From: a virus
Taxonomy: Duplodnaviria > Heunggongvirae > Uroviricota > Caudoviricetes
IMG/VR virus record: IMGVR_UViG_2541047840_000001
Strand: one strand, 5' to 3'
Length of the DNA stretch: 46,824 nucleotides
The position numbers and the translations under genes were made by a program. Below the pieces are notes generated by a model. That model saw only the letters and a list, made by a program, of their open reading frames with translations, did no database searches and was not told the origin of the DNA. This document shows positions 1-46,824 of this stretch, piece after piece (within the stretch, counting starts at the first letter, position 1; every line of letters begins with the position of its first letter).

Positions 1-2037
1 GCATTTGCTGCTGCTAACAATGCAGCAAATTTCAATCGTGAAAACAAAATGATTGGTCTTACGGCAGATATGAAGCCGGAAGAAGTTCAGGCGATGGGGC
101 AGGCGATGCTTGTTACCGGAACGGCCACCAACCAGTTTGCATCTGATATTCAGGCCGCTCAGGGTTTTCTCGTCGCTGCTGGGCAGGATTATAAAGAGGC
201 TCAGGCGAATCTACTAACTATTGGGCGAACAGCTACAGCTACTGGCTCTGATATCCTCGATGTCTCGAAAGCATCATTTACATTAAGTGACTCATTGAAG
301 ATTGATCCATCTCAAATGAAGTCTGCAATGGGGATTCTGGTTCAGGCAGGGAAAGAGGGAAACTTTGAATTTAAAGATATGGCCAAAAATCTTCCTGTGC
401 TTGGTGCTCAGTTCCAGGCATTAAAAATGGGAGGTAAAGAAGCCGCCGCGACGATGGGGGCAGCTTTGCAGATAGCTCGCAAAGGTGCTGCAACTTCGGA
501 TGAGGCTGCTAATAATATGAACAACTTTTTGGCAAAAATACTTTCCCCTGAAACACTAAAAAAAGCAAAGAAAAATTTCGGTGTAGATTTATATAAAATT
601 GTCACAACAGCGCAGAAAAAAGGGAAGAATCCATTCGAAGCTGCAATGCATTCTGTCATGAAAATGACTAAGAACGGAGATCAGAAGTTACTTGGTGAAC
701 TATTTGGCGATATGCAGGTTCAGAACTTTGTTCGTCCGATGATTCAAAACTGGAAGGAATACCAGAGAATCAAAGCAACATCTCTTGGAGCTGGAAGTGC
801 TGTTATTGACCGCGATTTTGCCAACATAACGAAAGATAATGCGGAGCGATTGAAACAATTACGTATTCAGGCTAGCAATGCATCATTAAGTTTTGGTCAG
901 GCCTTGCAACCTGCTTTGAATGCCGCGCTTAGTGTTTTGGTTCCGCTGATTACAAAAATTAGTGAATTTGTAGCTAACAACCCCAATTTTGTGTCTCAGA
1001 TAGTGATGGCGGCAGGTGCGTTTCTAACCATGAAAAGTGTGGTTATAGCGTGTAGGGTAGCTATGCTGGCTTTATCTGTAGCGACAAAGCTAACACCCTT
1101 CGGGTGGATTCAGATGGCTATATCTGCGCTGGTTGCCGCAGGAATATTGCTCTATCAGAACTGGGATAAGATCAGAGATTATGCTGTCAGAGTTTGGCCT
1201 TCTGTTAAGGAATATACAGTTAAATCGTTTGAGACTATAAAAAACTTTATCTTAAACTTTGATCTCAATGGATGGATTATATCTATATTTGGTAAAGCAT
1301 GGGATTATCTTTCCAACATAAACTGGAGTTCGGCAGGAGTAAGAATTTACAGTACATTAATTAGTGCTTTTAAATGGATGTCTCCGCTTCCGTTCTTAAT
1401 TAAAGCATTTAAACTTACAACAAATTACCTTTCTGGCATTAACTGGAGCGAAACAGGAAAGAAAATCATAGATACACTGGTATCTGTTTTTATGCGTTTT
1501 TCGCCAGTTGGACTCTTTATAAGAGCATTCCAATCTGTAACGTCTTATTTATCTGGAATAAACTGGAGTGAGTCAGGTGCAAAAATAATTGAGACGTTAA
1601 TCATTGGGATAAAATCAAAAGCAAATGCTTTAATTAATGAAGTGAAAGGCGTTTTTTCTTCTGTACGTGAGTATTTACCGTTCTCTGACGCGAAAAAAGG
1701 TCCATTCTCACAGCTAACAAAGTCAGGTGGTGCAATAATGACTACTCTGGCATCAGGTGTTAGCAGGAATAACAGCTTACAGAATGCAATAGCAACCAAG
1801 TTCGGGCAATCAAATTTATCACCTCACGGGATATCTGCCGCCGGGACTTCTGGACCTCGCCAGAACGTTAACGCTGTGACTGGTGGAATAACCTATTCAC
1901 CTGTAATCAATCTTCCGGCTGGTTCACCAAAGGAAACTGAGGCGGCAGCTAAAAGAGCATTAGATGCGGGATATTCTGATTTTGAGAAGAAATTGAGTGC
2001 TCATATGTTCCAACAACGGAGATTAAGTTTTGGATGA
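1..2037 (+). CDS. Tail tape measure protein, C-terminal portion (ORF open from window nt 1; track ORF 49..2037)
   Basis: 662-aa ORF with no in-frame stop upstream to nt 1; sits immediately upstream of X/D/V baseplate genes; hydrophobic central segment typical of tape measure proteins. Confidence 0.8.
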   Translation, partial: AFAAANNAANFNRENKMIGLTADMKPEEVQAMGQAMLVTGTATNQFASDIQAAQGFLVAAGQDYKEAQANLLTIGRTATATGSDILDVSKASFTLSDSLKIDPSQMKSAMGILVQAGKEGNFEFKDMAKNLPVLGAQFQALKMGGKEAAATMGAALQIARKGAATSDEAANNMNNFLAKILSPETLKKAKKNFGVDLYKIVTTAQKKGKNPFEAAMHSVMKMTKNGDQKLLGELFGDMQVQNFVRPMIQNWKEYQRIKATSLGAGSAVIDRDFANITKDNAERLKQLRIQASNASLSFGQALQPALNAALSVLVPLITKISEFVANNPNFVSQIVMAAGAFLTMKSVVIACRVAMLALSVATKLTPFGWIQMAISALVAAGILLYQNWDKIRDYAVRVWPSVKEYTVKSFETIKNFILNFDLNGWIISIFGKAWDYLSNINWSSAGVRIYSTLISAFKWMSPLPFLIKAFKLTTNYLSGINWSETGKKIIDTLVSVFMRFSPVGLFIRAFQSVTSYLSGINWSESGAKIIETLIIGIKSKANALINEVKGVFSSVREYLPFSDAKKGPFSQLTKSGGAIMTTLASGVSRNNSLQNAIATKFGQSNLSPHGISAAGTSGPRQNVNAVTGGITYSPVINLPAGSPKETEAAAKRALDAGYSDFEKKLSAHMFQQRRLSFG

Positions 2038-2248
2038 TTATAGAACGGTTCAAGGGGACTCATGGGATAGTATCGCGTTAAAGTTGTATGGTAATGAGTA
2101 CCTGTCTTATCTTCTTATTGATGCTAATACTGAGCACCGCTTTACGGTGCTTTTTTCTGCGGGAATTATTCTTAAAGTTCCTGATGCTCCGGTTATGCCA
2201 ATATCAGTAAACAATTTGCCTCCGTGGAGACGCAATAGTGTTACGTAA
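2030..2248 (+). CDS. Phage tail protein X (LysM-like small tail protein)
   Basis: 72 aa, position between tape measure and gpD-like gene; DSWDSIALKLYGNEY motif resembles the tail protein X family. Confidence 0.6.
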   Translation: MDDYRTVQGDSWDSIALKLYGNEYLSYLLIDANTEHRFTVLFSAGIILKVPDAPVMPISVNNLPPWRRNSVT

Positions 2249-3239
2249 AACGCTTTTTGATGTTATATATCAGAATGTAAATATTACCGCTCATATGTCA
2301 CCTGATGTTTTGTCAATGTCTTATACAGATAATGAAGATGGTCAGGTCGATGATATTTCTATTATATTAAAAAATGATGATGGGAAATGGTCTGGAGACT
2401 GGACACCTAAAAAGGGTGATTTTATTGATTTGAGCTTTAAGCCTATAAATCAAATCGTCCTTGAGTGCGGGAAATTCCAGGTGGATGGCATAACTTGCTC
2501 TGGACCACCTTCTGTTGTTGAGGTGACTGCTGTTTCTGTTCCTGTTTCATCAGGCATTAGACGTGATTTAAAAAGTAATGCATGGGAAAAAACAACTCTT
2601 AAAGATATAGCAACTTCTATAGCTAAATTAGCTAACCTTGAACTGTTGTTTCTTATTGATGGTGATAGTAATCCATATTATGCGCGTGAAGATCAAATGG
2701 AGGAAAGCGATTTAAAATTTCTCCATCGACTTTGCCAGGATGAAGGGTTGTCGTTAAAGGTCACTGATAGCCAATTAATAATATTTGCTCAAGAGATGTT
2801 TGAGCAAAAAGATCCTATCGCTACGCTTACGTTAGGTATTGATGAGATAATCAGATATAGCTTTAGCACACAATCTACAGATTTGTATAAAAGTTGCACG
2901 TGCAAATATCGCGTACCTAAAAAAAGAAAGTCGCTTTCGTATACTTGGGTAGATCCATCCGTAGAAGAAGGGTCGAATCTTAAGATAAGAAAACTGGTAG
3001 CTAATTTAGATGAAGCAAAACGTAAGGCAAAGGCTGCTTTGCGGCTTAAAAATAGATATCAAAATACCGGATCTTTAGTATTGGTTGGAGACACCAGATT
3101 GGTAGCTGGTGTAACTATAAATCTGGACGGATTCGGTTTATTTTCTGGAAAATATCTTATATCGAAAGCTGTGCATTCAATTGGGGCTAGTGGTTATACC
3201 ACCTCGATTGATGTCCGAAGAGTAATTAATGGGTATTAA
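2238..3239 (+). CDS. Late control gene D-like tail/baseplate hub protein
   Basis: 333 aa, GTG start overlapping upstream stop; size and position match P2 gpD / Mu gp44-like proteins. Confidence 0.75.
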   Translation: MLRKTLFDVIYQNVNITAHMSPDVLSMSYTDNEDGQVDDISIILKNDDGKWSGDWTPKKGDFIDLSFKPINQIVLECGKFQVDGITCSGPPSVVEVTAVSVPVSSGIRRDLKSNAWEKTTLKDIATSIAKLANLELLFLIDGDSNPYYAREDQMEESDLKFLHRLCQDEGLSLKVTDSQLIIFAQEMFEQKDPIATLTLGIDEIIRYSFSTQSTDLYKSCTCKYRVPKKRKSLSYTWVDPSVEEGSNLKIRKLVANLDEAKRKAKAALRLKNRYQNTGSLVLVGDTRLVAGVTINLDGFGLFSGKYLISKAVHSIGASGYTTSIDVRRVINGY

Positions 3240-3241
3240 TT

Positions 3242-3862
3242 ATGAATGATTTAGAAACATTATTACGTCAGACTATAAGAGTTGGCGTTGTTTCTGATAT
3301 TGATGATGGTGATGTTACAGCAAGAGTTACTTTCGATGATCAGGATAACGTCACTTCGGCAAAGTTATCAGTTATTGTGAAAAATACAGATAAGAATGCT
3401 GATTACTGGATGCCAGATATTGGTGAGCAAGTTTTGTGTATCTTTCATCCCGCAGGGCCGCAACAAGGTTTTATTCTTGGTAGTTTTTATGATGAAACAC
3501 AGAAGCCGCCATCTAATACTGTTAATAAACGCGTCATTAGATTTAATAACGGAACTCGTATTGAGATAGACAGAGAATCTAATTTACTCCTTGTTGATGC
3601 TGTCGGAGATGTAACCGTTAAGGCTACAGGAACCGTAACTATTGATGCTCCAGAAACCATCATTACCGGAAATGCTACAGTTGAAGGATTACTAACCTTC
3701 AAAGGTGGAATGAAAGGATCTTCTGCTGGAGGTGTTGCAGCTACAATTTCTGGGAATGTTAAGGTTGTTGGTGGTGATATAGATGTTGATGGGATTAAAT
3801 CTAAAGGCCACCATCACACAGCTCAGGGGGAATACGCTTCGACAACGGAGGCTCAGGCATGA
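3242..3862 (+). CDS. Baseplate spike protein (gpV-like)
   Basis: 206 aa, Gly/Val-rich C-terminal repeat region typical of gpV spike; gene order. Confidence 0.75.
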   Translation: MNDLETLLRQTIRVGVVSDIDDGDVTARVTFDDQDNVTSAKLSVIVKNTDKNADYWMPDIGEQVLCIFHPAGPQQGFILGSFYDETQKPPSNTVNKRVIRFNNGTRIEIDRESNLLLVDAVGDVTVKATGTVTIDAPETIITGNATVEGLLTFKGGMKGSSAGGVAATISGNVKVVGGDIDVDGIKSKGHHHTAQGEYASTTEAQA

Positions 3863-4326
3863 TTGTGGGTATGCTTGGTACAATGCCTTTTGTTGCCTCA
3901 TCAATAGTAGTGAATACGTTCAACAATTTTAAAAGGACGTCAAAGCGTCGTGTAGCGCGCCATGATGTTATTGGGCTTAAACCTGTTCTGGAGGATATAG
4001 GTCCAGATCTGGATGAAGTTAGTTTTAATATGCGGTTGGATACAACACTTGGCATTGTTCCATTGGCTGCGCTTTCATTACTTAGGACAATGCAATCAAT
4101 TCAGGAAGTAAATCCTGTTGTAATTGGTATTCAGTATTTTGGTAATTTTATAATTACAGATATAGAGGAATCATGGACTTATTTCGGTCCAACTGGGAAT
4201 CCGCGAGTGATTATCGTCGGCATTAAATTACAGGAAGTCGGACAGACCTCTCTGAAAGAAGCATTAGTTGATATTGCTGGCAATATAGAGTCAAAAACTA
4301 GAAGTGCGTTAGGTAAATTATTATGA
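3859..4326 (+). CDS. Tail/baseplate-associated protein of uncertain function
   Basis: 155 aa ORF translationally coupled between gpV-like and gpW-like genes; no confident family assignment by eye. Confidence 0.5.
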   Translation: MIVGMLGTMPFVASSIVVNTFNNFKRTSKRRVARHDVIGLKPVLEDIGPDLDEVSFNMRLDTTLGIVPLAALSLLRTMQSIQEVNPVVIGIQYFGNFIITDIEESWTYFGPTGNPRVIIVGIKLQEVGQTSLKEALVDIAGNIESKTRSALGKLL

Positions 4327-4643
4327 ATAATACGTTTACCATATCATCACCTTCTTACTCGATTGATTGGTCGCCCAAAACAGTTGTAGAAGAAGTTTTG
4401 CAAAATGTCTCTACTATTATTAATACTCAGATTGGCACTGTACCATATGCCAGAAAATTAGGAGTTAATTCAAGTCTTGTTGATAGCCCCAGTCCAATTT
4501 TTATTGCTACAGCAACACGAGAAATAATTCAAAAAATTAGTGAGTTTGAGCCTAGAGCGATTATCCATTCTGTTACTTTTGAAAGAACGGACGTTTCTGA
4601 TGGTTTTATTAGGCCAAAACTTGTGATAGGAGTTAGAGAATGA
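4323..4643 (+). CDS. Baseplate wedge protein (gpW / gp25-like)
   Basis: 106 aa, size and position preceding gpJ-like gene. Confidence 0.7.
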   Translation: MNNTFTISSPSYSIDWSPKTVVEEVLQNVSTIINTQIGTVPYARKLGVNSSLVDSPSPIFIATATREIIQKISEFEPRAIIHSVTFERTDVSDGFIRPKLVIGVRE

Positions 4644-5764
4644 CGTTGCCGCGTGGTGGTTTGCCAGATATTACTTTCGCAGATTCTAACCCGACTGATA
4701 TAACAACTCGTTCAATCAGGGCTTTTGAGAGTATAACAGGTGAAACATTAGCACCTGCTGATCCACGTAGATTATTCATCTTATCATTGTGTGAGATTAT
4801 TATACAGCAAAGAAAAGCTATCGATTTTTCTGCAAAACAAAACCTTCTTACATATGGTGAAGGTGAATATCTCGACCATATAGGCTATCTGACGGATACG
4901 CCTAGGCTGGAAGCTCAATCTGCCTTGACTACATTTGAGTTTAATCTGTCAACAAAATTATCGGGGATATATACAATACCTTCTGGCACTCAAGTTTCAA
5001 CTGGAAATGGTGTTATTTTCCAAACAGATGTTTTGTTGGAAATACCTGCTGGGAAAACAGTTGGTACAGTCTCAGGATATGCTGTTATACCTGGTTTATC
5101 GGGGAATGGCTTTTTACCAGGGCAAATAAATGAGTTGGTGACTCCGTTGCCGTATGTTTCCAGCGTAAGGAATCTAACAACATCTAATTCTGGTGCTGAT
5201 ACAGAGTCAGATGATAATTATGCTGAAAGAATAAAACTGTCGCCGGAAAAACTGTCTACAGCAGGGCCGGAGGATTCTTATAAATATTGGACAAGAACAG
5301 CCAATCAGAATATAAAAGATGTGAATGTATATACACCATCGCCCGGAACTGTAGAAATCCGTTCTTTGTTAGAGAACGGAGATATACCTTCTGATGAACT
5401 ATTGGAGCAGATAAATAGCGTTCTCTCTGCAACTAATATTCGACCATTCACAGATAAAGTTCTTGTTAAGAAACCAGAGAGCATTGAATACGATATAGTA
5501 ATTAAATACTGGATTAACTCATCGGACAAAAACAGAACAACATTAATTCAAAGTGAGGTTGAGAAAGCTATTGATGAGTATAAACAATGGCAACGTTCGG
5601 TTATGGGAAGAGATATAAATCCAGATGAAATTATTCAACGTTTAAAAAATGCTGGGGCTAAAAGATTAGAAATATCAAGTCCTGTATTTACTGTGGTTGG
5701 AGAGACGCAGGTCGCCAGAGAGAGAAATATAAATTGCCAGTATGCGGGGTTAGAGGATGGCTGA
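4640..5764 (+). CDS. Baseplate protein J-like
   Basis: 374 aa, coupled to W and I genes; typical baseplate J size and order. Confidence 0.8.
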   Translation: MTLPRGGLPDITFADSNPTDITTRSIRAFESITGETLAPADPRRLFILSLCEIIIQQRKAIDFSAKQNLLTYGEGEYLDHIGYLTDTPRLEAQSALTTFEFNLSTKLSGIYTIPSGTQVSTGNGVIFQTDVLLEIPAGKTVGTVSGYAVIPGLSGNGFLPGQINELVTPLPYVSSVRNLTTSNSGADTESDDNYAERIKLSPEKLSTAGPEDSYKYWTRTANQNIKDVNVYTPSPGTVEIRSLLENGDIPSDELLEQINSVLSATNIRPFTDKVLVKKPESIEYDIVIKYWINSSDKNRTTLIQSEVEKAIDEYKQWQRSVMGRDINPDEIIQRLKNAGAKRLEISSPVFTVVGETQVARERNINCQYAGLEDG

Positions 5765-6338
5765 TATCTTTAATGTTAGCTTGTTGGATGTTTTACCTCC
5801 TAACTTAGCTAGAGATCCGAACGTGATAGCTATGTCGAAAGCTATCGATGATGAACTACAAGCAATTAACAATTTAATATATAAGACAGAAATATATAGC
5901 GTTGTTGATAACCTGGACTCAGTTGTTCTCGATCATTTAGCTTGGCAATGGAATGCTGATACATGGAGGGATAGTTGGCCTGTATCGTTAAAGCGTTCTG
6001 TTTTTAAATCAATAATACGAACAAAGCGAATAAAGGGTACAAGGGCAGCGGTTGAAGATGTAGTAAATAGCTTGGGTGGAGAGGTAAACATAACAGAATG
6101 GTTTGAAACATCACCACCTGGCGAGCCATATACAGCCTCAATTGTTGCTTCGATTAACTCTTTTGATGGTGCCGTTCCTTCGAAAGAAATGTTGGAAGAT
6201 ACGTTAAGAAGTATCAAGAGCGCAAAGTCGGCAAGAACATTATTTACATTTTCGCAAGCAGCCAATGTTTCTGGTGGTGTCGGTATTGTTGGTGCTTGTC
6301 AGCCTGTGTCTTATGTACGATTAATTGGCGAGTGCTAA
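5757..6338 (+). CDS. Tail protein I-like (baseplate, fibre attachment)
   Basis: 193 aa, immediately upstream of tail fibre gene. Confidence 0.7.
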   Translation: MADIFNVSLLDVLPPNLARDPNVIAMSKAIDDELQAINNLIYKTEIYSVVDNLDSVVLDHLAWQWNADTWRDSWPVSLKRSVFKSIIRTKRIKGTRAAVEDVVNSLGGEVNITEWFETSPPGEPYTASIVASINSFDGAVPSKEMLEDTLRSIKSAKSARTLFTFSQAANVSGGVGIVGACQPVSYVRLIGEC

Positions 6339-6368
6339 TTCGCAATTTGTTAATTCAAGGAATTAAGC

Positions 6369-8723
6369 GTGAGTAAATTATTATTTACGATGACTGACGC
6401 CGGGCGTCAGGAGCTGGTTAATGCCAACAAAACAGGAACAAATAAAGTTGAGATTGTTTCTGTTGGTTTAGGTAGTAGATATTATGTCACGTCAACCTCA
6501 CAAACAAATATAACAAACGAAATAAAACGACTTACCACAATAGGTGGCAAAGTTGTTTCCCCTGATACAATTCATGTAACAGCGAAGGATGATAGTAAAG
6601 ATGAGTATGTTGTCCATACAATAGGATTGTATACGAATAAGGGGGCGTTGTTTGCTGTATACTCACAAGAACAAGCAATAATAAATAAAGCATCATCTAC
6701 TATCGCTTTAATATCAAGTGATATAGCAATTAAGACTCTTGATACTAAAAATATTACATTTGGTGATATTGAGTTTATTAATCCTCCCGCGACCGAAACT
6801 GTTGTTGGGGTGGCAAGATTTGCTAATGAACAAGAAATTGAGGCAGGTACAGATGATTCCCTTGCTGTTTCAGCAAAGCGGCTTAAGCAAGCCATTGTGA
6901 AACATGAGCAATCACGTAATCATCCTGATGCAACTTTAACCTCAAAAGGCTTTGTTCAACTTAGCAGCGCCACCAATAGCGCGTCTGAAACGCTTGCTGC
7001 GACGCCTAAGGCTGTTAAGGCAGCATATGACCTTGCTAACGCTAAATACACCGCACAGGACGCTACCACAGCGCGAAAAGGGATTGTTCAGCTCAGTAGT
7101 GCCACCAACAGCACGTCTGAAACGCTAGCAGCAACACCAAAGGCTGTTAAGGCAGCGTATGATCTTGCGGCCGGAAAGGCTCCGTCCAATCACACGCATT
7201 CGTGGGAGCAGATAACAAATGTGCCTGTAGCTTCACTGACTGTAAGGGGAATAACTCAGCTCAGTAGTGCCACTAACAGCACGTCTGAAACGCTGGCTGC
7301 GACACCAAAAGCTGTTAAGGCGGTAATGGATAAAACGAACAAGAAAGCGCCCTTAAACAGTCCTGCGCTGACCGGAACACCAACAACACCAACTGCGCCA
7401 AAAGGTACTAACAATACTCAGATCGCAAGCACGGCTTATGTTATGGCTGCGATCGCTGCCCTCGTGGACTCGTCGCCTGACGCACTAAATACGCTGAACG
7501 AGCTGGCTGCGGCGTTGGGCAACGACCCGAATTTTGCGACCACCATGACTAACGCGCTTGCGGGTAAGCAACCGAAAGATGCCACCCTGACGGCGCTGGC
7601 CGGGCTTGCTACTGCGGCAGACAGGTTTCCGTATTTTACGGGGAATGATGTCGCCAGCCTGGCAACTCTGACAAAAGTCGGGCGGGATATTCTTGCGAAA
7701 TCGACCGTTGCCGCCGTTATCGAATACCTCGGTTTACAGGAAACGGTAAATCAGGCTTCTGGCGCATTACAGAAAAACCAGAACGGCGCAGATATTCCTG
7801 ATAAAAGATTATTCCTGCGCAATATTGGAGCAACAAATTCAACAACCATGTCTTTTAATGGTGGTGTAGGATGGTTCAAACTGGCAACTGTAACAATGCC
7901 ACAAGCCAGTTCCGTGGTTTACATAAGCCTGATTGGTGGTGCAGGGTATAACGTTGGCTCCCCGCAGCAAGCAGGCATCTCTGAGCTGGTTCTGCGTGCC
8001 GGAAATGGAAATCCAAAGGGTATTACTGGTGCATTATGGCGACGGACCTCGGTTGGATTTACTAATTTTGCATGGGTGAATACATCCGGTGATACCTATG
8101 ACATTTATGTAGAAATAGGTAATTACGCCACGGGTGTTAATATCCAGTGGGATTATACAAAGGATGCCACTGTACAAATTCATACATCACCAACTTATAC
8201 AGCGAATAAACCGACAGGCCTGACAGATGGGACTGTATATGTAATTTACAGTTCGCACATAAAACCGACTGCTGCTGATGTTGGGGCGTTGTCATTATCT
8301 GGTGGTCAATTGAATGGTGCACTGGGTATCGGAACATCCAGTGCTCTTGGCGGTAACTCGATTGTTTTGGGTGATAATGACACGGGCTTTAAACAAAATG
8401 GCGACGGTAATCTGGACGTTTATGCTAATAACGTCCATGTTATGCGCTTTGTCTCCGGCAGCATTCAAAGTAATAAAACCATAAATATTACAGGGCGTGT
8501 TAACCCCTCGGATTACGGTAACTTTGATTCCCGTTATGTGAAAGATGTTCGCCTGGGTACGCGTGTTGTTCAATTGATGGCGCGTGGTGGTCGTTATGAA
8601 AAAGCCGGACACGCAATTACCGGATTAAGAATCATTGGTGAAGTAGATGGCGATGATGAAGCCATCTTCAGACCAATACAAAAATACATCAATGGCACAT
8701 GGTATAACGTCGCACAGGTGTAA
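6369..8723 (+). CDS. Tail fibre protein (constant N-terminal part plus invertible variable C-terminal part)
   Basis: 784 aa, GTG start; three tandem SSATNS-SETLAATPKAVKA fibre repeats; C-terminus ends PIQKYINGTWYN like the alternative fibre end on the minus strand; gix-like site inside the gene. Confidence 0.85.
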   Translation: MSKLLFTMTDAGRQELVNANKTGTNKVEIVSVGLGSRYYVTSTSQTNITNEIKRLTTIGGKVVSPDTIHVTAKDDSKDEYVVHTIGLYTNKGALFAVYSQEQAIINKASSTIALISSDIAIKTLDTKNITFGDIEFINPPATETVVGVARFANEQEIEAGTDDSLAVSAKRLKQAIVKHEQSRNHPDATLTSKGFVQLSSATNSASETLAATPKAVKAAYDLANAKYTAQDATTARKGIVQLSSATNSTSETLAATPKAVKAAYDLAAGKAPSNHTHSWEQITNVPVASLTVRGITQLSSATNSTSETLAATPKAVKAVMDKTNKKAPLNSPALTGTPTTPTAPKGTNNTQIASTAYVMAAIAALVDSSPDALNTLNELAAALGNDPNFATTMTNALAGKQPKDATLTALAGLATAADRFPYFTGNDVASLATLTKVGRDILAKSTVAAVIEYLGLQETVNQASGALQKNQNGADIPDKRLFLRNIGATNSTTMSFNGGVGWFKLATVTMPQASSVVYISLIGGAGYNVGSPQQAGISELVLRAGNGNPKGITGALWRRTSVGFTNFAWVNTSGDTYDIYVEIGNYATGVNIQWDYTKDATVQIHTSPTYTANKPTGLTDGTVYVIYSSHIKPTAADVGALSLSGGQLNGALGIGTSSALGGNSIVLGDNDTGFKQNGDGNLDVYANNVHVMRFVSGSIQSNKTINITGRVNPSDYGNFDSRYVKDVRLGTRVVQLMARGGRYEKAGHAITGLRIIGEVDGDDEAIFRPIQKYINGTWYNVAQV
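6948..7330 (+). repeat. Three in-frame tandem coding repeats (about 40 aa each) inside tail fibre gene
   Basis: Near-identical blocks GxxQLSSATNSxSETLAATPKAVKA repeated three times in the translation. Confidence 0.7.
7717..7742. other. gix/hix-like recombination site (left crossover site of invertible segment)
   Basis: TTATCGAATACC-TC-GGTTTACAGGAA; inner half-site is a perfect match to the Gin/Hin-type half-site TTCCTGTAAACC as recalled. Confidence 0.65.
7726..7798. repeat. 73-bp perfect inverted repeat, left copy (IRL) of invertible fibre segment
   Basis: 7726-7798 is the exact reverse complement of 10708-10780 (checked base by base). Confidence 0.85.
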
Positions 8724-8726
8724 ATT

Positions 8727-9254
8727 ATGCAGCATTTAAAAAATATTAAGTCAGGAAATCCAAAAACAAAAGAGCAATATCAGCTAACAAAGAATTTTGA
8801 TGTTATCTGGTTATATACAGAAGACGGTAAAAACTGGTATGAGGAAGTAAATAACTTTCAGGACGACACCATAAAGATTGTATACGACGAAAATAATATT
8901 ATTGCCGCCATCACCAAAGATGCCTCCACGCTTAACCCTGAAGGTTTTAGCGTTGTCGAGGTTCCTGATATTACCGCCAACCGACGTGCTGATGACTCAG
9001 GTAAATGGATGTTTAAGGATGGTGCTGTGATTAAGCGGATTTATACGGCTGACGAACAGCAACAACAGGCCGAATCACAAAAGGCCGCGTTGATTTCCGA
9101 AGCTGAATCAGTCATCCAGCCGCTGGAACGCGCTGTCAGGCTGAATATGGCAACAGACGAGGAACGCACACGACTGGAAGCATGGGAACGCTACAGCGTT
9201 CTGGTCAGCCGTGTGGATACGGCAAATCCTGAATGGCCACAAAAGCCTGAATAA
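8727..9254 (+). CDS. Tail fibre assembly protein (chaperone)
   Basis: 175 aa directly after fibre gene; N-terminus [22 protein letters not shown] is paralogous to the minus-strand copy at 9283..9816. Confidence 0.8.
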
Positions 9255-9259
9255 AAATT

Positions 9260-9279
9260 AAGGCCCGATAGCGGGCCTT
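9260..9279. terminator. Hairpin between convergent fibre-assembly genes (bidirectional terminator-like)
   Basis: AAGGCCCG-ATA-GCGGGCCTT stem-loop followed by T-rich tract. Confidence 0.55.
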
Positions 9280-9282
9280 GTT

Positions 9283-9816
9283 TCATTCTGGTTGTTCTGG
9301 AAACGTTACTGGCAGGCTGGAGGTGTCTGTGGATTCGACCTTCTGCGCATAGAGCATCCACTCGGTTAATTTTTGTTTATTCTCGTTGGAAATGATACCC
9401 AGCCGTAGCTGTGAGTCCCATAGCTGGGTTTTATCCCTGACGAGCTGTAGCAGGCTTTGCTTTTCATTTTCCGCTTGTTGCCTCTGCTCTTCCTCGGTAT
9501 AAGTTCGCTTTATCACTACGCCATCTTTGAACAACCATTTCCCCGAAATATCAGCCCGGCGATTTGCTGTAATATCAGGTAATTCAACGACGCTTGCGCC
9601 TTCCGGATTAATTGCTGAAACATCCTTTTCAATACAAATAATAACGCCGTTATGGTCATAGACCATTTTCAAAGTGTCTGGCTGGAAATTCTTTTGTTCC
9701 TCATACCAGTTTTTTCCATCATCTGAATAAAGCCATTTGATGTTAAATTGCTTTGTTAGCTGGTATTGCTCTTTTGTTTTAGGGTTGCCAGCAGTAATGT
9801 TTTTTAAGTGCATCAT
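9283..9816 (-). CDS. Alternative tail fibre assembly protein
   Basis: 177 aa paralog of 8727..9254 in inverted orientation. Confidence 0.8.
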   Translation of the reverse strand: MMHLKNITAGNPKTKEQYQLTKQFNIKWLYSDDGKNWYEEQKNFQPDTLKMVYDHNGVIICIEKDVSAINPEGASVVELPDITANRRADISGKWLFKDGVVIKRTYTEEEQRQQAENEKQSLLQLVRDKTQLWDSQLRLGIISNENKQKLTEWMLYAQKVESTDTSSLPVTFPEQPE

Positions 9817-9818
9817 CG

Positions 9819-10707
9819 TTAAATACTCCCCGCGTTATACCACGTCCCATTAATGCAATACTGAATTGGCCTTGCCTGTGTTGTATCAATTAATTTATCA
9901 CGGTTTCCGTTAACTGAACCCGTAACGACATAACCTGACCTGTCAGACCAGCCGGGGCCATTCCATGTCTGAACAGATGACAGACCGCCAAGGCGAATAC
10001 CTGTAATAAACCTTGAGTTACATTCTGCCCGCGTGTATGCACCAACATCTCCCGCAGAGGGTTTGCGGGTCGTGGTGTAAAACTCTGACCAGTCAGCCTC
10101 AAATCCATAACCATCACGCGCTGAACGATAAAAAATACCGCCGTTCTTATAATTCACACGGAACTGTACGGCAGGGCAACTCCCCGCATTCATATTGAAG
10201 TGGAGGATTAATGTCGATGCACCGCTGATATCTGCATCATAAACACCGCTATTCCAGTTCCAGCCAACAGCTTTATCATTTGCAACCCTGCTTCCTGTTT
10301 GCCCTAAAGCAAATGCAGGCTGCTGGTTTTTCGTGTTGTAGTCTCGTCGCCAGCCAGGAGCGTAAGCATCACCATGATTAATATAAGTGAATTGAGCGTT
10401 AGTAATTCCGCCACCGCTGGACGTGCTCGGCGTGGTAACGCGTATGGTCATTGCGCCGCGAGTGCCAATAACTTCCACCACAGCACCTGCAAGACAAATA
10501 TTTCCGCAACCTGTATCTGTAATGACCTTATTATTTGCATAAGCCCATGAGCCTTTGCACATCCAGTAAGGATGGTTAAATGCCCCCTGGCTCTCCAGCC
10601 ACGAAATAAATTGCGCGGTTGTCCAGACCTGACTATCGCCACCAATATTCAGCCATGCGCTATATGCGCGGCAGGCCCCAATATTTTTGGTGAAGGTATC
10701 TTTTCCC
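9819..10707 (-). CDS. Alternative tail fibre variable C-terminal segment (Sv'-like, no own start; expressed after inversion)
   Basis: Minus-strand frame is open from 10780 down to the stop at 9819; translation through the IR reads LGLQETVNQASGALQKNQNGADIP, identical to the fibre gene at the left IR; reading frames match across the crossover. Confidence 0.75.
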
Positions 10708-10780
10708 GGAATATCTGCGCCGTTCTGGTTTTTCTGTAATGCGCCAGAAGCCTGATTTACCGTTTCCTGTAAACCGAGGT
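10708..10780. repeat. 73-bp perfect inverted repeat, right copy (IRR)
   Basis: Exact reverse complement of 7726-7798. Confidence 0.85.
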
Positions 10781-10789
10781 TTTTGCGAA
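10764..10789. other. gix/hix-like recombination site (right crossover site)
   Basis: TTCCTGTAAACC-GA-GGTTTTTGCGAA, strong match to recalled gix/hix sites; central dinucleotide is inverted relative to left site. Confidence 0.65.
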
Positions 10790-10853
10790 TTGCCTCTGTG
10801 TCGTCTGAACGATATTTTTTTCCGCTTTTAGCAACAATCGCGGTTTAGAAAGT

Positions 10854-11408
10854 ATGCAATATGGTTATGCGAGGGTGTCAACTTTTGACCAGAATTTGGA
10901 ATTACAACTGGAGGCGCTCAGGAGTTCAGGATGTGACCAGATTTTTGAAGATAAAATATCCGGTGCTAAATCAAAACGACCAGGACTTGATAAGCTACTT
11001 AAGGTGTTACGGCCGGGCGATACGGTTATTGTCTGGAAGCTGGACCGAATGGGGCGTTCTCTGATTCATCTTGTTGATTTACTTAACCATTTTTTATCAA
11101 ACAACATTGAGTTTATTTCGATTACGGAAGGGATAAAAATTAGCACTTCAATTGGCCGCTTTGCCTACACGATGCTGAGTGCAGTCGCAGAGATGGAGCG
11201 GGAAAATATGATTGAAAGAACGCGTGCAGGATTGGCGGTGGCAAGGGCTAACGGCAGGATAGGAGGACGCCGCTCAAAATTGGCACCAGAGCAATGGGAA
11301 CAGATCGGAAGGCTTATTGCGAATGGTGTTTCACGTAAGCGGATAGCGATTATCTTCGATGTTACCTTATCCACGCTTTACCGCAGGTTTCCGGCTGGGA
11401 ATCATTGA
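10854..11408 (+). CDS. Serine recombinase, DNA invertase (Gin/Hin/Cin/Pin family)
   Basis: 184 aa; N-terminal YARVSTxxQ catalytic-serine motif and C-terminal HTH; sits next to a gix-like site. Confidence 0.9.
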   Translation: MQYGYARVSTFDQNLELQLEALRSSGCDQIFEDKISGAKSKRPGLDKLLKVLRPGDTVIVWKLDRMGRSLIHLVDLLNHFLSNNIEFISITEGIKISTSIGRFAYTMLSAVAEMERENMIERTRAGLAVARANGRIGGRRSKLAPEQWEQIGRLIANGVSRKRIAIIFDVTLSTLYRRFPAGNH

Positions 11409-11591
11409 CTGGAGTTAGGCCAGTAGTATGATGCTCGCAAAACGAGATCCAATTTAGATCCTTTTACTGGTGGATTATCGTTCGATCAGTGAGAGACTTC
11501 GTGCATGACCGAAAGTGTTGTGGTAGAGTTCTCTGAAAACCACGTAACGTGGTTATGATTGTGGGTGTCTGGTTGGAAAATGACCAGATAT

Positions 11592-11710
11592 GGAAACAAA
11601 AAGCCCGCAGATAAATCTGCGGGCTTCTTGCGACATCCACGGAAAACCAACAAAAACAATCCATGGGCGCCTCAACAAATCCCATTATACGTTGGTTTTC
11701 CGTGGACGCA
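11592..11710 (-). ncRNA. Candidate CopA-like antisense RNA in repA leader (prediction)
   Basis: Minus-strand intrinsic terminator (stem 11601-11626 followed by TTTTGTTTCC on minus strand) plus a 15-bp perfect inverted repeat (11637-11651 / 11691-11705) in the leader just upstream of repA ATG. Confidence 0.3.
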
Positions 11711-11721
11711 AGAGCGAACAT

Positions 11722-12570
11722 ATGGATAGACCAATGCCGTCTCTACGTTCAGCTTACGTTTGTAATTTGTCGCCGGAGTTCCAGCCTCCAAAGCACCATA
11801 CGCACAAGCTGCCGCTAGTGTTATCTGATGCTTTACAGCGCATTAATGGTCGTGATCTTACGTGTGAGGTTGCGTTCTACGTTAATCAGCCGTCAGAGCG
11901 GAAGCGCCGGATAAACGAGCATCGTCGTCGGGCGATTAATGCTGTGATTGCTGCGATTTTGCACCATGTAAACATCATTTCTAAGCGGGTTCTGGCCAGT
12001 GCTGAGGCGTTGGCTGATTTTTGCGGCCTGTCTACCGTATCCGAAGCTGGGAACAAGTCTATAACACGCTGTACAAGGGCGTTGTCGCAACTGAAAGCGT
12101 TAGGTTTTATTGATTATGAACGTCGCTGGGATCGGGTGAATAAACAGTATTGGCCAGCGAAAATAGAGATTCGTGATCAACTGCTGGAAACCGTTGGTAT
12201 TACTGAACAAGCATGGAGACGTGCGGTTAGCCAGAAACTTAATTACTTCAATGCGAAGAATAGCGAACGGCTTAAAAAAGCGATAACGGAGGCTGATTAT
12301 AAGCGTATTGTTATTCAGGAGCAGATGGAGAATGTATGGCGTCAGAGGAAGACAGCCAGAGAGATAAAGGCAAAACAGAAAGCAGCGGAGAGAGCTGCGC
12401 GTCTTGTTCAGGAAAAGGGAGAGGCCGAACTTCGTCATCAAATCACTAGAGAGGTTAGCCAGGAATTTGCTGATGGCATGTATCCTGGTGCTGACCTTGC
12501 ATATTTACGATCCCTCGTTGAGCAGCGTTATAACAGGTTAAGAAAGACCTGGAAATCACTCCAACATTAA
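11722..12570 (+). CDS. repA: Plasmid replication initiator RepA (IncFII RepA1-like)
   Basis: Translation contains SITRCTRALSQLKALGFIDYE, resembling IncFII RepA1 as recalled from memory; probable ATG at 11722 (track ORF begins 11590). Confidence 0.8.
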   Translation: MDRPMPSLRSAYVCNLSPEFQPPKHHTHKLPLVLSDALQRINGRDLTCEVAFYVNQPSERKRRINEHRRRAINAVIAAILHHVNIISKRVLASAEALADFCGLSTVSEAGNKSITRCTRALSQLKALGFIDYERRWDRVNKQYWPAKIEIRDQLLETVGITEQAWRRAVSQKLNYFNAKNSERLKKAITEADYKRIVIQEQMENVWRQRKTAREIKAKQKAAERAARLVQEKGEAELRHQITREVSQEFADGMYPGADLAYLRSLVEQRYNRLRKTWKSLQH

Positions 12571-12599
12571 CCCACCTGAATGATGAATCCGGTTTTACC

Positions 12600-12850
12600 G
12601 GAGGATTATCTACGTCGCAATAAAATATCTGTTCAAAAAACAATCTAAATTAATTTTCTCTAAACCTGAACACAGCAAAAATATCGCCTTCACAGGCATC
12701 GGCTAATAAAGTTATCCACAGTTTTGATATGTATATGCAAATGGTTTTTTATAATAGATGCACTAAACAAATAAATGCAAAATCACTTTCTTTTATTAAG
12801 ACTTTCTTTATTTAACTTACGCAGGCTTTGCCTGTGAATATGTTCGCCCT
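12600..12850. other. Putative plasmid origin region (AT-rich, DnaA box TTATCCACA at 12712-12720)
   Basis: Perfect DnaA-box 9-mer plus AT-rich tract directly downstream of repA, as in IncFII oriR. Confidence 0.5.
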
Positions 12851-13213
12851 TGCAGCGAGCTAAAGCTCGCGCCGGTTCGAGTCGCTACGCTCAAATATAC
12901 CTCCTCCGGCACTTGCCGGAGGCATGGAGCAGCCTGATCATCCTTTTCGAAACGGCACGTTTCGAACTATACAAAATCAATTTATATAAGGCCGAAATAA
13001 GGCCTACGGCCGGGCTTTGCAGGAGGAAGGGGCGAGCCTTATCAATAAACGTCGATAAATACGCACACAGTAGCCATCAGAACGCGATAAAACGTAAGAA
13101 ACATCATTTCCTATTAGACATAGAAAACTTGTCTTATACGCAATGTAGTAAATTTCTATTGCCACATAGGAAAAGATTTCCTACCATCGTAGATATAATA
13201 AATGGAGATGGTT

Positions 13214-13501
13214 ATGGATAAAGATACTGTTTTAAAAATGTTGAATCCGGCTTGTTTAAAAAAAGCGGATGAATGGGAATCTCCTACATGTGGAGAAGTT
13301 CGGGCAGTCATTGGCCTGACTGGAATGAGCGGCTCGCAGTTGGCCAAAAAACTAGGCTTAAAAGATAGTCGCAATGTTCGCAACTGGCAGATGTTAAAGG
13401 AGTCCACATCCAGATCCAGCATTCCGTATGCAGCCTGGGCGCTGCTGTGTTACTTCGCTGGGTTAGGGTTAATCTTCATTGATAACAAAACAGATGTTTG
13501 A
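13214..13501 (+). CDS. Small HTH DNA-binding protein (CII-like / XRE-like, tentative)
   Basis: ATG at 13214 preceded by GGAG; helix-turn-helix-like segment GMSGSQLAKKLGLKDSRNVRNWQ. Confidence 0.5.
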   Translation: MDKDTVLKMLNPACLKKADEWESPTCGEVRAVIGLTGMSGSQLAKKLGLKDSRNVRNWQMLKESTSRSSIPYAAWALLCYFAGLGLIFIDNKTDV

Positions 13502-13524
13502 AACATGCAAATATGAGGTTTGTT

Positions 13525-13788
13525 ATGGAACTTGTACGCAAAACACGCAAAGAGTTCTTGGACCTGTATCGCATGGGAGCTTTCACTTGTGTTGTGGCTA
13601 CCCAGGACGAAGTGACAAAAAGCTGGCGGCTTTTTGCTCTCAATAAAAAAGGGATTGCCGTTTTCATTGAAAAAGCCCGTGGTGGTATCCGCGAATGGGC
13701 GGGATTGAATTATGTGGCTGATTTTTGCGCAGCTATGGGGATTCGTCGCTGGGAAGTCCATATGCCAGGAGTAAAGTCACAAAAATAG
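13525..13788 (+). CDS. Hypothetical protein
   Basis: 87 aa ORF with GAGG RBS, coupled to upstream gene. Confidence 0.45.
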   Translation: MELVRKTRKEFLDLYRMGAFTCVVATQDEVTKSWRLFALNKKGIAVFIEKARGGIREWAGLNYVADFCAAMGIRRWEVHMPGVKSQK

Positions 13789-13985
13789 GGCTTTCGCGTC
13801 GAAAATGAGGCGAAACTGAAAACGAGATTTCATTAACAAATAAGCAACATAAAAAACGGTGGAAAACGCCCAGGAAAACATGATCTTTTGAGCGGATTTT
13901 TTAGATCCGACAATGAACGGTGATCCGGTGGTGCCGATAACGTCCATTATGTTAAATAGCCCCCGTTTTTCTTGAAATTATAACT

Positions 13986-14024
13986 CACAGGTTATATAGT
14001 TAGTGATATAAACTACAGGTTATA
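13986..14024. promoter_or_regulatory. Direct repeats CACAGGTTATA / TACAGGTTATA upstream of the TA operon (putative operator)
   Basis: Two 10-11 bp near-identical repeats 28 bp apart, ending about 10 bp upstream of the toxin start. Confidence 0.35.
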
Positions 14025-14033
14025 GGATTGAGC

Positions 14034-14381
14034 ATGTGGACGGTACTTTTTAGCCAGCGATTTGACGACTGGCTAAATGAGCAAGAAGACGCTCTTCAGG
14101 AAAAGGTTTTGGCTGATTTGAAAAAGCTACAGGTTTACGGACCTGAGTTACCCAGGCCATATGCCGATACCGTAAAAGGTTCTCGGTACAAAAATATGAA
14201 AGAGCTTCGCGTTCAGTTTTCTGGCCGTCCGATAAGAGCCTTTTATGCGTTCGATCCGATTCGCCGGGCCATCGTTCTTTGTGCAGGAGACAAAAGTAAC
14301 GATAAACGGTTTTATGAAAAACTGGTGCGTATAGCTGAGGATGAGTTTGCAGCACATCTGAACACACTGGAGAGCAAGTAA
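14034..14381 (+). CDS. Type II toxin, HigB/RelE-family-like (toxin-first arrangement)
   Basis: About 115 aa, small basic protein; stop overlaps start of a downstream HTH antitoxin-like gene (TAATG). Confidence 0.7.
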   Translation: MWTVLFSQRFDDWLNEQEDALQEKVLADLKKLQVYGPELPRPYADTVKGSRYKNMKELRVQFSGRPIRAFYAFDPIRRAIVLCAGDKSNDKRFYEKLVRIAEDEFAAHLNTLESK

Positions 14382-14680
14382 TGAGAACATTAGATGAGGT
14401 GATTGCCAGCCGTTCACCTGAAAGCCAGGCGCGAATTAAAGAAATGGCAGATGAGATGATTCTTGAGGTCGGCTTGCAGATGATGCGTGAAGAACTCCAG
14501 TTATCACAAAAACAGGTTGCTGAGGCGATGGGTATAAGCCAGCCAGCAGTAACAAAGCTGGAGCAGCGCGGAAATGATTTAAAGCTGGCGACATTAAAGC
14601 GTTACGTTGAAGCTATGGGAGGCAAATTAAGCCTGGATGTTGAGCTTCCTACAGGAAAGCGAGTAGCGTTCCATGTCTAA
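14381..14680 (+). CDS. HTH (XRE-family) antitoxin, HigA-like
   Basis: 99 aa, HTH segment LSQKQVAEAMGISQPAVTKLE; downstream position typical of HigA. Confidence 0.7.
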   Translation: MRTLDEVIASRSPESQARIKEMADEMILEVGLQMMREELQLSQKQVAEAMGISQPAVTKLEQRGNDLKLATLKRYVEAMGGKLSLDVELPTGKRVAFHV

Positions 14681-14688
14681 CATAATGT

Positions 14689-14707
14689 AAGGCCCCATTG
14701 GGGCCTT
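14689..14707. terminator. Bidirectional terminator-like hairpin between convergent genes
   Basis: AAGGCCCC-ATT-GGGGCCTT. Confidence 0.55.
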
Positions 14708-14713
14708 ACTTAT

Positions 14714-14998
14714 TTACTTTCCATTTTTGCGGTTTTTTTCGGACTTCATAAGCTGGCTAACGCGCCCTGGTGTGATATTTAACATGCGGCTTACTTCAGC
14801 TTGTGATCCTACTTCCTCTACTAGCGATGCAACATAGCGAGATTTTCCTGAGGAGGTTAATCCATTATATGTTGCTCGTACGACTTTTCCCTGAGCTTCT
14901 CTCATATCAACTAATGCCTGAGCAACCTGCTCAAAACCTTTAATTGTTACTTCTGTTAATGCTCGAATAGCATCAATTTCAGATTTTTGTTTAGCCAT
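14714..14998 (-). CDS. Putative DNA-binding regulator (C-terminal HTH)
   Basis: ATG at 14998 with GAGGTG RBS; C-terminal EVSRMLNITPGRVSQLMKS HTH-like segment. Confidence 0.55.
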   Translation of the reverse strand: MAKQKSEIDAIRALTEVTIKGFEQVAQALVDMREAQGKVVRATYNGLTSSGKSRYVASLVEEVGSQAEVSRMLNITPGRVSQLMKSEKNRKNGK

Positions 14999-15045
14999 TT
15001 GGCACCTCAAATTGTTTAAAATGTGTTAATTACAAAATTCAGCCG

Positions 15046-15064
15046 ATACCATGTTCAATGGTAT
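15046..15064. promoter_or_regulatory. Perfect palindrome ATACCAT-GTTCA-ATGGTAT upstream of regulator gene (putative operator)
   Basis: 7-bp perfect inverted arms with 5-bp spacer, about 50 bp upstream of the start of 14714..14998. Confidence 0.4.
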
Positions 15065-15156
15065 AGCATTGCTGAAATGTCTTTTTCAAGACCTTGCCAA
15101 TAAGCTAAACAAAAATGTTTAATGCTTCGCCTAAAAAAACACCAGTTACTATTATT

Positions 15157-15258
15157 TATATAATTATAGATTTATATAAAAAGCGCTTTACAGGTGGGAA
15201 AAAATTTCCTAAGGTTATACCCGAAACCGAGCGATACCCGCCCTGGTTAAACCGGAGA
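15157..15258 (+). repeat. 102-bp regulatory module, copy A (AT-rich promoter-like box + conserved leader + GGAGA RBS)
   Basis: Identical to 24097-24198 except one mismatch (C at 15184 vs T at 24124); ends 7 nt before ATG of 15266. Confidence 0.85.
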
Positions 15259-15265
15259 TAACCCG

Positions 15266-15646
15266 ATGAGCATGATTAAAATCCGCAAAAACGCTTTCCT
15301 TAAAATTCAAACTATCCTGGCTGGTTCTGTTGGCGTGATTTGCCGTTCTTCCTCAAGCCGCATCGATGACGGCTACGATGATGAGTATCGTGTGTCCTCA
15401 TGCGATGAGGCTTTAACCTGGCTGAAGGAGAATCAGGAACGTGCCCAGGTATATCTGGAAACAGAGAACGGCAATCAGATGCTGCGTATTAGCGGTCGTT
15501 ATGGATTTGAAACTACATTCATGGCCTATTTTAATCAGGCTTACTTTGACAAGGAGTTGGCTTGGTACACTGATCGCATGAGCAAAAGCGAGCCAGCCCC
15601 GATTACACCGCCGAACAATAAACCATTTTTATTCCTCGTTAAGTAA
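15266..15646 (+). CDS. Hypothetical protein (126 aa)
   Basis: ORF with GGAGA RBS 7 nt upstream; no recognisable family. Confidence 0.55.
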   Translation: MSMIKIRKNAFLKIQTILAGSVGVICRSSSSRIDDGYDDEYRVSSCDEALTWLKENQERAQVYLETENGNQMLRISGRYGFETTFMAYFNQAYFDKELAWYTDRMSKSEPAPITPPNNKPFLFLVK

Positions 15647-15656
15647 ACACAATGCG

Positions 15657-15679
15657 CAAAGTGTCATTTTGACACTTTG
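15657..15679. promoter_or_regulatory. Perfect palindrome CAAAGTGTCA-TTT-TGACACTTTG between two genes
   Basis: 10-bp perfect arms; lies between the stop at 15646 and the next ATG at 15710. Confidence 0.4.
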
Positions 15680-15709
15680 CGAGTGTTAATATTGTGCGAG
15701 GAGGGTGCT

Positions 15710-15982
15710 ATGACGGGTTATGAATTGAAATTATGGCGTCGTGGGATGAACTGGACGCAGGAGCGAGCCGCCGAAGAATTTGGGATATCGTTGGCTACAT
15801 ATAAGCGATATGAGAAGGGGGAGCCGCCGAGGGTCATTGAGATGGCCATTCGCGTTCTGTCGTTTGACGATATGGTGAAGGATCTTTCACACCTTGATAA
15901 AGACGCGATTCTGTTAAGGCTGCAAACCCTTGTATGGGAAAAGGTTAAAGTGTCGTCAGAATTGGAACAAGGGATCAAATGA
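15710..15982 (+). CDS. HTH XRE-family-like transcriptional regulator
   Basis: ATG at 15710 after GAGGAGGG RBS; segment MNWTQERAAEEFGISLATYKRYEKG is HTH-like. Confidence 0.55.
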   Translation: MTGYELKLWRRGMNWTQERAAEEFGISLATYKRYEKGEPPRVIEMAIRVLSFDDMVKDLSHLDKDAILLRLQTLVWEKVKVSSELEQGIK

Positions 15983-16034
15983 TCCTTTACGGATCGTTTT
16001 ATGGTGGTGTAATGTAAGCGCCAGAAAGACAAAA

Positions 16035-16055
16035 ACCGCCTTGCCGGGCGGTTTT
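16035..16055. terminator. Terminator-like hairpin
   Basis: ACCGCC-TTGCCG-GGCGGT followed by TTTT; A-run on the other side. Confidence 0.5.
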
Positions 16056-16592
16056 CAGTCTGAAATTTAAATCTTGCTTGATAGGCTGGATTTAAAAAGA
16101 CACCTCTTGATTGGGGCGGCTTTCTTGCGTCTAAAGATAATCAAATCTTTTTGCGCCTGCAACCCCTTTTTTACTGGTGCCCATTTCAGACTCACGCTCG
16201 CGTCGTTGTCTTTGCCACTTCGTTGGGTTCGGTGTTTTTGGGCGAAGTGGCGCGCGGGTATGCGTACAAGGGGAAAGTGTGCTGACGCAAGCCAGGAACA
16301 GCGATCTAAACTAAGTCGAGTCTGAGAAAGGCAGGAGTGCGACAACTCGCCTGTGCTCTATGAGCAGAAGAAGGTATATCAGACGACCAATGGCATGATT
16401 GTGGGCCACAGGGCGCACACGGCGGCGAAGCATTGGAAACGATGTGGAGCTATCTGGTGGCATGAGTTCCGGTACTCGATCTCGAGCTTTTTTTGATGCT
16501 TTTGAGAAGGGGCCGGAACTCCGGTAAAGGGCACCCTGTATGGGGGGAGGGGGGGTTGTGTCTGAAGGGTGGTTATCAGTTATGGTGGAATT

Positions 16593-16781
16593 ATGATGCG
16601 TAGAAAAGCGAGTTTGCTGCAAGCTATTGGGTCCATTATTTCTTTGTTTCCGGCAGTTGATCATTTTCGTCATATGGCGACACGTTCCAGTATGGGCTTG
16701 GCGTGTGACGCTGACGCTATTCGAAAGGATTTTCAGAAAGTCTCTGGCGTTGATAAGAGAGAAAAGAGTAAGGGGCCGTAG
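16593..16781 (+). CDS. Small hypothetical protein (about 62 aa)
   Basis: ATGATG start after GGTGGA; converges on antirepressor gene and shares a hairpin at 16770-16787. Confidence 0.3.
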   Translation: MMRRKASLLQAIGSIISLFPAVDHFRHMATRSSMGLACDADAIRKDFQKVSGVDKREKSKGP

Positions 16782-16791
16782 CCCCTTGTAG

Positions 16792-17973
16792 TTATGGTCT
16801 GCTTTTCTGTGCCAGCTTATCAGCACATGTTTTTATCAGATCCTGTAGTGTCTTGGCTGGCAGGTTTGCATCCAGTACGCTGAGTATGCTGTTGTGATCA
16901 GCTTGGTCGACTACTTTGCCTGTCGGTGGTAGTAGCTTGAGCTGAGGATTCAGGTTTTCGTCAAAGCTGATAAGTGCTCTGGCGTTTCTGAGCAGATCAA
17001 GAAGTAAGGCTGATATCACATTTTCCTGAGTCATTGCTGGCAGATTTAGCGCCGCTTTGGTTTTCCCTGTTGCCTTGTCAAACTCCTTGATTAGTTCCTT
17101 CCTGTAGTTCGGTTCCGTTAATAGCCGATTATGCTCTGTTGCCGCGCGGATAATCGTTTTTTCTTGGTACAGTCGTTTAGCCAGATCACGCTCGTACTGT
17201 GTTTTTAACACGCTGCTGATAGCGTTAAAGGCTTCAATGTAGGCCAGCTTGATATCTTTCACGCTTGGACCGTCGATGCTCTCCATGAGCAAGGTAAATC
17301 CGTCTTTTGTCATGCGATAGATTGTTATTTCGCGGTCGCTTCCTTCCAACGGTCGTTGCTCTTTAAAAAAATGACGCGCCGCAGCTGTGCGAGGAATGCG
17401 TAACGCATCGATGGCCATAACGATGGAATTGTTTGTGGTGCTGAATGCCTGGGCAACATCGGCTGAGGTTGTGAGTGGCTCGTTATTGCACACCTTAATG
17501 TAAAACATCGGTTTGGCGTTGAGCGTATCGACAACCTCACGAGCATTGCTTGGCGAGACGGTAACGGTCGCGGCCGTTTGTGCGTTCTGGTTGAAATAGC
17601 AGTCTTCCAGCCGTTCGAACACATCCCACGCTTGGTTAGTTTCAAGCATTTTAGCGTGACGTGCAGCCCCGCGTTCTGTCCAGAGGATGAGGGAGCGAAC
17701 TTTCGGGGGAATTTGTAACCCTCTTAAAGATGGTTCGTTAACTACTCTCACAGGAACTCTTAAAGAGTTTTTGTTCTTCAACTCTCGTAACTCTTTACCT
17801 TCTATCCTAAAAAAGTGTTTACCTTCTATAAAACGTTCCTTGTTTCTATTGAAATTGTTTGTCAGACGTTGGCGCTCGGTTCCATACAATTGCGCCAGTA
17901 GTTCAGTAGTGATAACGGGGAGCTGGTTATGCAGGATAGGCTGTAGGGTGTTAACGGTCGGAAGCGTTTTCAT
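16792..17973 (-). CDS. Phage antirepressor-like regulatory protein (ORF6N / Rha-like domains)
   Basis: 393 aa; N-terminal segment ending FIEGKHFF and a central Rha-like segment; calls are from recalled domain patterns. Confidence 0.65.
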   Translation of the reverse strand: MKTLPTVNTLQPILHNQLPVITTELLAQLYGTERQRLTNNFNRNKERFIEGKHFFRIEGKELRELKNKNSLRVPVRVVNEPSLRGLQIPPKVRSLILWTERGAARHAKMLETNQAWDVFERLEDCYFNQNAQTAATVTVSPSNAREVVDTLNAKPMFYIKVCNNEPLTTSADVAQAFSTTNNSIVMAIDALRIPRTAAARHFFKEQRPLEGSDREITIYRMTKDGFTLLMESIDGPSVKDIKLAYIEAFNAISSVLKTQYERDLAKRLYQEKTIIRAATEHNRLLTEPNYRKELIKEFDKATGKTKAALNLPAMTQENVISALLLDLLRNARALISFDENLNPQLKLLPPTGKVVDQADHNSILSVLDANLPAKTLQDLIKTCADKLAQKSRP

Positions 17974-18161
17974 TTTGCACCTCCCATAACTACTTTGGTT
18001 ACGAGGGAGATTTTTGCGTCAGAAACAGCGTTATCGTTGCTGGCGATGCGCATAGCTTCGCGCTCGATGATTTCAGCCAGGCGGAGTTTATCGGCGTATG
18101 AGGCTTTCTTGAGAAGGATCTTTACGAGGTTGACGTAATAGTCATGGGGTAAGTTTGTCAT
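17970..18161 (-). CDS. Small protein overlapping antirepressor start (icd-like position)
   Basis: 63 aa ORF whose stop overlaps the antirepressor start codon. Confidence 0.4.
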   Translation of the reverse strand: MTNLPHDYYVNLVKILLKKASYADKLRLAEIIEREAMRIASNDNAVSDAKISLVTKVVMGGAK

Positions 18162-18917
18162 GGTGATAGTTCCCTTAAAGGTTAAGGATACTCACCACCG
18201 TCTGGTTCCAATCATTGGGTGGTGAGACGTACAGGGTTGGAACTACCGGTCACCATGGAATCCGGCGAGTCTTACGACTCCCCCGCACGCCCCACCATAA
18301 TTTGGGTGTAGCAGTGCTTTACGCATAAAAAAACCGCTAACGCGGTATGCGCCATGATGATTATCGGGGTTCCAATCCCGGTCGTAGATTTTGCTACGGC
18401 TCGGAAAGTGTCCACCAATGGCGCATTCATGTCAATACGGCGGGATTTTAACAGAGACAACCACATAGCGTGGGTTTATTGGTAGGCAGAAACAAAAAAA
18501 CCGCCCTATTGAGGACGGTTCTTTCGTGCTGATCGGATTCGCGGTCCTTTCAGCATTACGTTGTTGTATAAACAACCACGCAAGCACAAGCAGCAAGTTA
18601 ATTTTACCCAAAAGGTAATAATAGTCCACTATTATGCTTCATAAAATTGTGGTTCTTGTTGTGCCTGCAAACTCACAGATTGTGGGTAGGTTACTGATTT
18701 TGTGAAAATAAACTGGTTTTTTCGTTTAATTTATTTCCTATTACTAATCTTAAAATAATCGTAAAATACCTGTGGACCTTCCCGCCGATTCGCACCCGGG
18801 CACCGACTTTAGGGGAGGATTTCCTGTTGCCGTACATGCAAGCACAAGCAGCCGTGCTTGCTCTCGCGTTGTTTTCGTCGGTGGGGATGCCGTGAAACGG
18901 CCTGTAAGGGCCATACA

Positions 18918-19040
18918 ATGAAAAAATACTGTATGTGTATTTTTATCGTTGTTACTGGGGCTTTGTTTACGCCACATGGGGAGGGTTGGAAGATTACTGA
19001 TAACGCTCTGAATGTGACGATAAACATTAGCAGCAAGTAG
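18918..19040 (+). CDS. Candidate small hydrophobic peptide (40 aa)
   Basis: ATG 18918 with AAGG RBS inside a short hairpin; translation MKKYCMCIFIVVTGALFTPHGEGWKITDNALNVTINISSK; strong terminator immediately downstream. Confidence 0.3.
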   Translation: MKKYCMCIFIVVTGALFTPHGEGWKITDNALNVTINISSK

Positions 19041-19045
19041 CGATT

Positions 19046-19068
19046 AGGCCCCTTCGGGGGCCTTTTTT
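19046..19068 (+). terminator. Rho-independent terminator
   Basis: AGGCCCC-TTCG-GGGGCCT followed by TTTTTT. Confidence 0.65.
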
Positions 19069-19290
19069 ATGGTTGAATTTAAACGCTGGAGCGCATTAAA
19101 CCTTTCAGAACTGCTTCACGTACCCATTCTGGCCTGGTAGATAGCAGGGCAAATAAGCAACCAGCTTGCAGCCGTTTGAGGTCGGTTAGACGAGTTTTCA
19201 GTAACCGTGTATATTGTTGCTCGGACATAACAAATTCCCCTTGTTGTGTCGCGACGGCCAACAGTTGGCGCTGGAGGCCGTCACCTTCTC

Positions 19291-19539
19291 TTACTTCTGG
19301 TTGTATTGAGCCTTGAGTAACTCAAAAGATTTTGTCAGCACTTCTTTCAATGACATATCCATTGAGCTGGCGAACGTTTTGTACTCGCGTTTAAATTCAG
19401 GGTCGACGTTAAACGCCATTTGTGCCCCACCTGATTTGGTTCTGGTCGGCGTTTCAGTCGGGTCGAAAACCTGCGGTTGTTCGATTGATGGCGGTACGCC
19501 TTTGCTGTTCTTTTTCGGTGGTTTTGATGGTGCGGCCAT
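19291..19539 (-). CDS. ParG-like ribbon-helix-helix partition protein
   Basis: 82 aa, disordered N-terminus then FNVDPEFKREYKTFASSMDMSLKEVL, resembling the ParG RHH region as recalled; directly downstream of parA-like gene. Confidence 0.6.
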   Translation of the reverse strand: MAAPSKPPKKNSKGVPPSIEQPQVFDPTETPTRTKSGGAQMAFNVDPEFKREYKTFASSMDMSLKEVLTKSFELLKAQYNQK

Positions 19540-19549
19540 GTGTATCCCC

Positions 19550-19584
19550 TTTTATATAAATCTATAAAACTATAATTATATATT
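19550..19584. repeat. AT-rich dispersed motif copy (TTTTATATAAATCTATAA...TATAATTATATA)
   Basis: Shares TATAAATCTATA and TATAATTATATA cores with other copies; lies between parA stop and parG start. Confidence 0.6.
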
Positions 19585-20236
19585 ACGCGGCAGTAGTCAG
19601 AGCCTCAAGCTGATTGATAATCCCCTGGATAACATCGTCTGCCTTTTTGCGTGGCGCAACGTATGAGCACTCAATGAGGCTTAAGCCCTTATCCTGAGCT
19701 TTGCTCAGAGCTGGCTTGTGGGGAATGTACTTATCGACAACAAAGTATGGCGTATTAGCCAGGTACTCTTGGGCTTCAATATAGTCAGCTTCGTTTTCAG
19801 CCGCGCCGGAAAACACCATGCAAATTTTCTTGATTGGTACACCCTTTTTAACGATGCCGTGAGCTGTGTTAACGGTGGTTTCCAGGTCATCGGTAGAGAA
19901 TCTGGTTGGCAAAATAACCATATCCAGAAATTCAGAGAGCTTCGGTACTGATTCAGATGCGTAGGCACCGCCATCGACGATAACCAAGTCGTATACTTCT
20001 GATTCGATGATTTTCTGGACTTGTGATGGTGTGCCGCACGGCTGCGCCGCGATTGCTGGTTCGATATTGTTGGCCATTCTGCGTTGTACCCAACGCGTTA
20101 CCGTTCCGTTAAGCACATCCATATCGATCAGGCATACATTCCAGCCAGCCTTTGCATAAGCAACTGCTAAAGCACGGGCAATTGTTGATTTGGTTACGCC
20201 GCCTTTTCCGTTGAAAATACCTACAGAGATAGTCAT
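19583..20236 (-). CDS. ParA/ParF-family partition ATPase
   Basis: Deviant Walker A GKGGVTKST near N-terminus; probable start at second ATG (20236) with GGAG RBS; track ORF extends to 20251. Confidence 0.85.
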   Translation of the reverse strand: MTISVGIFNGKGGVTKSTIARALAVAYAKAGWNVCLIDMDVLNGTVTRWVQRRMANNIEPAIAAQPCGTPSQVQKIIESEVYDLVIVDGGAYASESVPKLSEFLDMVILPTRFSTDDLETTVNTAHGIVKKGVPIKKICMVFSGAAENEADYIEAQEYLANTPYFVVDKYIPHKPALSKAQDKGLSLIECSYVAPRKKADDVIQGIINQLEALTTAA

Positions 20237-20257
20237 TTGTCGAGACTCCATGTGTTT

Positions 20258-20290
20258 GATTATATAATTCTATAAATCTATATTTATAGA
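20258..20290. repeat. AT-rich dispersed motif copy upstream of parA
   Basis: GATTATATAATTCTATAAATCTATATTTATAGA. Confidence 0.6.
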
Positions 20291-20330
20291 ACGAGGTAAG
20301 CATAACCAACTTTTTGGCGGATGAAAAGCG

Positions 20331-20365
20331 TTTTATATAATTATATAAATCTATAATCATATAAG
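20331..20365. repeat. AT-rich dispersed motif copy upstream of parA
   Basis: TTTTATATAATTATATAAATCTATAATCATATAAG, followed by hairpin GCGGGC-GTTA-GCCCGC (20365-20380). Confidence 0.6.
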
Positions 20366-20386
20366 CGGGCGTTAGCCCGCTTGCAG

Positions 20387-20761
20387 TCAGAGGTCAGCTA
20401 TCGTTGATATCAGTTGATTTGCTAGCTGTCGCTGTTTACGTGAGAGGGTTAGAGCAGCTTCTGAGCGGTCGCTAAGAGGGGTGTTTTCATCGAGAATCAT
20501 GAGGCATACAGAAATAATAGCTCTGTTATATGCCATCAATGGCTGGCACAGCTTCGATACCGCTGGCACATCGTATTGTAAGGCCGTTTTGAGGCAGATT
20601 TTTTGTTCTGATGCCAGATGAAGGATAGATTCTATCCAGTCGATATCTTTCTCATTATCAATGATTTGGCATAACATACACTCAATCGCTATGTTCAACG
20701 CTTGGATTTCGATTCCAGCAGTGATCAGAGTTTCGTTTTTATTGGCTGTATGTAATTCCAT
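20387..20761 (-). CDS. Hypothetical protein encoded immediately downstream of the repressor gene
   Basis: 124 aa ORF; operator-like palindrome at 20797-20811 between it and the repressor gene. Confidence 0.5.
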   Translation of the reverse strand: MELHTANKNETLITAGIEIQALNIAIECMLCQIIDNEKDIDWIESILHLASEQKICLKTALQYDVPAVSKLCQPLMAYNRAIISVCLMILDENTPLSDRSEAALTLSRKQRQLANQLISTIADL

Positions 20762-20796
20762 GCGTAGCCTCTTTTATACTTTCACATGTTGTCAAA

Positions 20797-20811
20797 ACCA
20801 CAAAGCGTGGT
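20797..20811. promoter_or_regulatory. ACCAC-N5-GTGGT palindrome (repressor operator-like; also a terminator-like hairpin with T7 on plus strand)
   Basis: ACCACAAAGCGTGGT followed by TTTTTTT; same half-site consensus as palindromes in the cI-cro intergenic region. Confidence 0.45.
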
Positions 20812-20853
20812 TTTTTTGAGCGTAGAAATGCACGGCTTTCGCCGTGCTGTGTA

Positions 20854-21510
20854 TCATAACCAGTTGACAACACTAACTACGCGGCCCAGAACTTTATAAC
20901 GCTTAAATTCCTCGTTATTCAGATGCTTAGTGTTCATTTCAGCATCCCTTTCGGTTGACAGCATAACAGCATTGTCACCCGGTATGACTCTACAGTGCCT
21001 CAAAACAACCAGGCCATTTCTGTCTTCAAGGGCATAGATCCCCTCATGAATCTCTGTATCGTCTGTATCAATCAGGACTTGGGAGCCAGGGGATATTGTT
21101 GGTGACATTAACTCATCGTTGCTCTGGAGAACTGACAGAGACGATGGGTTGATGTTCTTGCTTCGTAGAATCTCCTGTTCTATCGCCAGCACTGGCTTTT
21201 CTCCGGCGTGCGATGCTATGTCATTTTTTATAGCTACAAGCCCAGGAATAACAGGAGCGTTAGTATTCTGGGGTGGGAACGGGTTATCTGTTAAGCACGC
21301 GATATAAGGCGCTGATGCTTTCAGGGCGTGCGCGATTTTCTTGATGGCAGGTATAGATGGTTGTCTTAATCCGGCCTCATAGTTCTGCAAGGTGCTTAAG
21401 CCTATTCCAGTGACTTGCTGGAGATCTCCGGCAGTCATGCCGGATTGTTTCCGTAGAGTCTGAATGCGCAGACCTATTTCTTTCTTGATGTTCTCGTCGT
21501 TGCTTTTCAT
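20854..21510 (-). CDS. CI-like prophage repressor (N-terminal HTH, C-terminal S24/LexA-like peptidase)
   Basis: 218 aa; N-terminal HTH-like segment; C-terminal half consistent with an S24 autoproteolytic domain; divergent from a Cro-like gene. Confidence 0.8.
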   Translation of the reverse strand: MKSNDENIKKEIGLRIQTLRKQSGMTAGDLQQVTGIGLSTLQNYEAGLRQPSIPAIKKIAHALKASAPYIACLTDNPFPPQNTNAPVIPGLVAIKNDIASHAGEKPVLAIEQEILRSKNINPSSLSVLQSNDELMSPTISPGSQVLIDTDDTEIHEGIYALEDRNGLVVLRHCRVIPGDNAVMLSTERDAEMNTKHLNNEEFKRYKVLGRVVSVVNWL

Positions 21511-21547
21511 GTCTCATCAATCGTGAATGGTGGGTTATTTATACATT

Positions 21548-21562
21548 ACCACATTTAGTGGT
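21548..21562. promoter_or_regulatory. Operator-like palindrome ACCAC-ATTTA-GTGGT
   Basis: Perfect 5-bp arms, in divergent promoter region between repressor and cro-like genes. Confidence 0.5.
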
Positions 21563-21650
21563 TTTCACATGGTAAGACGAGAGGTGGACCACAAATAGAA
21601 GGTTATTTTTTGTTTTGCCCATTGAAAAACTCACGATATGTGGTTTTAAT

Positions 21651-21665
21651 ACCACATATCGTGGT
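21651..21665. promoter_or_regulatory. Operator-like palindrome ACCAC-ATATC-GTGGT
   Basis: Perfect 5-bp arms; a related palindromic sequence CACGATATGTGG lies at 21632-21643. Confidence 0.5.
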
Positions 21666-21684
21666 TTTAACTGGAGTTCGTTAA

Positions 21685-22179
21685 ATGACCTTTCAGGAGT
21701 GGGTTGACGAAAATGGAGGCCAAATTGGTGTTGCCAGAAAGTTTGGCTTTACGTCATCACTGATTGGTGCCTGGTATCGCTTCGAGAGATTCCCTCGTGC
21801 GGATAACCTGACGCTGCTGGTGGCGTATTCGGAAGGCCGGATTAACGTCCAGCAATGGGCGGCAGATTTTGCCGAACGTCAGCGCCAGCGTAGCGATGGC
21901 ACATCGGTTCGGCAGAACAAGATCAAAGGGAATCTCCCTGTTAACTGCTTATCAAGGCTGAAAGCGGTTTTCTCTGAGTTGGGGATGCCTGCGGAGCGTT
22001 GCAATCTACGCGGTCCGCGATTCATTGCTCGCTGGAAACACTCACACGTAACCGTTTCAGAGGTTCGTGATGCGATTACCGTGCTGGAGCTTAAGAATAA
22101 AGATTCCAGCGATATCGAGCTGATTCATAAGGAGATTAGCAACGCCCGGCGTTCAGCACTTGGGAGGCTTGAGGAATGA
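21685..22179 (+). CDS. Early regulator, Cro/YdaS-like N-terminal HTH with C-terminal extension (tentative)
   Basis: 164 aa, first gene transcribed divergently from repressor; CTGGAG RBS. Confidence 0.5.
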   Translation: MTFQEWVDENGGQIGVARKFGFTSSLIGAWYRFERFPRADNLTLLVAYSEGRINVQQWAADFAERQRQRSDGTSVRQNKIKGNLPVNCLSRLKAVFSELGMPAERCNLRGPRFIARWKHSHVTVSEVRDAITVLELKNKDSSDIELIHKEISNARRSALGRLEE

Positions 22180-22691
22180 TGATTCTGGCCTTCTTTGGTG
22201 ATAATCACCAGATTCAATCGAAGGTGGTGCATTACCTTGATCAAACGATTAAAGGATTTGCTATCGATCATATTGATAACGATAGCAAACATCTATCTGT
22301 AGATCAGAAAATTGGACGTGTGCAGCGACTGGTTGCCAGCCGTAACAGACGTGACACCGTAACAGTAGTCACGGGGATAACGGAGGTCATGGAGTACCAG
22401 ATGTTGCTGCATCGTGGAGCTGTTTTCTGCGTTCTTCCTGGCATTCTGCCAGCAATTCTTGCTCGTGGTTTTGTCCCTATTGATGAGTCGTTTTTATATG
22501 TAACCCCAAGCCGTTCCCTTCTGGATACGGAGGCGAAGCGTCGCATTTATATGATGCCGGACGAGGCATTTTCTGAATGTTACCGCCGTGAAATGAGGTT
22601 GGGTAAACGAGAAGTGTCTGTTGTTCGTGATGGCAGGTTTTTAAGAAGCCGCACGGTGAAAAGCACCAGAAATGACGGGGGCCATCAATGA
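22176..22691 (+). CDS. Hypothetical early-region protein
   Basis: 171 aa ORF coupled to flanking genes. Confidence 0.5.
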   Translation: MMILAFFGDNHQIQSKVVHYLDQTIKGFAIDHIDNDSKHLSVDQKIGRVQRLVASRNRRDTVTVVTGITEVMEYQMLLHRGAVFCVLPGILPAILARGFVPIDESFLYVTPSRSLLDTEAKRRIYMMPDEAFSECYRREMRLGKREVSVVRDGRFLRSRTVKSTRNDGGHQ

Positions 22692-22921
22692 GTAGTTATG
22701 TTCGCGGTGCTGCGATGCATTGCCAGAATCCCCAATTCTGGCGCTTTCTGACCAGTAAAACAGGGAAGAACGTTTCAAACAGTTCTGAGGCCTCTGTGAT
22801 TCTGCGTGAGTTTTGCGGGATCTCATCCCGTAAAGAGCTGGCAAAGAACTACGCGGCCAGAAGCATGTATGTCCAGTTAATCAACGAGTTCAACCTCTTT
22901 ATCAATGGTAAGGGGCGCTGA
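22688..22921 (+). CDS. Hypothetical early-region protein
   Basis: 77 aa ORF, overlapping stops/starts with neighbours. Confidence 0.4.
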   Translation: MSSYVRGAAMHCQNPQFWRFLTSKTGKNVSNSSEASVILREFCGISSRKELAKNYAARSMYVQLINEFNLFINGKGR

Positions 22922-23325
22922 TGAACGGACGTACACCAACGAAGAAAGAGAAACTTTATATACAAGCGGTGCTCACTCACGTGGGTTGCATAGCTTGCAT
23001 TATTGATGGCCGTGAAATTGAGAATCCAGAGCTGTGGACGGAGCTACATCACGATCCTGATTACGGCAGCGTTGATGAGAATTGCCACTTCCATAGCTTT
23101 GGGTTGTGCGCACCACATCATCGCGGTGTTGTGCCTGGTGGTGGGCGCGTGCCTCCGCATATTGCCGTTCGTCACCCTCCCCTGAGTAATTGTGCTCGCT
23201 TTGTTGAGCGTTATGGCACCGATGAATTTTTGTGTGCGCAGACGTGGGAGCTGTTGCCGCAGTCAGTTAAAGACGAAATTGGGTTTGATCTTAGTCTTGG
23301 TGAAGTACCAGGGGATACCAAATGA
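22921..23325 (+). CDS. Cys/His-rich putative HNH-type nuclease (Ref-like, tentative)
   Basis: 134 aa with CIAC and HH...CHFH...HH motifs suggesting a zinc-binding HNH-like fold. Confidence 0.45.
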   Translation: MNGRTPTKKEKLYIQAVLTHVGCIACIIDGREIENPELWTELHHDPDYGSVDENCHFHSFGLCAPHHRGVVPGGGRVPPHIAVRHPPLSNCARFVERYGTDEFLCAQTWELLPQSVKDEIGFDLSLGEVPGDTK

Positions 23326-23654
23326 GATATACCGGCTTTCGCAAACCAGCGACCAGGAAAAGCAAATACGGCAATAAAAAAACTGTTGTCGATGATATCT
23401 CTTTTGATAGCAAAAAAGAGGCTGATTACTACTGCGAACTGAAGCTACTGAGAAAAGCTGGCCGCGTTGTGACGTTTCTTATGCAGGTGCCTTTTCATCT
23501 GCCAGGTGGTGTCGTTTATAAACTTGATTTCATGGTGTTTTATGACGATGGGACGATTGATTGTGTCGACACTAAAGGTGTGCGAACAGACGTCTACATC
23601 ATGAAGAAAAAGCAGGTAGAGGCGCTTTATCCCGTCACGATACGGGAGATCTGA
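23322..23654 (+). CDS. DUF1064-like phage protein (tentative)
   Basis: 110 aa; N-terminal KYGNKKTVVDDISFDSKKEADYY pattern recalled from DUF1064 family phage proteins. Confidence 0.55.
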   Translation: MRYTGFRKPATRKSKYGNKKTVVDDISFDSKKEADYYCELKLLRKAGRVVTFLMQVPFHLPGGVVYKLDFMVFYDDGTIDCVDTKGVRTDVYIMKKKQVEALYPVTIREI

Positions 23655-23657
23655 ACA

Positions 23658-24035
23658 GTGAGACGCGATCTGGATAGCTTGTTTGAGCTATGGGCGCTGT
23701 GGGTGCGCAATGGCTGCAACGCCCGTAGCGGTTTCGCGTCGATGTTAGAAATGATGATGGTTACGCGCTGCCAGTTTACCGGAGGGGGCGGCGCACCAAA
23801 TGACTCACTGGAAACCAGTATCGAGGGAGCGGTGACGGCCCTCACGGTAGTTGATGAGACTGCGGCGCTGGTTGTCCGAATTGAATACGGGGCGTGGGAG
23901 ATTCGGGGCCTCGACATAAATGCACCGCATATTGATAAAGCCCACGCCCTTTCTCTTAGTCTCAGACAGTATCGCCGGAAGCTGGCAAAAGCCAGGGCGT
24001 ATGTTGTCGACTATTTGAAAAAGCGAAGAGAGTAA
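23658..24035 (+). CDS. Putative late-gene antiterminator (Q-like, tentative)
   Basis: 125 aa, last gene of early region immediately before the duplicated module and late-region genes; weak resemblance to small Q-family proteins. Confidence 0.4.
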   Translation: MRRDLDSLFELWALWVRNGCNARSGFASMLEMMMVTRCQFTGGGGAPNDSLETSIEGAVTALTVVDETAALVVRIEYGAWEIRGLDINAPHIDKAHALSLSLRQYRRKLAKARAYVVDYLKKRRE

Positions 24036-24096
24036 AAGTGTCATTTTGAGCTGTTTTGATGGTGTGTAGATATCGGGAACATCGAAAATCTATAAA

Positions 24097-24198
24097 TATA
24101 TAATTATAGATTTATATAAAAAGTGCTTTACAGGTGGGAAAAAATTTCCTAAGGTTATACCCGAAACCGAGCGATACCCGCCCTGGTTAAACCGGAGA
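24097..24198 (+). repeat. 102-bp regulatory module, copy B
   Basis: One mismatch to 15157-15258; ends 7 nt before ATG of 24205. Confidence 0.85.
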
Positions 24199-24204
24199 AA
24201 TCTG

Positions 24205-25272
24205 ATGAATAAACAAGTAATTATTTCTGACTGGATCAACAACCCTAACAGCCTGTTAAGCACTGATACTGGCTACCTATTACGCCATGTTAATGGTCGT
24301 ATGGTCAAAAGCGATGAGCACGAAACCTTTTTCTTTGTTGAAGATGATGGGCGTATCTATGAGGATGGTTACTCTTATGAAGCCCAAACTGGTTGTATCC
24401 CTGCGGAGCTGGTGGACGTAACAGAAGATCTGCGCAAAGCATGGCTTGAACAGCAGCAGCGCGGAGATGATTACGTAAACACCTATCAGGAACGCCAGAA
24501 CGCGCGTCTTGCCCGATATATTGCTCGTGCAGAAAAAGCCAGAAAAGAAGGTGCGGTAGCGCATAAGCGAGCGCATGACCTGTTGGATGTGATCCCGTTA
24601 GGCCAGCCGATTTTAGTTGACCATTATAGCGCGAAAGGCCATCGCCGCCGTTTGTCTAAAGCTGATGCGTTATTAAGAAAAGCGTTTGTTGAATGCGAAA
24701 GTAAAGCATCACACTACGAGAGCAAAGCCGCAGGTGTTGGTCGTAATGGAATTTCGTCTGATGATCCTGATGCGCTATTTAAGTTGCTTCGTAAGCTGCA
24801 AGGCTGCATGAAGTCACACGTCAAAATGAAGGCCGCAAATAAGGCCATTCGCAAATACAAAAAAGACCAATTACAGCAGCTTTCTGCATTAATCGATCTC
24901 AGGTTTACAGAAAGCGAAGCCAAAGAGTTACTGGCCGGAGATTTCTGTGGGCGCATCGGATTCCCTTCATACGTACTGAGCAACAATAACGCCGAGATCA
25001 AACGACTACAGAGCCGTATTAAGGAGCTTGAATCGGTCAAGTCTGTAACAGGAGCACAGCGCGAAGAATACGACGACTTTTCTATGGAGATAGATCCAGA
25101 GGATAACCGCATCCTGTTTTATTTCCCTGGCAAACCAGAGGCAAACATTCGTTCGCTGCTTAAATCACGCGCCTTTAAGTGGAGTCCAACCCGTAATGCA
25201 TGGATTCGCAAAATTACTCCAAATGCCCTGGCTGATGCCCGATATCTGAAAGAATCGCTATTGAAAGCCTGA
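24205..25272 (+). CDS. DUF3560-like protein (function unknown)
   Basis: 355 aa; C-terminal ILFYFPGKP...KWSPTRNAWIRK segment recalled from the DUF3560 family. Confidence 0.55.
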   Translation: MNKQVIISDWINNPNSLLSTDTGYLLRHVNGRMVKSDEHETFFFVEDDGRIYEDGYSYEAQTGCIPAELVDVTEDLRKAWLEQQQRGDDYVNTYQERQNARLARYIARAEKARKEGAVAHKRAHDLLDVIPLGQPILVDHYSAKGHRRRLSKADALLRKAFVECESKASHYESKAAGVGRNGISSDDPDALFKLLRKLQGCMKSHVKMKAANKAIRKYKKDQLQQLSALIDLRFTESEAKELLAGDFCGRIGFPSYVLSNNNAEIKRLQSRIKELESVKSVTGAQREEYDDFSMEIDPEDNRILFYFPGKPEANIRSLLKSRAFKWSPTRNAWIRKITPNALADARYLKESLLKA

Positions 25273-25283
25273 CAGTAAGCCTA

Positions 25284-25303
25284 CGGCGGGATGTCTCCCG
25301 CCG
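25284..25303 (+). terminator. Hairpin CGGCGGG-ATGTCT-CCCGCCG after DUF3560 gene
   Basis: 7-bp GC stem followed by TA-rich tract. Confidence 0.45.
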
Positions 25304-25338
25304 TATATAGAATTATATATTTATATAAATGTATAAGG
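25304..25338. repeat. AT-rich dispersed motif copy
   Basis: TATATAGAATTATATATTTATATAAATGTATAAGG. Confidence 0.55.
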
Positions 25339-25349
25339 ACGCCTCGACA

Positions 25350-25631
25350 ATGAAACGCAAAATTATTAACCCCCAAGATGTGATTAATTTCCTGACCGAT
25401 CACCCATGTTCAAAAGTGGACGTAATCGCGGAGCACATTGGTGTGTCGCAGAACTCTATGCGTTGCAGACTGAGAAGCATGGTTGCCGAAGGACAGATAA
25501 CAACCAGGAAAATAAATGGTTGCCTGTACTACTCCGCTAAACCGGAATTGCCATTTGGCATGAACCCTAACTCCATGTTGTTTAACACCTTATTAGCCAA
25601 AGTTAAGCCGTTGAGAGGGGCTGTGGCATGA
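25350..25631 (+). CDS. Small putative DNA-binding protein
   Basis: 93 aa from ATG 25350 (track ORF starts 25329). Confidence 0.45.
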   Translation: MKRKIINPQDVINFLTDHPCSKVDVIAEHIGVSQNSMRCRLRSMVAEGQITTRKINGCLYYSAKPELPFGMNPNSMLFNTLLAKVKPLRGAVA

Positions 25632-25993
25632 GCATCAAAACCCATACCGGAATAATCATCACCATTGATGGTGAGAAAAAAGTGAAGTTACGCGAAACGC
25701 CGACAACTTGGTGTGTTGGTCCGAAAGAAACATATCGCAAGGAAGATGGGCGCCGTTGTGGGTCGCCACTTTCCAGCCGTCGCCTCCTTTTGAGCACGAT
25801 AAAACCTATCGGGCAGGTTGAGCAACCAACGACTCCGGTAACGAAGATTTCAGACAAGAGTCTGGCAAATCTGATCGCAGATGCGGACAAGGTGCTGGAG
25901 CGGAACACCCCCGTTGCAGATGAGGAGTGGTGGCAGGATTTCCGAGCCGCAATGCTAGAGCTTCAGGAACGTCGTCGGGAGGAGTTGAAGTGA
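25628..25993 (+). CDS. Hypothetical protein
   Basis: 121 aa, coupled. Confidence 0.45.
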   Translation: MSIKTHTGIIITIDGEKKVKLRETPTTWCVGPKETYRKEDGRRCGSPLSSRRLLLSTIKPIGQVEQPTTPVTKISDKSLANLIADADKVLERNTPVADEEWWQDFRAAMLELQERRREELK

Positions 25994-26013
25994 GCAAGGT
26001 GAAAGAGCGCGGC

Positions 26014-26619
26014 ATGATTTTTAATGATGAGATGGTCCGAGCCATCCTCGAAGGCAGGAAGACGCAGACTCGTCGACCTGTAAAAAATGTCAGGGCCGAT
26101 AACTGCCTGGTTATCAGTAAACCGACAAAGAAACGCAATGGTGTCTATACCCACGTTATGGATGCACCTGAGCATGGCTTATGCCCGTTCGGTAACGTTG
26201 GTGATCGCATATGGGTACGTGAGACATTCAACGCTTTTTGGCTGGATGACGATGTTATTCAGGAAATCAAAGATGGTGTCTCTCTGGCTTCTGAACTGTG
26301 TGATTACAAGGCTGATTACTCAGATAGTAACAAGCCATCTGAGGGCTGGACCCCGTCAATTCACATGCCGAGATGGGCATCGCGAATTTTGCTGGAAATT
26401 ACCGACGTGCGTGTGGAGCGGCTGCATGACATGAGCGAGGCAGATGCCAAAGCGGAAGGCGCATCTCCGGCAACGTACAAGATTACGCCGCCGGAAGCTG
26501 TTTATCGTGTTGGTTTTGGTGATATCTGGCGCGGTATTTACGGGCAAGAGAACTGGCTATCTAACCCGTGGGTATGGGTAATTGAGTTTAAACGTATTCA
26601 GGGGGCAAACAGTGAGTAA
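26014..26619 (+). CDS. ASCH (PUA-like) domain protein (tentative)
   Basis: N-terminal MVRAILEGRKTQTRRP resembles the ASCH GRKTxTxR signature; start could instead be GTG 25990. Confidence 0.5.
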   Translation: MIFNDEMVRAILEGRKTQTRRPVKNVRADNCLVISKPTKKRNGVYTHVMDAPEHGLCPFGNVGDRIWVRETFNAFWLDDDVIQEIKDGVSLASELCDYKADYSDSNKPSEGWTPSIHMPRWASRILLEITDVRVERLHDMSEADAKAEGASPATYKITPPEAVYRVGFGDIWRGIYGQENWLSNPWVWVIEFKRIQGANSE

Positions 26620-26869
26620 TTCCGCACGGCTACAGCTTGGTTTTTCACCGCTATCAAAAACCATCGTGTTGGCCAAAATGCGCGATTTAGGTGACGGAAC
26701 AAAACGCCGTGTAGGCAATGATCGCGGTCGTGATGTAACCAACGAGGCCGCACAACTCGTTTGGCATCTTGTCATGGCAGAAGGCGGTGAAATCAATTGG
26801 GAGCTGGATGATGGTTCTCGCATGGTGTTAAGGGCAGAAAAGCAGGGGGCAAACGATGAAAAACCGTAA
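26582..26869 (+). CDS. Hypothetical protein
   Basis: ORF from track; true start uncertain. Confidence 0.35.
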   Translation: MSLNVFRGQTVSNSARLQLGFSPLSKTIVLAKMRDLGDGTKRRVGNDRGRDVTNEAAQLVWHLVMAEGGEINWELDDGSRMVLRAEKQGANDEKP

Positions 26870-27050
26870 AGCAAAGATTCTGTTAGTTCGTAGAAACGCT
26901 CCTGGCGTCTGGCAGTGGGTGAGACTCAGCAACCGACGGATGGGGTTAATGAAACATTACGGGATGATGGATTGTGGTTTTTGCAAAAAGCCCAGCGCGG
27001 CGCAAAACCGCTGGAAAAACCACTGTTATCTGCGCACTAAAGGAGAGTGA
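26856..27050 (+). CDS. Hypothetical small basic protein
   Basis: 64 aa ORF from track. Confidence 0.35.
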   Translation: MKNRKAKILLVRRNAPGVWQWVRLSNRRMGLMKHYGMMDCGFCKKPSAAQNRWKNHCYLRTKGE

Positions 27051-27051
27051 G

Positions 27052-27567
27052 ATGGCGTTAACACACCGCGAACTCTGTCAGATTGCGTACAAGTTCCTTA
27101 AGCGCAACGGGTTCAAGGTTTGCTTTCATGACCGCTTTATAGCTGTAACCAGTACCGGAGAACAGCCAGATGCTATGGGATTCAGAAATTCAGCATCATG
27201 CCTGATAGAGGCAAAGTGTTCTCGTGCTGACTTGTTGGCAGATAGAAAAAAGCGTTTCCGTAAAAATCCCTCACTTGGCATGGGCGACTGGCGATTCTTT
27301 ATTAGTGAGCCGGGAATTATTTCAGTTGAGGATTTACCTCCCGGCTGGGGATTACTTCACGTTGTTAACGGAAGAGTACGGAAAGTACATGGGTGGCCCA
27401 AGGGAAATTGCTGTTGGGGTAATCCTGACGATAAGCCATTTACTGGAAATAAGCAGGTTGAATGCGATTACATGTTATCTGCATTAAGGCGCATGGAGTT
27501 GAGAGGGCACCTTAATGAAATATATGACGGTGTAATTGTTAATAAGAAAGAAGGAAACGCGGCATGA
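27052..27567 (+). CDS. Putative PD-(D/E)XK-fold nuclease
   Basis: ATG 27052 after AGGAGAG; motif QPD...(12 aa)...IEAK fits the PD-(D/E)XK pattern. Confidence 0.5.
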   Translation: MALTHRELCQIAYKFLKRNGFKVCFHDRFIAVTSTGEQPDAMGFRNSASCLIEAKCSRADLLADRKKRFRKNPSLGMGDWRFFISEPGIISVEDLPPGWGLLHVVNGRVRKVHGWPKGNCCWGNPDDKPFTGNKQVECDYMLSALRRMELRGHLNEIYDGVIVNKKEGNAA

Positions 27568-28007
27568 TTACTATTACCAAAGAGCGACTACTGACAATCA
27601 AGCAGTGGCGCGAAACATACGGACCTAGTAGCAACGTTGTACTGCCAGCAGAAGAAGCGGAAGAACTGGCACGAATTGCTCTGGCAGCGCTGGAAGTCGA
27701 GCCGGTTGCAGTAAACGACGACATGGCTTACGCATTCCATCACGCATTGTCAGATTCATCGCTAGGCGCTGATGAAGTAGAGGAAATTAAGGCCGGTTTG
27801 CGTGCTGCCTTTGCCAACGTCACTATCCAACCAGAGCCGGTAGTGCCGGATGATGGTCGCGAAAAGTTCGAAGCACTTGTCAGGTTTCATGCGGGTGATA
27901 AAGACCATGAAACATTATTGCTTCGTGCCAACGAAGGGATGAATTACCAGGACCCGAATGTTGATCTGGCGTGGATATTCTGGAAGTCCAGTCGTGAACA
28001 TATATAA
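27564..28007 (+). CDS. Hypothetical acidic protein
   Basis: 147 aa, coupled to upstream gene. Confidence 0.5.
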   Translation: MITITKERLLTIKQWRETYGPSSNVVLPAEEAEELARIALAALEVEPVAVNDDMAYAFHHALSDSSLGADEVEEIKAGLRAAFANVTIQPEPVVPDDGREKFEALVRFHAGDKDHETLLLRANEGMNYQDPNVDLAWIFWKSSREHI

Positions 28008-28348
28008 GCTGTAGTGAGAAGCCATGCGATTACGAGCAGTATTCAGATATTCAGAGCGGATAATGAAGCACATACAACCGAAAACATGGCAGAAACTGGA
28101 CTCTATGGGAGTTAAGTTGGAGAAGATTACTCAACTTAAGCAGTGGCATATCGGCGAATATTATGGAAGTCCTGGCCGGGATGTTCGTTTGGCAAAAAGT
28201 TGAGTATTGTTTTTTTATTGATCGATTAACCACGATTTGAAGGTTTTTTTTATGAGAAAACCTTGTTTTAGGTGGTAACTGGGTGTAGTGTTTCATTTAA
28301 CGTAGTAAAACTGCGTTAAGCGATTACCGCGTAATTTGTTGCTTTATG

Positions 28349-28381
28349 AAGCCCTGCCTTTTTCGGCGGGGCTTTTTTTTT
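28349..28381 (+). terminator. Rho-independent terminator-like hairpin upstream of lysis cassette
   Basis: AGCCCTGCC-TTTTTC-GGCGGGGCT followed by TTTTTTTT. Confidence 0.5.
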
Positions 28382-28394
28382 AACGAGGATTTCA

Positions 28395-28790
28395 ATGTCA
28401 GCAGAACCAATTTCCGGTACGGCCGTTGCTGCTGGTGGCCTGATGGGGGCCAGCGTTTTTGGTATTGCAACTGGTATTGATTACGGCGTTGTATTCGGGG
28501 CATTTGCTGGCGCTGTTTTCTATGTTGCTACAGCGGTGAATATTAGCCGTCTCAAGCTGATTGGCTATTTCTTTACATCGTTCATTGTTGGAGTGATTGG
28601 AGCGCCGTTAGTTGGCTCATTTCTTGCCAAATGGACCAGCTACAACGATCGTCCTCTGGATGCGCTTGGTGCGGTTATTGTGGCTGCATTGACCATTAAA
28701 ATCCTCACGTTCGTAAACAGCCAGGATCTCGGTAGCATCTTTGGAATGCTTTCCCGCTTACGTGGAGGGGGTTCAAATGGTAAGCAGTGA
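28395..28790 (+). CDS. Putative holin (multi-pass membrane protein)
   Basis: 131 aa with several hydrophobic Gly/Ala-rich segments; first gene of lysis cluster. Confidence 0.6.
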   Translation: MSAEPISGTAVAAGGLMGASVFGIATGIDYGVVFGAFAGAVFYVATAVNISRLKLIGYFFTSFIVGVIGAPLVGSFLAKWTSYNDRPLDALGAVIVAALTIKILTFVNSQDLGSIFGMLSRLRGGGSNGKQ

Positions 28791-29073
28791 CCCGTCAGCA
28801 CTGATTAATGCGGTGCTTTGCACAGTAATAGTAATGGCGCTGATGCTTTATCGACGGAAAGACTCCAGGCATCGTCCATTTGTTTCCTTTCTGGCTTATA
28901 TCTACGTCATTGTATACGCCAATGTTCCCTTCCGTTATGTGTTCGGTCTTTATCAAGAATCCCACTGGCTGGTGGTTATTGGAAATCTGATTATCTGCAT
29001 CGTTGTTCTGTATTTCAGGGGCAATCTGGCGCGGATAGTTGACGCATTAGGATTTAATCATGACCAAAGATGA
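28774..29073 (+). CDS. Second small membrane protein (holin or antiholin-like)
   Basis: About 99 aa with 2-3 hydrophobic segments, overlapping holin end and endolysin start. Confidence 0.5.
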   Translation, partial: QMVSSDPSALINAVLCTVIVMALMLYRRKDSRHRPFVSFLAYIYVIVYANVPFRYVFGLYQESHWLVVIGNLIICIVVLYFRGNLARIVDALGFNHDQR

Positions 29074-29602
29074 GATTTTTAACAGCATTCTTGGAAAAGA
29101 GGGCGGTTATGTTGATCACCCTGACGACAAGGGAGGCCCAACAATGTGGGGCATCACTCAGAATACTGCCCGTGCTCACGGATACCGTGGCGATATGCGA
29201 GATCTGACGCGAGAACAGGCTCTGATGATTCTTGAAGGTGATTATTGGTATGGGCCTCGTTTTGACCAGGTGGCGCAATTTTCCCCTGATATTGCGGCTG
29301 AGATGTGCGATACGGGCGTCAACATGGGGCCGACTGTGGCTACGAAGATGCTTCAACGTTGGCTGAATGTTTTCAACCGTGGCGGGAAGTTGTATCCAGA
29401 TATGGATGTGGATGGGCGAATCGGCCCGCGCACCATTGCGGCATTACGTGCTTATCTTGGGAATCGGGGAAAAGACGGCGAACGGGTAATGCTGACGGCC
29501 CTTAACTGTACGCAGGGCGACCGTTATCTGGACCTGGCGGAGAAACGCGAAGCAAATGAGTCGTTTGTCTATGGCTGGATGAAAGAGCGAGTGGTGGTAT
29601 GA
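29060..29602 (+). CDS. Endolysin (GH108-like N-terminal domain with peptidoglycan-binding C-terminal domain)
   Basis: 180 aa; N-terminal ILGKEGGYVDHPDDKGGPTMWGIT typical of GH108 lysozymes; lysis-cassette position. Confidence 0.75.
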   Translation: MTKDEIFNSILGKEGGYVDHPDDKGGPTMWGITQNTARAHGYRGDMRDLTREQALMILEGDYWYGPRFDQVAQFSPDIAAEMCDTGVNMGPTVATKMLQRWLNVFNRGGKLYPDMDVDGRIGPRTIAALRAYLGNRGKDGERVMLTALNCTQGDRYLDLAEKREANESFVYGWMKERVVV

Positions 29603-29877
29603 CTGGTTTGAAAGCCGTTTTGTCATTTATCGGCACCATTATATTGGTTGCATTCGGCGCATTTGGTTTTGGTCGTATGAAGGGGCGAGAAAAGGCCGAA
29701 GATGAAGCTGAAAAGCAGCGCATTAATGAGAATGCAGCCGCCGTAAAAGCCACTGCGGAGCGGCGTATAGAAGTGACAAAAGAGGTGGGGAATGTACAGC
29801 AGAGTGTTAACCATATGGCTGATGACGATGTTGATCGCGAGCTGCGGGAGTCGTGGAAGCGTCCCGGTGGTGGTTGA
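29599..29877 (+). CDS. i-spanin (Rz-like)
   Basis: N-terminal transmembrane segment then charged coiled-coil region; follows endolysin. Confidence 0.6.
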   Translation: MTGLKAVLSFIGTIILVAFGAFGFGRMKGREKAEDEAEKQRINENAAAVKATAERRIEVTKEVGNVQQSVNHMADDDVDRELRESWKRPGGG

Positions 29878-30001
29878 TACCGCCTGTGATTGGGTAAAGC
29901 CCATCTACCTGACTGATCACGATATCGATGTTATGGACCGCCAGACAAAGAAAGATATTCTGGCTCATAACAGGGCATGGGAAATCAACTGCCTCAAGTA
30001 A
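29792..30001 (+). CDS. o-spanin (Rz1-like lipoprotein), overlapping i-spanin in another frame
   Basis: LIASC lipobox-like sequence, Pro-rich; overlaps the 3' end of the Rz-like gene. Confidence 0.5.
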   Translation: MYSRVLTIWLMTMLIASCGSRGSVPVVVDTACDWVKPIYLTDHDIDVMDRQTKKDILAHNRAWEINCLK

Positions 30002-30034
30002 TATATATTTCTATAATTATATAAATATATAGTT
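30001..30034. repeat. AT-rich dispersed motif copy
   Basis: ATATATATTTCTATAATTATATAAATATATAGTT. Confidence 0.55.
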
Positions 30035-30170
30035 ACAACATTCTATGCGCTTTTCTCATGAGCGCACGCATCAACCATGTTTGTCTGATATGCCGCCGCG
30101 CCCAAAAATCCTGAATTTATTGGCTGGGATTTTCGTGCGCGGCGCCACACCAGACAAACAGATCAAATAT

Positions 30171-30246
30171 GGCCCCTTAGCTCAGTGGTTAGAGCAGGCG
30201 ACTCATAATCGCACGGTCATCGGTTCAAATCCGGTAGGGGCCACCA
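30171..30246 (+). tRNA. tRNA with CAU anticodon (closest to tRNA-Ile2 type; tRNA-Met not excluded)
   Basis: 7-bp acceptor stem GGCCCCT/AGGGGCC, anticodon loop CTCATAA, T-loop GGTTCAAATCC, 3' CCA encoded; 5' half matches E. coli ileX as recalled from memory. Confidence 0.8.
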
Positions 30247-30554
30247 ATTCACTCTCACACATAAAGATAAGCGCGGTGGAGTTACTTCCTTCGTGCTCAT
30301 CTTTATGCGTGCCTGGTGCGCATTTCGGGCGAACGTGGGGCTAAGTTACAGGCAGGGCCTGTTATCCGCAAAGGGGTAAAAGCTGGAGCGGCGCGGAACT
30401 GTAGCCGTGTTACCAAAACAGCGTTGTCGGGCGATATCCGGCACACAACAGGCAAGGGCATTAATCAGTCTGGTTAGTGCCCTTTTCGTTGTGTTTGCTG
30501 TAGGGCTGGCCAGCATTATGACTGCCGGAGATAAGCGCCGGAGGCACAACTAAC

Positions 30555-31091
30555 ATGGAGGCAATTGCATTGTTTAATCTGATTTATGCAGATCCCCCCT
30601 GGGAATACAAAGACAAGTGTAAGGATGGGAATCGTGGCGCTGGTTTTAAGTATCCAACGATGAAAGCTGAGGAGATTGCTCGTATTCCTGTCTGGCAGCT
30701 TGCTAATCCTGAATCGTGTTTGTTGGCCATGTGGTGGGTTCCGACTCAGCCAGAAGAAGCGTTGCTGGTGGTGAAAGCATGGGGATTCAGGCTGATGACC
30801 ATGAAGGGCTTCACATGGAACAAATGTGGTAGCCGACAACCAGATAAGCTGGTGATGGGGATGGGGCATATGACTCGTGCAAACAGTGAAGATTGCTTGT
30901 TTGCAGTGAAAGGCAAACTACCGACACGTCTTGATGCGGGGATCATTCAGTCGTTTACATCGCCTCGTCTGGAGCATTCTCGGAAGCCTGATGTGGTCCG
31001 TGACAAGCTGGTAAGGCTGTTAGGTGATGTTCCTCGTATTGAGCTGTTTGCTCGCGGTGATTTACCTGATGAGCAAAGATGTTTTCGCTAG
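30555..31091 (+). CDS. MT-A70-family DNA N6-adenine methyltransferase
   Basis: DPPW catalytic motif in IYADPPWEY near N-terminus. Confidence 0.75.
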   Translation: MEAIALFNLIYADPPWEYKDKCKDGNRGAGFKYPTMKAEEIARIPVWQLANPESCLLAMWWVPTQPEEALLVVKAWGFRLMTMKGFTWNKCGSRQPDKLVMGMGHMTRANSEDCLFAVKGKLPTRLDAGIIQSFTSPRLEHSRKPDVVRDKLVRLLGDVPRIELFARGDLPDEQRCFR

Positions 31092-31220
31092 ACTAAAAGA
31101 AATTAGCAATGAGCCATTGGCTGTTATGAAGGATGTTGGTGTAGAACTTCTCAAGTCATTGGCAAAGAAGAAGTTTGGTTTATCTGATTAGTGCAGATAC
31201 CTGTTTGCTATTTATTTATA

Positions 31221-31249
31221 AAACCACCTGCGGGTGGTTTTGTTTTTTT
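31221..31249 (+). terminator. Rho-independent terminator
   Basis: AAACCACC-TGCG-GGTGGTTT followed by TGTTTTTTT. Confidence 0.6.
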
Positions 31250-31483
31250 AGCATTACAGCAGCTCTTGTGCTTACCAGGGGCTGCGATAATGCGCAAACC
31301 AAAGCTGCCTCATTAACTCCAGCTCGCTGTGGAGTTAATGCTGGTGGCTTTTTTATTACTGGAAGGTGGGCGACCGCCGTCAGTTGCGACCTGACGACAG
31401 TCATTCATACCCACAGGGTGCCGTGGATACAAACCGAGGCCCACTTGCTTGCACAAGCGAGGGGATTTTAGCGGATAAACGGC

Positions 31484-32107
31484 ATGACAAAACATCTTAA
31501 TGTGGTTTCTTTACCACTTTCTGTGTTGATTGGTTATGAAAAGAACGCTCGCACACACTCCGTGGAGCAGGTAGATCAGATTGTTGCCAGCATACAGGAG
31601 TACGGATGGACTAATCCGATCCTGATAGACGAGAACAACGTTGTAATTGCTGGTCATGGTCGAATTGCTGCGGCCACTCAGTTGGGGATGGATGATGTTC
31701 CCTGCATTGTTCTGGAAGGGCTAACGGAGAATCAGAAGAAGGCATATCGTCTGGCCGACAACCGTATTCCGCTGAATGCTGGTTGGGATGAAGAGTTGTT
31801 AAGCGCGGAGCTTGCAGATCTTGCGGCCGATGATTTTGCTCTGGACTCAATTGGTTTTACTCAGCGCGAACTGGATAACTTATTGAGTGCGGCGGTCTAC
31901 GATGACACAGAGGGTATGGATATCCCATTTGAGAAGGATGAGGCCAAATCAGGCGTAAAAGTTCAGTACCTGTCATTTGGAGGTCATAAAATCCCGGCAA
32001 CGGATGAGGAAGCGGATCGTTTTGACTGCGCGGTGTCTCGTTATGTTGATGATAATGGCAGCTATATCGGATTTGTATCCGCATTGCTGGCTGGGGAGGT
32101 GTGCTGA
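31484..32107 (+). CDS. ParB N-terminal (ParB/Srx nuclease-like) domain protein
   Basis: IAGHGRIAAA motif; clear paralog of 34774..35364. Confidence 0.65.
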   Translation: MTKHLNVVSLPLSVLIGYEKNARTHSVEQVDQIVASIQEYGWTNPILIDENNVVIAGHGRIAAATQLGMDDVPCIVLEGLTENQKKAYRLADNRIPLNAGWDEELLSAELADLAADDFALDSIGFTQRELDNLLSAAVYDDTEGMDIPFEKDEAKSGVKVQYLSFGGHKIPATDEEADRFDCAVSRYVDDNGSYIGFVSALLAGEVC

Positions 32108-33480
32108 TGCTTCACCTCAATTACGACATAACGCACCTACGCGGTGCGGAATATAACCCGCGTTTTATCGGTGAGGATGATCTTGCGAGGCTGGCGGAAA
32201 GCGTCAGGGAGCTAGGGCTTGTGAAGCCATTGATAGTGCGCGGCGATTTGCTGGTGGCGGGACACCAAAGGACGAAGGCGCTACGTAAGTTGGGAATAAC
32301 GCGTGCTGCGGTGTATGTGTTGCCCTGTGAAACGACGGTATACGACGAAGTACGGTTTAACCAACTGCATAACGGAACGGATTTTGATAGCGGAGATGAG
32401 CGTTGCAGGGTGTCCGGTCTGGAAGATAAGCATGGTTTTGTTCAGGTATCGGCAAGCCAGATCTCAGGCAATATGCGCGCGAAAATGGCATATGTTCGAA
32501 AGAACATAGCGGAACTGGTTATCAAGTATGGTCCGTGGGGTGGTTGTGTTGCTACTCAGTCTGGCGAGGTTATTCACTGTGCTCAGTATGCATTAGCAGC
32601 GAAGATGACGCGCACACCGCTAACGGTGTTTGTGATCCCTGATGTTGAGAAGGAAAAATACCAAAGTTATCTGAATAAAACTTATGGTGTATTTGAGTAT
32701 TCTCATCTGGAGAAAACAACATACATCCAGACGTATGCGCAGCTTATGCGGTTGCGTAATGGTGGCAGCCTGAAATCAAACCTGTATGAGTCGTTGATCC
32801 TCCCGATCATTGCCAAGACGCCAAGAGGAATTGATTTTGGTTCGGGGCAGGGAGACTACGCGCGAATGCTCAGGGCAAAGGGATATAACCTGCATGATCT
32901 CGAGCTTTTCCGCCGTAAGGGCGCTGGAAACACTCTGGATAGGGCCGCAACAAACTGGATGATTGATACGCTGGTGGACGACTTAAAAACGCGAGGGCGT
33001 TACGACTACGTGATTTGCGATAGCGTTTTGAACTCGGTCGATAGTGTCGAGGCTGAATGGTCCGTTCTGACGGTTCTGAAAGGCCTGTGTAAAGCTGGTG
33101 GGTCAATATTCTTTTCTGGTCGTAGCCGTGGAGAGCTGGAAACAGTCCTGAAGCAAACACAAGCGGCGAGTTCCAAAAGCCGGCTTTATTTTATTGATCA
33201 TAACGGTTTTACCGCGTTGTACCGGAAGGGGCACTGGTTTTACCAGAAGTTTCACTCTGATGATGAAGTGAAGCAGTTGTGTCGTGTACATGGTTTCAGG
33301 ATTAAGCGGTCAATATTCAACTGTAAGAGCTGGTATTTGCACGTCATTAACGATGATTCCCTTAGTTGGGCGAGTCTGGAGAAAGCTGTTCGTTTTGAGT
33401 TTGAGTTGCCGTTGCCTGGTGGTTCAACAATCGGACGATCTGATGATGTGCTGGCGGCTTTCCGGCCGTTGATTAAGTAG
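32107..33480 (+). CDS. Fusion protein: ParB-like N-terminal domain plus SAM-dependent methyltransferase-like domain
   Basis: N-terminal LVAGHQRTKAL ParB-like motif; central GIDFGSGQGDY Rossmann SAM-binding motif; ATG overlaps upstream stop (TGATG). Confidence 0.6.
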   Translation: MLHLNYDITHLRGAEYNPRFIGEDDLARLAESVRELGLVKPLIVRGDLLVAGHQRTKALRKLGITRAAVYVLPCETTVYDEVRFNQLHNGTDFDSGDERCRVSGLEDKHGFVQVSASQISGNMRAKMAYVRKNIAELVIKYGPWGGCVATQSGEVIHCAQYALAAKMTRTPLTVFVIPDVEKEKYQSYLNKTYGVFEYSHLEKTTYIQTYAQLMRLRNGGSLKSNLYESLILPIIAKTPRGIDFGSGQGDYARMLRAKGYNLHDLELFRRKGAGNTLDRAATNWMIDTLVDDLKTRGRYDYVICDSVLNSVDSVEAEWSVLTVLKGLCKAGGSIFFSGRSRGELETVLKQTQAASSKSRLYFIDHNGFTALYRKGHWFYQKFHSDDEVKQLCRVHGFRIKRSIFNCKSWYLHVINDDSLSWASLEKAVRFEFELPLPGGSTIGRSDDVLAAFRPLIK

Positions 33481-33496
33481 TGTGTAGGAGGCGCTG

Positions 33497-34216
33497 GTGG
33501 CTGACAGAATTGAGATAAAGATGGATTTTTCTTCTCAGGATATTCAACGACAACTCCAGCGCCTTGAAGAACGCGAATTGCCGTTCGCAATGGCGCTTGC
33601 GGCAACCAGAACGGCAAAGGCTTCTCAGGCTGCGATTAAGAATGAAATTAATCGGGTATTTGACAGGCCCACGCCGTGGATTCAGAACTCTACTTACGTT
33701 TTGGCCGCAAAGAAGAGTGATCCTACAGCCATTGTGTATGCTCGTGAATGGGGAGGAACGCCAGCCCCTGTAACGTTGACTCCGCAAATCGAAGGTGGAC
33801 AACGACAGTACAAACGCTCAGAAGGGGCGCTAAGGGCTGGTGGATATTTGCCTAACGGCTGGCAGCTTGCTCCTGGTCCCGGCGCAAAGCTGGACAAATA
33901 TGGGAATATTTCGCGGGGGCAATTACAGCAGGTCTTATCTGGCCTAAGAGTTCAGCGAGATGCGCATCAAAATCGCCGTCAGGGCAAGCCTACGGAGTTT
34001 TTTGTTGTTCGACCAGGTACAAGTAACCCGCTTCAACCAGGCGTCTGGCAGCGCGTTGGGCGGCGTCCTACGTTGATCCTTACGTTTATCCAGCAACCTA
34101 ACTATTCGCAGCGTCTTGATTGGCATGGCGTGGCGCTGCGTGCTGGTGAGGATGCGTTTGCTGATGAAGTCACAAAGGCTATTGATGACATTCTTTCTAA
34201 GACTTTCTCTCGTTAA
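33497..34216 (+). CDS. Hypothetical protein (239 aa)
   Basis: ORF with GGAGG RBS; no family recognised. Confidence 0.55.
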   Translation: MADRIEIKMDFSSQDIQRQLQRLEERELPFAMALAATRTAKASQAAIKNEINRVFDRPTPWIQNSTYVLAAKKSDPTAIVYAREWGGTPAPVTLTPQIEGGQRQYKRSEGALRAGGYLPNGWQLAPGPGAKLDKYGNISRGQLQQVLSGLRVQRDAHQNRRQGKPTEFFVVRPGTSNPLQPGVWQRVGRRPTLILTFIQQPNYSQRLDWHGVALRAGEDAFADEVTKAIDDILSKTFSR

Positions 34217-34773
34217 TCATCGTGTGGTTGATGGTGTTGTTATGCAGAGTGTATTCACTGTGTTCTGTAGCGTCGCTCGCTGGCTGTCTGTGGGGGAGCA
34301 CGAGCATCGTTTCATCGTCCGGCAGAATTGGGTCCTTCTGGCCAAAAGCGTTGGATGCGGGTCATTCGAACCCCGATATTCGGCTAGCTAAACGTGAAAA
34401 AAGTTAGGTTAAAAGTTGCGGTAAAAGAAATTTACCCATCTCATTGAAAAATATTGGGAAAACGTGATTTTTTGCTGTGCTTGTGATGGTGAAAAGAAAG
34501 TAGAGAATTTTCTTTTAGATCATCAAGATACGCGCAGATCTTTAACCAATGTGATGTTGTTCTGATAAAAATCGTTATAAATCATGCAAATACATCCAAT
34601 CTTTTAACCAAAACACCATCTCAAGATCCTTTTCACTTATAAAAACTTAATAAAATCAGATGATTATGCTGGTTTGTGTGATTTTTTATGAGTAAAAAGA
34701 TCGTCATTTTTCTCTTTTAGTATCAATAAGTTAAACAGTTTTCTTTAACCTGTTGTGTTATGGCGGTTAAAAA

Positions 34774-35364
34774 ATGGCTCTAAAAATCGAATATTTACCA
34801 GTCGGTAAGCTGCTCAGATACGCCAAAAATTCACGGACTCATTCAGATGAGCAGGTTGAACAGTTGGTGAACAGTATCCGTGAGTTCGGTTTCACTAATC
34901 CTGTGCTGATCGATGAAAAGAATGAACTGATTGCGGGGCATGGTCGGCTTGCAGCAGCCGAAATTCTTGAAATGGATAAAGTTCCGGCGATTCGGTTGAG
35001 TAACCTTTCTGAAAAACAGAAGAAGGCTTACAGGATTGCAGATAACAAGCTGGCCTTAAATGCTGGCTGGGATATGCAGCTTCTGGCCGAAGAAGTCAAA
35101 GAGTTAATGGATGATGATTTTGATATTGATCTGCTTGGGTTTAATGATGCAGAGCTTGACGAAATGTTAAGCGATGAACAGCCGGAGGAAGAAGACGATA
35201 ATTCTTCCCCTGTTGTTCAAATTAAGTACCTGGCTATTGATAAAGAACGTATTCCCGCGACGGATATGGAAATTGCATTGTTGCTGGATGTTTATCGTCA
35301 GTACCACGACGCGCATGAAACGCATGAGGGATTTGTTCAGTATCTTGCTAATGGTTGCAAGTAA
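34774..35364 (+). CDS. ParB N-terminal domain protein (paralog), coupled to terminase small subunit
   Basis: IAGHGRLAAA motif; shares blocks QKKAYR-ADN and LNAGWD with 31484..32107; stop overlaps TerS start. Confidence 0.65.
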   Translation: MALKIEYLPVGKLLRYAKNSRTHSDEQVEQLVNSIREFGFTNPVLIDEKNELIAGHGRLAAAEILEMDKVPAIRLSNLSEKQKKAYRIADNKLALNAGWDMQLLAEEVKELMDDDFDIDLLGFNDAELDEMLSDEQPEEEDDNSSPVVQIKYLAIDKERIPATDMEIALLLDVYRQYHDAHETHEGFVQYLANGCK

Positions 35365-35915
35365 TGGCCATCGTCAGTAAGTCAGAGTTTGCCCGCCGGA
35401 AAGGTATTTCTCCGGCAATGGTTACGAAGCTCTGTCGTTCCGGTCGCATTCCAGTGCTGAAAAGCGGCAAGCTGGATTTTGATAAAGCAAGTGCGGCTTA
35501 TGAAGCGAGCCGACAGGTTGGTCGTGAGGTATCTGCTGAAAACGGAAAAAGAGGGCATGGGATATCTTCGGAACAACCAGAGTTACCCGCTGATGATGCC
35601 GGATTAGCTGGTGGTACTTCCGGTGTTGCGGTGCAATTCAACAAGGCTAAGACCGCAGAAAAAATTTATCAGGCAAAGCTGAAACGCCTTGAATTTGAAG
35701 AAAAGGAAGGCTCTCTCATCGCTAAAGATGCGGTCAGGGATGATGCATTTCTGGCAGCTAATGAATTGCGTAGCCGCTTATTTAGTATTGCTCCAAGAGC
35801 AGCTCCCCGTTGTGAAGGCAAAACAGCTAGGGAGATCGAACGCATTATTGAAGACGAGATTAATTTTGCGCTCCAGGCGCTCCAGGAATCCCGATTTATT
35901 AAGCAGGAAGAATAA
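35364..35915 (+). CDS. Terminase small subunit (Nu1-like, N-terminal HTH)
   Basis: Position immediately upstream of large terminase; N-terminal SKSEFARRKGISPAMVTKL resembles the lambda Nu1 HTH region as recalled. Confidence 0.6.
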   Translation: MAIVSKSEFARRKGISPAMVTKLCRSGRIPVLKSGKLDFDKASAAYEASRQVGREVSAENGKRGHGISSEQPELPADDAGLAGGTSGVAVQFNKAKTAEKIYQAKLKRLEFEEKEGSLIAKDAVRDDAFLAANELRSRLFSIAPRAAPRCEGKTAREIERIIEDEINFALQALQESRFIKQEE

Positions 35916-35920
35916 ACCTC

Positions 35921-37777
35921 ATGGGCGAAACAGTATGGAGCACCGCTTTTTTCCGTGCGCTTCGCCCTAAATCACGGCTAACTGTTTCCGAATGGGCTGA
36001 TAAGTATCGTCATGTAGCGCCGGGAACGTCTCCAGAGCCAGGGCCGTGGCGTACAAGCCGAGTGCCATATTTGCGTGAACCAATGGATGTTATTGGTGAC
36101 GCTGATACAGAAACAGTAGTGATGCAATGTAGCTCGCAAATTGGTAAATCCGAATTACAGCTAAATGTTATGGGTTACTTTGCAGATCAGGAGCCATCTC
36201 CTCAGTTGATGATTTATCCAACGGTAGAGGCGGCTGAGGCTTTTTCAAAGGAGCGTATTGATCCGACGTTCAAATATTCCCCTGGTTTGAAACACAAGCT
36301 GCATGAAGGGAAAGAGGGGCGCGGTGCAGCCAAAAAGTCCAGCACGACTATACGTATGAAGCATTACGCTGGTGGATATATAGCACTTGTTGGTGCTAAT
36401 TCCCCAGCAGGTCTTGCATCCAGGCCAATTCGAATACTGTTAGCTGATGAGATTGATCGTTATGGTGTGACGCAGGAGGGCGACCCACTAAAACTAGGTA
36501 TTCAGCGTACTACCAACTTTCATAATCGTAAGAAAGTTTTTGTTTCTACTCCTGTTTTGGAGGAAACGAGCAAAATCCACAAGTGGTTTAAGCTCTCCGA
36601 TCAGCGTTACTACCATGTTCCTTGTCCATGTTGTGGCACCATGCAGGTGATGAAATGGTCGCAAGTCAGATGGGATAAGAGCGATTCAGGTGAGGCGTTA
36701 CCGGAAACGGCCAGATATGAGTGCTGTGAGTGCGGCGGGATTATGCGCGGATCTGGTAAACCAGACGTTGATTGGTTGGCAAAGGGGGTATGGATAGCTG
36801 AACATACTGGAGTTAAAGGTATTGTTGGTTTTCATATTAACAGTCTTTACTCCCCGTGGGTTGCATTGTCAGAGCTGGTTGAAGAATTTACGGAAGCAAC
36901 CAGAAACCGCGATAAAAATGGATTAATGGAGTTTATTAACCTTAAGCTGGGTGAGCCATGGAAAGAGGATGCTAAAGACGATATCGATCCTGAATACTTG
37001 TTGCAACGCAGAATAAGGTTTGAAGAGTTTTTACCAGATGATGTTTTATTGTTAAGTGCTGGTGTTGACGTACAGGACACGTATTTAGTTTGTGAATTGG
37101 TCGGTTGGGGAAAAGGTAAGGAGTCATGGGGGATAGAATATAAAATATTCCCAGGTGATCCCGCACAAGATGTTGTCTGGAAACAACTTGATGAATACTT
37201 ACTCCGTAGCTGGTCATTCCGTGACGGTCGAAAATTACAGATTTCTTCTGTTTGTATTGACTCTGGTGGGCATTTTACGACAGAGGTATATCGTTTTACT
37301 AAGCCGAGAGAATCAAGGCGAATATACTCTATCAGGGGGCGTGGTGGGGTAGGTTTACCATTTATAGGAAAGCCAAGTAATAATAACCGTGTGGGTGCTA
37401 TGTTGTTTAATTTGGGGGTTGATGATGGTAAAGGGACCATCATGGCAAGAATTAAACTACATGATCCTGGTCCTGGTTATATGCATTTCCCATTAGATTC
37501 TGACAGAGGATATGATACTGAATACTTTAAAGGATTATTATCAGAGAAAAAAATATTTGAATATAAAAATGGGCAGACAAAAGAAAAGTGGGTGAAAGTC
37601 TACGAGCGTAACGAGCCTCTTGATTGCCGTAACTATGCAACTGCCGCGATGGAAATTCTGAACCCTAATTTTAACTGGCTTGCCGAACAGGAAATGCGAG
37701 GTAATGTGTATGTGCAGAACTCGTCAGGTATACGTAGAAGACGCCGTAGAGTTATAAGTAAAGGCGTAACCATATAG
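35921..37777 (+). CDS. Terminase large subunit (lambda gpA-like)
   Basis: 618 aa; size and gene order match lambda gpA. Confidence 0.85.
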   Translation: MGETVWSTAFFRALRPKSRLTVSEWADKYRHVAPGTSPEPGPWRTSRVPYLREPMDVIGDADTETVVMQCSSQIGKSELQLNVMGYFADQEPSPQLMIYPTVEAAEAFSKERIDPTFKYSPGLKHKLHEGKEGRGAAKKSSTTIRMKHYAGGYIALVGANSPAGLASRPIRILLADEIDRYGVTQEGDPLKLGIQRTTNFHNRKKVFVSTPVLEETSKIHKWFKLSDQRYYHVPCPCCGTMQVMKWSQVRWDKSDSGEALPETARYECCECGGIMRGSGKPDVDWLAKGVWIAEHTGVKGIVGFHINSLYSPWVALSELVEEFTEATRNRDKNGLMEFINLKLGEPWKEDAKDDIDPEYLLQRRIRFEEFLPDDVLLLSAGVDVQDTYLVCELVGWGKGKESWGIEYKIFPGDPAQDVVWKQLDEYLLRSWSFRDGRKLQISSVCIDSGGHFTTEVYRFTKPRESRRIYSIRGRGGVGLPFIGKPSNNNRVGAMLFNLGVDDGKGTIMARIKLHDPGPGYMHFPLDSDRGYDTEYFKGLLSEKKIFEYKNGQTKEKWVKVYERNEPLDCRNYATAAMEILNPNFNWLAEQEMRGNVYVQNSSGIRRRRRRVISKGVTI

Positions 37778-37788
37778 AGGAAATATAA

Positions 37789-38028
37789 ATGAACAATGAA
37801 GCATTTTCTCTGACTGAAGCCAGAGAGATGTTATCTGTCTGGCGGGAAGCATATCGCGCTATTGCTATTGGCGGTCAGTCATATAAATTTGGTACGCGGC
37901 AGTTAACTCGTGCGGATTTATCAGAAGTCAGAAAAGAGATGGATTACTGGCGTAATGAAGTAGAAAGATTATCAGCAGGTATACGCCGAGGCCCACGAAT
38001 TAAACGAGTGGTGATAAGAGATTTATGA
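37789..38028 (+). CDS. Head-tail joining protein (gpW-like)
   Basis: 79 aa between terminase and portal as in lambda. Confidence 0.6.
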   Translation: MNNEAFSLTEAREMLSVWREAYRAIAIGGQSYKFGTRQLTRADLSEVRKEMDYWRNEVERLSAGIRRGPRIKRVVIRDL

Positions 38029-39599
38029 ATATTCTTGATCGAGTTATTGCGCCGTTTTCACCTCAGAGGGCATTAAATCGAGCTTTGGCAAGAAAACGGT
38101 TAGAAGCACTTGAAGGTATTAATAACCTTGGATATTCACGTCATGGTGCAAGCACTCATAAAAAATCATTAAGGGGTTGGTTTAGTAAAGCTGGTTCTCC
38201 TGATGATGATATTGTTAAAAATATAGATAAATTGCGTGAGCGTTCTCGTGATCTCTTCATGGGAAACCCGCTATCGGTTGGCGCAATAAAAACTATCAGG
38301 ACAAACGTTGTTGGTTCCGGTTTAAAACTAAATGCGAACATTGATGCCGATTTTTTGGGGATGACGCAGGAAGAAGCGCGAGCATGGGAAAAGCATGTTG
38401 AGCGTGAGTTTAGATTATGGGCTGATTCTCCAAATTGTGATGCATCAAGAATGTGTACTTTTGGACAATTGCAATCATTGGTCCAAATATCTGCGTTAAC
38501 ATCTGGCGATATATTTGCTGCGCTACCAGTTATTAAGCGTAAGGGTGTTATATATGATTTGTGCGTCTATTTAATTGAAGGTGATCGTGTTTGCAATCCA
38601 GAGGATCGTTTTATACCAAATCTTTACGGTGGCGTAGAGGTTGGTGAATTTAGCGAGCCTGTGGCGTACTGGGTTGCAAAACATCACCCAGCCGGGACTT
38701 CTGGTTTTGTAACCCGCAAGTGGGAACGTATTCCCGCATATGGGAGTAAAACAGGAAGAAGAAATATTCTGCATGTCATGCAGGATTTTGAAAGGCCTGG
38801 GCAACGTCGTGGCGTTCCTGTCCTTGCTCCTGTAATTGAAGCATTGAAGCAGTTAGGACGATACACCGATGCTGAATTGGTTGCTGCGGTTGTGTCAGGG
38901 ATGTTTACAGTCTTTATTAAAACAGACGCTCCTGATGGACCAGTAGGTGAATCAGGTATCCCTCAGTACGAGCAGATCGATAACCATGATGATAACACCC
39001 AAGAAATGGGGAATGGCTCCATAGTAAGTTTGGGTGAAGGTGAGTCGATAGATACAGCAAATCCCGGGCGACCAAATACGGCATTTGATGGTTTTGTTGT
39101 CGCCATATGCCGTCAAATTGGGGCTGCTTTAGAACTCCCTTACGAACTCTTGGTAAAGCATTTTACAGCAAGTTATAGCGCTAGCAGGGCCGCATTACTT
39201 GAAGCCTGGAAAATGTTCCGTATGCGACGTGACTGGATGGTTCAGTCATTTTGCCAACCGATCTATGAGGAATGGTTGGCCGAAGCCGTTGCAAAAGGCC
39301 GTGTTATTGCCCCTGGTTTTTTTTATGGTCCTGAATATCGCGCTGCATGGAGCGGTGCCCAATGGTATGGCCCATCACAAGGCCAATTAGATCCCCTTAA
39401 AGAAGTTAAAGCTGCAAAACTGCGTGTTGAGGAAACATTCTCTACCCGTGAAAAGGAAGCGGCTGAAATGTCAGGTCTTAACTGGGAAGAAACCGCACAA
39501 ATCTGTGGCAGAGAAGAGAATGCTCGCCGTGAGTTGGGGCTTATTACACCTCCTGTTTCTGAGGTAAATGAACAAAATATGGAGACTGATGATGCCTAA
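38025..39599 (+). CDS. Portal protein (lambda gpB-like)
   Basis: 524 aa, position after W-like gene. Confidence 0.85.
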   Translation: MNILDRVIAPFSPQRALNRALARKRLEALEGINNLGYSRHGASTHKKSLRGWFSKAGSPDDDIVKNIDKLRERSRDLFMGNPLSVGAIKTIRTNVVGSGLKLNANIDADFLGMTQEEARAWEKHVEREFRLWADSPNCDASRMCTFGQLQSLVQISALTSGDIFAALPVIKRKGVIYDLCVYLIEGDRVCNPEDRFIPNLYGGVEVGEFSEPVAYWVAKHHPAGTSGFVTRKWERIPAYGSKTGRRNILHVMQDFERPGQRRGVPVLAPVIEALKQLGRYTDAELVAAVVSGMFTVFIKTDAPDGPVGESGIPQYEQIDNHDDNTQEMGNGSIVSLGEGESIDTANPGRPNTAFDGFVVAICRQIGAALELPYELLVKHFTASYSASRAALLEAWKMFRMRRDWMVQSFCQPIYEEWLAEAVAKGRVIAPGFFYGPEYRAAWSGAQWYGPSQGQLDPLKEVKAAKLRVEETFSTREKEAAEMSGLNWEETAQICGREENARRELGLITPPVSEVNEQNMETDDA

Positions 39600-40656
39600 T
39601 TGGTGGGAAATAAAAAATAGCACGGGTGAAGATGACTCTCCGGCTGAACTTTTAATTTACGGGTATATTGGTGAATTTGATGAGGTTTCTTCTTCTGACA
39701 TAGTTAATAAATTAAAGGATATTTCATCAAATACTATCAACGTAAAAATTAATAGTTATGGTGGTTCTGTTTTTACTGCTCAAGCTATTCTTTCATCATT
39801 AAAGCGTCATAAGGCGAATATTACGGTTTATATCGACGGGATTGCTGCATCGGCTGCAACTATTATTGCAATGGCGGGTGATAAAATTATTATCCCATCT
39901 AATGCTATGATGATGATCCATAATCCGTGGACATTTGCTGCTGGCGATGCGGATGAATTGCGTGATATTGCTGAGATGATGGATAAGATACGCAATAGTA
40001 TTTTATCTGCATATAAGGAGAAAACAGGGCTTTCTGAGGATAAATTAATTGAACTAATGGATCAGGAAACATGGCTAAATGCAGAAGAGGCTGTAGAGCT
40101 TGGATTTGCTGACGAAGTTGAAAAACCAATACGCTTATCCGCTTCTATAAAAGAAGGGATGCTTTCTCTTAATGGAATAACTTTTGAAGCATCAAGGTTT
40201 TCAAAATTACCTGATTCACTCGCAAAGTTGCCGCAAAATAAAAATGAGTTATCTACTGAATCAAATGAACAAAATGAGGACGATATTGTGACTCTTGATG
40301 AATTAAAAAATAAATATCCAGAATTATACAATCAGGTTTTTAATGCTGGTAAAGACGAGGGCGTTAAATCAGAACGCGAGCGCATTGAAACAATCGAGAA
40401 TAGCGTGATTCCTGGTCATGACGACCTGGTTAAGAATGCAAAATTCAAAACAGGAGTTTCTGCGGCTGAACTTGCTTTGGAAATTATGAATGCAGAGCGA
40501 GCGCGTAACAAAAACTTTCTTAATCAACGGCAAGAAGACGCAAGTGAGGTGAATGATTCAGTTGATGTTAATCAACCAGAAAACAACGGTAACAAACAGG
40601 CTGAAGCAGTAAAAAATGTTATTGGGTCAGTATTTAAAAAACGCGATAAAAATTAA
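39568..40656 (+). CDS. Head maturation protease (ClpP/S49-like) with C-terminal scaffold-like region
   Basis: ClpP-like core with GIAASAATIIAMAGD and MMMIHNP segments; true start probably ATG 39589/39592. Confidence 0.8.
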   Translation: MNKIWRLMMPNWWEIKNSTGEDDSPAELLIYGYIGEFDEVSSSDIVNKLKDISSNTINVKINSYGGSVFTAQAILSSLKRHKANITVYIDGIAASAATIIAMAGDKIIIPSNAMMMIHNPWTFAAGDADELRDIAEMMDKIRNSILSAYKEKTGLSEDKLIELMDQETWLNAEEAVELGFADEVEKPIRLSASIKEGMLSLNGITFEASRFSKLPDSLAKLPQNKNELSTESNEQNEDDIVTLDELKNKYPELYNQVFNAGKDEGVKSERERIETIENSVIPGHDDLVKNAKFKTGVSAAELALEIMNAERARNKNFLNQRQEDASEVNDSVDVNQPENNGNKQAEAVKNVIGSVFKKRDKN

Positions 40657-40665
40657 GGTGAGTTT

Positions 40666-41049
40666 ATGCGAGAGTCTTTTTCATTTGAACCAGATAATCT
40701 GATTATTTCTGGTGGTATGCCAGCAATTCCAACAAGTATTAAACTTGCCAGCGGTAAAGTAAAACGGGGTGAGTTACTTGCTTTTGTCAGTATTGATCAG
40801 ACAACAAATGTTGTCACTGTGGCGCCAATAAATCTCTCTGGTGAAGGGGAGGCAAAAGAACCGTATTGTATCGCTCAACACAATATTGATGCGACTGATT
40901 CAGCGCAAGTCGGAACAGCATGGCTGACCGGAATGTTCAATGCACATGCGGTTATACTTCCTGAATCAGCAAAAGTTGCCGATGTATATCTGGCTTGCCG
41001 GAAGGTTGGAATATTCCTTAATACCGCACAACAAAATCCATCTGCATAA
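40666..41049 (+). CDS. Head decoration protein (lambda gpD-like, tentative)
   Basis: 127 aa directly upstream of major capsid gene. Confidence 0.55.
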   Translation: MRESFSFEPDNLIISGGMPAIPTSIKLASGKVKRGELLAFVSIDQTTNVVTVAPINLSGEGEAKEPYCIAQHNIDATDSAQVGTAWLTGMFNAHAVILPESAKVADVYLACRKVGIFLNTAQQNPSA

Positions 41050-41069
41050 TATAAAGAGGTCGTATTTTT

Positions 41070-42113
41070 ATGCCGAATATTGATATTTTTGAACGACGTA
41101 CGATGCTTGAGCCTGTTATTCAGAATTTCAAGGCTCGTCGTTTTCTTCTTCGTACCTTTTTTCCTGGTGTTCAGACCTTTAATACAAAGAAAGTTGATCT
41201 GGATTTTGTTCGCGGTGGCCGTACTATGGCTCCGTTTGTTGGTAAAGGTTTTGGTTCAAAAACCGTTGAGCGACGCGGCTTTGTAACGAGAACTCTGGAG
41301 CCGCCGCTTGTTGCACCTGATTTGGTAACAACAGCAGAGCTGCTTTTAAACAGGCTTCCGGGTGAGAATATTTACAACGCAAAATCGCCAGAAGAACGAG
41401 CCGCCGAGCAATTAGGTAAAGATTTGCTTGAGCTTGATGAAATGGTTAACCGCCGTGAAGAATGGATGTGTGCACAAGTCTTGTTTACGGGGCAGGTTGA
41501 TATTGTTGGTGAAGGAGTGGATGACACAGTTTATTTTTGGCCTGAAGAGGAAGGAGATAAACCATATCTTGAGCTGACAGGTGATGATTTATGGAGTGCA
41601 GCAAAATCAGATCCGTTGGTCAATGTTCGCAACTGGAAACGTCGGGTATCACTAACTTCAGGTTTTACACCTCGTGTTGCCGTAATGGGCGCAAAAGTTG
41701 TTGATGCCTTCGTTAAAAATGAAGCAGTAACTAAATATCTTGATAATCGCCGAAAAGAGCTTGGGTATATTGAGCCTAAAGAGTTAGAAGAAGGCGTAAC
41801 TCATTATGGCAATCTTGAAGGTGTCGATTTTTATGGTTACGACGAACTTATTCGCAATGATAAAACAGGAAAACCTGAACCATTAGTACCGGAAGATAAG
41901 ATCCTCTTTGGCTCTCCTGGTCGAGGAACGATGCTGTATGGTGCTGTAGAGCTTGTAGATGACGCCGAAAAGACTCTAACGATTGTTGAGTCACCACGAG
42001 TTCCAGACACTTGGGTAACTCGTAAGCCGGCTGGCCGTTATGTTGCCATGAAGTCATCTCCACTGCCTAATCCTGGTGTGGCTGATGCCTATCTGGTGGC
42101 TAAGGTGGTTTAA
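41070..42113 (+). CDS. Major capsid protein (lambda gpE-like)
   Basis: 347 aa, position and size. Confidence 0.8.
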   Translation: MPNIDIFERRTMLEPVIQNFKARRFLLRTFFPGVQTFNTKKVDLDFVRGGRTMAPFVGKGFGSKTVERRGFVTRTLEPPLVAPDLVTTAELLLNRLPGENIYNAKSPEERAAEQLGKDLLELDEMVNRREEWMCAQVLFTGQVDIVGEGVDDTVYFWPEEEGDKPYLELTGDDLWSAAKSDPLVNVRNWKRRVSLTSGFTPRVAVMGAKVVDAFVKNEAVTKYLDNRRKELGYIEPKELEEGVTHYGNLEGVDFYGYDELIRNDKTGKPEPLVPEDKILFGSPGRGTMLYGAVELVDDAEKTLTIVESPRVPDTWVTRKPAGRYVAMKSSPLPNPGVADAYLVAKVV

Positions 42114-42506
42114 ATGGCCAGACTGATTAAAAACATTGATACGATAAGCCACGGCTCGCTAAAAGCGGGCCGTTTGCTTAATGGGCTAATGGATAACTCC
42201 AGAATTGCCGAACTGATTGCGTCAGGACATGCTATTGCCACCAAAGAGGATGGTGATTTGGCATCGGCTGGGGGCTATGATGCTGCTAAGTTAGCTTTTG
42301 AGCATGGATACGCATCTGCTGTTAATGATGCTGTGGACGCGGGGTTGATTACGCGAACGGAGGCGGGTAGCTGTGTATTCGAGGTTGAGTTTGAGGATGA
42401 TGGCGGCAATGAGGAAATGGTTGCTGATGATTCATCTGAATCTGTAGCTACTTCTGATACCAGTAATGCGAAAAAATCAACGCAAAAAAAAGGTAATAAG
42501 AAGTAA
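42114..42506 (+). CDS. Hypothetical head-module protein with acidic C-terminus
   Basis: 130 aa, coupled to capsid gene. Confidence 0.45.
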   Translation: MARLIKNIDTISHGSLKAGRLLNGLMDNSRIAELIASGHAIATKEDGDLASAGGYDAAKLAFEHGYASAVNDAVDAGLITRTEAGSCVFEVEFEDDGGNEEMVADDSSESVATSDTSNAKKSTQKKGNKK

Positions 42507-42850
42507 TGAACTCCTTCAAAGAGGTTATAGCGCAAGACATTTCTGCAATATTCCTCAATGAAAAAGAGTTTGCCGATACATATAACATAGACGGCAAGGA
42601 TATCCTTGCCGTTATTGATACAGACCTTATTCATGAGCGGAATAAACGCTCATATGCTGAGTTTGCAGAGGGAATAAATCAGGGGCAAATAATATTATTT
42701 GTTTCAAGAAAAGATTTTCCTGTTCTCCCTGTCAAAGACCAGTCAATGAAAATCAACGGTAAAAATTATATTGTTGATGAAGTATCAGATAATGTTGGTG
42801 TATTGGAAATAACTCTCACTGTTAATACTAACAGAGGAATGCCGATTTGA
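42506..42850 (+). CDS. Putative head-tail connector / head completion protein
   Basis: 114 aa, gene order between capsid and tail sheath. Confidence 0.45.
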   Translation: MNSFKEVIAQDISAIFLNEKEFADTYNIDGKDILAVIDTDLIHERNKRSYAEFAEGINQGQIILFVSRKDFPVLPVKDQSMKINGKNYIVDEVSDNVGVLEITLTVNTNRGMPI

Positions 42851-43332
42851 TTAATCTTTTGATAGATGCAATAAAAAATCGGTTGGAACATGAGGTTTTC
42901 CATGATTTATTAGTGCAGGGGCCTCCTTATGATGAAACAGACAGCGATATTAAATTGTTTGTTCCAACAATATTTAAAGGGTACTTGCCTCCTAAATCAC
43001 AACCATCTCCAGATAAACCGCCAGAATTTCCTCATGTGATTATCAGGCCCACGGAAGGAGGAATGCAGCCTGAAACGGATGAAGTTAAGGTTAAGTTTCT
43101 TCTAGGTGGTTTTTGTGAGGACCATACTGGATATGAATGGGTAATGGCTCTTCTTGAAAGGATGATGTTTCATTTTCAGGAGAAGCCTTTACTTGAAGAG
43201 AAATTTCTCTTTCAGGGTGATATCAGATGGCGAATGTTTGATGATCAACCATATCCATATTGGATAACGGAAGCAACTGGAACGTGGCTAGTATTAAAGC
43301 CTCAGAATATTCAGTCTCAGGAGTTTATCTAA
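42847..43332 (+). CDS. Putative neck / tail completion protein
   Basis: 161 aa, gene order. Confidence 0.45.
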   Translation: MINLLIDAIKNRLEHEVFHDLLVQGPPYDETDSDIKLFVPTIFKGYLPPKSQPSPDKPPEFPHVIIRPTEGGMQPETDEVKVKFLLGGFCEDHTGYEWVMALLERMMFHFQEKPLLEEKFLFQGDIRWRMFDDQPYPYWITEATGTWLVLKPQNIQSQEFI

Positions 43333-43623
43333 ATGGCTAATAAGAAAAGTAGTAAAGAAGATATAGAAAAGAAGGAAGATGTTGCTCAAACATTTGTATA
43401 TATAGGACCAACAATCCCTCAACTCTCAATTTTGAAGCATAAACTATTTAAGAATGGCTTATCTCCAGAGTGTAAAAAATTAATATCACATATTCCTGGT
43501 GCAAAGTGTTTGTTTGTGGCAACCAGTGATTTTGCAGATGCAGAAAAAAGACTTTCTGATAAAACCAGTGTCGAGTATGTAATGTACTCTAGAGTTTCTT
43601 CTTCTATCATGGAGATTAAATAA
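43333..43623 (+). CDS. Hypothetical structural-module protein
   Basis: 96 aa, stop overlaps sheath start. Confidence 0.4.
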   Translation: MANKKSSKEDIEKKEDVAQTFVYIGPTIPQLSILKHKLFKNGLSPECKKLISHIPGAKCLFVATSDFADAEKRLSDKTSVEYVMYSRVSSSIMEIK

Positions 43624-45086
43624 TGGGATATCGCCACGGTATTTATATATCTGAGCTGGCTACATCTATAACTCCTCCAGTACAAGTTAGTGCTGGGTTG
43701 ATTGTCGCATTTGGTACAGCTCCTGTTAATCAGTTAGAAGATCCAGCCTCAGCGGTAAATAAACCTATCATTGCTTATACATACGCAGAGGCCGTATCTA
43801 AAATAGGATATAGCACAAACTTCGAGAAATATACTTTAAGCGAAGTAATTAAAGTCGCATTTGGAATATATGGTATTGCGCCAGTTGTATTTATCAATGT
43901 GCTTGATCCAGCAAAGCATAAGAAAGACGTAACTGATGAGGTAGTAAAACTTTCTGGCGGGAAAGGTACGCTCTCTAACGATGGTGTCTTATATAAATCT
44001 GTTGTTGTGAAAAAAGCAGATGGTGATTCTCCAGGGTTAACGGTTGATACAGATTATGTACTGGCGCTGGATGATAATGGCTATACGGTCATTACCGCTA
44101 TTAGCGGAGGAAAAATTACTGAAAAAGACGCCACTCTTAAGGTTAGTTATACGCATCTTGATCCCGGGGCTGTAACTAAAAACGATATTATTGGTGGTGT
44201 GGATTCCAACACTAAAGCGAATACGGGGCTTGAGTTACTGTCGGATGTTTATCCCCGCTTCAAACTAGTTCCAGGACAAGTGATTGCGCCTGGATTTAGT
44301 TCTGATAGTGAAGTTGGCCAGCTAATGGCGGCTAAAGCTGCGCTGATTAGTGAATTGTTCAAAGCAGAAGCTATCACCGATGCGCCGACTGATAAATCTA
44401 CTATCAGTGATTATTCTGCTGTTCCTGAATGGAAGCAGAACAATAATCATATGGCAGCTAACCAGACAGTGTGCTGGCCGATGGTGAAACTTGGTGACAA
44501 TATTTACCATCACTCAACCCATTTAGCGGCCGCAACATGCTTGCTGGATAGTCAGTATGGTGATATTCCATCACGTTCTCCGTCAAATATAAAACTACAG
44601 ATGGACGGTGCTGTACGTAAAGATGGCAGTGAGGTATGGCTTAACATTAGCCAGGCAAACTACTTAAATGGACAGGGGATTGTAACAAGCCTTAATTTTG
44701 ATGGTTGGAAATCATGGGGAAACCGTAATGCTATTTATCCAACATCTACAGACCCCAAAGACGCATTTCGTGTTTGCCGACGTATGTTTAACTGGGTGGG
44801 TAATACGTTAATTCTTTCGCATTGGTCAAAAATAGACAATCCTGCAAACCGTCGATTAATTGAATCGATTGTTACTAGTGCGAATATTTGGCTTAACGGC
44901 CTCACAGGTAATCAGGATATTGCAGGTGGTGTTGTTACCTTTGATCAGTCTGAAAACACGATTACGTCATTGATGGACGGGATTGTTAAATTCCATGTGA
45001 AAATGACACCATTCTCACCTGCCAGAGATATAGAGTTCGTCATGGAATATAATCCTGATTATCTGCTGAACTTGTTTTCTGAATAA
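43623..45086 (+). CDS. Tail sheath protein
   Basis: 487 aa directly preceding tube gene; contractile-tail order. Confidence 0.85.
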   Translation: MGYRHGIYISELATSITPPVQVSAGLIVAFGTAPVNQLEDPASAVNKPIIAYTYAEAVSKIGYSTNFEKYTLSEVIKVAFGIYGIAPVVFINVLDPAKHKKDVTDEVVKLSGGKGTLSNDGVLYKSVVVKKADGDSPGLTVDTDYVLALDDNGYTVITAISGGKITEKDATLKVSYTHLDPGAVTKNDIIGGVDSNTKANTGLELLSDVYPRFKLVPGQVIAPGFSSDSEVGQLMAAKAALISELFKAEAITDAPTDKSTISDYSAVPEWKQNNNHMAANQTVCWPMVKLGDNIYHHSTHLAAATCLLDSQYGDIPSRSPSNIKLQMDGAVRKDGSEVWLNISQANYLNGQGIVTSLNFDGWKSWGNRNAIYPTSTDPKDAFRVCRRMFNWVGNTLILSHWSKIDNPANRRLIESIVTSANIWLNGLTGNQDIAGGVVTFDQSENTITSLMDGIVKFHVKMTPFSPARDIEFVMEYNPDYLLNLFSE

Positions 45087-45102
45087 ATAATAGGAGGTTG
45101 CT

Positions 45103-45624
45103 TTGAGCAATCAAATTCCTGAGAGACTTATTAACTTTACAGTATACGGTGAAGGAAACCGTATTATCGGTGTTGCTGACGCAAAGCTGCCATCAATTGA
45201 GATGATGACAGAGACAGTTAGTGGTGCAGGTATCGCTGGAGAGCTTGAGAGCGGAACGCTGGGGCATTTCAAACCAATGACCGTCTCTCTTAAATGGCGA
45301 ACTCTGACCTCTGCTGGTACAAAATTATTTCTATCCTCATCTCATCAGGTAGATTTTCGCGGTAGCCAGCAGGTTTATGATGCAGGAACAGGAAAATATA
45401 AAACGGTTCCTATTCGGGCTTCAATGAAGCTAAACCCTAAAAAACTGGATTTAGGTTCGCTACAGGTGGCAAAGGCTACTGATTCAGAGAATGAATTTGA
45501 AGTTCTCTATATCAAATTATTTATTGATGGAAAAGAAGTCTTGGAAATTGATAAGTTGAACTTTATTTGTATCTTTGATGGTGAAGATATATTAAAAAGC
45601 GTTCGTGATGATTTAGGTTTATAA
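45103..45624 (+). CDS. Tail tube protein
   Basis: 173 aa after sheath. Confidence 0.8.
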   Translation: MSNQIPERLINFTVYGEGNRIIGVADAKLPSIEMMTETVSGAGIAGELESGTLGHFKPMTVSLKWRTLTSAGTKLFLSSSHQVDFRGSQQVYDAGTGKYKTVPIRASMKLNPKKLDLGSLQVAKATDSENEFEVLYIKLFIDGKEVLEIDKLNFICIFDGEDILKSVRDDLGL

Positions 45625-45633
45625 GGTGACAAA

Positions 45634-45915
45634 ATGGAAACCGTTAAATTAAGTAAAGAATATCGTTTTGAAGACTTTGAGCCGGTGACTGAACTCAACC
45701 TTGATTTAGACAACCTAAAAGGCAGTGATATTTTAGAGGTATCGGACTTACTGCAATCTCAAGGGCATGTTTCAGTTCAAACATCACTTGATAATAAAGT
45801 CCATGCAGCCTTGGCTGCTCGCTGTATTGGCCGTCCAATAGAGTATCTGAATGGATTGCCAGCGAAAGACTTTGTTAAAGTTTGTCAAAAGGTACAGAAT
45901 TTTTTGCTCTCGTAG
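45634..45915 (+). CDS. Tail assembly chaperone (short form)
   Basis: 93 aa immediately upstream of tape measure gene. Confidence 0.65.
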   Translation: METVKLSKEYRFEDFEPVTELNLDLDNLKGSDILEVSDLLQSQGHVSVQTSLDNKVHAALAARCIGRPIEYLNGLPAKDFVKVCQKVQNFLLS

Positions 45916-46064
45916 GTTTTGATGAGCAAAAACCTATTGATAAGCAAATAATGAGGGCCGCGAGTTCTCTATCTCAATCATCTCAATCAACACCTATATC
46001 CTACTGGCTTTCGCTTCGGTTGAGGCGAATCGTCGCATGGATTGATGTGTTTAATGAGGATTAA
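45634..46064 (+). CDS. Tail assembly chaperone, predicted -1 frameshift fusion product
   Basis: Slippery heptamer T_TTT_TTG at 45900-45906; the -1 frame is open from there to 46064 just before the tape measure start. Confidence 0.5.
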
Positions 46065-46087
46065 TACTAATGGCCAGCAATAAGAAC

Positions 46088-46824
46088 TTTAAGCTGGCTT
46101 TTGAAATTGGCGGCAAAGTTGCCGCCTCTCTCCCCAAAAGTTTTACTACAGCTAATCAGGCTGTTGCTAAATTAAATGCCGAGCTTGCTGGATTAACGAA
46201 AGAACATGGGGAAATTCAAAAGCTACAATCTGTAAAAGTAAAGGTTGGACAGACTGCCCTCGAATATCATAAAGCTGCCGCTCGCGTTGAAGAGTTACAG
46301 AAGCAAATAAAAAACACGGCCAATCCAACCAGAGCGATGCTTCGTGACTTTGAGAAGGCAAAAACACATTCATCAAATTTACGAGCATCACTACGTTCTC
46401 AGCGTGAAGAACTGGCCGCTTTAAAGTCTGCGTATCAGGGAGCTGATACATCTGCCAGAGCTTTGGCCTCAAGAGAGAAAGAGCTTAAAGCAAGCATTGA
46501 TCGTAATCGTGAGGCTCAGGCCCGTAGCGTTGAGCAGGTTAACCGCTACAGAACGGCTTTGGCTTTAGCCAGAGCAAATGTTCAGCAAGTGAAAAAACAG
46601 CAGGAGGAACTTAACCGGGCATTAGAAAAACAACGTATTGATAAAATTAACAGTTATAAAAATGCGTTGGCTGAAGCACGGAAAAATGTTCTTGCAGTAA
46701 AACGTGCTCAGGAGGAGTTAAACCGCGCGTTGGAAAGGCAGCGTGAATTGAAGCGAGAGCATCTTGGTGAGGCAAAGAGTCAACTTGTAAGGTCAGGATT
46801 ACAAACTGGTGCTGTAGCGGCTGG
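46088..46824 (+). CDS. Tail tape measure protein, N-terminal portion (runs off window end)
   Basis: ATG 46088; Ala/Glu/Lys/Arg-rich coiled-coil-like sequence with repeated EELNRALE blocks; no stop before window end. Confidence 0.8.

Follow-up and report, generated by a model that had tools for sequence, protein, structure and literature searches.

P1 and P7 (Punavirus) are the model circular phage-plasmids, equipped with PacAB headful packaging, Cre-lox, the C1 repressor and their own RepA and partition proteins. The window, the whole 46,824-nt stretch of viral DNA analysed here (IMGVR_UViG_2541047840_000001), follows the same lifestyle logic in a genome half as large and has in common with them an invertible fibre segment, a Cin-type invertase, an immI-like C4 RNA/antirepressor module and a Ref-like nuclease. 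The window differs in its head and packaging genes, which are unrelated to theirs and include a terminase of the lambda gpA type and a lambda E-like capsid in place of PacAB headful packaging. A small ParA with an 82-aa partner replaces the P1 partition proteins, an IncFII/LM-type RepA replaces P1 RepA, and a CI-like HTH repressor replaces C1; no Cre or other tyrosine recombinase was found in the window. Membership of the P1-like group was rejected, as matches to P1/P7 are confined to the fibre segment and a single short accessory stretch and both TerL (gpA type) and RepA (IncFII/LM) differ. An N15-like linear phage-plasmid was also rejected, the large ORFs giving no protelomerase-like match and the relatives being deposited as circular records.

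Three Yersinia phages (vB_YpM_39, vB_YpM_41 and vB_YpM_44; OR545053-55) and E. coli plasmids including ATCC 25922 unnamed_1 and pDETEC34 are the same element as the window. The element is already known, and the original prediction of a near-complete, circularly permuted phage-plasmid-like genome is right but ordinary, borne out by a closed circle, both gene sets and plasmid-borne relatives. The window is very probably the whole circular genome of a temperate myovirus, one base short, kept as a low-copy plasmid and not integrated; its own physical state (plasmid carriage, virion formation) would be that of its relatives. Gene content was assigned with Pfam, PHROGs and NCBIfam and RNAs with Rfam and ARAGORN, with PGAP names taken from the ATCC 25922 plasmid (Table 1).

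Table 1. Features of the window, in order of position
Feature	Position	Strand	Evidence
Tape-measure gene, 3′ part	1..2037	+	PHROG 28, E 1e-93; join test
Baseplate/tail genes: hub, gpD/VgrG-like, gpV-like, gpW-like, gpJ-like, gpI-like	2030..6338	+	PHROGs 46, 52, 9992, 76, 43, 6, 48; PGAP (ATCC 25922 plasmid)
Tail fibre gene	6369..8723	+	PHROG 454/381; constant to about 7723, rest variable inside invertible segment
Invertible segment, Mu G / P1-P7 C type	7723..10783	.	Inverted repeats, simulated inversion
Fibre-assembly gene	8727-9254	+	Within invertible segment
Inverted fibre-assembly gene	9283-9816	-	Within invertible segment
Alternative fibre C-terminus	9819 to about 10700	-	Within invertible segment
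Small serine DNA invertase (Gin/Cin/Hin type)	10854..11408	+	Pfam Resolvase 2.6e-44 + HTH_7
RepA, plasmid replication initiator	11590..12570	+	PF02387 1e-43; NF040977
Candidate countertranscript RNA over repA 5′ end	11597..11710	-	Predicted: MFE -70.5 kcal/mol, z = -7.2
Candidate oriR	12700..12840	+	Predicted from position: DnaA box, then AT-rich stretch
HigB-like toxin	14028-14381	+	Pfam Gp49 5.7e-23; PGAP: RelE/ParE family toxin
HTH antitoxin (HigA)	14381-14680	+	Pfam HTH_3 4e-10
P1 immI-like module	16792..18400	-	Rfam, Pfam, sequence
ORF6N/Rha antirepressor	16792-17973	-	Pfam ORF6N + Phage_pRha
63-aa ORF, overlaps antirepressor start codon	17970-18161	-	Sequence
C4 antisense RNA	18215-18302	-	Rfam
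isrK RNA with C4 target sites	18327-18413	-	Rfam
ryfA-family RNA	18772..19068	+	Rfam RF00126, 143 bits vs gathering score 80, full length
Partition locus	19291..20364	-	Pfam CbiA/ParA/MipZ; repeats
82-aa ParA partner	19291-19539	-	Position; structure model
ParA	19583-20251	-	Pfam CbiA/ParA/MipZ
AT-rich repeat array, candidate centromere/operator, upstream of parA	20252-20364	-	Repeats
CI-like repressor	20854-21510	-	Pfam HTH_3 4.5e-11
Operator-like repeats TACCACATNTNGTGGTTTT, divergent control region	21547-21671	-	Repeat search
Early operon, mostly unknown function	21685..28007	+	Family searches
Lysis cassette: two holins, GH108 endolysin, small downstream ORF	28395..29877	+	Pfam Phage_holin_8, Phage_holin_3_7, Glyco_hydro_108 + PG_binding_3
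tRNA-Met (CAT)	30171..30246	+	ARAGORN; Rfam
Orphan methyltransferases: MT-A70; ParB_N-domain proteins, one methyltransferase-fused	30555..33480	+	Domain searches
Candidate cos region, non-coding, upstream of packaging genes	34216..34774	+	Predicted
Packaging, head and proximal tail genes	34774..46064	+	PHROGs, Pfam
Tape-measure gene, 5′ part	46070..46824	+	ORF; vB_YpM_39 CDS 11711-14503

Circle closure and relatives

Both window ends lie in one tape-measure gene, as originally proposed, with the 3′ part open in frame 1. The 5′ part begins with an ATG at 46070; position 46088, first given as its start, is a TTT codon 18 nt downstream in the same frame. This part measures 755 nt and leaves 2 nt over at the window end, the remainder calculated earlier. 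Alignment places a single base between window positions 46824 and 1 in three independent relatives (OR545053.1, 12465/12467; ON470591.1, 10641/10643; NZ_CP009073.1, 1369/1371), so that the predicted gap of "a few bases or more" exists and is exactly one base. Any base put in at the join (codon GGN, Gly) yields a 2,793-nt, 930-aa ORF; in an alignment with the tape-measure protein of vB_YpM_39, 929 of 931 positions match, and the 60 bases on either side of the join are identical to vB_YpM_39. A tape-measure gene that could not be joined across the ends had been named as an argument against circularity; the gene joins once this base, lost where the record or window was linearised, is added. Because the ends share one gene and lie one base apart, the window is a closed circle in which neither chromosomal flanks nor att sites nor an integrase could be accommodated.

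Searches of the ORFs of at least 200 aa turned up no domain of an integrase, transposase or protelomerase, and no att-like repeats were found. In the near-identical plasmid of ATCC 25922, too, the invertase is the only recombinase that PGAP lists, in agreement with the predicted lack of a tyrosine or large serine integrase and presence of a small invertase only.

Over 45,862 of its 46,824 nt (98%), the window aligns collinearly with vB_YpM_39 at 98-99% identity, and it is largely collinear with ATCC 25922 plasmid unnamed_1 (NZ_CP009073.1; 48,488 bp). RepA, ParA, HigBA, the CI-like repressor, the C4/antirepressor module and the lysis, head and tail genes are common to the window, the Yersinia phages and the E. 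coli plasmids. The window falls about 2.2 kb short of vB_YpM_39; a 1.7-kb block at 31071 and the one base at the join are absent from it, and three short stretches (14671-15155, 17698-17878 and 18478-18773) are replaced. Compared with the ATCC 25922 plasmid, its fibre segment is inverted. Plasmid pDETEC34 (CP116126, 47,568 bp), 99.4% identical over the 9.2-kb structural region, is entered under "phage-plasmid" in Table S10 (PMC10100714). The three Yersinia phages are 97.5-99% identical and their records name Yersinia pestis EV76-CN as host; a literature search found no paper describing them, and plaque formation by the relatives would be read from one source, the GenBank host line of these three records.

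Of 5,426 complete E. coli genomes, 71-72 carry related plasmids of about 47-52 kb, and ATCC 25922 is one of them. Within this set of 5,426 the repA region is present in 71 genomes, its 82 places lying without exception on plasmid records and never on a chromosome, and the structural region is present in 72 genomes at 82 plasmid places plus one chromosomal place; the 61 PLSDB records are all typed non-mobilizable. The relatives are thus separate circular replicons, a property seen in the window itself only as circle closure.

Domain and family searches recover both sets of modules, phage and plasmid, in intact form. The full phage gene set originally described (packaging, head, contractile tail, invertible fibre, lysis) is recovered by Pfam, PHROGs and NCBIfam matches, and its virion, packaging and lysis components are complete: TerS, TerL, portal, protease, major capsid protein, sheath, tube, tape measure, baseplate, fibre, holins and endolysin (PHROGs, Pfam). 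All structural, packaging and lysis ORFs are intact, each 98-99% identical in DNA to phage records in which a propagation host is named, and the sole apparent frameshift falls exactly on the window boundary. These observations argue against a cryptic, defective phage-like plasmid that replicates and partitions but forms no infectious particles, or tailocin-like ones only, an improbable reading that draws on unrecognised late activator and lytic replication genes, on the existence of relatives truncated to 32-39 kb, and on most literature, in which such replicons figure as cryptic plasmids lacking an assigned Inc type (PMC7366661). Less probable still is an integrative prophage of the ordinary kind, or a circularly assembled virion genome, with the plasmid genes as mosaic cargo rather than maintenance functions. 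In its favour, a cos or terminally redundant virion genome can yield a circular assembly, and the structural module has one chromosomal match among the E. coli genomes. The failure to find an integrase, transposase or att-like repeats, the exclusively non-chromosomal repA places and the joint presence of RepA and the structural module on the same 47-52 kb plasmid records of complete genomes all oppose it.

Replication, partition and addiction genes

A temperate phage kept outside the chromosome needs a plasmid replication initiator and partition functions to qualify as a phage-plasmid, and the window carries RepA (PF02387, NF040977) and ParA (PF01656 and related families). RepA falls in the IncFII Pfam family and the IncL/M-like subfamily, a placement in common with IncFII/IncL/M replicons, and scores 231.5 bits against the NF040977 (RepA_IncFII_LM) cut-off of 70. 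A classical IncFII replicon was rejected on RepA, which scores 78.1 bits against the TIGR03474 equivalog cut-off of 446.9. No CopA or Inc RNA family in Rfam matches the window, and no copB or leader-peptide gene was identified. The predicted IncFII-type RepA with a DnaA box holds with this subfamily placement, the exact box TTATCCACA (12712-12720) lying 142 nt past the repA stop and adjoining an AT-rich stretch, the layout of R1 oriR. The box is a single exact 9-mer, of which an estimated ~0.36 chance matches are expected in the whole window, and position is its sole support. The candidate countertranscript is a strongly structured minus-strand RNA overlapping the repA 5′ end, with a 20-bp stem-loop, then a GC hairpin and a U-run as terminator; it may correspond to the antisense RNA of IncFII/IncL/M replicons.

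ParA and the HigBA-like toxin-antitoxin pair (Gp49 toxin and HTH_3 antitoxin, 14028..14680) are present as predicted. The structure model of the 82-aa ParA partner has a disordered N-terminus and two C-terminal helices; the ParG-like ribbon-helix-helix fold originally named is a putative one. The ryfA-like locus we take to be a possible extra addiction module. In the plasmid state, RepA would start replication at the origin just downstream of its gene (DnaA box, AT-rich stretch), and the countertranscript over the repA 5′ end would probably set copy number. ParA, its partner and the AT-rich array upstream of parA would partition plasmid copies, while HigBA, possibly together with the ryfA-like locus, would penalise plasmid loss. 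The genes are present in the window, and these roles are the ones their families suggest.

Lytic genes and the invertible fibre segment

The packaging and head operon encodes a ParB-like protein, TerS, TerL, adaptor, portal, ClpP-like protease, decoration protein, major capsid protein, connectors, sheath, FII-type tube and chaperone. The head is lambda-like, and the sheath and tube are P2-type, forming a contractile tail. TerL is of the lambda gpA type (gpA ATPase plus nuclease), a terminase that is probably cos-cutting; the vB_YpM_39 and vB_YpM_41 records begin at window position 34360. In the lytic state, a rightward operon would express the early genes, holin-endolysin cassette, methyltransferases, terminase, head and tail.

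The fibre region contains the components of a Gin/Cin/Hin fibre switch: a serine invertase, inverted crossover sites on either side of the segment, and alternative fibre ends that are in frame. The two inverted repeats, 83 nt each (7723-7805 and 10701-10783), show 95% complementarity and have Gin/Cin-type cores. When the inversion is simulated, the fibre ORF stays open and goes from 784 aa to 772 aa. Both orientations occur among relatives, the ATCC 25922 plasmid carrying the opposite one, and the P7 C segment is 95% identical over window 8514-10742. The arrangement resembles the Mu G segment with Gin, an invertible segment of ~3 kb with alternative fibre C-terminus/chaperone sets and the invertase gene just outside, but no transposase was found in the window and its remaining genome is unrelated to Mu. 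The Gin/Cin-type invertase would flip the 3.06-kb segment, swapping the fibre C-terminus and assembly chaperone, and a swap of host range is proposed to follow.

Immunity and early region

Of the CI/Cro/Q-like regulation originally described, the CI-like HTH protein stands, whereas no family match supports a Cro-like or Q-like antiterminator, a result that covers the first gene of the rightward operon (164 aa) and the two ORFs preceding the lysis genes. The S24 domain of the CI-like protein is sub-threshold (20.0 against a Pfam cut-off of 23.3 bits). The early operon includes a Ref-like RecA-dependent nuclease, DUF1064, DUF3560, a MarR-like protein and DUF7446. Domain and family searches recognised no phage replication genes, Cro or late activator, and the lytic circuit is therefore incompletely explained.

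The immI-like module follows the P1 layout, in which a C4 antisense RNA precedes a small ORF and the gene for an antirepressor. Within it, Rfam RF01695 (84 bits) and RF01394 (65 bits) score above gathering and RF03163 is sub-threshold; the C4 RNA reaches 84 bits against a gathering score of 45, with sub-threshold a1/b1 target sites. The ORF6N/Rha antirepressor gives no Pfam match to the P1 Ant family. From these genes and RNAs we infer a regulatory logic in which the CI-like HTH repressor would act on repeated operators in the divergent control region and the immI-like module (C4 antisense RNA, small ORF, ORF6N/Rha antirepressor) would give a route to derepression.

More tentatively, the element may represent an uncharacterised phage-plasmid lineage that combines one replicon for both states, this form of lysis-lysogeny decision and host moves by fibre inversion. 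Its capsid protein shares no more than 45% identity with the capsid protein of any other phage on deposit. Because dedicated phage replication genes are undetectable, the single IncFII/LM-type RepA replicon with its countertranscript may serve plasmid maintenance and lytic replication alike. The decision may run through the CI-like repressor, in which no LexA-type cleavage site is obvious, countered by the C4-RNA-gated antirepressor. By flipping its fibre segment the lineage may also pass between Yersinia pestis and E. coli, the quality-control strain ATCC 25922 being one of its E. coli hosts.

The immI-like C4 RNA/antirepressor module, the ryfA-like RNA and the candidate repA countertranscript are additions to the original prediction.

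Closure of the circle

The two ends of the window fall inside a single tape-measure gene. Frame 1 is open across positions 1-2037 and matches the tape-measure family (PHROG 28, E 1e-93), while the 5' part of the gene sits at the window's 3' end, where an ATG at 46070 is preceded by a GAGG ribosome-binding site. The original prediction had placed the start at 46088, which is a TTT codon; the real ATG lies 18 nt upstream in the same frame, and the predicted leftover of 2 nt stands, as 46070 to 46824 spans 755 nt. Window positions 46824 and 1 map to 12465 and 12467 in the Yersinia phage vB_YpM_39 (OR545053.1; megablast), to 10641 and 10643 in ON470591.1 (megablast), and to 1369 and 1371 in NZ_CP009073.1, a plasmid of E. 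coli ATCC 25922 (local blastn). These placements in three relatives indicate that exactly one base is missing at the join. The 60 bases on each side are identical to vB_YpM_39, whose base at the join is T. Any base added here creates a GGN (Gly) codon and a 2,793-nt ORF of 930 aa, which agrees with the vB_YpM_39 protein in 929 of 931 aligned positions; if no base is added, the tape-measure reading stops after 268 codons. As the gap coincides exactly with the window boundary, it is best explained by linearisation or extraction of the sequence rather than by a real frameshift.

Because the ends meet with one missing base, the window is a closed circle, bearing out the predicted near-complete, circularly permuted genome, and no flanking sequence is left to conceal an integrase, att sites or chromosomal genes. 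The window is thus a complete replicon rather than a piece of one, and it carries no hidden integration module. Scanning all ORFs of at least 200 aa with Pfam or PHROGs reveals no integrase, large serine recombinase, transposase or protelomerase, and the invertase is the only recombinase in the PGAP annotation of the ATCC 25922 plasmid, in agreement with the prediction of a small invertase and no tyrosine or large serine integrase. vB_YpM_39 (49,027 bp; recorded host Y. pestis EV76-CN) is collinear with the window over 45,862 of 46,824 nt at 98-99% identity, and each stretch it leaves uncovered is shorter than 500 bp.

Features of the window
Feature	Position	Strand	Details
83-nt inverted repeats	7723-7805; 10701-10783		95% complementarity
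RepA	11590-12570		PF02387, 1e-43
P1 immI-like module	16792-18413	-	isrK with C4 target sites, C4 antisense RNA, 63-aa ORF, ORF6N/Rha antirepressor
ryfA-family RNA	18772-19068	+	Full-length; Rfam RF00126, 143 bits
AT-rich repeat array	20252-20364		Precedes parA
ParA			222 aa; followed by an 82-aa basic protein
CI-like repressor	20854-21510	-	Xre/CI HTH
HigB and HTH antitoxin			Gp49 family; toxin-first order
ParB_N-domain proteins and MT-A70 methyltransferase	30555-33480; 34774-35364	+	Three ParB_N proteins, one fused to a methyltransferase
Major capsid protein	41070-42113	+	Five deposited records share 99% identity or more
Packaging			ParB-like protein, TerS, TerL with lambda gpA ATPase and nuclease domains
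Head			Head-tail adaptor, portal, ClpP-like protease, decoration protein, lambda E-like major capsid protein
Tail			Connector proteins, sheath, P2 FII-type tube, chaperone, tape measure
Distal tail			P2/Mu-like baseplate, fibre, fibre-assembly proteins
Lysis			Two holins, GH108 endolysin
tRNA-Met			One in the window

Replication, maintenance and immunity

RepA scores above the cut-off of the NCBIfam equivalog RepA_IncFII_LM (231 versus 70 bits) and below that of the classical IncFII equivalog (78 versus 447 bits), so the predicted 'IncFII-type' label is valid at the superfamily level only. The predicted DnaA box is present as an exact match, the sole one in the window, 142 nt past the repA stop and followed by an AT-rich stretch; a single exact 9-mer is not significant alone. 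Its position agrees with the established layout of the R1 origin, marking a candidate origin. The minus strand over the 5' end of repA carries a 20-bp stem-loop, then a GC hairpin and a U-run (11560-11720; MFE -70.5 kcal/mol, z = -7.2). It matches no Rfam family, and the Rfam scan of the window returned no CopA. This minus-strand RNA is a candidate copy-control countertranscript. None of the early genes (21685-28007, plus strand) is recognisable as a phage replication gene, whether helicase, primase, O/P-like or other, and most match only PHROGs of unknown function; replication in the lytic cycle may be carried out by the plasmid RepA or by unrecognised proteins.

The maintenance functions comprise ParA and a HigBA-like toxin-antitoxin pair, both as predicted. 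The predicted ParG-like identity of the 82-aa ParA partner is unproven: this protein has no family or PDB sequence match, and fold searches were blank. A ParG-like ribbon-helix-helix would fit its single-sequence AF2 model, in which the N-terminus is disordered and two helices at the C-terminus are predicted with confidence. The ryfA-family RNA is flanked by the immI-like module and the partition genes, and both vB_YpM_39 and the ATCC 25922 plasmid conserve the sequence next to it. In enterobacteria, ryfA is normally found on the chromosome, and its Salmonella homologue encodes a small toxin. The copy in the window could be an extra, putative addiction module.

The immunity region has a P1 immI-like layout; apart from this, the genome is unrelated to P1. 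The C4 antisense RNA scores 84 bits against an Rfam gathering score of 45, and C4 and isrK lie upstream of the 63-aa ORF, which overlaps the start of the ORF6N/Rha antirepressor gene. Of the predicted CI/Cro/Q-like regulation, the CI-like HTH is retained; the Cro-like and Q-like parts are not supported, as Pfam, PHROGs and NCBIfam gave no Cro or Q hits. The S24 peptidase match of the CI-like protein falls under the Pfam cut-off (20.0 versus 23.3 bits), and its matches to PDB sequences are limited to the N-terminal HTH. The antirepressor, rather than self-cleavage of the repressor, may be what drives induction. Operator-like repeats occupy the divergent region 21547-21671. Judged by eye, the LexA-type Ser/Lys (S24 catalytic) positions of the CI-like C-terminal domain look substituted. 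For the candidate origin, countertranscript, centromere and immunity switch alike, we infer roles from anatomy.

Phage modules and the invertible fibre

The phage gene content, called with PHROGs and Pfam, matches families for the full predicted set of packaging, head, contractile tail and lysis genes. Beyond the near-identical records, the major capsid protein has its next best match at 45% (Vibrio phage vB_VpaM_R19R), with no phage relative between 99% and 45%. This gap sets the lineage apart among deposited phages, and by sequence the head module belongs to an isolated lineage. Deposited phage records of this family give their taxonomy only as 'Viruses'. The records of vB_YpM_39 and a second Yersinia phage, vB_YpM_41, both start at the base matching window 34360, within a 560-bp non-coding stretch (34216-34774) upstream of the packaging genes; together with the gpA-type terminase, this start may be the cos site. 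PADLOC finds no defence system in the window besides orphan methyltransferases (orphan type II class), and the ParB_N and methyltransferase proteins are probably self-methylation or anti-restriction functions rather than partition proteins.

The predicted invertible fibre is a real switch, defined by inverted repeats, an alternative fibre end and the opposite orientation of the segment in the ATCC 25922 plasmid. Each repeat holds a Gin/Cin-type core (AAACCGAGGTTT), exact in one and with one mismatch in the other. Simulated inversion joins the constant fibre part to an alternative C-terminus (772 versus 784 aa), and the invertase gene (Resolvase and HTH_7) sits just outside the segment, which shares 95% identity with the C segment of P7.

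Relatives and earlier records

The element belongs to a phage-plasmid family already deposited and already so labelled, and is not a new kind of system. The phage-plasmid interpretation holds with corrections to the tape-measure start, the Cro/Q assignments and the ParG label, and we infer the lifestyle of the window's own copy from its relatives. Of 5,426 complete E. coli genomes, 71 carry the repA region (82 places, every one on a plasmid record) and 72 carry the 9.2-kb TerL-to-sheath region (82 plasmid places and one chromosomal). The family is common, being present in ~1.3% of these genomes, among them ATCC 25922, the global susceptibility-testing strain. The best 60 of the 83 structural matches are mostly 46-57 kb records, with two truncated records of 32-39 kb, and do not include the chromosomal match. 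This one match of 83 may reflect integration, a cointegrate or an assembly error. One ATCC 25922 record (NZ_CP032086.1, 94,204 bp) contains the element twice, probably as a dimer or through duplication in the assembly; other assemblies of the strain have 48,488 bp. PLSDB holds 61 records, all typed as non-mobilizable; Escherichia accounts for 58 of them, Klebsiella and Salmonella for one each, and the last is a spurious 76-nt match in a Clostridium plasmid.

A literature search returned no dedicated description of the family and no paper on vB_YpM_39, vB_YpM_41 or vB_YpM_44. The family is usually reported as a cryptic, untypable plasmid, and near-identical genomes are deposited as phages naming a Y. 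pestis host; plasmid typing and phage surveillance therefore count the same element twice. The present analysis is of value for annotation and for a few points that lend themselves to testing, namely the candidate countertranscript, the immI-like switch and an apparent lack of lytic replication genes. The 'p0111' phage-like plasmid type was dropped for the window, as the literature ties that replicon to P1-like elements. vB_EcoM-613R2 and vB_EcoM-473R2 were rejected as isolated phages, being PHASTER-predicted regions whose plasmid-prophage nature the preprint describing them did not recognise. Of the family members, pDETEC34 (CP116126) appears in Table S10 of PMC10100714 under the heading 'phage-plasmid', and JE86-ST05 p3 is described in PMC7366661 as having one prophage-like element and no detected Inc type. 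PMC3681856 reports a 47.2-kb 'previously unknown extrachromosomal prophage' in a plasmid preparation of E. coli, which may belong to the same family.

Follow-up and report, generated by a model that had tools for sequence, protein, structure and literature searches.

A Probable Invertible Tail-Fibre Segment of the Mu G/P1 C Type With an Adjacent Serine Invertase in a ~48-kb Plasmid Prophage

Introduction

The closest described systems are the G segment of phage Mu and the C segment of phage P1, in which the crossover lies within the reading frame of a tail-fibre gene and inversion swaps the fibre tip. The Mu gix site (TTATCCAAAACCTCGGTTTACAGGAA) is found at both ends of G, and the inverted repeats of the P1 C segment are about 0.6 kb long. 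The invertases of the Gin/Hin family can act on one another's sites. In Mu, P1, and Salmonella, a recombinational enhancer with two Fis-binding sites is present in cis within the 5' part of the invertase gene; the P1 record annotates it at nt 19–90 of cin. In Hin, F105 and F106 form a phenylalanine switch, and control depends critically on positions 105 and 109 (PMC4513852); of the substitutions at F106, Tyr alone retained any inversion, and only very weakly (PMC4513852). Lys occupies the position of Hin K47 in all 15 invertases aligned in PMC3798978, and Hin Q151, R154, and L155 are Fis contacts conserved only in enhancer-dependent invertases (PMC3798978).

Here we describe a segment of this type in a viral DNA of 46,824 nucleotides (IMG/VR record IMGVR_UViG_2541047840_000001, Caudoviricetes), which is referred to below as the window. 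The segment is carried on a plasmid prophage of ~48 kb, whose tail genes are of the myovirus type and whose RepA is of the IncFII type (Pfam). In a literature search of incomplete coverage, no paper was found on the switch in this prophage family; a paper on the "pseudolysogenic" Yersinia phage HQ103 was set aside as dealing with an unrelated 32-kb phage, and one on ETEC phage-plasmids as dealing only with P1-like and SSU5-like elements.

Results

Fibre Gene, Alternative Tips, and Chaperones

The segment carries two convergent cassettes, each consisting of a fibre tip and a chaperone, with Sv-U on the plus strand and U'-Sv' on the minus strand. The genes and gene parts are as follows:

6369..8723, plus strand: tail-fibre gene S as it stands in the present assembly, 784 aa (open reading frame list; Pfam)
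7731..8723, plus strand: Sv, the tip expressed in the present orientation
8727..9254, plus strand: U, assembly chaperone for Sv, 175 aa (Pfam Caudo_TAP, E 8.4e-37)
9283..9816, minus strand: U', chaperone for the alternative tip, 177 aa, silent here (Caudo_TAP, E 3.3e-36)
9819..10775, minus strand: Sv', the alternative fibre tip, 318 codons (96.5% identical to Mu Sv' over 318 aa)

Gene S starts with a GTG at 6369, an in-frame ATG at 6390 being preferred in some annotations of relatives, and lies downstream of Baseplate_J and Tail_P2_I genes (Pfam). Its product is composed of a constant part, Sc (aa 1–454), and the variable tip Sv, and matches three Phage_fiber_2 repeats in Pfam (E 2.9e-59). Over 8512–10783 the DNA of the window is 90–95% identical to the segments of Mu, D108, P7, and P1. 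When the two tips were aligned to those of Mu and P1, as the initial annotation had suggested, Sv' proved to be closely related to its Mu counterpart throughout, and Sv to be a mosaic: only its last 72 aa are shared with the C-terminus of P1 Sv (90% identity), its middle (about aa 500–712) is unlike Mu or P1, and at the DNA level this middle part is common to phage P88 and the Mu-like Yersinia phage vB_YpM_5. The chaperone U is 95.4% identical to U of P1 and 94.3% identical to U of Mu. The alternative tip had been credited with a chaperone of its own, and U' is indeed 96.6% identical to Mu U' (95% to the P1 protein).

The minus-strand frame had been described as open through the right repeat. 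It does run open from 9819 to a stop codon at 10845–10847; the extent given for the alternative tip (9819–10707) had to be corrected to 9819–10775. From that upstream stop to an internal ATG at 10562, a stretch of 94 codons, Sv' has no in-frame start codon, and it would therefore be expressible only once fused to Sc. The crossover dinucleotide TC of the left site falls in codon 454 of S, in agreement with the placement of that site inside the fibre gene. In silico inversion of 7729–10777 yielded an uninterrupted S' of 772 aa, so that the frames match across the crossover as had been predicted; S' ends at window position 9819 and is followed directly by the chaperone gene at 9816–9283. The crossover within a fibre reading frame that characterizes the Mu G and P1 C segments is thus present, neither S (784 aa) nor S' (772 aa) being broken by a stop codon. 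A search of 6000–13500 against Rfam gave only matches below the curated thresholds.

Inverted Repeat and Recombination Sites

The repeat arms and the recombination sites at their outer edges are:

7726..7798: left arm of a 73-bp perfect inverted repeat, encoding residues common to both fibre forms (LGLQETVNQASGALQKNQNGADIP)
10708..10780: right arm of the 73-bp perfect inverted repeat
7717..7742: left gix-like site, 26 bp, TTATCGAATACC-TC-GGTTTACAGGAA, with the crossover dinucleotide at 7729–7730 in codon 454 of S
10764..10789: right gix-like site, 26 bp, on the plus strand TTCCTGTAAACC-GA-GGTTTTTGCGAA, with the crossover dinucleotide at 10776–10777

The reverse complementarity reported for the two arms is exact over all 73 nt and does not extend at either end; a repeat finder returned 83 nt of 95% complementarity (7723–7805 against 10701–10783). 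Since the same anatomy is kept in hundreds of records, chance or an assembly artefact was ruled out as the origin of the repeat.

Both 26-bp sites were found at the positions first proposed, with central dinucleotides in inverted orientation. Read on the minus strand the right site is TTCGCAAAAACC-TC-GGTTTACAGGAA, hence the GA centre on the plus strand, and the two sites have identical cores and identical inner half-sites. The design of two 12-bp half-sites around a 2-bp core, in inverted orientation and with the same TC core, is therefore present. Compared with Mu gix, the left site matches at 24 of 26 positions and the right site at 23 of 26, all mismatches being in the outer half-site. A scan of the whole window for gix-like sites with up to three mismatches returned only these two, and 100 shuffles gave none; with just two sites in the window, a shufflon-like or Min-like multi-site system was ruled out. 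In a P1/D6-like locus that encodes an invertase 86% identical to that of the window, the outer half-site TTCGCAAAAACC is found again, 74 nt upstream of the gene.

The Adjacent Invertase

Next to the right site lies the gene of the putative recombinase:

10854..11408, plus strand: serine DNA invertase of the Gin/Cin/Hin/Pin kind, 184 aa, lying outside the segment and pointing away from it

Pfam recognized a Resolvase domain (E 2.6e-44) and HTH_7 (E 2.9e-13). Residues 2–181 were aligned without gaps to Mu Gin (PDB 3uj3) with an E of 2.5e-62, against just 3e-30 for gamma-delta resolvase, and identity amounts to 54% with Gin and 55% with Cin. The adjacent gene claimed as an invertase is thus a full-length Gin/Cin homologue, and its catalytic serine is not mutated: Ser9, in the motif YARVST, aligns with Ser9 of Gin. 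The equivalents of gamma-delta resolvase Y6, R8, S10, D36, R45, D67, R68, R71, E118, R119, E124, and R125 are all kept, and these catalytic positions are invariant or nearly so across 116 clusters of homologues.

Helix E is different. It reads F-A-Y-T-M-L in the window invertase and F-F-F-H-V-M in Gin and Cin, so that, in Hin numbering, F105 is replaced by Ala, F106 by Tyr, H107 by Thr, and M109 by Leu, and the set of helix-E control residues found in Gin, Cin, and Hin is absent. A further departure from these three enzymes is Asp at the position of K47: the residues concerned in the window invertase are Asp46, Lys47, and Lys50, the first of them acidic and at variance with the family feature of PMC3798978. 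Across the clade, the position of Asp46 is D in 73 clusters, N in 27, and K in 14. The FAYTML motif was found in 85 of the 116 homologue clusters (69–99% identity), from Escherichia, Salmonella, Citrobacter, Buttiauxella, and Hafnia. These alignments place the window invertase in a natural, conserved clade whose regulatory helix E differs.

The neighbourhoods of clade genes were obtained by exact-protein look-ups, which were more useful than a scan of one genome per species with the invertase alignment; the latter returned one close clade member (Buttiauxella), the rest being mostly distant recombinases. Wherever enough flanking DNA was recovered, genes of the FAYTML clade adjoin convergent pairs of fibre and chaperone genes, and the invertase gene travels between phage types as a unit with its 74-nt leader and the outer half-site.

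Putative Enhancer, Fis Contacts, and Promoter

One regulatory element was assigned to the 5' end of the invertase gene:

10872..10961, plus strand: putative recombinational enhancer, nt 19–108 of the invertase gene

Two 15-mers of the form G-N13-C are present at nt 22–36 and 71–85, at the same positions as in gin, and are spaced 49 nt apart, start to start, in both genes. Since the homologous first site of cin does not fit this simple pattern, we relied on conservation at synonymous sites instead of the Fis consensus. Among 11 clade members, synonymous-codon conservation was 0.88 in codons 25–36 and 0.65 in codons 1–18, and about 0.45–0.5 elsewhere, which supports, without proving, a putative enhancer in this region. 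The equivalents of the Fis contacts (Q150, R153, and L154) are kept in the window invertase and in 111–112 of the 116 homologue clusters. Dependence of the invertase on Fis and the putative enhancer is likely. A consensus scan of 10500–11800 revealed no sigma-70-like promoter upstream of the invertase gene.

Orientation of the Segment in Relatives

Both orientations were found in nearly identical replicons, which shows that among close relatives the segment does flip in nature. CP057727 and CP099296 (48,056 bp each, 99.96% identity) are set apart only by a clean inversion of the stretch bounded by the repeats, and the same clean inversion separates CP158444 from CP009073, two assemblies of the ATCC 25922 plasmid (both 48,488 bp, 99.96% identical), whose invertase is 98.9% identical to that of the window. 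The concatemeric ATCC 25922 record CP032086 carries the segment twice, at an interval of 48,488 bp and in opposite orientations. Both isogenic pairs are ~48-kb E. coli phage-plasmids.

In ATCC 25922, an A/G difference at position 19 of the site moves with the segment and the outer half-sites stay in place, which confines the crossover to ACCTCGGTT, site positions 10–18, around the central TC. This nine-base interval points to site-specific recombination. The pair CP057727/CP099296 inverts with a repeat of only about 25–34 bp. The Sc-Sv' junction predicted for the window is contiguous in five other plasmids (95–98% identity). In the nearest record, that of Yersinia phage vB_YpM_39 (99.1%), the segment is oriented as in the window, and five ATCC 25922 records in the plasmid collection are apparently in one orientation; this may reflect slow switching, or the records may not be independent. 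Segments of kindred type were matched in 2,204 of 5,426 E. coli genomes.

Discussion

The observation is real, and the locus is very probably an ordinary switch of the known Mu G/P1 C kind: sites, frames, cassette homology, and an intact invertase all bore out the assignment to this type made in the initial annotation. We consider it very probable that the segment works as a two-state host-range switch on its ~48-kb plasmid prophage. In the present orientation, late transcription through the baseplate genes would yield S (Sc plus Sv) and chaperone U, and the convergent Sv'-U' pair, lacking a start codon, would be silent. Invertase dimers would bind both 26-bp gix-like sites, with host Fis, on the putative enhancer in the invertase 5' end, probably taking part. 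The invertase would then make 2-bp staggered cuts at the central TC, rotate one pair of half-sites by 180 degrees, and reseal the DNA. About 3,045 bp would thereby be inverted, Sc would be fused in frame to Sv', a tip nearly identical to that of Mu G(-), and U' would replace U. A lysogenic culture would then be a mixture releasing particles with either fibre, and each tip would presumably recognize hosts of its own. Extending the inversions seen in relatives to the window copy, we expect that it flips too, and that the enzyme responsible is the adjacent invertase and not some other one present in the host.

That last assignment has a competitor, in which the segment does invert but is turned by another resident Gin/Pin-family invertase acting in trans, the adjacent enzyme being weak or inactive on account of its unusual helix E. 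Given that enzymes of this family act on one another's sites, the inversions in relatives could be catalysed in this way, and potential sources are not scarce, kindred segments being as common in E. coli genomes as noted above. The window enzyme, moreover, has Ala, Tyr, Thr, and Leu at positions 105, 106, 107, and 109, and in Hin Tyr106 is nearly inactive and 105 and 109 are control-critical (PMC4513852). We nevertheless hold this explanation to be highly improbable: a motif shared by 85 of 116 clusters in five genera, with all catalytic residues kept, does not have the look of decay, clade genes adjoin convergent fibre/chaperone pairs, and gene, leader, and outer half-site move as a unit between phage types. 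A different use of the same residues is to see in the clade a natural, widespread Gin/Hin sub-lineage with rewired control, which may invert without Fis or enhancer or gate subunit rotation differently. This suggestion arises because the altered helix E and the Asp/Asn in place of Lys lie at positions where laboratory substitutions free Hin from Fis and the enhancer; we regard it as rather unlikely.

The enzyme responsible could also be none of these invertases. Perfect 73-bp repeats are long enough for occasional RecA-dependent homologous recombination, and assemblies by themselves do not single out an enzyme. However, the ATCC 25922 exchange point maps to a nine-base stretch that surrounds the gix-like centre, at the extreme outer edge of the repeat, the second isogenic pair inverted with a much shorter repeat, and a conserved dedicated invertase with consensus sites is present, all of which make homologous recombination an extremely improbable source of the orientation differences. 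The window copy itself might be a frozen relic with intact parts that no longer switches, for instance if the invertase is unexpressed; the consensus scan found no promoter-like site upstream of that gene, and the closest database relative has the same orientation. Against such a relic stand the perfect repeats, the intactness of all five open reading frames, the identity of cores and inner half-sites, and the observed inversions in ATCC 25922, which go with a nearly identical invertase and the same sites, and we judge it very improbable. The reading that we retain is that of a functional switch, probably turned by its own invertase.

The locus adds a further well-preserved case of programmed fibre switching, carried by a common family of ~48-kb plasmid prophages in E. 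coli, Citrobacter, and Yersinia, the plasmid of ATCC 25922, a quality-control strain, among them. Two assemblies of a plasmid in this family may disagree by a 3-kb inversion without either being wrong; in such cases annotation pipelines label the silent tip as a truncated "phage tail protein." The segment moves as a cassette among Mu-like phages, P1/D6-like plasmid prophages, and the ~48-kb plasmid family. The distinct invertase clade, with natural changes at residues that control Hin activation, may be of specialist interest.

Comparison With Known Systems

The Mu G segment has the gene order of the window segment, with Sc, gix, Sv-U, convergent U'-Sv', gix, and an invertase transcribed away from the segment. 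Its 26-bp sites are nearly identical to those of the window, with a TC core in both, its Sv', U', and U are 94–97% identical, and both segments measure about 3 kb. However, the inverted repeat is 73 bp in the window and 34 bp in Mu; the window Sc is not that of Mu and is of a long type (454 aa) with Phage_fiber_2 repeats, encoded after P2-type baseplate genes; the expressed tip Sv is not Mu S; the invertase is just 54% identical to Gin and has another helix-E motif; and the carrier is a plasmid prophage whose RepA is of the IncFII type, whereas Mu is a transposing phage. The C segment of P1 and P7 is, like that of the window, an invertible fibre tip on a plasmid prophage, with 90–95% DNA identity to the window over the common part. 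In P1, however, cin is located at the opposite end of the segment and reads towards it, with cixL overlapping the 3' end of cin; the core of the cix sites is TT/AA, and their inner half-site differs. The Hin/hix flagellar phase switch of Salmonella, the mechanistic reference system, has the same kind of small serine invertase and the same 26-bp site design, but Hin flips a promoter whereas the window segment is coding; the Fis-contact residues of Hin are kept in the window invertase, and the equivalents of K47, F105, F106, H107, and M109 differ.

Organization of the Tail-Fiber Region

The fiber genes, their chaperones and the invertase gene are arranged in the window as follows:

4640-5764, plus strand: Baseplate_J gene
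5757-6338, plus strand: Tail_P2_I gene
6369-8723, plus strand: fiber gene (S, 784 aa) with three Phage_fiber_2 repeats
7717-7742: left 26-bp site, TTATCGAATACC-TC-GGTTTACAGGAA, at the outer edge of the left repeat
8727-9254, plus strand: Caudo_TAP chaperone gene (U)
9283-9816, minus strand: second Caudo_TAP chaperone gene (U'), converging on the plus-strand genes
from 9819 through the right repeat, minus strand: open frame of the silent tip (Sv'), converging on the plus-strand genes
10764-10789: right 26-bp site, read on the minus strand as TTCGCAAAAACC-TC-GGTTTACAGGAA, at the outer edge of the right repeat
10854-11408: invertase ORF (184 aa) with Resolvase and HTH_7 domains, outside the segment and beginning 64 nt past the right site

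The initial annotation had proposed that this segment is bounded by perfect 73-nt inverted repeats and by two sites with inverted central dinucleotides, and both features were found as described. Positions 7726-7798 are the exact reverse complement of 10708-10780, the exact match not being extendable by one base at either end (a repeat finder reported the inverted repeat as 83 nt at 95% complementarity), and the central dinucleotide is TC in the left site and GA, on the plus strand, in the right one. In Mu, the gix site has the sequence TTATCCAAAACCTCGGTTTACAGGAA at both ends of the G segment, whereas the window sites deviate from it at two and three positions, in the outer half-sites only. 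The whole 46.8 kb was searched allowing up to three mismatches and only these two sites were found, while 0 of 100 shuffled sequences gave any. The recombination system of the window is thus a simple two-site one; a multi-segment system was ruled out by this search.

Codon 454 of the fiber gene, the last of its constant part (Sc), holds the crossover dinucleotide of the left site. Inversion of 7729-10777 in silico generated an uninterrupted fiber of 772 aa (S') ending at position 9819, with the second chaperone gene directly after it, which bears out the claims that the frames match across the crossover and that the alternative tip has its own chaperone. In the present orientation, the Sv' frame is preceded by a stop codon (10845-10847) and contains no ATG, GTG or TTG before codon 95, and therefore it is not translatable as a full tip. 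Beyond the right site, at 10781-10847 on the minus strand, the frame is open for 22 codons (TAIVAKSGKKYRSDDTEAIRKNLGL) without a start codon, and looks like a remnant of the constant part of another fiber. Within Sc, a 93-nt direct repeat occurs three times (6944-7336; 100%, 84%, and 70% identity; spacings of 132 and 168 nt), its copies corresponding to the three Pfam Phage_fiber_2 repeats.

Both Orientations Occur in Related Plasmids

Inversion was addressed through natural records: both post-inversion junctions were built, a plasmid collection was searched with them, and near-identical pairs of records were compared. The hypothetical Sc-Sv' junction was contiguous in five plasmids of the collection, at 95-98% identity, and the 48,488-bp plasmid of Escherichia coli ATCC 25922 contained both junctions. 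Plasmids CP057727 and CP099296, from two pig-farm isolates (48,056 bp each), share 99.96% identity and are set apart by a single clean inversion bounded by the repeats. The same inversion distinguishes CP158444 from CP009073, two assemblies of the ATCC 25922 plasmid (48,488 bp each), which are also 99.96% identical. In a further ATCC 25922 record, the 94-kb CP032086, two 48,488-bp units are joined as a concatemer, and the two copies of the segment lie 48,488 bp apart in opposite orientations, each encoding one form of the fiber (WP_077784313.1 and WP_145772481.1). This record (NZ_CP032086.1, 94,204 bp) is labelled as a "linear" plasmid, and represents either a genuine dimer or a mixed population assembled into one record.

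The ATCC 25922 plasmid, whose invertase is 98.9% identical to that of the window, also allowed the crossover to be mapped. Its two sites differ at position 19 (A or G); this difference travels with the segment, while the outer half-sites do not leave the flanks, which places the exchange within ACCTCGGTT (site positions 10-18), a stretch that includes the central TC. This is the prediction of site-center cleavage by a serine invertase, and it is not expected from homologous recombination spread over a 73-bp repeat.

Nowhere in the database records was the segment annotated as invertible, the silent tip being called a partial "phage tail protein". In the locus taken from NZ_CP158444.1 (7066-8025 of that locus), the NCBI pipeline calls it an incomplete pseudogene "missing N-terminus", which represents a systematic mis-annotation of invertible fiber cassettes.

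Homology of the Exchangeable Cassettes

Sv' is 96.5% identical to its Mu counterpart over 318 aa and U' 96.6% identical to Mu U', while U shows 94-95% identity to U of Mu and P1. At the DNA level, Mu, D108, P7, and P1 have invertible segments 90-95% identical to window positions 8512-10783. The expressed tip (Sv) is a mosaic: its repeat-encoded start is common to Sv', its middle (approximately aa 500-712) matches neither Mu nor P1, and its final 72 aa show 90% identity to P1 Sv, a pattern suggesting that the central part of Sv and its chaperone-matching end are exchanged separately.

The Host Element and Its Relatives

The invertase gene is followed by a replication gene:

11590-12570: IncFII-type RepA
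11597-11630: GC-rich hairpin in the 5' region of the RepA gene
11636-11651 / 11691-11706: perfect 16-nt inverted repeat in the same 5' region

Rfam matches here (11594-11707) were all below threshold and on the minus strand; this stretch may control the replicon through an antisense RNA or as a leader region. The element is a plasmid prophage, and among the other products of the window are a tape-measure protein, a baseplate hub, a gpA-type terminase, a lambda-type portal, an ORF6N/Rha-domain regulatory protein, and a Gp49/HTH pair. In the pair (14028-14680), the ORF for a Gp49 (DUF891) protein precedes that for an HTH_3 protein; in relatives the two are annotated as a RelE/ParE-family toxin and its antitoxin, which would make them a plasmid-maintenance module. 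In a 459-aa ORF (32101-33480), a methyltransferase domain is joined to a ParB N-terminal domain, the latter being a weak match that falls short of the Pfam cut-off.

Similar copies of the 5-kb region are carried by a family of ~48-kb non-mobilizable Escherichia plasmids, and Yersinia phage vB_YpM_39 (OR545053) is 99.1% identical to it over its full length. The whole segment is also present, at ~88% nucleotide identity, in the Mu-like Yersinia phage vB_YpM_5, for which an invertible G segment and a rough-LPS-core receptor were described by its authors (PMC10434027). A literature search, of incomplete coverage, found no description of the switch in the ~48-kb plasmid family.

The Invertase Belongs to a Distinct Clade

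As had been proposed, an invertase adjoins the segment: the ORF just beyond the right site is a full-length homolog of Mu Gin, aligning without gaps to PDB 3uj3 over residues 2-181 (E 2.5e-62), with 54% identity to Gin and 55% to P1 Cin; gamma-delta resolvase was a far weaker match. The catalytic serine, whose mutation would have inactivated the enzyme, is intact (Ser9), as are the other catalytic residues, and all of them vary little or not at all among 116 homolog clusters. Helix E starts with F-A-Y-T-M-L in 85 of these clusters (69-99% identity; Escherichia, Salmonella, Citrobacter, Buttiauxella, and Hafnia), whereas Gin, Cin and more distant matches have F-F-F-H-V/I-M. The window invertase is a member of a distinct natural clade.

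The residues involved are regulatory in Hin, where substitutions of Phe105 and Met109 often lead to Fis independence, Tyr is the sole substitution tolerated at Phe106, and weakly, and H107Y is the standard activated mutant (PMC4513852, PMC4817059). The position of Hin Lys47, which is Lys in 15/15 invertases aligned (PMC3798978), is occupied by Asp or Asn in most clusters. The proposed Fis-contact residues (Hin Q151, R154, and L155) are kept in the window invertase, and their conservation speaks against loss of Fis control.

Wherever enough flanking DNA was recovered, clade members adjoin convergent fiber and chaperone pairs; among these loci are P1/D6-like elements and a Citrobacter plasmid of the window's own family. 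In a P1/D6-like locus, an 86%-identical invertase starts 74 nt downstream of the outer half-site TTCGCAAAAACC, with half-site and spacing as in the window; therefore, gene and proximal half-site move jointly as a module. A locus from a P1-like JGI contig (Ga0397029_0002; 1-4092 of the locus) has five Collar-domain ORFs and two chaperone ORFs, on both strands, upstream of a 74%-identical invertase; it resembles the multi-segment inversion region of p15B (Min) more than a two-state switch.

The P1 record annotates an enhancer at nt 19-90 of cin, and in Mu a stimulatory site reportedly lies within the invertase gene, according to the title of Kahmann et al. 1985. The window gene has G-N13-C 15-mers at homologous places (nt 22-36 and 71-85). 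Among eleven clade members, synonymous-codon conservation was ~0.45-0.5 over most of the gene but reached 0.65 in codons 1-18 and 0.88 in codons 25-36. Because synonymous codons are so unusually conserved there, an enhancer is probably embedded in the 5' end of the gene, although such conservation is not proof.

Proposed Mechanism and Comparison with Known Systems

A Gin-type switch is the best explanation of these data. Invertase dimers would bind both sites, probably with activation from an enhancer that lies in the invertase gene and is occupied by Fis; they would then cleave the DNA at the central TC, rotate and rejoin it, so that Sv'-U' would replace Sv-U after the constant part of the fiber.

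Invertases of the Gin/Cin/Hin/Pin family cross-complement, and inversion could on this basis be catalyzed in trans by another resident enzyme, to which we assign a low probability. Inversion of the segment by homologous recombination is similarly improbable, being countered by the crossover mapping in the ATCC 25922 plasmid. That the window copy is frozen is also unlikely in view of its perfect repeats and intact ORFs.

The Gin-type switch would not itself surprise a specialist; the sole feature that might merit experiment is the altered helix E in this clade of invertases. The system is an invertible tail-fiber segment of the Mu G / P1 C class, and its anatomy, its sites and all but one of the four cassette proteins show the defining features of that class. 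The enzyme fits the Gin/Cin/Hin/Pin kind by its fold, catalytic residues, site design and Fis-contact residues, but lacks two regulatory signatures described in Hin.

Follow-up and report, generated by a model that had tools for sequence, protein, structure and literature searches.

A plasmid-type replicon of the IncFII RepA superfamily with predicted antisense RNA control in a 48-kb phage-plasmid of Escherichia coli

The window, i.e. the whole stretch of 46,824 nucleotides of viral DNA that was analysed (Caudoviricetes; IMG/VR record IMGVR_UViG_2541047840_000001), contains a replication initiator gene, repA, at positions 11734-12570 of the plus strand. Upstream of repA lies a structured leader region, and downstream lies an AT-rich origin region. 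A preliminary description of this locus, made from the sequence alone, had proposed an IncFII-type replicon between 11409 and 12850 with CopA/CopT-like antisense control, and all the features that it listed were found where it had placed them.

The product of repA is an initiator of the IncFII/L-M superfamily and comprises 278 amino acids from the ATG at 11734, or 282 if the ATG at 11722 is used. It matched the Pfam family PF02387 (IncFII_repA) with an E-value of 6.1e-44 and 150.9 bits (cutoff 22.9) over profile positions 2-272 of 275, and the model NF040977 (RepA_IncFII_LM) with 232.2 bits (cutoff 70) over positions 1-266 of 266. The strict equivalog model TIGR03474 (incFII_RepA) was failed, with 78.8 bits against a cutoff of 446.9, and PRK13750 gave 81.9 against 478. 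A BLASTP comparison, which had been suggested as a check, did find similarity to an IncFII initiator, 32% identity to true IncFII RepA1 over 148 amino acids, i.e. half its length. The earlier assignment to IncFII therefore held at the level of the superfamily (PF02387, NF040977) but not in the strict sense of TIGR03474. The gene is under purifying selection, with pN of 0.09-0.28 versus pS of 0.74-0.95. We concluded that this RepA forms a clade of its own within the IncFII/IncL-M initiators and that the locus is a theta replicon of plasmid type, which belongs to the IncFII RepA superfamily but is not IncFII proper. In the sister lineage L006/L008/L009 the RNA leader is replaced by a 162-aa paralog of the N-terminal half of RepA, and protein-based control therefore does occur in the RepA clade.

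The replicon is probably the plasmid-type replication module by which a 48-kb E. coli phage persists as a free circle, and the element as a whole is a phage-plasmid of a known and common kind. It was present in 71 of 5426 complete E. coli genomes (1.3%), and all 82 places in which it was found were plasmids (82/82, 0 chromosomal). Elements range in size from 47 to 50 kb and are present as circular plasmids as well as the Yersinia phage genomes vB_YpM_39, vB_YpM_41 and vB_YpM_44, which are recorded as isolated on Y. pestis EV76 and whose replicon region is 98-99% identical. Further records come from Salmonella, Klebsiella, E. albertii and E. fergusonii. One carrier, in which the element is a plasmid, is E. 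coli ATCC 25922, and in the RefSeq record of that plasmid RepA is the sole annotated replication initiator. A virion gene set is annotated (terminase, portal, capsid, tail, baseplate, tail fibres, holin and endolysin), and plasmid-side genes are annotated in the same record (RepA, ParA and a toxin-antitoxin pair). Virion genes are thus combined with a replication and partition module in an extrachromosomal circle that is also known as phage genomes, which identifies the element as a phage-plasmid. The suggestion of an extrachromosomal prophage was borne out by these circular plasmids, by the Yersinia phage genomes and by the plasmid location of every E. coli occurrence. pSLy3 was considered as a further example and rejected, as it is a relative of SSU5. 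As to replicon typing, also suggested as a check, MOB-suite (as reported by PLSDB) assigned no replicon type to these plasmids, while it did type the control plasmids. A profile search of the genome contig collection with the RepA alignment confirmed no relative. A description of the element or its replicon was not found in literature searched for the Yersinia phage names, CP009073, the ATCC 25922 phage-like plasmid and IncFII phage-plasmids.

The region upstream of repA starts with P1, a candidate sense promoter for repA (TTGACT-16-TATGAT; 11405-11432, plus strand), which overlaps the stop codon of the invertase gene. It agrees with the consensus at 10 of 12 positions, and its hexamers TTGACT and TAT(G/C)AT are preserved in the 80-85% and 62% RepA lineages. 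Directly 3' of P1 lie two GATC (Dam) sites 11 bp apart (11446-11460). This spacing is preserved in six of seven lineages, with a spacer of variable sequence, and the only other GATC-N7-GATC in the window (15981-15995) has little else in common with the P1 region. The pair is a possible SeqA/Dam site or operator, which is speculative. A second candidate promoter, P2, of the extended -10 type (TGGTAGAGT; 11521-11529, plus strand), is suggested by the block TG(T/A)TG(G/A)TA(G/A)AGT, conserved across all lineages; it was not picked up by the two-hexamer promoter scan. Between 11538 and 11591 the predicted fold of the plus-strand leader contains two hairpins, HP1 at 11538-11554 (AACCACG/CGTGGTT), with an invariant stem and a variable loop, and HP2 at 11565-11591, which is retained in other lineages with different sequence.

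The conserved GATC pair at P1 would fit a replicon that has no countertranscript at all, and so would the RepA paralog that stands in place of the RNA leader in L006/L008/L009. In such a replicon the terminator would serve the neighbouring genes, as terminator or stabiliser, the inverted repeat would be a protein operator, and copy number would be controlled by RepA autoregulation, by a phage repressor or by Dam/SeqA acting at P1. We consider this highly improbable in view of what is found on the minus strand of the leader. There the terminator has its T-run, whereas the genes on either side are both encoded on the other strand, and a perfect, invariant TATAAT faces the terminator from about 90 nt off. 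No minus-strand ORF is conserved, and indels of 1-5 nt in a variable patch would disrupt any frame spanning it. Furthermore, the helices show covariation with strand-specific G-U pairs, which is unexpected of a DNA operator.

We instead favour a countertranscript. An antisense RNA gene of about 83 nt is predicted at 11595-11677 (minus strand). In its product a 5' tail of some 10 nt would be followed by stem-loop I and then by stem-loop II, the terminator; the span from promoter to terminator was folded in 17 relatives and in L010/L011. The minus-strand terminator that had been noted at 11601-11626 is present and was delimited to 11595-11625. Its stem (11602-11611/11616-11625) has the core GCCCGCAGAT/ATCTGCGGGC, and the A run at 11595-11601 reads UUUUUGUU on the minus strand, where it gives the U-run 11601-11595. 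On the plus strand the tail after the stem is merely UUCUU, a poor U-run that is not conserved. All 18 sequences keep the terminator helix 100% paired, one of its pairs being compensatory (A-U in 13 of them, G-C in 5), and L010/L011 retain the hairpin with a different stem sequence. A search of 11000-13300 against Rfam (E up to 1) returned just terminator-like partial matches (Thr_leader, CsrC, trpB) below the gathering score, and these fall on the minus strand.

The antisense promoter (11684-11711, minus strand) consists of the -35 hexamer TTGCGT at 11711-11706, a 16-nt spacer and the -10 hexamer TATAAT at 11689-11684, and it lies inside the 15-bp inverted repeat. None of the eight lineages tested and none of the 18 distinct sequences departs from it. 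In L010/L011 the promoter reads TTGCAT-18-TATAAT, both L005 and L039 have a TATAAT in a similar place, and the CopA promoter of the true IncFII locus is placed alike. The scan tool missed this promoter because its -35 matches at only three of six positions. The 5' end of the RNA would lie at about 11677, as placed from the position of the -10 box alone. Since the promoter is inside the inverted repeat, the RNA is expected to be about 83 nt long (from about 11677 to 11595) and not to span the whole repeat. A minus-strand regulatory RNA upstream of repA, as had been proposed, is therefore supported, but the repeat is probably not its body, the sole conserved minus-strand promoter being located between the two arms. 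Taken together, the conserved promoter, the terminator and the strand-specific structure constitute a predicted short countertranscript against the rep mRNA leader.

Stem-loop I (CCAUGGA/UCCGUGG; 11637-11666, minus strand) has a U-rich loop of 13-18 nt and was predicted in 18 of 18 sequences. G-U pairs account for 38 of its 152 pairs and correspond to C-A mismatches on the sense strand; the region folded with -7.7 to -13.6 kcal/mol as antisense versus -1.2 to -5.0 as sense. This pattern bears on a CopA-like alternative, in which an antisense RNA of about 115 nt begins upstream of the whole repeat, folds into a 16-20 bp hairpin followed by the terminator and acts by loop-loop kissing with the identical hairpin of the mRNA, in the manner of CopA and CopT. 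A 136-nt minus-strand segment indeed has a very stable predicted fold of two hairpins (-64.5 kcal/mol, z -8.5), the helices fit either strand, and the window contains a weak candidate promoter for such an RNA (TAGAGA-17-TATGTT, 8 of 12). However, no minus-strand promoter is conserved across lineages in the zone upstream of the inverted repeat, where the best candidates reach 6-9 of 12 at shifting positions, in contrast to the invariant TTGCGT-16-TATAAT between the arms. The G-U pattern favours the shorter, antisense-specific stem-loop I, which uses the complement of the left arm only. The CopA covariance model (RF00042) had no match in 11000-13300 at E up to 1, and it scored 96.6 bits in the IncFII control locus L050. 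A longer, CopA-like RNA is therefore unlikely in our judgement.

The perfect 15-bp inverted repeat was confirmed at 11637-11651/11691-11705 and extends to 16 bp (11636/11706). We predict from the sequence that it is a hairpin of the repA mRNA leader, i.e. a sense structure. In this long hairpin, which we refer to as the ON state (11626-11713, plus strand; fold and covariation), a lower stem of 7 bp (11626-32/11707-13), the main stem (11636-51/11691-706) and an apical stem (11663-67/11681-85) with a 13-nt loop are combined. The window has an apical-loop allele of its own (11674, 11679). The leader structure was 97.8% paired in 18 distinct sequences, compared with 33-47% when the partners were slid, and compensatory changes occur at four pairs overall, three in the main stem and one in the terminator. 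L045 forms a perfect 16-bp stem from different bases, and in L010/L011 the arm sequences are unrelated and the pairing is retained. The leader core is still 80-89% identical between lineages that have reached saturation at synonymous sites (pS 0.74 or more).

The right arm has a second predicted partner. In the alternative hairpin, the OFF state (11690-11736, plus strand), folding pairs the right arm (11690-11704) with 11721-11736, which would bury the GGA Shine-Dalgarno-like motif together with ATG 11722 and ATG 11734. When the antisense target was blocked in the folds, the right arm paired with the start region in five of five folded lineages that share the design of the window. The OFF hairpin was predicted in eight distinct lineages with z of -2.0 to -4.1, and the right-arm positions 7, 10, 12 and 13 covary with both partners, the left arm and the start region. 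Several observations speak against the switch. L043 and L044 have a degenerate left arm, and their leaders fold into the OFF hairpin even without any constraint. With a blocked target L010 gave no pairing between right arm and start; repA is located about 150 nt further downstream there. As the right arm of L010/L011 thus falls short of the start, the switch is perhaps clade-specific, and it may be limited to the 80-100% clade and L045. The GGA motif is weak as a ribosome-binding site, and depending on the lineage it stands 7 to 12 nt from the start of RepA. In the ON hairpin, too, part of the AAGAG before ATG 11722 would be buried, as the lower stem pairs with CGCAAGA (11707-11713). Transcription attenuation was considered as well and rejected, as no U-run follows the OFF hairpin.

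Which start codon is used matters for this region. The PGAP/RefSeq form of RepA, 326 amino acids from ATG 11590, was rejected, because the extension is absent from homologs at 60-85% identity and the frames upstream of repA are unstable among relatives, as described below; homologs of 277 amino acids start at the equivalent of 11734. We concluded that the annotated start is probably wrong. ATG 11722 may have a role; its position is conserved, though not its reading frame. One such role would be coupling to a leader peptide in the style of Tap or RepB/RepY, with translation beginning at ATG 11722 or in a frame ending at TAG 11727-11729, and with the antisense RNA blocking leader translation or a pseudoknot. 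In line with this, ATG 11722 keeps its position in all lineages and has AAGAG 7 nt upstream, a plus-strand ORF stops 5 nt before ATG 11734, and the relatives L005 and L039 have the PK-repBA element typical of coupling. On the other hand, lineages differ in the frame that the first ATG has with respect to RepA (0, +1 or +2), and it yields either no peptide at all or one of 13, 46 or 114 amino acids that stops 29 to 328 nt within repA. In relatives the upstream frame has CTG, GTG or ACG in place of the ATG at 11580, and the upstream frames are disrupted by indels of 1-2 nt in near-identical relatives. PK-repBA (RF01089) and PK-repZ (RF01087) were found neither in the window (E up to 1) nor in L003, L010, L011, L043 and L045 (E up to 0.1), and inspection of the sequence near the start region revealed no conserved complement of the apical loop. 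Coupling to a leader peptide is, on this evidence, quite unlikely, and we return to the refolding leader as the favoured reading.

A hypervariable patch (11652-11661), with substitutions and indels of 1-5 nt, makes up both the loop of antisense stem-loop I and the internal loop that the hairpin has in the mRNA. At least nine alleles occur among replicons otherwise 97.6-99.4% identical over 1.8 kb. The patch is the top diversity peak of the 1.7-kb replicon, 0.18 versus 0.03 for the overall mean, which truncated rows on the left side of the alignment make too high. Such a hypervariable loop is the pattern that would be expected if superinfecting related phages were selected to escape incompatibility.

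Downstream of repA the spacer 12571-12711 (plus strand) is only 40-47% identical between lineages, except for a hairpin at 12588-12602 and the A-rich motif CAAAAAACAATCT at 12634-12646. The same 13-mer is found in the repA-ori spacer of a true IncFII plasmid, and by analogy the spacer could have a CIS-like role. The DnaA box TTATCCACA at 12712-12720 (plus strand), which the preliminary description had pointed out, is present at the repA-proximal edge of the origin, 142 bp after the repA stop. It is a single copy in the window and as such compatible with chance, as at least one copy occurred in 30 of 100 shuffles. Its position is conserved in most relatives: of 19 relatives that were compared, 13 have a perfect box at +122 to +143 bp from the stop of repA, and L003 and L033 have TTATTCACA at the aligned position. 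The following core, 12721-12820, is 77-80% A+T, with ATGCA-core repeats at 12735, 12758 and 12775 and a CTTTCTTT(T)ATT direct repeat, and is a candidate region for RepA binding and unwinding. The ATGCA repeats and their spacing recur, at equal distance from repA, in pCAV1311-34, the RepA of which is 37% identical.

Next to this core a conserved cluster of hairpins (12822-34, 12855-70, 12903-22 and 12947-67, within 12822-13025) is a candidate single-strand priming signal, similar to a G-site. Pairing is kept by compensation, from GCGAGC/GCTCGC to GCGGAC/GTCCGC in L003 and GCGACG/CGTCGC in L051. A piece of 48 nt (12845-12892) recurs with about 84% identity in about 100 other plasmids, pKPC-CAV1321 and related 43.6-kb records among them; in the one case checked, pCAV1311-34 (L051), it lies at the same distance from repA as here. 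The whole origin block from 12712 to about 13025 is 74-78% identical between lineages with saturated synonymous sites (pS 0.74 or more). The limit of the replicon had been set at 12850, and the conservation of the origin continues to about 13025; a clone ending at 12850 would therefore cut into the block.

We consider it rather probable that the locus is the maintenance replicon of a 48-kb myovirus-type phage-plasmid, composed of an IncFII-superfamily RepA, a downstream origin and an antisense control that refolds the repA leader. RepA would act about 140 bp downstream of its own gene, at an origin made up of the DnaA box, the AT-rich core with its ATGCA repeats and the conserved cluster of hairpins resembling a priming signal. 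Its synthesis would be limited by the minus-strand RNA of about 83 nt, produced constitutively. In free repA mRNA the arms of the repeat would form the long hairpin, so that the right arm is occupied and the weak GGA ribosome-binding motif and the start codon are left accessible. By its sequence the antisense RNA can pair with the left arm as well as with the internal and apical loops, and its U-rich loop and 5' tail could be the first to touch the target, at these two unpaired loops. With the left arm thus taken up, the right arm would refold onto 11721-11736 and bury the ribosome-binding motif and both candidate start codons; translation of RepA, and with it initiation, would drop. Besides, the strong P1 and the GATC pair might let the phage override copy control at induction. 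More tentatively, and with considerable doubt, we propose that this is an undescribed type of copy-number switch in the IncFII superfamily, namely a three-way RNA device of left arm, right arm and start region, in which an 83-nt countertranscript with its promoter inside the target hairpin closes the repA leader without leader peptide, pseudoknot or CopB.

If true, this would be a third antisense design for initiators of the IncFII superfamily, beside CopA/Tap and RNAI/pseudoknot. Control modules have been exchanged inside a single RepA clade, whose members have the predicted RNA switch, a leader with PK-repBA or the truncated paralog of RepA, and the vehicle has been exchanged too, between phage and a plasmid with type IV secretion genes. 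The hypervariable recognition loop suggests how related phage-plasmids could avoid incompatibility. Our view of how plasmids in general control their replication is not altered by any of this. In practical terms the phage-plasmid is common, including in ATCC 25922, a strain used for quality control worldwide, and because its replicon is untyped by MOB-suite and its RepA start probably misannotated, surveillance by replicon typing may overlook it.

The basic replicon of IncFII plasmids (R1/R100: copB - copA/copT - tap - repA1 - CIS - oriR) has a RepA of the same Pfam family, PF02387, and the same order of promoter(s), countertranscript, repA, spacer and DnaA-box origin 140-180 bp downstream. 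In both, the countertranscript promoter is located between target and repA start, the spacer between repA and ori contains the A-rich 13-mer, and control would be post-transcriptional; the oriR of IncFII likewise has a DnaA box, which in the IncFII control is TTATCCATA, about 175 bp after the repA stop. Apart from the divergence of RepA given above, the differences concern the control region. The IncFII control locus encodes CopB (CDS of 82 aa) and a 24-aa Tap overlapping repA. In the window 11409-11590 contains no plus-strand ORF of at least 40 aa that could be a CopB, save an unconserved TTG frame from 11559, and no Tap-like peptide is conserved, the sole conserved upstream ATG varying in frame and length between lineages. 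The predicted antisense RNA here has a separate terminator hairpin and would work through an RNA refolding switch, not by blocking translation of a leader peptide. The minus-strand terminator and the inverted repeat that had been listed are thus present, but not CopA, CopB or a conserved Tap.

In the IncL/M plasmids (pMU604, pOXA-48) and the I-complex (IncB pMU720, IncI1 ColIb-P9) a short countertranscript likewise acts on the structured leader of a PF02387-family repA. PK-repBA with its UUGGCG loop was recognised in L005, a member of the same RepA clade (RepA 63%; 49.3 bits), in the more distant L039 (33%; 55.9 bits) and in pOXA-48 (117.7 bits), and the apical region of the window retains a related UGGGCG. 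These systems differ in having a leader peptide and a pseudoknot partner that were not seen here. An assignment to IncL/M was rejected, as RepA is 20% identical over 107 amino acids to the IncL RepA of pOXA-48.

The closest RepA found outside the clade in the plasmid collection belongs to plasmids of the pKPC_UVA01/pKPC-CAV1321 type (MOB-suite rep_cluster_1367; pCAV1311-34), with 37% identity over 272 amino acids. The origin of pCAV1311-34 is laid out alike at equal distances from repA, with ATGCAAATGG repeats, a CGCCCTTGCAGCG..CGCGCCGGTTCG hairpin with compensatory changes, and GTCGCTACGCTC, whereas the position of the DnaA box is taken by a degenerate TTATGAACA. Plasmids of the pKPC_UVA01 type are mobilizable resistance plasmids and not phages.

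Other phage-plasmids, i.e. P1 (IncY/p0111), SSU5/pHCM2 (RepFIB) and N15, share the lifestyle of a low-copy, extrachromosomal temperate phage, as well as a plasmid-type replicon, ParA and a toxin-antitoxin pair. The replicons of P1 (RepA with iterons), SSU5/pHCM2 (RepFIB) and N15 (RepA/telomerase) are iteron-controlled or linear-plasmid systems. An antisense-controlled initiator of the IncFII superfamily on a phage-plasmid was not found in the phage-plasmid literature searched, and it is by such an initiator, predicted to be under antisense RNA control, that the element studied here differs from P1, SSU5/pHCM2 and N15.

The 1442-bp region at 11409-12850, which the preliminary description had proposed as an IncFII-type replicon of an extrachromosomal prophage, matched 59 circular PLSDB plasmids of 47-52 kb at 95-99.7% identity, mostly from E. 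coli and also from E. albertii, E. fergusonii, K. aerogenes and Salmonella. One of the 59 is carried by E. coli ATCC 25922 (48,488 bp), and a further three plasmid records matched at 60-80%. In 5426 complete E. coli genomes the region was found at 82 places in 71 genomes, each time on a plasmid (82/82) and never on the chromosome. It was also 98-99% identical in all three genomes of the phages vB_YpM_39, vB_YpM_41 and vB_YpM_44, whose host on record is Yersinia pestis EV76. The ATCC 25922 plasmid record carries a full myovirus morphogenesis and lysis gene set, an invertible tail-fibre segment with invertase, RepA, a ParA, ParB-like proteins and a HigB/Gp49-HTH pair. From the plasmid and phage occurrence, the virion genes and the zero chromosomal copies we concluded that an extrachromosomal prophage is well supported. 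The replicon looks functional, and the phage-plasmid carrying it is common. The RefSeq product name of the gene is already 'plasmid replication initiator RepA'; no published description of the phage-plasmid was found in the literature searched, most subscription journals lying outside the search. One record, NZ_CP032086.1 (94,204 bp), has about twice the usual size and two replicon copies, which could reflect a dimer or an error of assembly.

The invertible tail-fibre segment of the window (9283-11408) holds minus-strand genes for tail-fibre C-termini and assembly, adjoined by a Hin/Cin/Pin-type serine invertase (10854-11408; Resolvase and HTH_7, E 2.6e-44). A Gp49/HigB-like toxin (E 5.7e-23) with its HTH antitoxin is located at 14028-14680, 1.5 kb downstream of the origin, and a tRNA-Met (CAT) gene at 30171-30246. 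Rfam searches detected C4 antisense RNA (18215-18302, minus strand, 84 bits), isrK (18327-18400, minus strand, 65 bits) and ryfA (18772-19068, plus strand, 143 bits). C4, isrK and c4-a1b1 targets were also present in the related loci L003 and L006, adjoining an ORF6N/pRha antirepressor gene, which suggests an immI immunity module of the phage P1/P7 type in a non-P1 phage-plasmid.

The protein of the ORF ending at 12570 matched the whole Pfam IncFII_repA profile (E 6.1e-44) and NCBIfam RepA_IncFII_LM (232 bits, cutoff 70). The likeness to IncFII RepA1 claimed earlier therefore holds for the superfamily, but not for strict IncFII: the equivalog TIGR03474 gave 78.8 bits against a cutoff of 446.9, and genuine IncFII RepA1 (control locus L050) was found by protein comparison at just 32% identity over 148 residues. 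Identity to the IncL RepA of pOXA-48 was 20% over 107 residues; the nearest RepA outside the own clade was that of pCAV1311-34, a pKPC_UVA01/CAV1321-type replicon (37% over 272 residues). Replicon typing with MOB-suite assigned no type to these plasmids. IncFII membership is thus at superfamily level only.

The RepA relatives found by protein search fell into two identity ranges, 80-85% (Salmonella, K. aerogenes, metagenomes) and 58-63%; nearly all have 277 aa and start where ATG 11734 lies in the window. In RefSeq/PGAP and in the GenBank phage records RepA is annotated with 325-326 aa from a start inside the antisense terminator. The 326-aa RefSeq form from ATG 11590 was not credible: the extension is missing in relatives, and the region it crosses has 1-2 nt indels among near-identical replicons. 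As judged from these comparisons the annotated start probably lies about 44 codons too far upstream, the real one being 11734 (or 11722). The position of ATG 11722 is kept in every lineage, and in the window a start there would give RepA plus four residues. It lies in the RepA frame (0) in the window and L045, and is shifted to +1 in L002, L007 and L018 and to +2 in L003, L043 and L044, with products of 13, 46 or 114 aa; since frame and product length vary, no conserved leader peptide is defined.

Between the window and the 80-85% lineages the synonymous sites of repA were saturated (pS 0.74-0.78; pN 0.09-0.13). Despite this saturation, identity was 80-89% in the leader core and 74-78% in the origin block; the spacer from repA to the DnaA box had just 40-47%.

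The minus-strand intrinsic terminator reported before was confirmed as a G+C-rich hairpin (11602-11611/11616-11625); an A-run precedes it on the plus strand, so that a proper U-tail exists on the minus strand only. The leader core was compared in 18 distinct versions, in all of which a candidate minus-strand promoter was invariant, with a weak -35 (TTGCGT, 11711-11706), a 16-nt spacer and the -10 TATAAT (11689-11684). L010 and L011 (RepA 60% identical) have TTGCAT-18-TATAAT despite hairpin arms unrelated in sequence, and a TATAAT facing the terminator was also found in L005 and L039. The longer RNA of the preliminary description would need a promoter upstream of the entire inverted repeat, and across lineages no candidate in that zone was conserved. 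The invariant promoter between the arms points to a predicted antisense RNA of about 83 nt, starting near 11677 and ending near 11595. It is predicted to fold into a 5' tail of about 10 nt, stem-loop I and the terminator. Stem-loop I, with CCAUGGA/UCCGUGG enclosing a U-rich loop of 13-18 nt, was predicted in 18/18 sequences. Of its pairs 38/152 were G-U, which become C-A mismatches on the sense strand, and the same segment as sense RNA folded poorly; this strand asymmetry is evidence for a functional minus-strand RNA.

The perfect 15-bp inverted repeat noted earlier (11637-11651/11691-11705) is present, extends to 16 bp and is accompanied by a 7-bp lower stem (11626-32/11707-13). Since its right arm coincides with the promoter spacer, the repeat cannot be part of the predicted antisense RNA; it is predicted to be a structure of the repA mRNA leader. 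In the 18-sequence alignment the terminator and the lower, main and apical stems were 97.8% paired, compared to 33-47% when partners were slid, with compensatory changes at one terminator pair and three main-stem pairs. L045 forms a perfect 16-bp stem from different bases.

When the antisense-complementary stretch was made unavailable in folding predictions, the right arm (11690-11704) paired with the start region (11721-11736), and this refolding was seen in 5/5 folded lineages of the window's own design. The resulting OFF hairpin (closed conformation) encloses the GGA motif, a weak putative ribosome-binding motif, together with ATG 11722 and ATG 11734. Folding the segment from the right arm to the start gave this hairpin as the optimum in eight distinct lineages (z -2.0 to -4.1). 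At four right-arm positions (7, 10, 12 and 13) a base change goes together with changes of its partners in both the left arm and the start region. Such three-way covariation is our chief argument for two alternative conformations that exclude each other, as modelled here. In the ON (open) state the long hairpin would be formed and the start region free, and in the OFF state the antisense RNA would hold the left arm and the start region would be buried. Two loops of the target, the internal one (11652-11660) and the apical one of 13 nt (11668-11680), are likely the first contacts with the antisense RNA, because they are unpaired and complementary to its loop and 5' tail, respectively. In the metagenomic L043 and L044 the left arm is degenerate and the unconstrained leader fold is already the OFF hairpin, so these leaders do not fit a simple default-ON model. 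In L010 and L011 the right arm falls short of the start region.

The patch 11652-11661 was the top diversity peak across a 1.7-kb region, with at least nine alleles (substitutions and 1-5 nt indels) among replicons otherwise 97.6-99.4% identical over 1.8 kb. Slippage in an A-rich run would be a trivial explanation for this variability; the patch is also where the recognition loop of the antisense RNA is predicted. Loop changes of this sort alter incompatibility in other antisense-controlled replicons, and by analogy we hypothesize that they could do so here. The window's allele was absent from the other sampled sequences, and two substitutions in or beside its apical loop (11674 and 11679) were unique among sampled copies.

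A strong candidate repA promoter (P1, 11405..11432; TTGACT-16-TATGAT) lies over the invertase stop codon and is conserved in other lineages. Downstream of it is a GATC pair (11446-11460) exactly 11 bp apart, a spacing kept in 6/7 lineages. GATC-N7-GATC occurs in the window at this site and at 15981-15995 only; the latter (GATCCTTTACGGATC) is intergenic and similar to the variants that L043 and L044 have at the P1 site. Both could be SeqA/Dam sites or operators, and a Dam/SeqA effect, or an operator for the phage to raise repA transcription, is speculative. The conserved block TGnTAGAGT (11521-11529) may act as a further promoter, of extended -10 type.

Downstream of repA, TTATCCACA at 12712-12720 is the sole perfect DnaA box in the window, in AT-rich DNA as previously described. 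A perfect box arose in 30/100 shuffles, so a single occurrence alone is not significant; its position, 122-143 bp past the repA stop, was kept in 13/19 relatives checked, and L003 and L033 have TTATTCACA at the aligned position. The box opens a conserved block. Its core is AT-rich (77-80% A+T) and bears three ATGCA-core repeats plus a direct repeat, CTTTCTTT(T)ATT; the block also contains four hairpins whose stems stay paired via compensatory changes. All features listed for 11409-12850 are present, which confirms the observation, and its interpretation holds in part. The block reaches about 13025, and a fragment ending at 12850 would therefore truncate it. Roughly 100 further enterobacterial plasmids share a 48-nt hairpin segment (12845-12892) at about 84% identity, pKPC-CAV1321 and related 43.6-kb records among them. 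In pCAV1311-34, the only plasmid checked for position, the ATGCAAATGG repeat, the hairpin and GTCGCTACGCTC were located at the window's distances from repA. The segment seems to serve as an origin or priming module common to such plasmids.

Within the RepA clade the control region varied. L005 (RepA 63% identical) is located among VirB4/VirB3/TrbC-type secretion genes, not in a phage, and its leader (5863-5989) matched Rfam PK-repBA (49 bits), with UUGGCG in the loop and CCGCCA as its partner. The phage-plasmids L006, L008 and L009, of a sister lineage (RepA 60% identical), have, in place of the RNA leader, a 162-aa ORF overlapping the repA start (5516-6004 in L006, 2516-3004 in L008 and L009). 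This ORF is a paralog of the winged-helix N-terminal half of RepA (29% identity, 161 aa, E 7e-14) and may be a protein-based regulator. One initiator clade thus occurs with at least three control modules (RNA leader, PK-repBA leader, 162-aa paralog) and two kinds of vehicle.

The R1/R100 oriR with G-site is ordered as repA, spacer, DnaA box, AT-rich RepA site and priming hairpins; by analogy the window has the same layout, with putative roles for the sub-elements. The A-rich 13-mer CAAAAAACAATCT of its repA-ori spacer is also found in the IncFII spacer. Of the proposed CopA/CopT-like architecture, the minus-strand terminator and leader repeat stand, but Rfam found no CopA-type RNA in the window and no copB-like ORF lies between the invertase gene and repA; the IncFII locus L050 gave CopA at 96.6 bits and has copB and tap annotated. 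In this IncFII control locus the CopA promoter occupies the place equivalent to the window's minus-strand promoter, and the antisense control described here looks like a new variation on a known principle.

Follow-up and report, generated by a model that had tools for sequence, protein, structure and literature searches.

The immI locus of the plasmid prophages P1 and P7 comprises c4, the site pairs a1/b1 and a2/b2, icd, which encodes a cell-division inhibitor, and ant1/ant2; in P1, the primary repressor C1 controls its promoter through the operator Op51. The C4 RNA of P1 is reportedly freed from the transcript, with RNase P generating its 5' end, and Rho-dependent polarity acts in the same locus. 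In P22, sar is an opposite-strand transcript that overlaps the ribosome-binding site of ant. Within the C4 family, a1/b1 may compete with a2/b2 for C4 (Weinberg 2010); the site names used here follow Additional file 1 of that work. The isrK-orf45-anrP-isrJ operon of Gifsy-1 is driven by the isrK promoter, antirepressor translation increases over 100-fold when IsrK is supplied in trans, and a1:a' pairing has been demonstrated there by the compensatory mutants G28A/C162U and G31A/C159U (PMC4825925). The same study regards IsrK as a structural homologue of SeqA of the P4 immunity system and likens STnc1160 to the P4 CI RNA (PMC4825925).

Our analysis identifies an unannotated additional member of this already known kind of system in the window, i.e., the whole 46,824-nucleotide stretch of viral DNA analysed (IMG/VR record IMGVR_UViG_2541047840_000001). 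The locus leaves the picture of how such loci work unchanged. Its description as a P1-type antirepressor operon under a C4-type antisense RNA, apparently cut from the operon's own leader, is essentially right. On the minus strand, a single probable promoter is followed by an IsrK-type RNA, the C4 RNA, two target sites, a 63-codon ORF and the antirepressor gene (Table 1). The host element is a roughly 48-kb temperate E. coli phage-plasmid.

Table 1. Features of the antirepressor operon and its flanks, in window positions; RNA sites are given as RNA sequence.
Feature	Position	Strand	Description
Upstream intrinsic terminator	18494..18520	-	Hairpin and U-run, from sequence and fold
Operon promoter (probable)	18406..18434	-	-35 TTGACA 18434-18429, 17-bp spacer, -10 GACACT 18411-18406
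IsrK-type small RNA, a1b1 decoy element (putative)	18327..18400	-	Two hairpins, linker, own predicted intrinsic terminator
a1 (UUGGAAC)	18369..18375	-	Loop of IsrK-type hairpin 2; 7-bp Watson-Crick match to C4 a'
b1 (UCAUCAUGG)	18352..18360	-	Directly 3' of hairpin 2; 9 bp, one G-U, with C4 b' loop
IsrK-type RNA terminator (putative)	Stem 18346-18333, 7-U run to 18327	-	Terminator-like site in scan and sequence
C4-type antisense RNA	18215..18302	-	Closing helix P1, hairpin P2, hairpin P3 with b' loop
b' (CCAUGGUGA)	18250..18258	-	Loop of C4 hairpin P3; complementary to b1 and b2
a' (GUUCCAA)	18237..18243	-	Single-stranded joint from P3 to P1 3' arm; complementary to a1 and a2
Alternative hairpin	18191..18226	-	CUCACCACC (18226-18218) with GGUGGUGAG (18199-18191); a2 in 18-nt loop; -13.7 kcal/mol
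a2 (UUGGAAC)	18205..18211	-	4 nt past C4 match; complementary to a'
b2 (GGAACUAUCACCAUG)	18159..18173	-	Just past Shine-Dalgarno through AUG of 63-codon ORF
63-codon leader ORF, icd position	17970..18161	-	Stop overlaps antirepressor start (AUGA)
Antirepressor-type protein, 393 aa	16792..17973	-	ORF6N and Phage_pRha; GGAGG Shine-Dalgarno within leader ORF end
Terminator-like hairpin, operon end	16770..16787	-	Terminator scan

Antisense-RNA control of the P1 c4 type had been proposed in a first-pass annotation, with a covariance-model scan set beforehand as its test. In the scan, the Rfam C4 model (RF01695; gathering score 45) scored 84.3 bits at 18302-18215(-), over model positions 1-87 of 87, and the isrK model (RF01394; gathering score 50) scored 65.1 bits. 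Together with an ORF6N/Phage_pRha protein encoded after an overlapping small ORF, these matches bear the proposal out and place the two RNAs in the C4 and isrK families. At the isrK position, the c4-a1b1 model (RF03163) scored 30.3 bits against a gathering score of 46.7 (E = 1.7e-5), which leaves the element outside that family. The isrK-C4 tandem precedes the antirepressor gene in Gifsy-1, in the sister phage vB_YpM_39 and in each of 10 non-P1 loci examined from reference phages, whereas in P1 and D6 c4-a1b1 stands where other loci have isrK.

The C4 fold is conserved. Across a 20-locus alignment, 98.5% of its pair cells are paired and 11 of the 27 pairs show both-sided changes, a covariation score reached by none of 500 shuffles; slid controls were 36-49% paired. 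The P2 loop of the window is the GNRA tetraloop GUAA. Nearly all C4 loci keep the 5' flank and arm AAUUAUGGUGGGG and a 3' ...CACCACC, which is compatible with excision as a stable trans-acting RNA of about 77 nt, without proving it.

Both a' and b' are exposed and complementary to downstream sites, one of them over a ribosome-binding site, an arrangement characteristic of the C4 family. The repeat GGTTCCAATC, noticed at first reading, indeed has two copies (18204-18213 and 18368-18377), and these are the a1/a2 target pair; chance expectation in the 46.8-kb window is 0.08 copies, and a count of 2 was reached in 1 of 100 shuffles. The alternative pairing with TTGGAAC reported alongside it (GTTCCAA/TTGGAAC, at 18205-18211 and 18237-18243) is that of a2 with C4 a'. 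Two further complementarities had escaped that reading, CATGGTGA/TCACCATG at 18159-18166 and 18250-18257, and TAGTTCC/GGAACTA at 18167-18173 and 18239-18245. The duplex of b2 with b' and the adjoining UAGUUCC comprises 8 + 7 bp separated by a 4-nt bulge, with a predicted energy of -21.7 kcal/mol. The leader as a whole folds more stably than 200 of 200 shuffles (z = -4.8). The a'-a2 duplex has only 7 bp, a point that counts against the model proposed below.

These complementarities covary. In 13 distinct phage loci, cognate duplexes were 5-8 kcal/mol better than noncognate ones for all four site classes, and for each class none of 20000 permutations was as good. Cognate and noncognate values were -11.9 vs -4.3 kcal/mol for b1-b' and -9.4 vs -4.7 kcal/mol for a2-a', and the cognate target of b2 ranked first in 13 of the 13 loci. 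Among near-identical phage-plasmids, three a and three b alleles occur in reshuffled combinations, with all three copies always changing together, a pattern that heteroimmunity of the P1/P7 type predicts. Immunity specificity would reside in the short a and b sequences, and sister elements with other alleles would be predicted to escape the present C4.

Transcription of the operon probably starts near 18400, as read from the sequence. In every related locus, Gifsy-1 included, an ATTGAC-type -35 and a -10 precede the 5' end of the IsrK-type RNA by the same spacing. The operon promoter was not listed by a simple promoter scan because its -10 is weak, and inspection by eye revealed neither a LexA box nor an obvious operator in it. 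No net gain emerged when mature C4 was cofolded with the mRNA or IsrK in RNAcofold, since contacts between the loops of two folded RNAs resemble pseudoknots, which its model does not cover; duplex energies of the exposed segments were taken in its place. Predicted energies in the window are -33.0 kcal/mol for C4 with the putative decoy vs -23.9 kcal/mol for C4 with the target, and the means over 14 loci are -37.1 vs -31.4 kcal/mol.

The 9-bp perfect stem singled out at first reading exists, with plus-strand arms CTCACCACC (18191-18199) and GGTGGTGAG (18218-18226) placed 18 nt apart; it had been given as 18192-18200 and 18221-18229, and the small motifs were likewise 1-3 nt off. As a free-standing leader hairpin it does not hold, since one of its arms doubles as the 3' arm of the closing helix of C4. 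In the alternative hairpin, this arm pairs with the conserved downstream GGUGGUGA, and the hairpin and the folded closing helix cannot coexist. The hairpin was found in 17 of 20 C4 loci; in P1 and D6, by eye, it is kept via two-sided changes in three pairs. Its role is left unaccounted for by the proposed model. A candidate cis pairing of GGUGGUGAG with the b2/AUG region was rejected: it occurs only with the b allele of the window, is absent in sister alleles and other phages, and folds no better than shuffled sequences (z = -1.2).

A 63-aa ORF does overlap the antirepressor start, as first described. The shared AUGA (17973-17970), with GGAGG upstream, makes a junction of the P1 immI type and suggests translational coupling of the leader ORF to the antirepressor gene. 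The likeness to icd before ant in P1 extends to position and not to sequence. BLASTP did not align the 63-aa ORF with P1 Icd, nor the 393-aa protein with D6 Ant in any meaningful way, and orthology was rejected in both cases; functions are therefore assigned by domain and position only. The 63-aa ORF matches PHROG 7886, a family without assigned function, over its full length (E = 8e-47), and no family was found for it in Pfam or NCBIfam. Its 13 homologues in viral contigs (64-100% identity) all have a C4-class RNA directly upstream. The 393-aa protein matches Pfam PF10543 (1.3e-21) and PF09669 (1.6e-12) and anti-repressor families of PHROG, with E down to 2.7e-60. The primary repressor of the element is a lambda-CI-like HTH protein with a weak S24-like domain (20854-21510).

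These features are best explained, and in our judgment very probably, by a secondary immunity operon of the P1 immI/Gifsy-1 isrK/P4 CI type. The minus strand would be transcribed from about 18400 by the single promoter, most transcripts probably ending at 18346-18327 to give a roughly 74-nt IsrK-type RNA with a1 and b1. Read-through transcripts would contain C4, which by analogy with P1 may be excised, with RNase P acting at the 5' end, and accumulate. Its a' and b' would pair in trans with a2 and b2 of read-through transcripts. Pairing of C4 with b2 would block leader ORF translation because b2 extends from just past the Shine-Dalgarno sequence through the AUG, and since the antirepressor start overlaps the leader stop, antirepressor synthesis would drop as well, owing to the loss of translational coupling and probably also to Rho-dependent polarity. 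The IsrK-type RNA would be a decoy, since it carries the same two sites closer together and has the stronger predicted pairing with C4, and the balance of decoy and C4 would decide antirepressor output. The antirepressor would inactivate the CI-like repressor and lead to lytic growth.

We extend this model tentatively, giving the extension slightly less than an even chance. The IsrK-type RNA may represent the long-sought function of P1 a1/b1, as a separately terminated decoy titrating C4, such that a single promoter would yield repressor, anti-repressor RNA and target, with read-through setting the switch point. Gifsy-1 'orf45' might then be C4 itself, and the conserved hairpin, by borrowing the C4 3' arm, might commit each read-through transcript to one of two fates, a repressor or a target with a2 on display.

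When the entire leader (nt 1-271) is folded without processing, the MFE structure has a1/b1 paired in cis with a'/b' and the ribosome-binding site buried in a local hairpin, which leaves room for control that acts in cis in part or in full, as the published IsrK model has it. A purely cis leader as published for Gifsy-1 IsrK, silent in its full-length fold, opened by the IsrK-type RNA in trans and lacking a free C4 repressor, nevertheless seems unlikely to us. It has in its favor that this fold hides the leader start and is the counterpart of 'structure A' (PMC4825925), that the isrK model scores above gathering, and that the conserved alternative hairpin suggests a C4 closing helix not always meant to form. 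However, the published mechanism requires translation of 'orf45' from an AUG in the C4 5' arm, and in the window this frame closes after 8 codons; elsewhere, it varies between 8 codons and a frame fused to the downstream gene. The three-helix C4 fold is kept by compensatory changes, which a segment serving purely as an anti-RBS would not require, and the stable processed STnc1160 of Salmonella maps at the C4 position.

The first-pass annotation had also likened the locus to P22 sar; in a system of that type, a short plus-strand countertranscript would overlap the antirepressor ribosome-binding region. Apart from that analogy, such an RNA could claim a plus-strand terminator-like site at 18363-18382, but this 'terminator' is the reverse complement of isrK hairpin 2. 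Both covariance-model matches lie on the minus strand only, the scan gave no plus-strand RNA family match, and the sole plus-strand promoter-like site found by the promoter scan, at 18892-18919, falls outside 16792-18525, within which the scan listed none. Here the regulator matches its targets through short, separate stretches of same-strand complementarity rather than by full overlap, and it comes from the target's own strand and a common promoter. The sar analogy thus fails, and we consider a countertranscript of this type improbable in the extreme. Scarcely more credible is that the repeats and stems are chance features or decayed, functionless remnants, as the weak -10 hexamer (GACACT) and the split or partial annotation of the antirepressor gene in some sister plasmids might suggest: every part is intact in the window, the leader and antirepressor ORFs are both open, GGTTCCAATC occurs far more often than expected by chance, and the sites covary between loci and between near-identical plasmids.

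Upstream of the operon, the minus-strand terminator first reported at 18494-18520 is present as a hairpin with a U-run and would insulate the locus, although a simple terminator scan did not list it. It probably does not belong to the operon, being most likely the 3' end of a neighboring TimR/RyfB-like antitoxin RNA that starts near 18594. Minus-strand RNA at 18594-18577 is complementary to ryfA positions 18835-18852 in 17 of 18 nt, and timP/ryfA is repressed by TimR, an RNA encoded divergently from it (PMC7667032).

The analysis identifies a likely secondary immunity/induction switch of the element and two RNA genes absent from the public annotations of roughly 60 sister plasmids and three Yersinia phages. 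The natural allele series, with its three a and three b specificities, offers a convenient test of RNA-based heteroimmunity and of the decoy role proposed for a1/b1. Furthermore, when mapped onto the sequence, the compensatory Gifsy-1 mutants fall exactly within a1 (UUGGCGU) and a' (ACGCCAA), which joins the P1 c4 and Salmonella IsrK literatures, kept separate in a 2025 review.

Among the described systems, P22 immI shares with the window an antirepressor gene under RNA control and differs in that the regulator is here a same-strand, same-promoter RNA pairing via two short segments. P4 immunity (CI RNA; seqA, seqB and seqC), compared by description, shares a small RNA that is processed, in the window putatively, from the leader of the operon under its control, with one complementary site upstream and one downstream; it acts by premature transcription termination before replication genes, not by a translational block of an antirepressor operon. 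In Gifsy-1, isrK and its terminator likewise come before a C4-family RNA reached by read-through and an antirepressor gene (PMC4825925), the promoter distance is the same, and the cis 'structure A' is also predicted for the window. In Gifsy-1, however, the antirepressor gene directly follows b2 and 'orf45' runs through C4, whereas the corresponding frame of the window has only 8 codons and a separate, conserved 63-codon ORF comes after b2 and before the antirepressor gene. Gifsy-1 also carries another a allele, isrJ downstream and antQ upstream, neither of these two genes being in the window.

With P1/P7 immI, the locus shares the one-strand order, b2 over the ribosome-binding site of the small ORF, an RNA of the same family by covariance model and the principle that specificity lies in short sequences varying from one heteroimmune relative to another; both loci are carried by plasmid prophages. 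It differs in that its leader ORF shows no detectable similarity to Icd, its antirepressor combines ORF6N and Rha domains, unlike the D6 Ant compared, its upstream element scores above threshold as isrK and below it as c4-a1b1, and its repressor is lambda-CI-like rather than P1 C1. This locus would work like immI with proteins that are not orthologues of the immI proteins.

An Rfam covariance-model scan, the check proposed by the first-pass annotation, was decisive for the leader of the antirepressor-type gene. It returned a full-length match to the C4 antisense RNA (84.3 bits against a gathering score of 45) and a match to isrK (65.1 bits against 50). At relaxed thresholds, the isrK position is additionally hit by RF03163, 'a1, b1 targets of C4 antisense RNA' (30.3 bits, E = 1.7e-5), so that the IsrK-type RNA represents the a1b1 element of this locus. 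A GC hairpin and then seven U form its 3' end, and the predicted promoter upstream of it (TTGACA-17 bp-GACACT) occupies the promoter position of every related locus. A perfect 9-bp inverted repeat, ATGCGCCAT/ATGGCGCAT (18347-18355 and 18418-18426), is present only in the window's plasmid family; of its arms, one is situated within the spacer of the promoter, before the presumed start, and the second overlaps b1, within the IsrK-type RNA.

Features of the immunity locus and its surroundings, with pairing sites named according to Weinberg et al. 2010
Feature	Position	Strand	Remarks
Antirepressor-type ORF, 393 aa	16792-17973	minus	ORF6N and Phage_pRha domains; many PHROG anti-repressor family matches
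63-codon leader ORF	17970-18161	minus	directly ahead of antirepressor gene
b2 GGAACUAUCACCAUG	18173-18159	minus	ends with AUG of 63-codon ORF
a2 UUGGAAC	18211-18205	minus	4 nt past C4
C4 antisense RNA	18302-18215	minus	RF01695
a' GUUCCAA	18243-18237	minus	single-stranded joint of C4
b' CCAUGGUGA	18258-18250	minus	loop of third C4 helix
isrK	18400-18327	minus	RF01394
b1 UCAUCAUGG	18360-18352	minus	directly 3' of second isrK hairpin
a1 UUGGAAC	18375-18369	minus	loop of second isrK hairpin
Putative TimR/RyfB-like antitoxin RNA	18494-18600	minus	divergent from ryfA/timP; 3' end at 18520-18494 terminator
ryfA/timP-type toxin RNA gene	18772-19068	plus	Rfam RF00126, 143 bits
CI-like repressor, HTH_3	20854-21510	minus	C-terminal Peptidase_S24 match sub-threshold (20.0 vs Pfam cut-off 23.3 bits)

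The sequence features listed in the first-pass annotation are all present, 1-3 nt from the positions it had assigned; its observation is confirmed, and its interpretation as an immI-like antirepressor locus under antisense-RNA control is supported. The decamer GGTTCCAATC occurs exactly twice (18204-18213 and 18368-18377; 0.08 expected) and corresponds to the a1 and a2 sites. The alternative pairing, GTTCCAA/TTGGAAC (18205-18211 and 18237-18243), is that of a2 with a'. The a' segment is complementary to a1 and a2 over 7 bp each, and b' to b1 over 9 bp. Together with the adjoining UAGUUCC, b' forms 15 bp with b2 around a 4-nt bulge (predicted -21.7 kcal/mol).

Leader counterparts with 70-80% identity occur in more than 160 phage records. 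The tandem of isrK and C4 precedes an antirepressor-type gene in the 10 non-P1 reference loci that were fetched (Stx phages, phiP27, phiV10, mEp460, cdtI, APSE-2, and a Klebsiella phage), in the sister phage vB_YpM_39, and in Gifsy-1; phages P1 and D6 have, ahead of C4, an element that scores as c4-a1b1. Across a 20-locus alignment, 98.5% of the pair cells of the C4 fold are paired and 11 of 27 pairs have changed on both sides; no shuffle was as good, and slid registers reached 36-49% paired. The a sequences vary by phage (UUGGAAC, UUGAGAC, UUGGCGU, UUGCUAC, GUGGAAA, UUGACCU, UUCGAAC, UCGCAG, UUAGCAG, UUGACAG), as do the b sequences, and within each locus a1/a'/a2 match, as do b1/b'/b2. Cognate versus non-cognate duplex energies were -9.4 and -4.4 kcal/mol for a'-a1, -9.4 and -4.7 for a'-a2, -11.9 and -4.3 for b'-b1, and -12.7 and -7.2 for b'-b2, with none of 20,000 permutations equaling the cognate value in any of the four classes. 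Near-identical phage-plasmids carry three a alleles (GGAAC, GGCGU, AGCCU) and three b alleles (CACCAUG, CAUCAUG, CACAAUG) in differing combinations, each changed jointly in decoy, C4, and target, and b2 always ends in AUG. Reshuffled alleles of this sort would be expected if heteroimmunity were RNA-based, as in P1/P7.

The 9-bp stem proposed from the sequence is a perfect inverted repeat (arms at 18191-18199 and 18218-18226). The 5' arm of the stem, CUCACCACC, also forms the end of the C4 closing helix's 3' arm, and its own 3' arm, GGUGGUGAG, is located past a2; hence, a2 lies within the 18-nt loop, and hairpin and folded C4 are mutually exclusive. The same alternative hairpin is found in 17 of the 20 C4 loci. 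In phages P1 and D6, compared by eye, the C4 arm is CCUGCCACC and the downstream arm GGUCGCAGG, so that three hairpin pairs have changed on both sides, and two loci of the Xcc1 type differ compensatorily (ACCACU/AGUGGU versus ACCAUC/GAUGGU). From these comparisons, we consider the hairpin to have been selected. Transcripts with an unfolded C4 part may use it to display a2, or it may couple C4 folding to read-through. A predicted terminator is sometimes overlapped by the 3' half of helix P1 (Weinberg et al. 2010); a U-run follows the hairpin in cdtI, phiP27, and EH1910 and is absent in the window (UAUCCUUAACCU).

A P1 immI mechanism with an IsrK-type decoy is the best-supported reading and would comprise C4 processing, trans action, polarity, promoter regulation, and an antirepressor target, steps that we infer here. 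In Gifsy-1, termination yields IsrK and read-through yields the mRNA, and IsrK supplied in trans enhances translation of the antirepressor by a factor of more than 100 and leads to prophage induction; the authors of that study likened IsrK to P4 SeqA and processed STnc1160 to P4 CI (PMC4825925). When the published coordinates are placed on the sequence, G28 and G31 fall within a1 and C159 and C162 within a'. The compensatory mutants G28A/C162U and G31A/C159U thus demonstrate a1:a' pairing in the homologue. The Gifsy-1 region concerned (NC_010392, 34316-34074 (-)) has a C4-family RNA at 34214-34131 (69 bits). Predicted binding to the C4 core is tighter for the decoy than for the target, at -33.0 versus -23.9 kcal/mol in the window (means over 14 loci, -37.1 versus -31.4). 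A contribution in cis by the unprocessed leader is possible, since in the predicted fold of the full leader a1/b1 pair with a'/b' and the start codon is hidden. Of the two antisense-RNA systems invoked by the first-pass annotation, P1 c4 is borne out by the C4 family match, and a P22 sar-type system is rejected because the window has no sign of a countertranscript.

On the same placement, Gifsy-1 'orf45' starts at an AUG (A107) inside the C4 5' arm. This frame closes after 8 codons in the window and is erratic in length in other phages, so translation through C4 cannot serve as the coupling device here; that role would be taken by the conserved 63-codon ORF beginning at b2. The sequence comparison suggests that the 'orf45' region is an RNA gene, not a protein gene. 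Annotated CDSs span isrK and C4 in mEp460 ('transcriptional regulator'), cdtI ('putative antirepressor'), phiP27, and EH1910 (both 'hypothetical protein'). In these four phages, the frame that begins in the 5' arm of C4 continues without a stop into the antirepressor gene, and the CDS starts are probably over-extended.

Inspection of the window found no credible ORF in the ~340 nt upstream of the 63-codon ORF, whose stop shares AUGA with the antirepressor start, with GGAGG closely upstream. A C4-class RNA immediately precedes the homologue of the 63-aa ORF in all 13 viral contigs that encode one, scoring as sRNA-Xcc1 in two. In these two (L026, 1379-1464; L027, 1376-1460), the RNA matches RF02221, not C4, and has its own matching a2-/b2-like sites covering the Shine-Dalgarno sequence; here the protein module is thus paired with another RNA of the C4-like class. 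The host element is a ~48-kb circular E. coli phage-plasmid with RepA, ParA, a RelE/HigB-type toxin pair, tail genes, a CI-like repressor, and a tRNA gene called tRNA-Met (30171-30246 (+), anticodon CAU). Its sister plasmids in PLSDB number ~60, and identity over the locus to three Yersinia pestis phages (vB_YpM_39, 41, and 44) is 95-97%. The RefSeq annotation of the one sister plasmid checked has no RNA feature in the locus interval. Several sister plasmids, NZ_CP023368.1 (1968-3110) among them, have the antirepressor annotated in two pieces, a partial ORF6N pseudogene and a distinct Rha-family gene; in part of the family, the central stretch of the gene varies or is disrupted. The likely antirepressor target is the CI-like HTH protein. 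Given its sub-threshold S24 match and a usual catalytic lysine position that, by eye, is not conserved, this repressor may not self-cleave, and induction may hinge on the antirepressor.

The minus-strand terminator said to insulate the locus is real (hairpin and U-run, 18520-18494(-)). A promoter-like site at 18628-18601(-) would start a ~100-nt RNA, of which segment 18594-18577 is complementary at 17 of 18 nt to ryfA/timP 18835-18852. TimR, an RNA that represses timP, has been reported in the same arrangement (PMC7667032). The terminator is accordingly most plausibly the end of a TimR/RyfB-like antitoxin RNA, and it would still protect the immunity promoter from transcription arriving upstream. 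ryfA/timP and the divergent RNA look like a type I toxin-antitoxin pair on a phage-plasmid, which is not annotated in the one sister plasmid checked. Some sister elements have, in place of the terminator-bearing sequence, a ~660-bp insertion with a 540-bp gene closely upstream of the immunity promoter (vB_YpM_39, 5874-6413 (+); L016, upstream region). Sister plasmids annotate a helix-turn-helix gene there, which might regulate the immunity promoter.

The likeness to P1 immI lies in the way of working, with RNAs of the C4 and isrK families, whereas at the protein level the locus is not an immI orthologue. The proposed resemblance to icd and ant holds for position; protein comparison rejected the leader ORF as an orthologue of P1 Icd and the antirepressor as one of D6 Ant. 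Earlier work describes c4 and isrK occurring together ahead of an antirepressor in APSE phages, and also sRNA-Xcc1 ahead of an ORF6N protein. Though unannotated, the locus is an ordinary representative of a known class, and its main value lies in a natural series of a/b alleles and in the bridge that it provides between the literature on P1 c4 and that on Salmonella IsrK.

Follow-up and report, generated by a model that had tools for sequence, protein, structure and literature searches.

The experimentally studied prototype of the family to which the locus analysed here belongs is the timPR system of Salmonella, in which TimP, a 38-residue inner-membrane toxin whose toxicity depends on its start codon, is repressed by the sRNA TimR (PMC7667032). 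Overexpressed TimP is toxic, localizes to the inner membrane and causes leakage; TimR is encoded divergently upstream and uses its 5' end to pair with a stretch of ∼18 nt in the timP 5'UTR (PMC7667032). In the structural model of the Salmonella mRNA, pairing between sites 1 and 2 locks an inactive conformation (PMC11228461, PMC13000454), and the pairing of site 2 with site 4 is likewise a known part of the mechanism (PMC13000454). At native levels of expression no clear phenotype is known for chromosomal timPR (PMC7667032), and what the system does for the cell is acknowledged to be an open question.

The window, by which we mean the whole 46,824 nt stretch of DNA in the Caudoviricetes record IMGVR_UViG_2541047840_000001, contains at about 18490-19069 (∼580 bp) what is very probably a complete timPR type I toxin-antitoxin cassette, carried on a ∼48 kb phage-plasmid and working by the mechanism of the family. 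The direct basis for this reading is homology of the mRNA, the peptide and the sRNA, together with conservation, covariation and structure; transcription, toxicity and repression are carried over from the family. The locus is a divergent, unannotated member of a known family and is not new in kind.

Judged by its genes, the carrier is a temperate phage-plasmid of the myovirus type, since its family encodes a terminase, portal, capsid, contractile tail, holins, a cI-like repressor and ParA, and three sequenced Yersinia phages, which are infective, are close relatives. The ∼48 kb plasmid family is non-mobilizable. The element is found in E. coli ATCC 25922, a widely available strain. The cassette is flanked by a P1-type immI region and by the parA/partition genes. 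The immI region comprises a C4 RNA, an isrK-like RNA, an a1b1 target, a small ORF and an ORF6N/Rha antirepressor gene; the ParA gene was assigned with Pfam (19583-20251, minus strand). The earlier note had described the surroundings as otherwise free of ORFs and next to a partition operon. This holds as far as credible ORFs and the nearness of parA are concerned, the TimP-like ORF being the sole credible protein gene between 18162 and 19290, but the stretch is packed with RNA genes (C4, isrK-like, TimR and the timP mRNA). Two kinds of evidence delimit the cassette: relatives have indels at 18477-18488 and after 19069, the latter including an insertion in one relative (L008), and homology to a more distant relative, L009, stops at 18492 and 19066. 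In L009 the cassette is placed on the opposite side of immI.

The predicted timP mRNA and its reading frame

The plus-strand segment 18772-19068 matches Rfam family RF00126 (ryfA) over the entire model (positions 1-296 of 296), with a score of 143 bits against a gathering threshold of 80 and an E-value of 1.3e-37. The timP mRNA was formerly called ryfA, so that RF00126 is its family. Given this full-length match, the features that had been picked out from the letters of this region are not chance. The predicted toxin mRNA spans 18772-19069 (∼298 nt). A putative promoter, ATTACT-16-TAAAAT at 18740-18767, is a weak match in a consensus scan (8/12); it would place the start near 18772-18775, consistent with position 1 of the RF00126 model at 18772. 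The other end is formed by an intrinsic terminator (19046-19069), which also marks the right edge of the cassette; the strong terminator noticed earlier is indeed there, as a stem-loop, AGGCCCC-TTCG-GGGGCCT, at 19046-19063 followed by T6.

The ORF at 18918-19040 is present as it had been described, with an ATG start, 40 codons and a TAG stop, and encodes MKKYCMCIFIVVTGALFTPHGEGWKITDNALNVTINISSK. It has an N-terminal KK, a hydrophobic stretch and a polar C-terminus. On the predicted mRNA it starts at +147 and spans +147 to +269; the Salmonella TimP ORF spans +145 to +261 (PMC7667032). A profile built from seven TimP peptides of E. coli, Yersinia, Erwinia and Pantoea finds the ORF with an E-value of 1.6e-13, as the sole significant frame among the 1046 stop-to-stop frames of the window; the next-best, unrelated frame has an E-value of 0.036. 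The NCBIfam model NF040796 (toxic_TimP) aligns over its full length (1-40 of 40) with an E-value of 7e-5 and 23 bits, which is below the curated cutoff of 45, and by this yardstick the peptide classes as a divergent TimP member. Its identity to E. coli chromosomal TimP is 35-38%, and to TimP of the Yersinia/Erwinia/Pantoea type 43-51%. The peptide and E. coli TimP have in common M-K, an I..V.GAL core (of which GAL is invariant) and L.V..N. The basic N-terminus and the polar tail are likewise retained, and the two peptides divide alike in hydropathy: the mean Kyte-Doolittle value is 2.36 over residues 4-17 and -0.53 over the remainder, compared with 2.34 and -0.68 in E. coli TimP. We conclude that the 40-codon ORF is, by homology, a divergent and unannotated copy of the enterobacterial TimP membrane-toxin gene. 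It would encode a small inner-membrane toxin, with the toxicity and expression of the phage-plasmid copy expected by extension from the family.

Scans of the peptide against Pfam, PHROGs and PADLOC gave no match, and a search of a large protein database returned just two relatives, one a C5Y variant and the other a peptide with 68% identity. Homologues were therefore sought at the DNA and RNA level. Their ORFs are 39, 40 or 41 codons long, with the indels in frame. The differences between the window and L009 fall 10, 2 and 10 on the three codon positions, a coding-compatible pattern in numbers that are too small to decide. The ORF region is nearly invariant among close relatives, so that coding selection is poorly resolved there. 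Three overlapping 75-residue ORFs on the minus strand (18691-19036) and a TTG-extended frame of 60 residues (18858-19040) were set aside as mechanical; in the latter case homology sets the ATG at 18918.

The earlier note had suspected a type I toxin-like locus and had recognized no similarity to Hok or another known toxin family. The suspicion is borne out by homology to both timP and TimR (RF00126, NF040796 and our TimP and TimR profiles). The second statement reflects a reading made without search tools and not the sequence itself, as a known toxin family, TimP, does match.

The 5'UTR, the predicted TimR and its target

We mapped the published model of the timP leader, with stem-loops SL1-SL4, the pseudoknot between sites 1 and 3 and the pairing of sites 2 and 4 (PMC11228461, PMC13000454), onto an alignment of 11 sequences. 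In silico, 92% of the alignment cells are paired under the model, compared with 38-43% with slid partners. Ten pairs show double changes, and three pseudoknot pairs have compensatory changes. SL1 (18778-18817) contains site 1 (CACCGAC, 18801-18807), the 5' partner of the pseudoknot; site 3 (GUCGGUG, 18877-18883) lies in the loop region of SL3 (18863-18896). All seven pairs between the two sites are Watson-Crick. One of them is G-C in the E. coli chromosomal copies and A-U here, G35A and C107U compensating each other. Site 2 (GCCGU, 18829-18833) and the 5' flank of SL4 (ACGGC, 18897-18901) can form five Watson-Crick pairs, and this pairing would free the Shine-Dalgarno (SD) sequence. The natural compensatory variants of the plasmid clade support the published pseudoknot and switch model.

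SL2 is found at 18835-18860, with a fully paired stem (18839-18845 with 18854-18860, 7/7), and includes the predicted TimR target at 18835-18852. An upstream hairpin had been placed at about 18839-18862. It exists, its arms being GCAAGCAC at 18838-18845 and GTGCTTGC at 18854-18861, and its coordinates are slightly corrected to 18838-18861; this GCAAGCAC/GTGCTTGC hairpin is predicted to correspond to SL2, the TimR-binding stem-loop of the Salmonella model. SL4, the hairpin that would sequester the SD, occupies 18897-18914 (Rfam positions 124-143), with AAGGG at 18906-18910. The short GGCC hairpin previously seen around the ribosome-binding site was correctly observed (AAGG at 18906-18909, GGCC at 18899-18902 and 18909-18912), and its predicted counterpart is SL4. 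The SL4 stem is made up of five Watson-Crick pairs and a single G.U pair, is interrupted by one C.A mismatch, and shows two compensatory double changes relative to other homologues. The pairing of sites 1 and 2 keeps three of the five central pairs that E. coli K-12 forms in the published register; A35 and C59 are mismatched at its centre in the four sequences of the phage-plasmid type that were examined. This A.C mismatch may shift the balance towards the translatable fold in the structural model, and the mismatches in SL4 and between sites 1 and 2 may mean that regulation differs in detail from that in Salmonella.

The second RNA of the cassette begins at a repeated element. The 15-mer GCAAGCACAAGCAGC occurs exactly at 18580-18594 and 18838-18852 and has no other exact copy in the 46.8 kb window; the repeat is thus real and its second copy had been placed correctly at 18838, but the first copy starts at 18580 and not at 18584. 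It extends to 18 nt (18577-18594 and 18835-18852), of which 17 are identical. Read on the minus strand, the upstream copy (18577-18594) is 5'-GCUGCUUGUGCUUGCGUG, the predicted seed of a TimR-like antitoxin sRNA encoded at 18493-18594 on that strand. This candidate RNA of ∼102 nt consists of the 5' seed, two hairpins and an intrinsic terminator, the latter located by folding at 18493-18526. A TimR profile, built from five sequences of E. coli, Erwinia and Pantoea, matches 18588-18489 (minus) in nhmmer with an E-value of 9.6e-14 over profile positions 10-104. The 102 nt fold at -42.4 kcal/mol, with a z-score of -6.1 against shuffled controls, and the consensus fold with relatives contains eight pairs with compensatory changes. 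The central hairpin and the terminator are common to TimR homologues, and the compensatory changes in the hairpin are found between clades. A putative promoter, TGGACT-16-TAAAAT (18601-18628, minus strand; 9/12 in the consensus scan), predicts a start near 18594, the first base of the seed; its -35 element is conserved and its -10 reads TAGAAT in 82% variants. A match of 18493-18588 (minus) to ColE1 RNAI was rejected (RF00106; 26.7 bits against a gathering threshold of 47, E 0.1), this stretch being TimR, as were Rfam matches to Atu_C8 and PhrS, which are weak and below threshold.

The seed and 18835-18852, which is +64 to +81 of the mRNA, form 18 contiguous pairs including one G.U. From this pairing, the promoter-like site at the seed, the terminator, the fold z-score and the match to the TimR profile, we infer that the repeated element is the TimR seed at the 5' end of the sRNA together with its target in the timP 5'UTR. 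The sRNA gene is situated 244 bp upstream of its target, with no overlap between the two. The earlier note had suggested a search for an overlapping antisense RNA; the antitoxin is instead predicted to be an sRNA that is transcribed divergently, does not overlap the toxin mRNA and has the upstream repeat copy as its 5' end.

The two copies of the repeat also vary together. In six loci G18590A in the seed accompanies G18848A in the target, and in L004 A18592G accompanies A18850G; the remaining seed or target differences among close relatives are compatible with G.U pairing. In L009 the 5' half of the seed is rewritten, with perfect complementarity over 17 nt at the same position of the mRNA. 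The E. coli chromosomal, Erwinia, Pantoea, Yersinia and Serratia copies have seeds that are largely rewritten yet complementary, and the target lies within +63 to +90 in all of the homologues examined. Predicted cognate duplexes have energies of -35 to -46 kcal/mol and non-cognate duplexes -19 to -36 kcal/mol, with the cognate partner the best in every row and column of the comparison. For the TimR of this element the values are -37.6 kcal/mol on the cognate timP and -21 to -24.5 kcal/mol on E. coli chromosomal timP. We read these changes as seed and target co-evolving, and repression of the phage-plasmid timP by direct pairing with TimR is suggested by the complementarity and the covariation.

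Distribution and possible role

Eight close relatives were fetched, comprising E. coli and Klebsiella aerogenes plasmids and the Yersinia phages vB_YpM_39 and vB_YpM_41, and all have a full-length ryfA match (134-142 bits); nine related loci score 134-166 bits with RF00126, the value of 166 bits belonging to the more distant L009, whose peptide is 68% identical. A tblastn search of PLSDB finds the ORF in 58 phage-plasmid records, in 57 of them full-length with at least 90% identity and in the remaining one cut by the end of the record; the parA gene of the family has the same record count, 58. The ORF is scored as intact in 58 of 58 related PLSDB plasmids, three Yersinia phages and seven IMG/VR contigs, so it is conserved in related elements. 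In the RefSeq feature tables nothing is annotated under the cassette among the plasmid and phage records listed, and timP is annotated in the chromosomal records listed; about 60 public plasmid records and three phage genomes carry the locus with neither timP nor timR annotated. The ryfA consensus matches in all 5426 of 5426 complete E. coli genomes. A blastn search with the region in its 'distant' mode did not reach E. coli chromosomal timP, and the link to the chromosomal gene therefore rests on the covariance model and the profiles. Complete timPR cassettes also occur on the conjugative IncFII plasmids pGDT4 of Yersinia pseudotuberculosis, where timP is annotated, and pJSRIV006_1 of Serratia. 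Mobility of timPR, as read from these records, is visible in the databases; literature searches for timP or ryfA with phage-plasmids and for the Yersinia phage names gave nothing relevant, and we found no paper discussing timPR mobility. The copy from Yersinia similis (L013) was used for the peptide only, since its timP is poorly alignable in the 5' part and is overlapped there by a TimR-like match, and L013-L017 are termed genome-assembly copies rather than chromosomal.

By analogy with Salmonella, the cassette would work as follows. The timP mRNA (∼298 nt, plus strand) would be made with its SD buried in SL4; a pseudoknot formed by SL1 with SL3 and base-pairing between site 2 and the 5' flank of SL4 would then expose the SD and permit translation. 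TimR (∼102 nt, minus strand) would bind SL2 through its 5' 18 nt, more than 60 nt upstream of the ribosome-binding site, and by disturbing the active fold would block timP translation. Were the element lost, TimR would decay, TimP would be made and the membrane would be damaged. Plasmid addiction of this kind is the most likely role, although we propose it with less confidence than the identity of the cassette. It would agree with the position in the maintenance region, with fixation in the family and with the report that TimR is less stable than the timP mRNA (PMC7667032). Against it, the element already carries a Gp49/HigB-like type II toxin-antitoxin pair (14028-14680), and a killing role is weakened because deletion of timR in Salmonella at native levels does not slow growth (PMC7667032).

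A more specific form of this idea, which we hold only tentatively, is that the copy on the phage-plasmid forms a module devoted to addiction or defence and insulated from the timPR that every E. coli host has on its chromosome. The rewritten TimR seed and SL2 loop would prevent host TimR from neutralizing the plasmid TimP, and a weak lock between sites 1 and 2 would keep the mRNA mostly translatable, leaving control almost wholly to the short-lived TimR. If true, this would be the first clear biological function for a timPR system.

It is rather unlikely, but worth weighing, that a functional timPR instead serves phage biology, either through abortive infection or superinfection exclusion directed at other phages, with TimP being released upon shut-off of host transcription, or through membrane damage in the element's own lytic cycle. 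In favour of this, the element is a temperate phage-plasmid of the myovirus type and has infective relatives, the cassette abuts immI with its C4 and isrK-like RNAs and antirepressor gene, and an antitoxin RNA with a short life would be sensitive to a stop in transcription; exclusion of phage T4 is also reported for type I systems such as hok/sok (cited in PMC13000454). PADLOC and PHROGs hold no matching family, however, and deletion of chromosomal timPR in Salmonella leaves P22 infection unaffected (PMC7667032). Moreover, an HTH gene separates the cassette from immI in several relatives, so there is no fixed coupling to immunity.

An improbable alternative, although one compatible with a timPR cassette, is that the transcript is mainly a regulatory RNA of the RyfA type, with the ORF secondary or untranslated. 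The family was first described as the non-coding RyfA, and the mRNA is highly structured (fold z-score -3.4). Effects of RyfA on stress resistance, biofilm and virulence have been reported for pathogenic E. coli and Shigella, and ryfA mutants are reported to have stress and virulence phenotypes (PMC8205139, PMC13188913). Such a reading has to contend with an ORF that is kept intact, with in-frame indels, while the homologous peptides are just 35-68% identical, and with the start-codon dependence of toxicity in Salmonella (PMC7667032). The SD hairpin and the elements that would open it are also preserved, and these are relevant only if the ORF is translated.

That the locus is an inert, hitch-hiking remnant of a timPR from another enterobacterium, its function lost, is very improbable. 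The promoter matches are weak, SL4 and the pairing of sites 1 and 2 contain mismatches and the peptide falls under the curated family cutoff, all of which a decaying copy might display; yet seed and target change together in three element variants and in L009, the pseudoknot and SL4 carry compensatory changes, both terminators are intact and so is the ORF across the plasmids, phages and viral contigs counted above. A hok/sok-like locus, in which a cis-encoded antisense RNA overlaps the toxin mRNA, is hardly credible and is contradicted by homology. The small hydrophobic toxin ORF, the structured ribosome-binding site and the place beside par on a plasmid would suit it, but there is no match to Hok or another Pfam family, the complementary RNA gene is the non-overlapping one upstream, the sole promoter-like site opposite the mRNA (8/12, 18776-18747) lies over its first bases, the consensus scan gives no such site opposite the ORF or its 3' end, and the locus is homologous to timPR instead (RF00126).

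As a timPR cassette, the locus offers a natural test setting: a complete, divergent copy is fixed in a phage-plasmid family between immunity and partition, always alongside a chromosomal paralogue. This setting suits questions of addiction, of phage exclusion and of cross-talk between paralogous type I systems.

Comparison with known systems

The phage-plasmid cassette shares full-length mRNA homology with the chromosomal timP/TimR of Salmonella, E. coli and Shigella (formerly ryfA/STnc2070 and RyfA1/RyfB1). The position of the ORF, the hydropathy split of the peptide and the divergent homologous sRNA, whose 5' end pairs with SL2 at the same site, are alike, and SL1-SL4, the pseudoknot and the pairing of sites 2 and 4 are preserved. 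The chromosomal system sits between sseA and sseB, whereas the phage-plasmid copy is located elsewhere and has a divergent promoter region that is ∼100 bp longer. The seed differs from that of E. coli chromosomal timPR, with cross-duplexes that are 8-17 kcal/mol weaker than the cognate duplexes, and the 'inactive lock' of sites 1 and 2 is mismatched in the phage-plasmid copy.

The cassettes on the IncFII plasmids pGDT4 and pJSRIV006_1 resemble the phage-plasmid cassette in being mobile and in having a complete timP and TimR, with a seed of 20-28 nt at +63 to +90. Their TimP peptides are 47-50% identical to the phage-plasmid peptide, which is closer than E. coli TimP. They differ in their conjugative plasmid carrier, in a neighbouring gene of the phospholipase D family and in a short intergenic spacer, and their TimR matches the reference TimR profile with E-values of 1e-29 to 1e-31, compared with 1e-13 for the phage-plasmid TimR.

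Among unrelated systems, hok/sok of plasmid R1 is the model for the proposed addiction role, as it combines a plasmid-borne small membrane toxin with a block by mRNA structure and an unstable antisense RNA. There is no sequence homology, however, and Sok overlaps the mok/hok leader in cis; hok also needs 3' processing and coupling to mok, whereas activation of timP proceeds by refolding and involves no processing (PMC11228461, PMC13000454). In tisB/istR-1, shoB/ohsC, zorO/orzO and dinQ/agrB a divergent adjacent sRNA similarly pairs far upstream of a structured ribosome-binding site (PMC7667032), but these systems are unrelated in sequence and rely on standby sites and on processing of the mRNA, not on a pseudoknot switch.

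Surroundings of the timPR cassette

A P1-type immI immunity region adjoins the timPR cassette and occupies 16792–18413 on the minus strand of the window. All of its features lie on that strand: a C4 antisense RNA at 18215–18302 (84 bits), an isrK-like RNA at 18327–18400 (65 bits), an a1b1 C4-target element at 18361–18413 that scores below the gathering score, a 63-aa ORF in the icd position (17970–18161) and an ORF6N+Rha antirepressor gene (16792–17973). Several relatives, the ATCC 25922 plasmid and Yersinia phages among them, carry an inserted helix–turn–helix gene of ∼0.5 kb that separates the immI leader from the TimR terminator (1998–2525 in L001, 2913–3452 in L002, 454–993 in L005 and 1405–1977 in L007), at a position matching 18477–18488 of the window, which has no such gene.

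Insertion is also seen at the other edge of the cassette, where a Klebsiella aerogenes plasmid (L008) has ∼165 bp (1863–2029) directly 3′ of the timP terminator, corresponding to a point after 19069 of the window. In the window, the interval that separates the timP terminator from an 82-aa gene lying downstream of parA (19079–19261, minus strand) is 76% conserved in the distant relative L009 (4123–4291), where it likewise adjoins the genes for the 82-aa protein and ParA. A 60-aa ORF within this stretch has no Pfam match; the stretch may represent either a small gene associated with par or a centromere-like site.

Besides timPR, the window contains another toxin–antitoxin pair, at 14028–14680 on the plus strand. 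It consists of an ORF for a Gp49/HigB-like toxin of the RelE/ParE superfamily (14028–14381) followed on its 3′ side by an ORF for an HTH antitoxin (14381–14680), and the same pair is annotated in a close relative as a RelE/ParE toxin and an HTH protein.

A second predicted TimR–timP contact

The predicted cognate duplex of TimR with timP includes a second short contact, in which CAACA of the minus-strand RNA (18561–18565) would pair with UGUUG (18824–18828). In this model the TimR side falls on the 3′ side of the first hairpin and the timP side lies directly 5′ of site 2 (18829–18833). Comparable additional contacts appear in the predicted E. coli cognate duplexes.

timPR in other genomes and plasmids

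Complete timPR loci are found on two conjugative IncFII plasmids, pGDT4 of Y. pseudotuberculosis (L026, 3684–4120) and pJSRIV006_1 of Serratia (L027, 3684–4117). A phospholipase D family gene adjoins timPR in both; of the two copies, only that of pGDT4 has timP annotated. The E. coli K-12-type locus (L011) has two TimR-like copies (198–299 and 519–620) upstream of a single timP, one of them overlapped by an Rfam IS128 match, and in E. coli strain L26 (L012, 700–1004 and 1382–1686) the whole timPR unit is tandemly duplicated, with differing seeds. In the Yersinia similis contig (L013) the TimR-like match (1342–1436, minus strand) extends over the 5′ end of the match to ryfA (1370–1653), which suggests that this locus is rearranged; an unrelated Rfam Ysr224 match lies directly upstream.

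The timR–timP spacer

At 18642–18668 (plus strand) the seed region recurs a third time, inverted and degenerate, together with a TAAAAT box (TAAAATTGTGGTTCTTGTTGTGCCTGC). This copy is 70% complementary to 18580–18606 and is not kept in the 82% variants; it may have arisen by inverted duplication of the timR 5′ end and later decay, or the resemblance may be due to chance.

The divergent timR–timP promoter spacer measures ∼177 bp in the window (18595–18771) and ∼190 bp in L009, and it varies more than any other part among relatives that are otherwise nearly identical. In the E. coli chromosomal (L012 621–699), Erwinia (L015 1273–1353) and IncFII plasmid (L026 3788–3854) loci the spacer is about 70–80 bp; regulatory sites might lie inside the additional ∼100 bp of the window.
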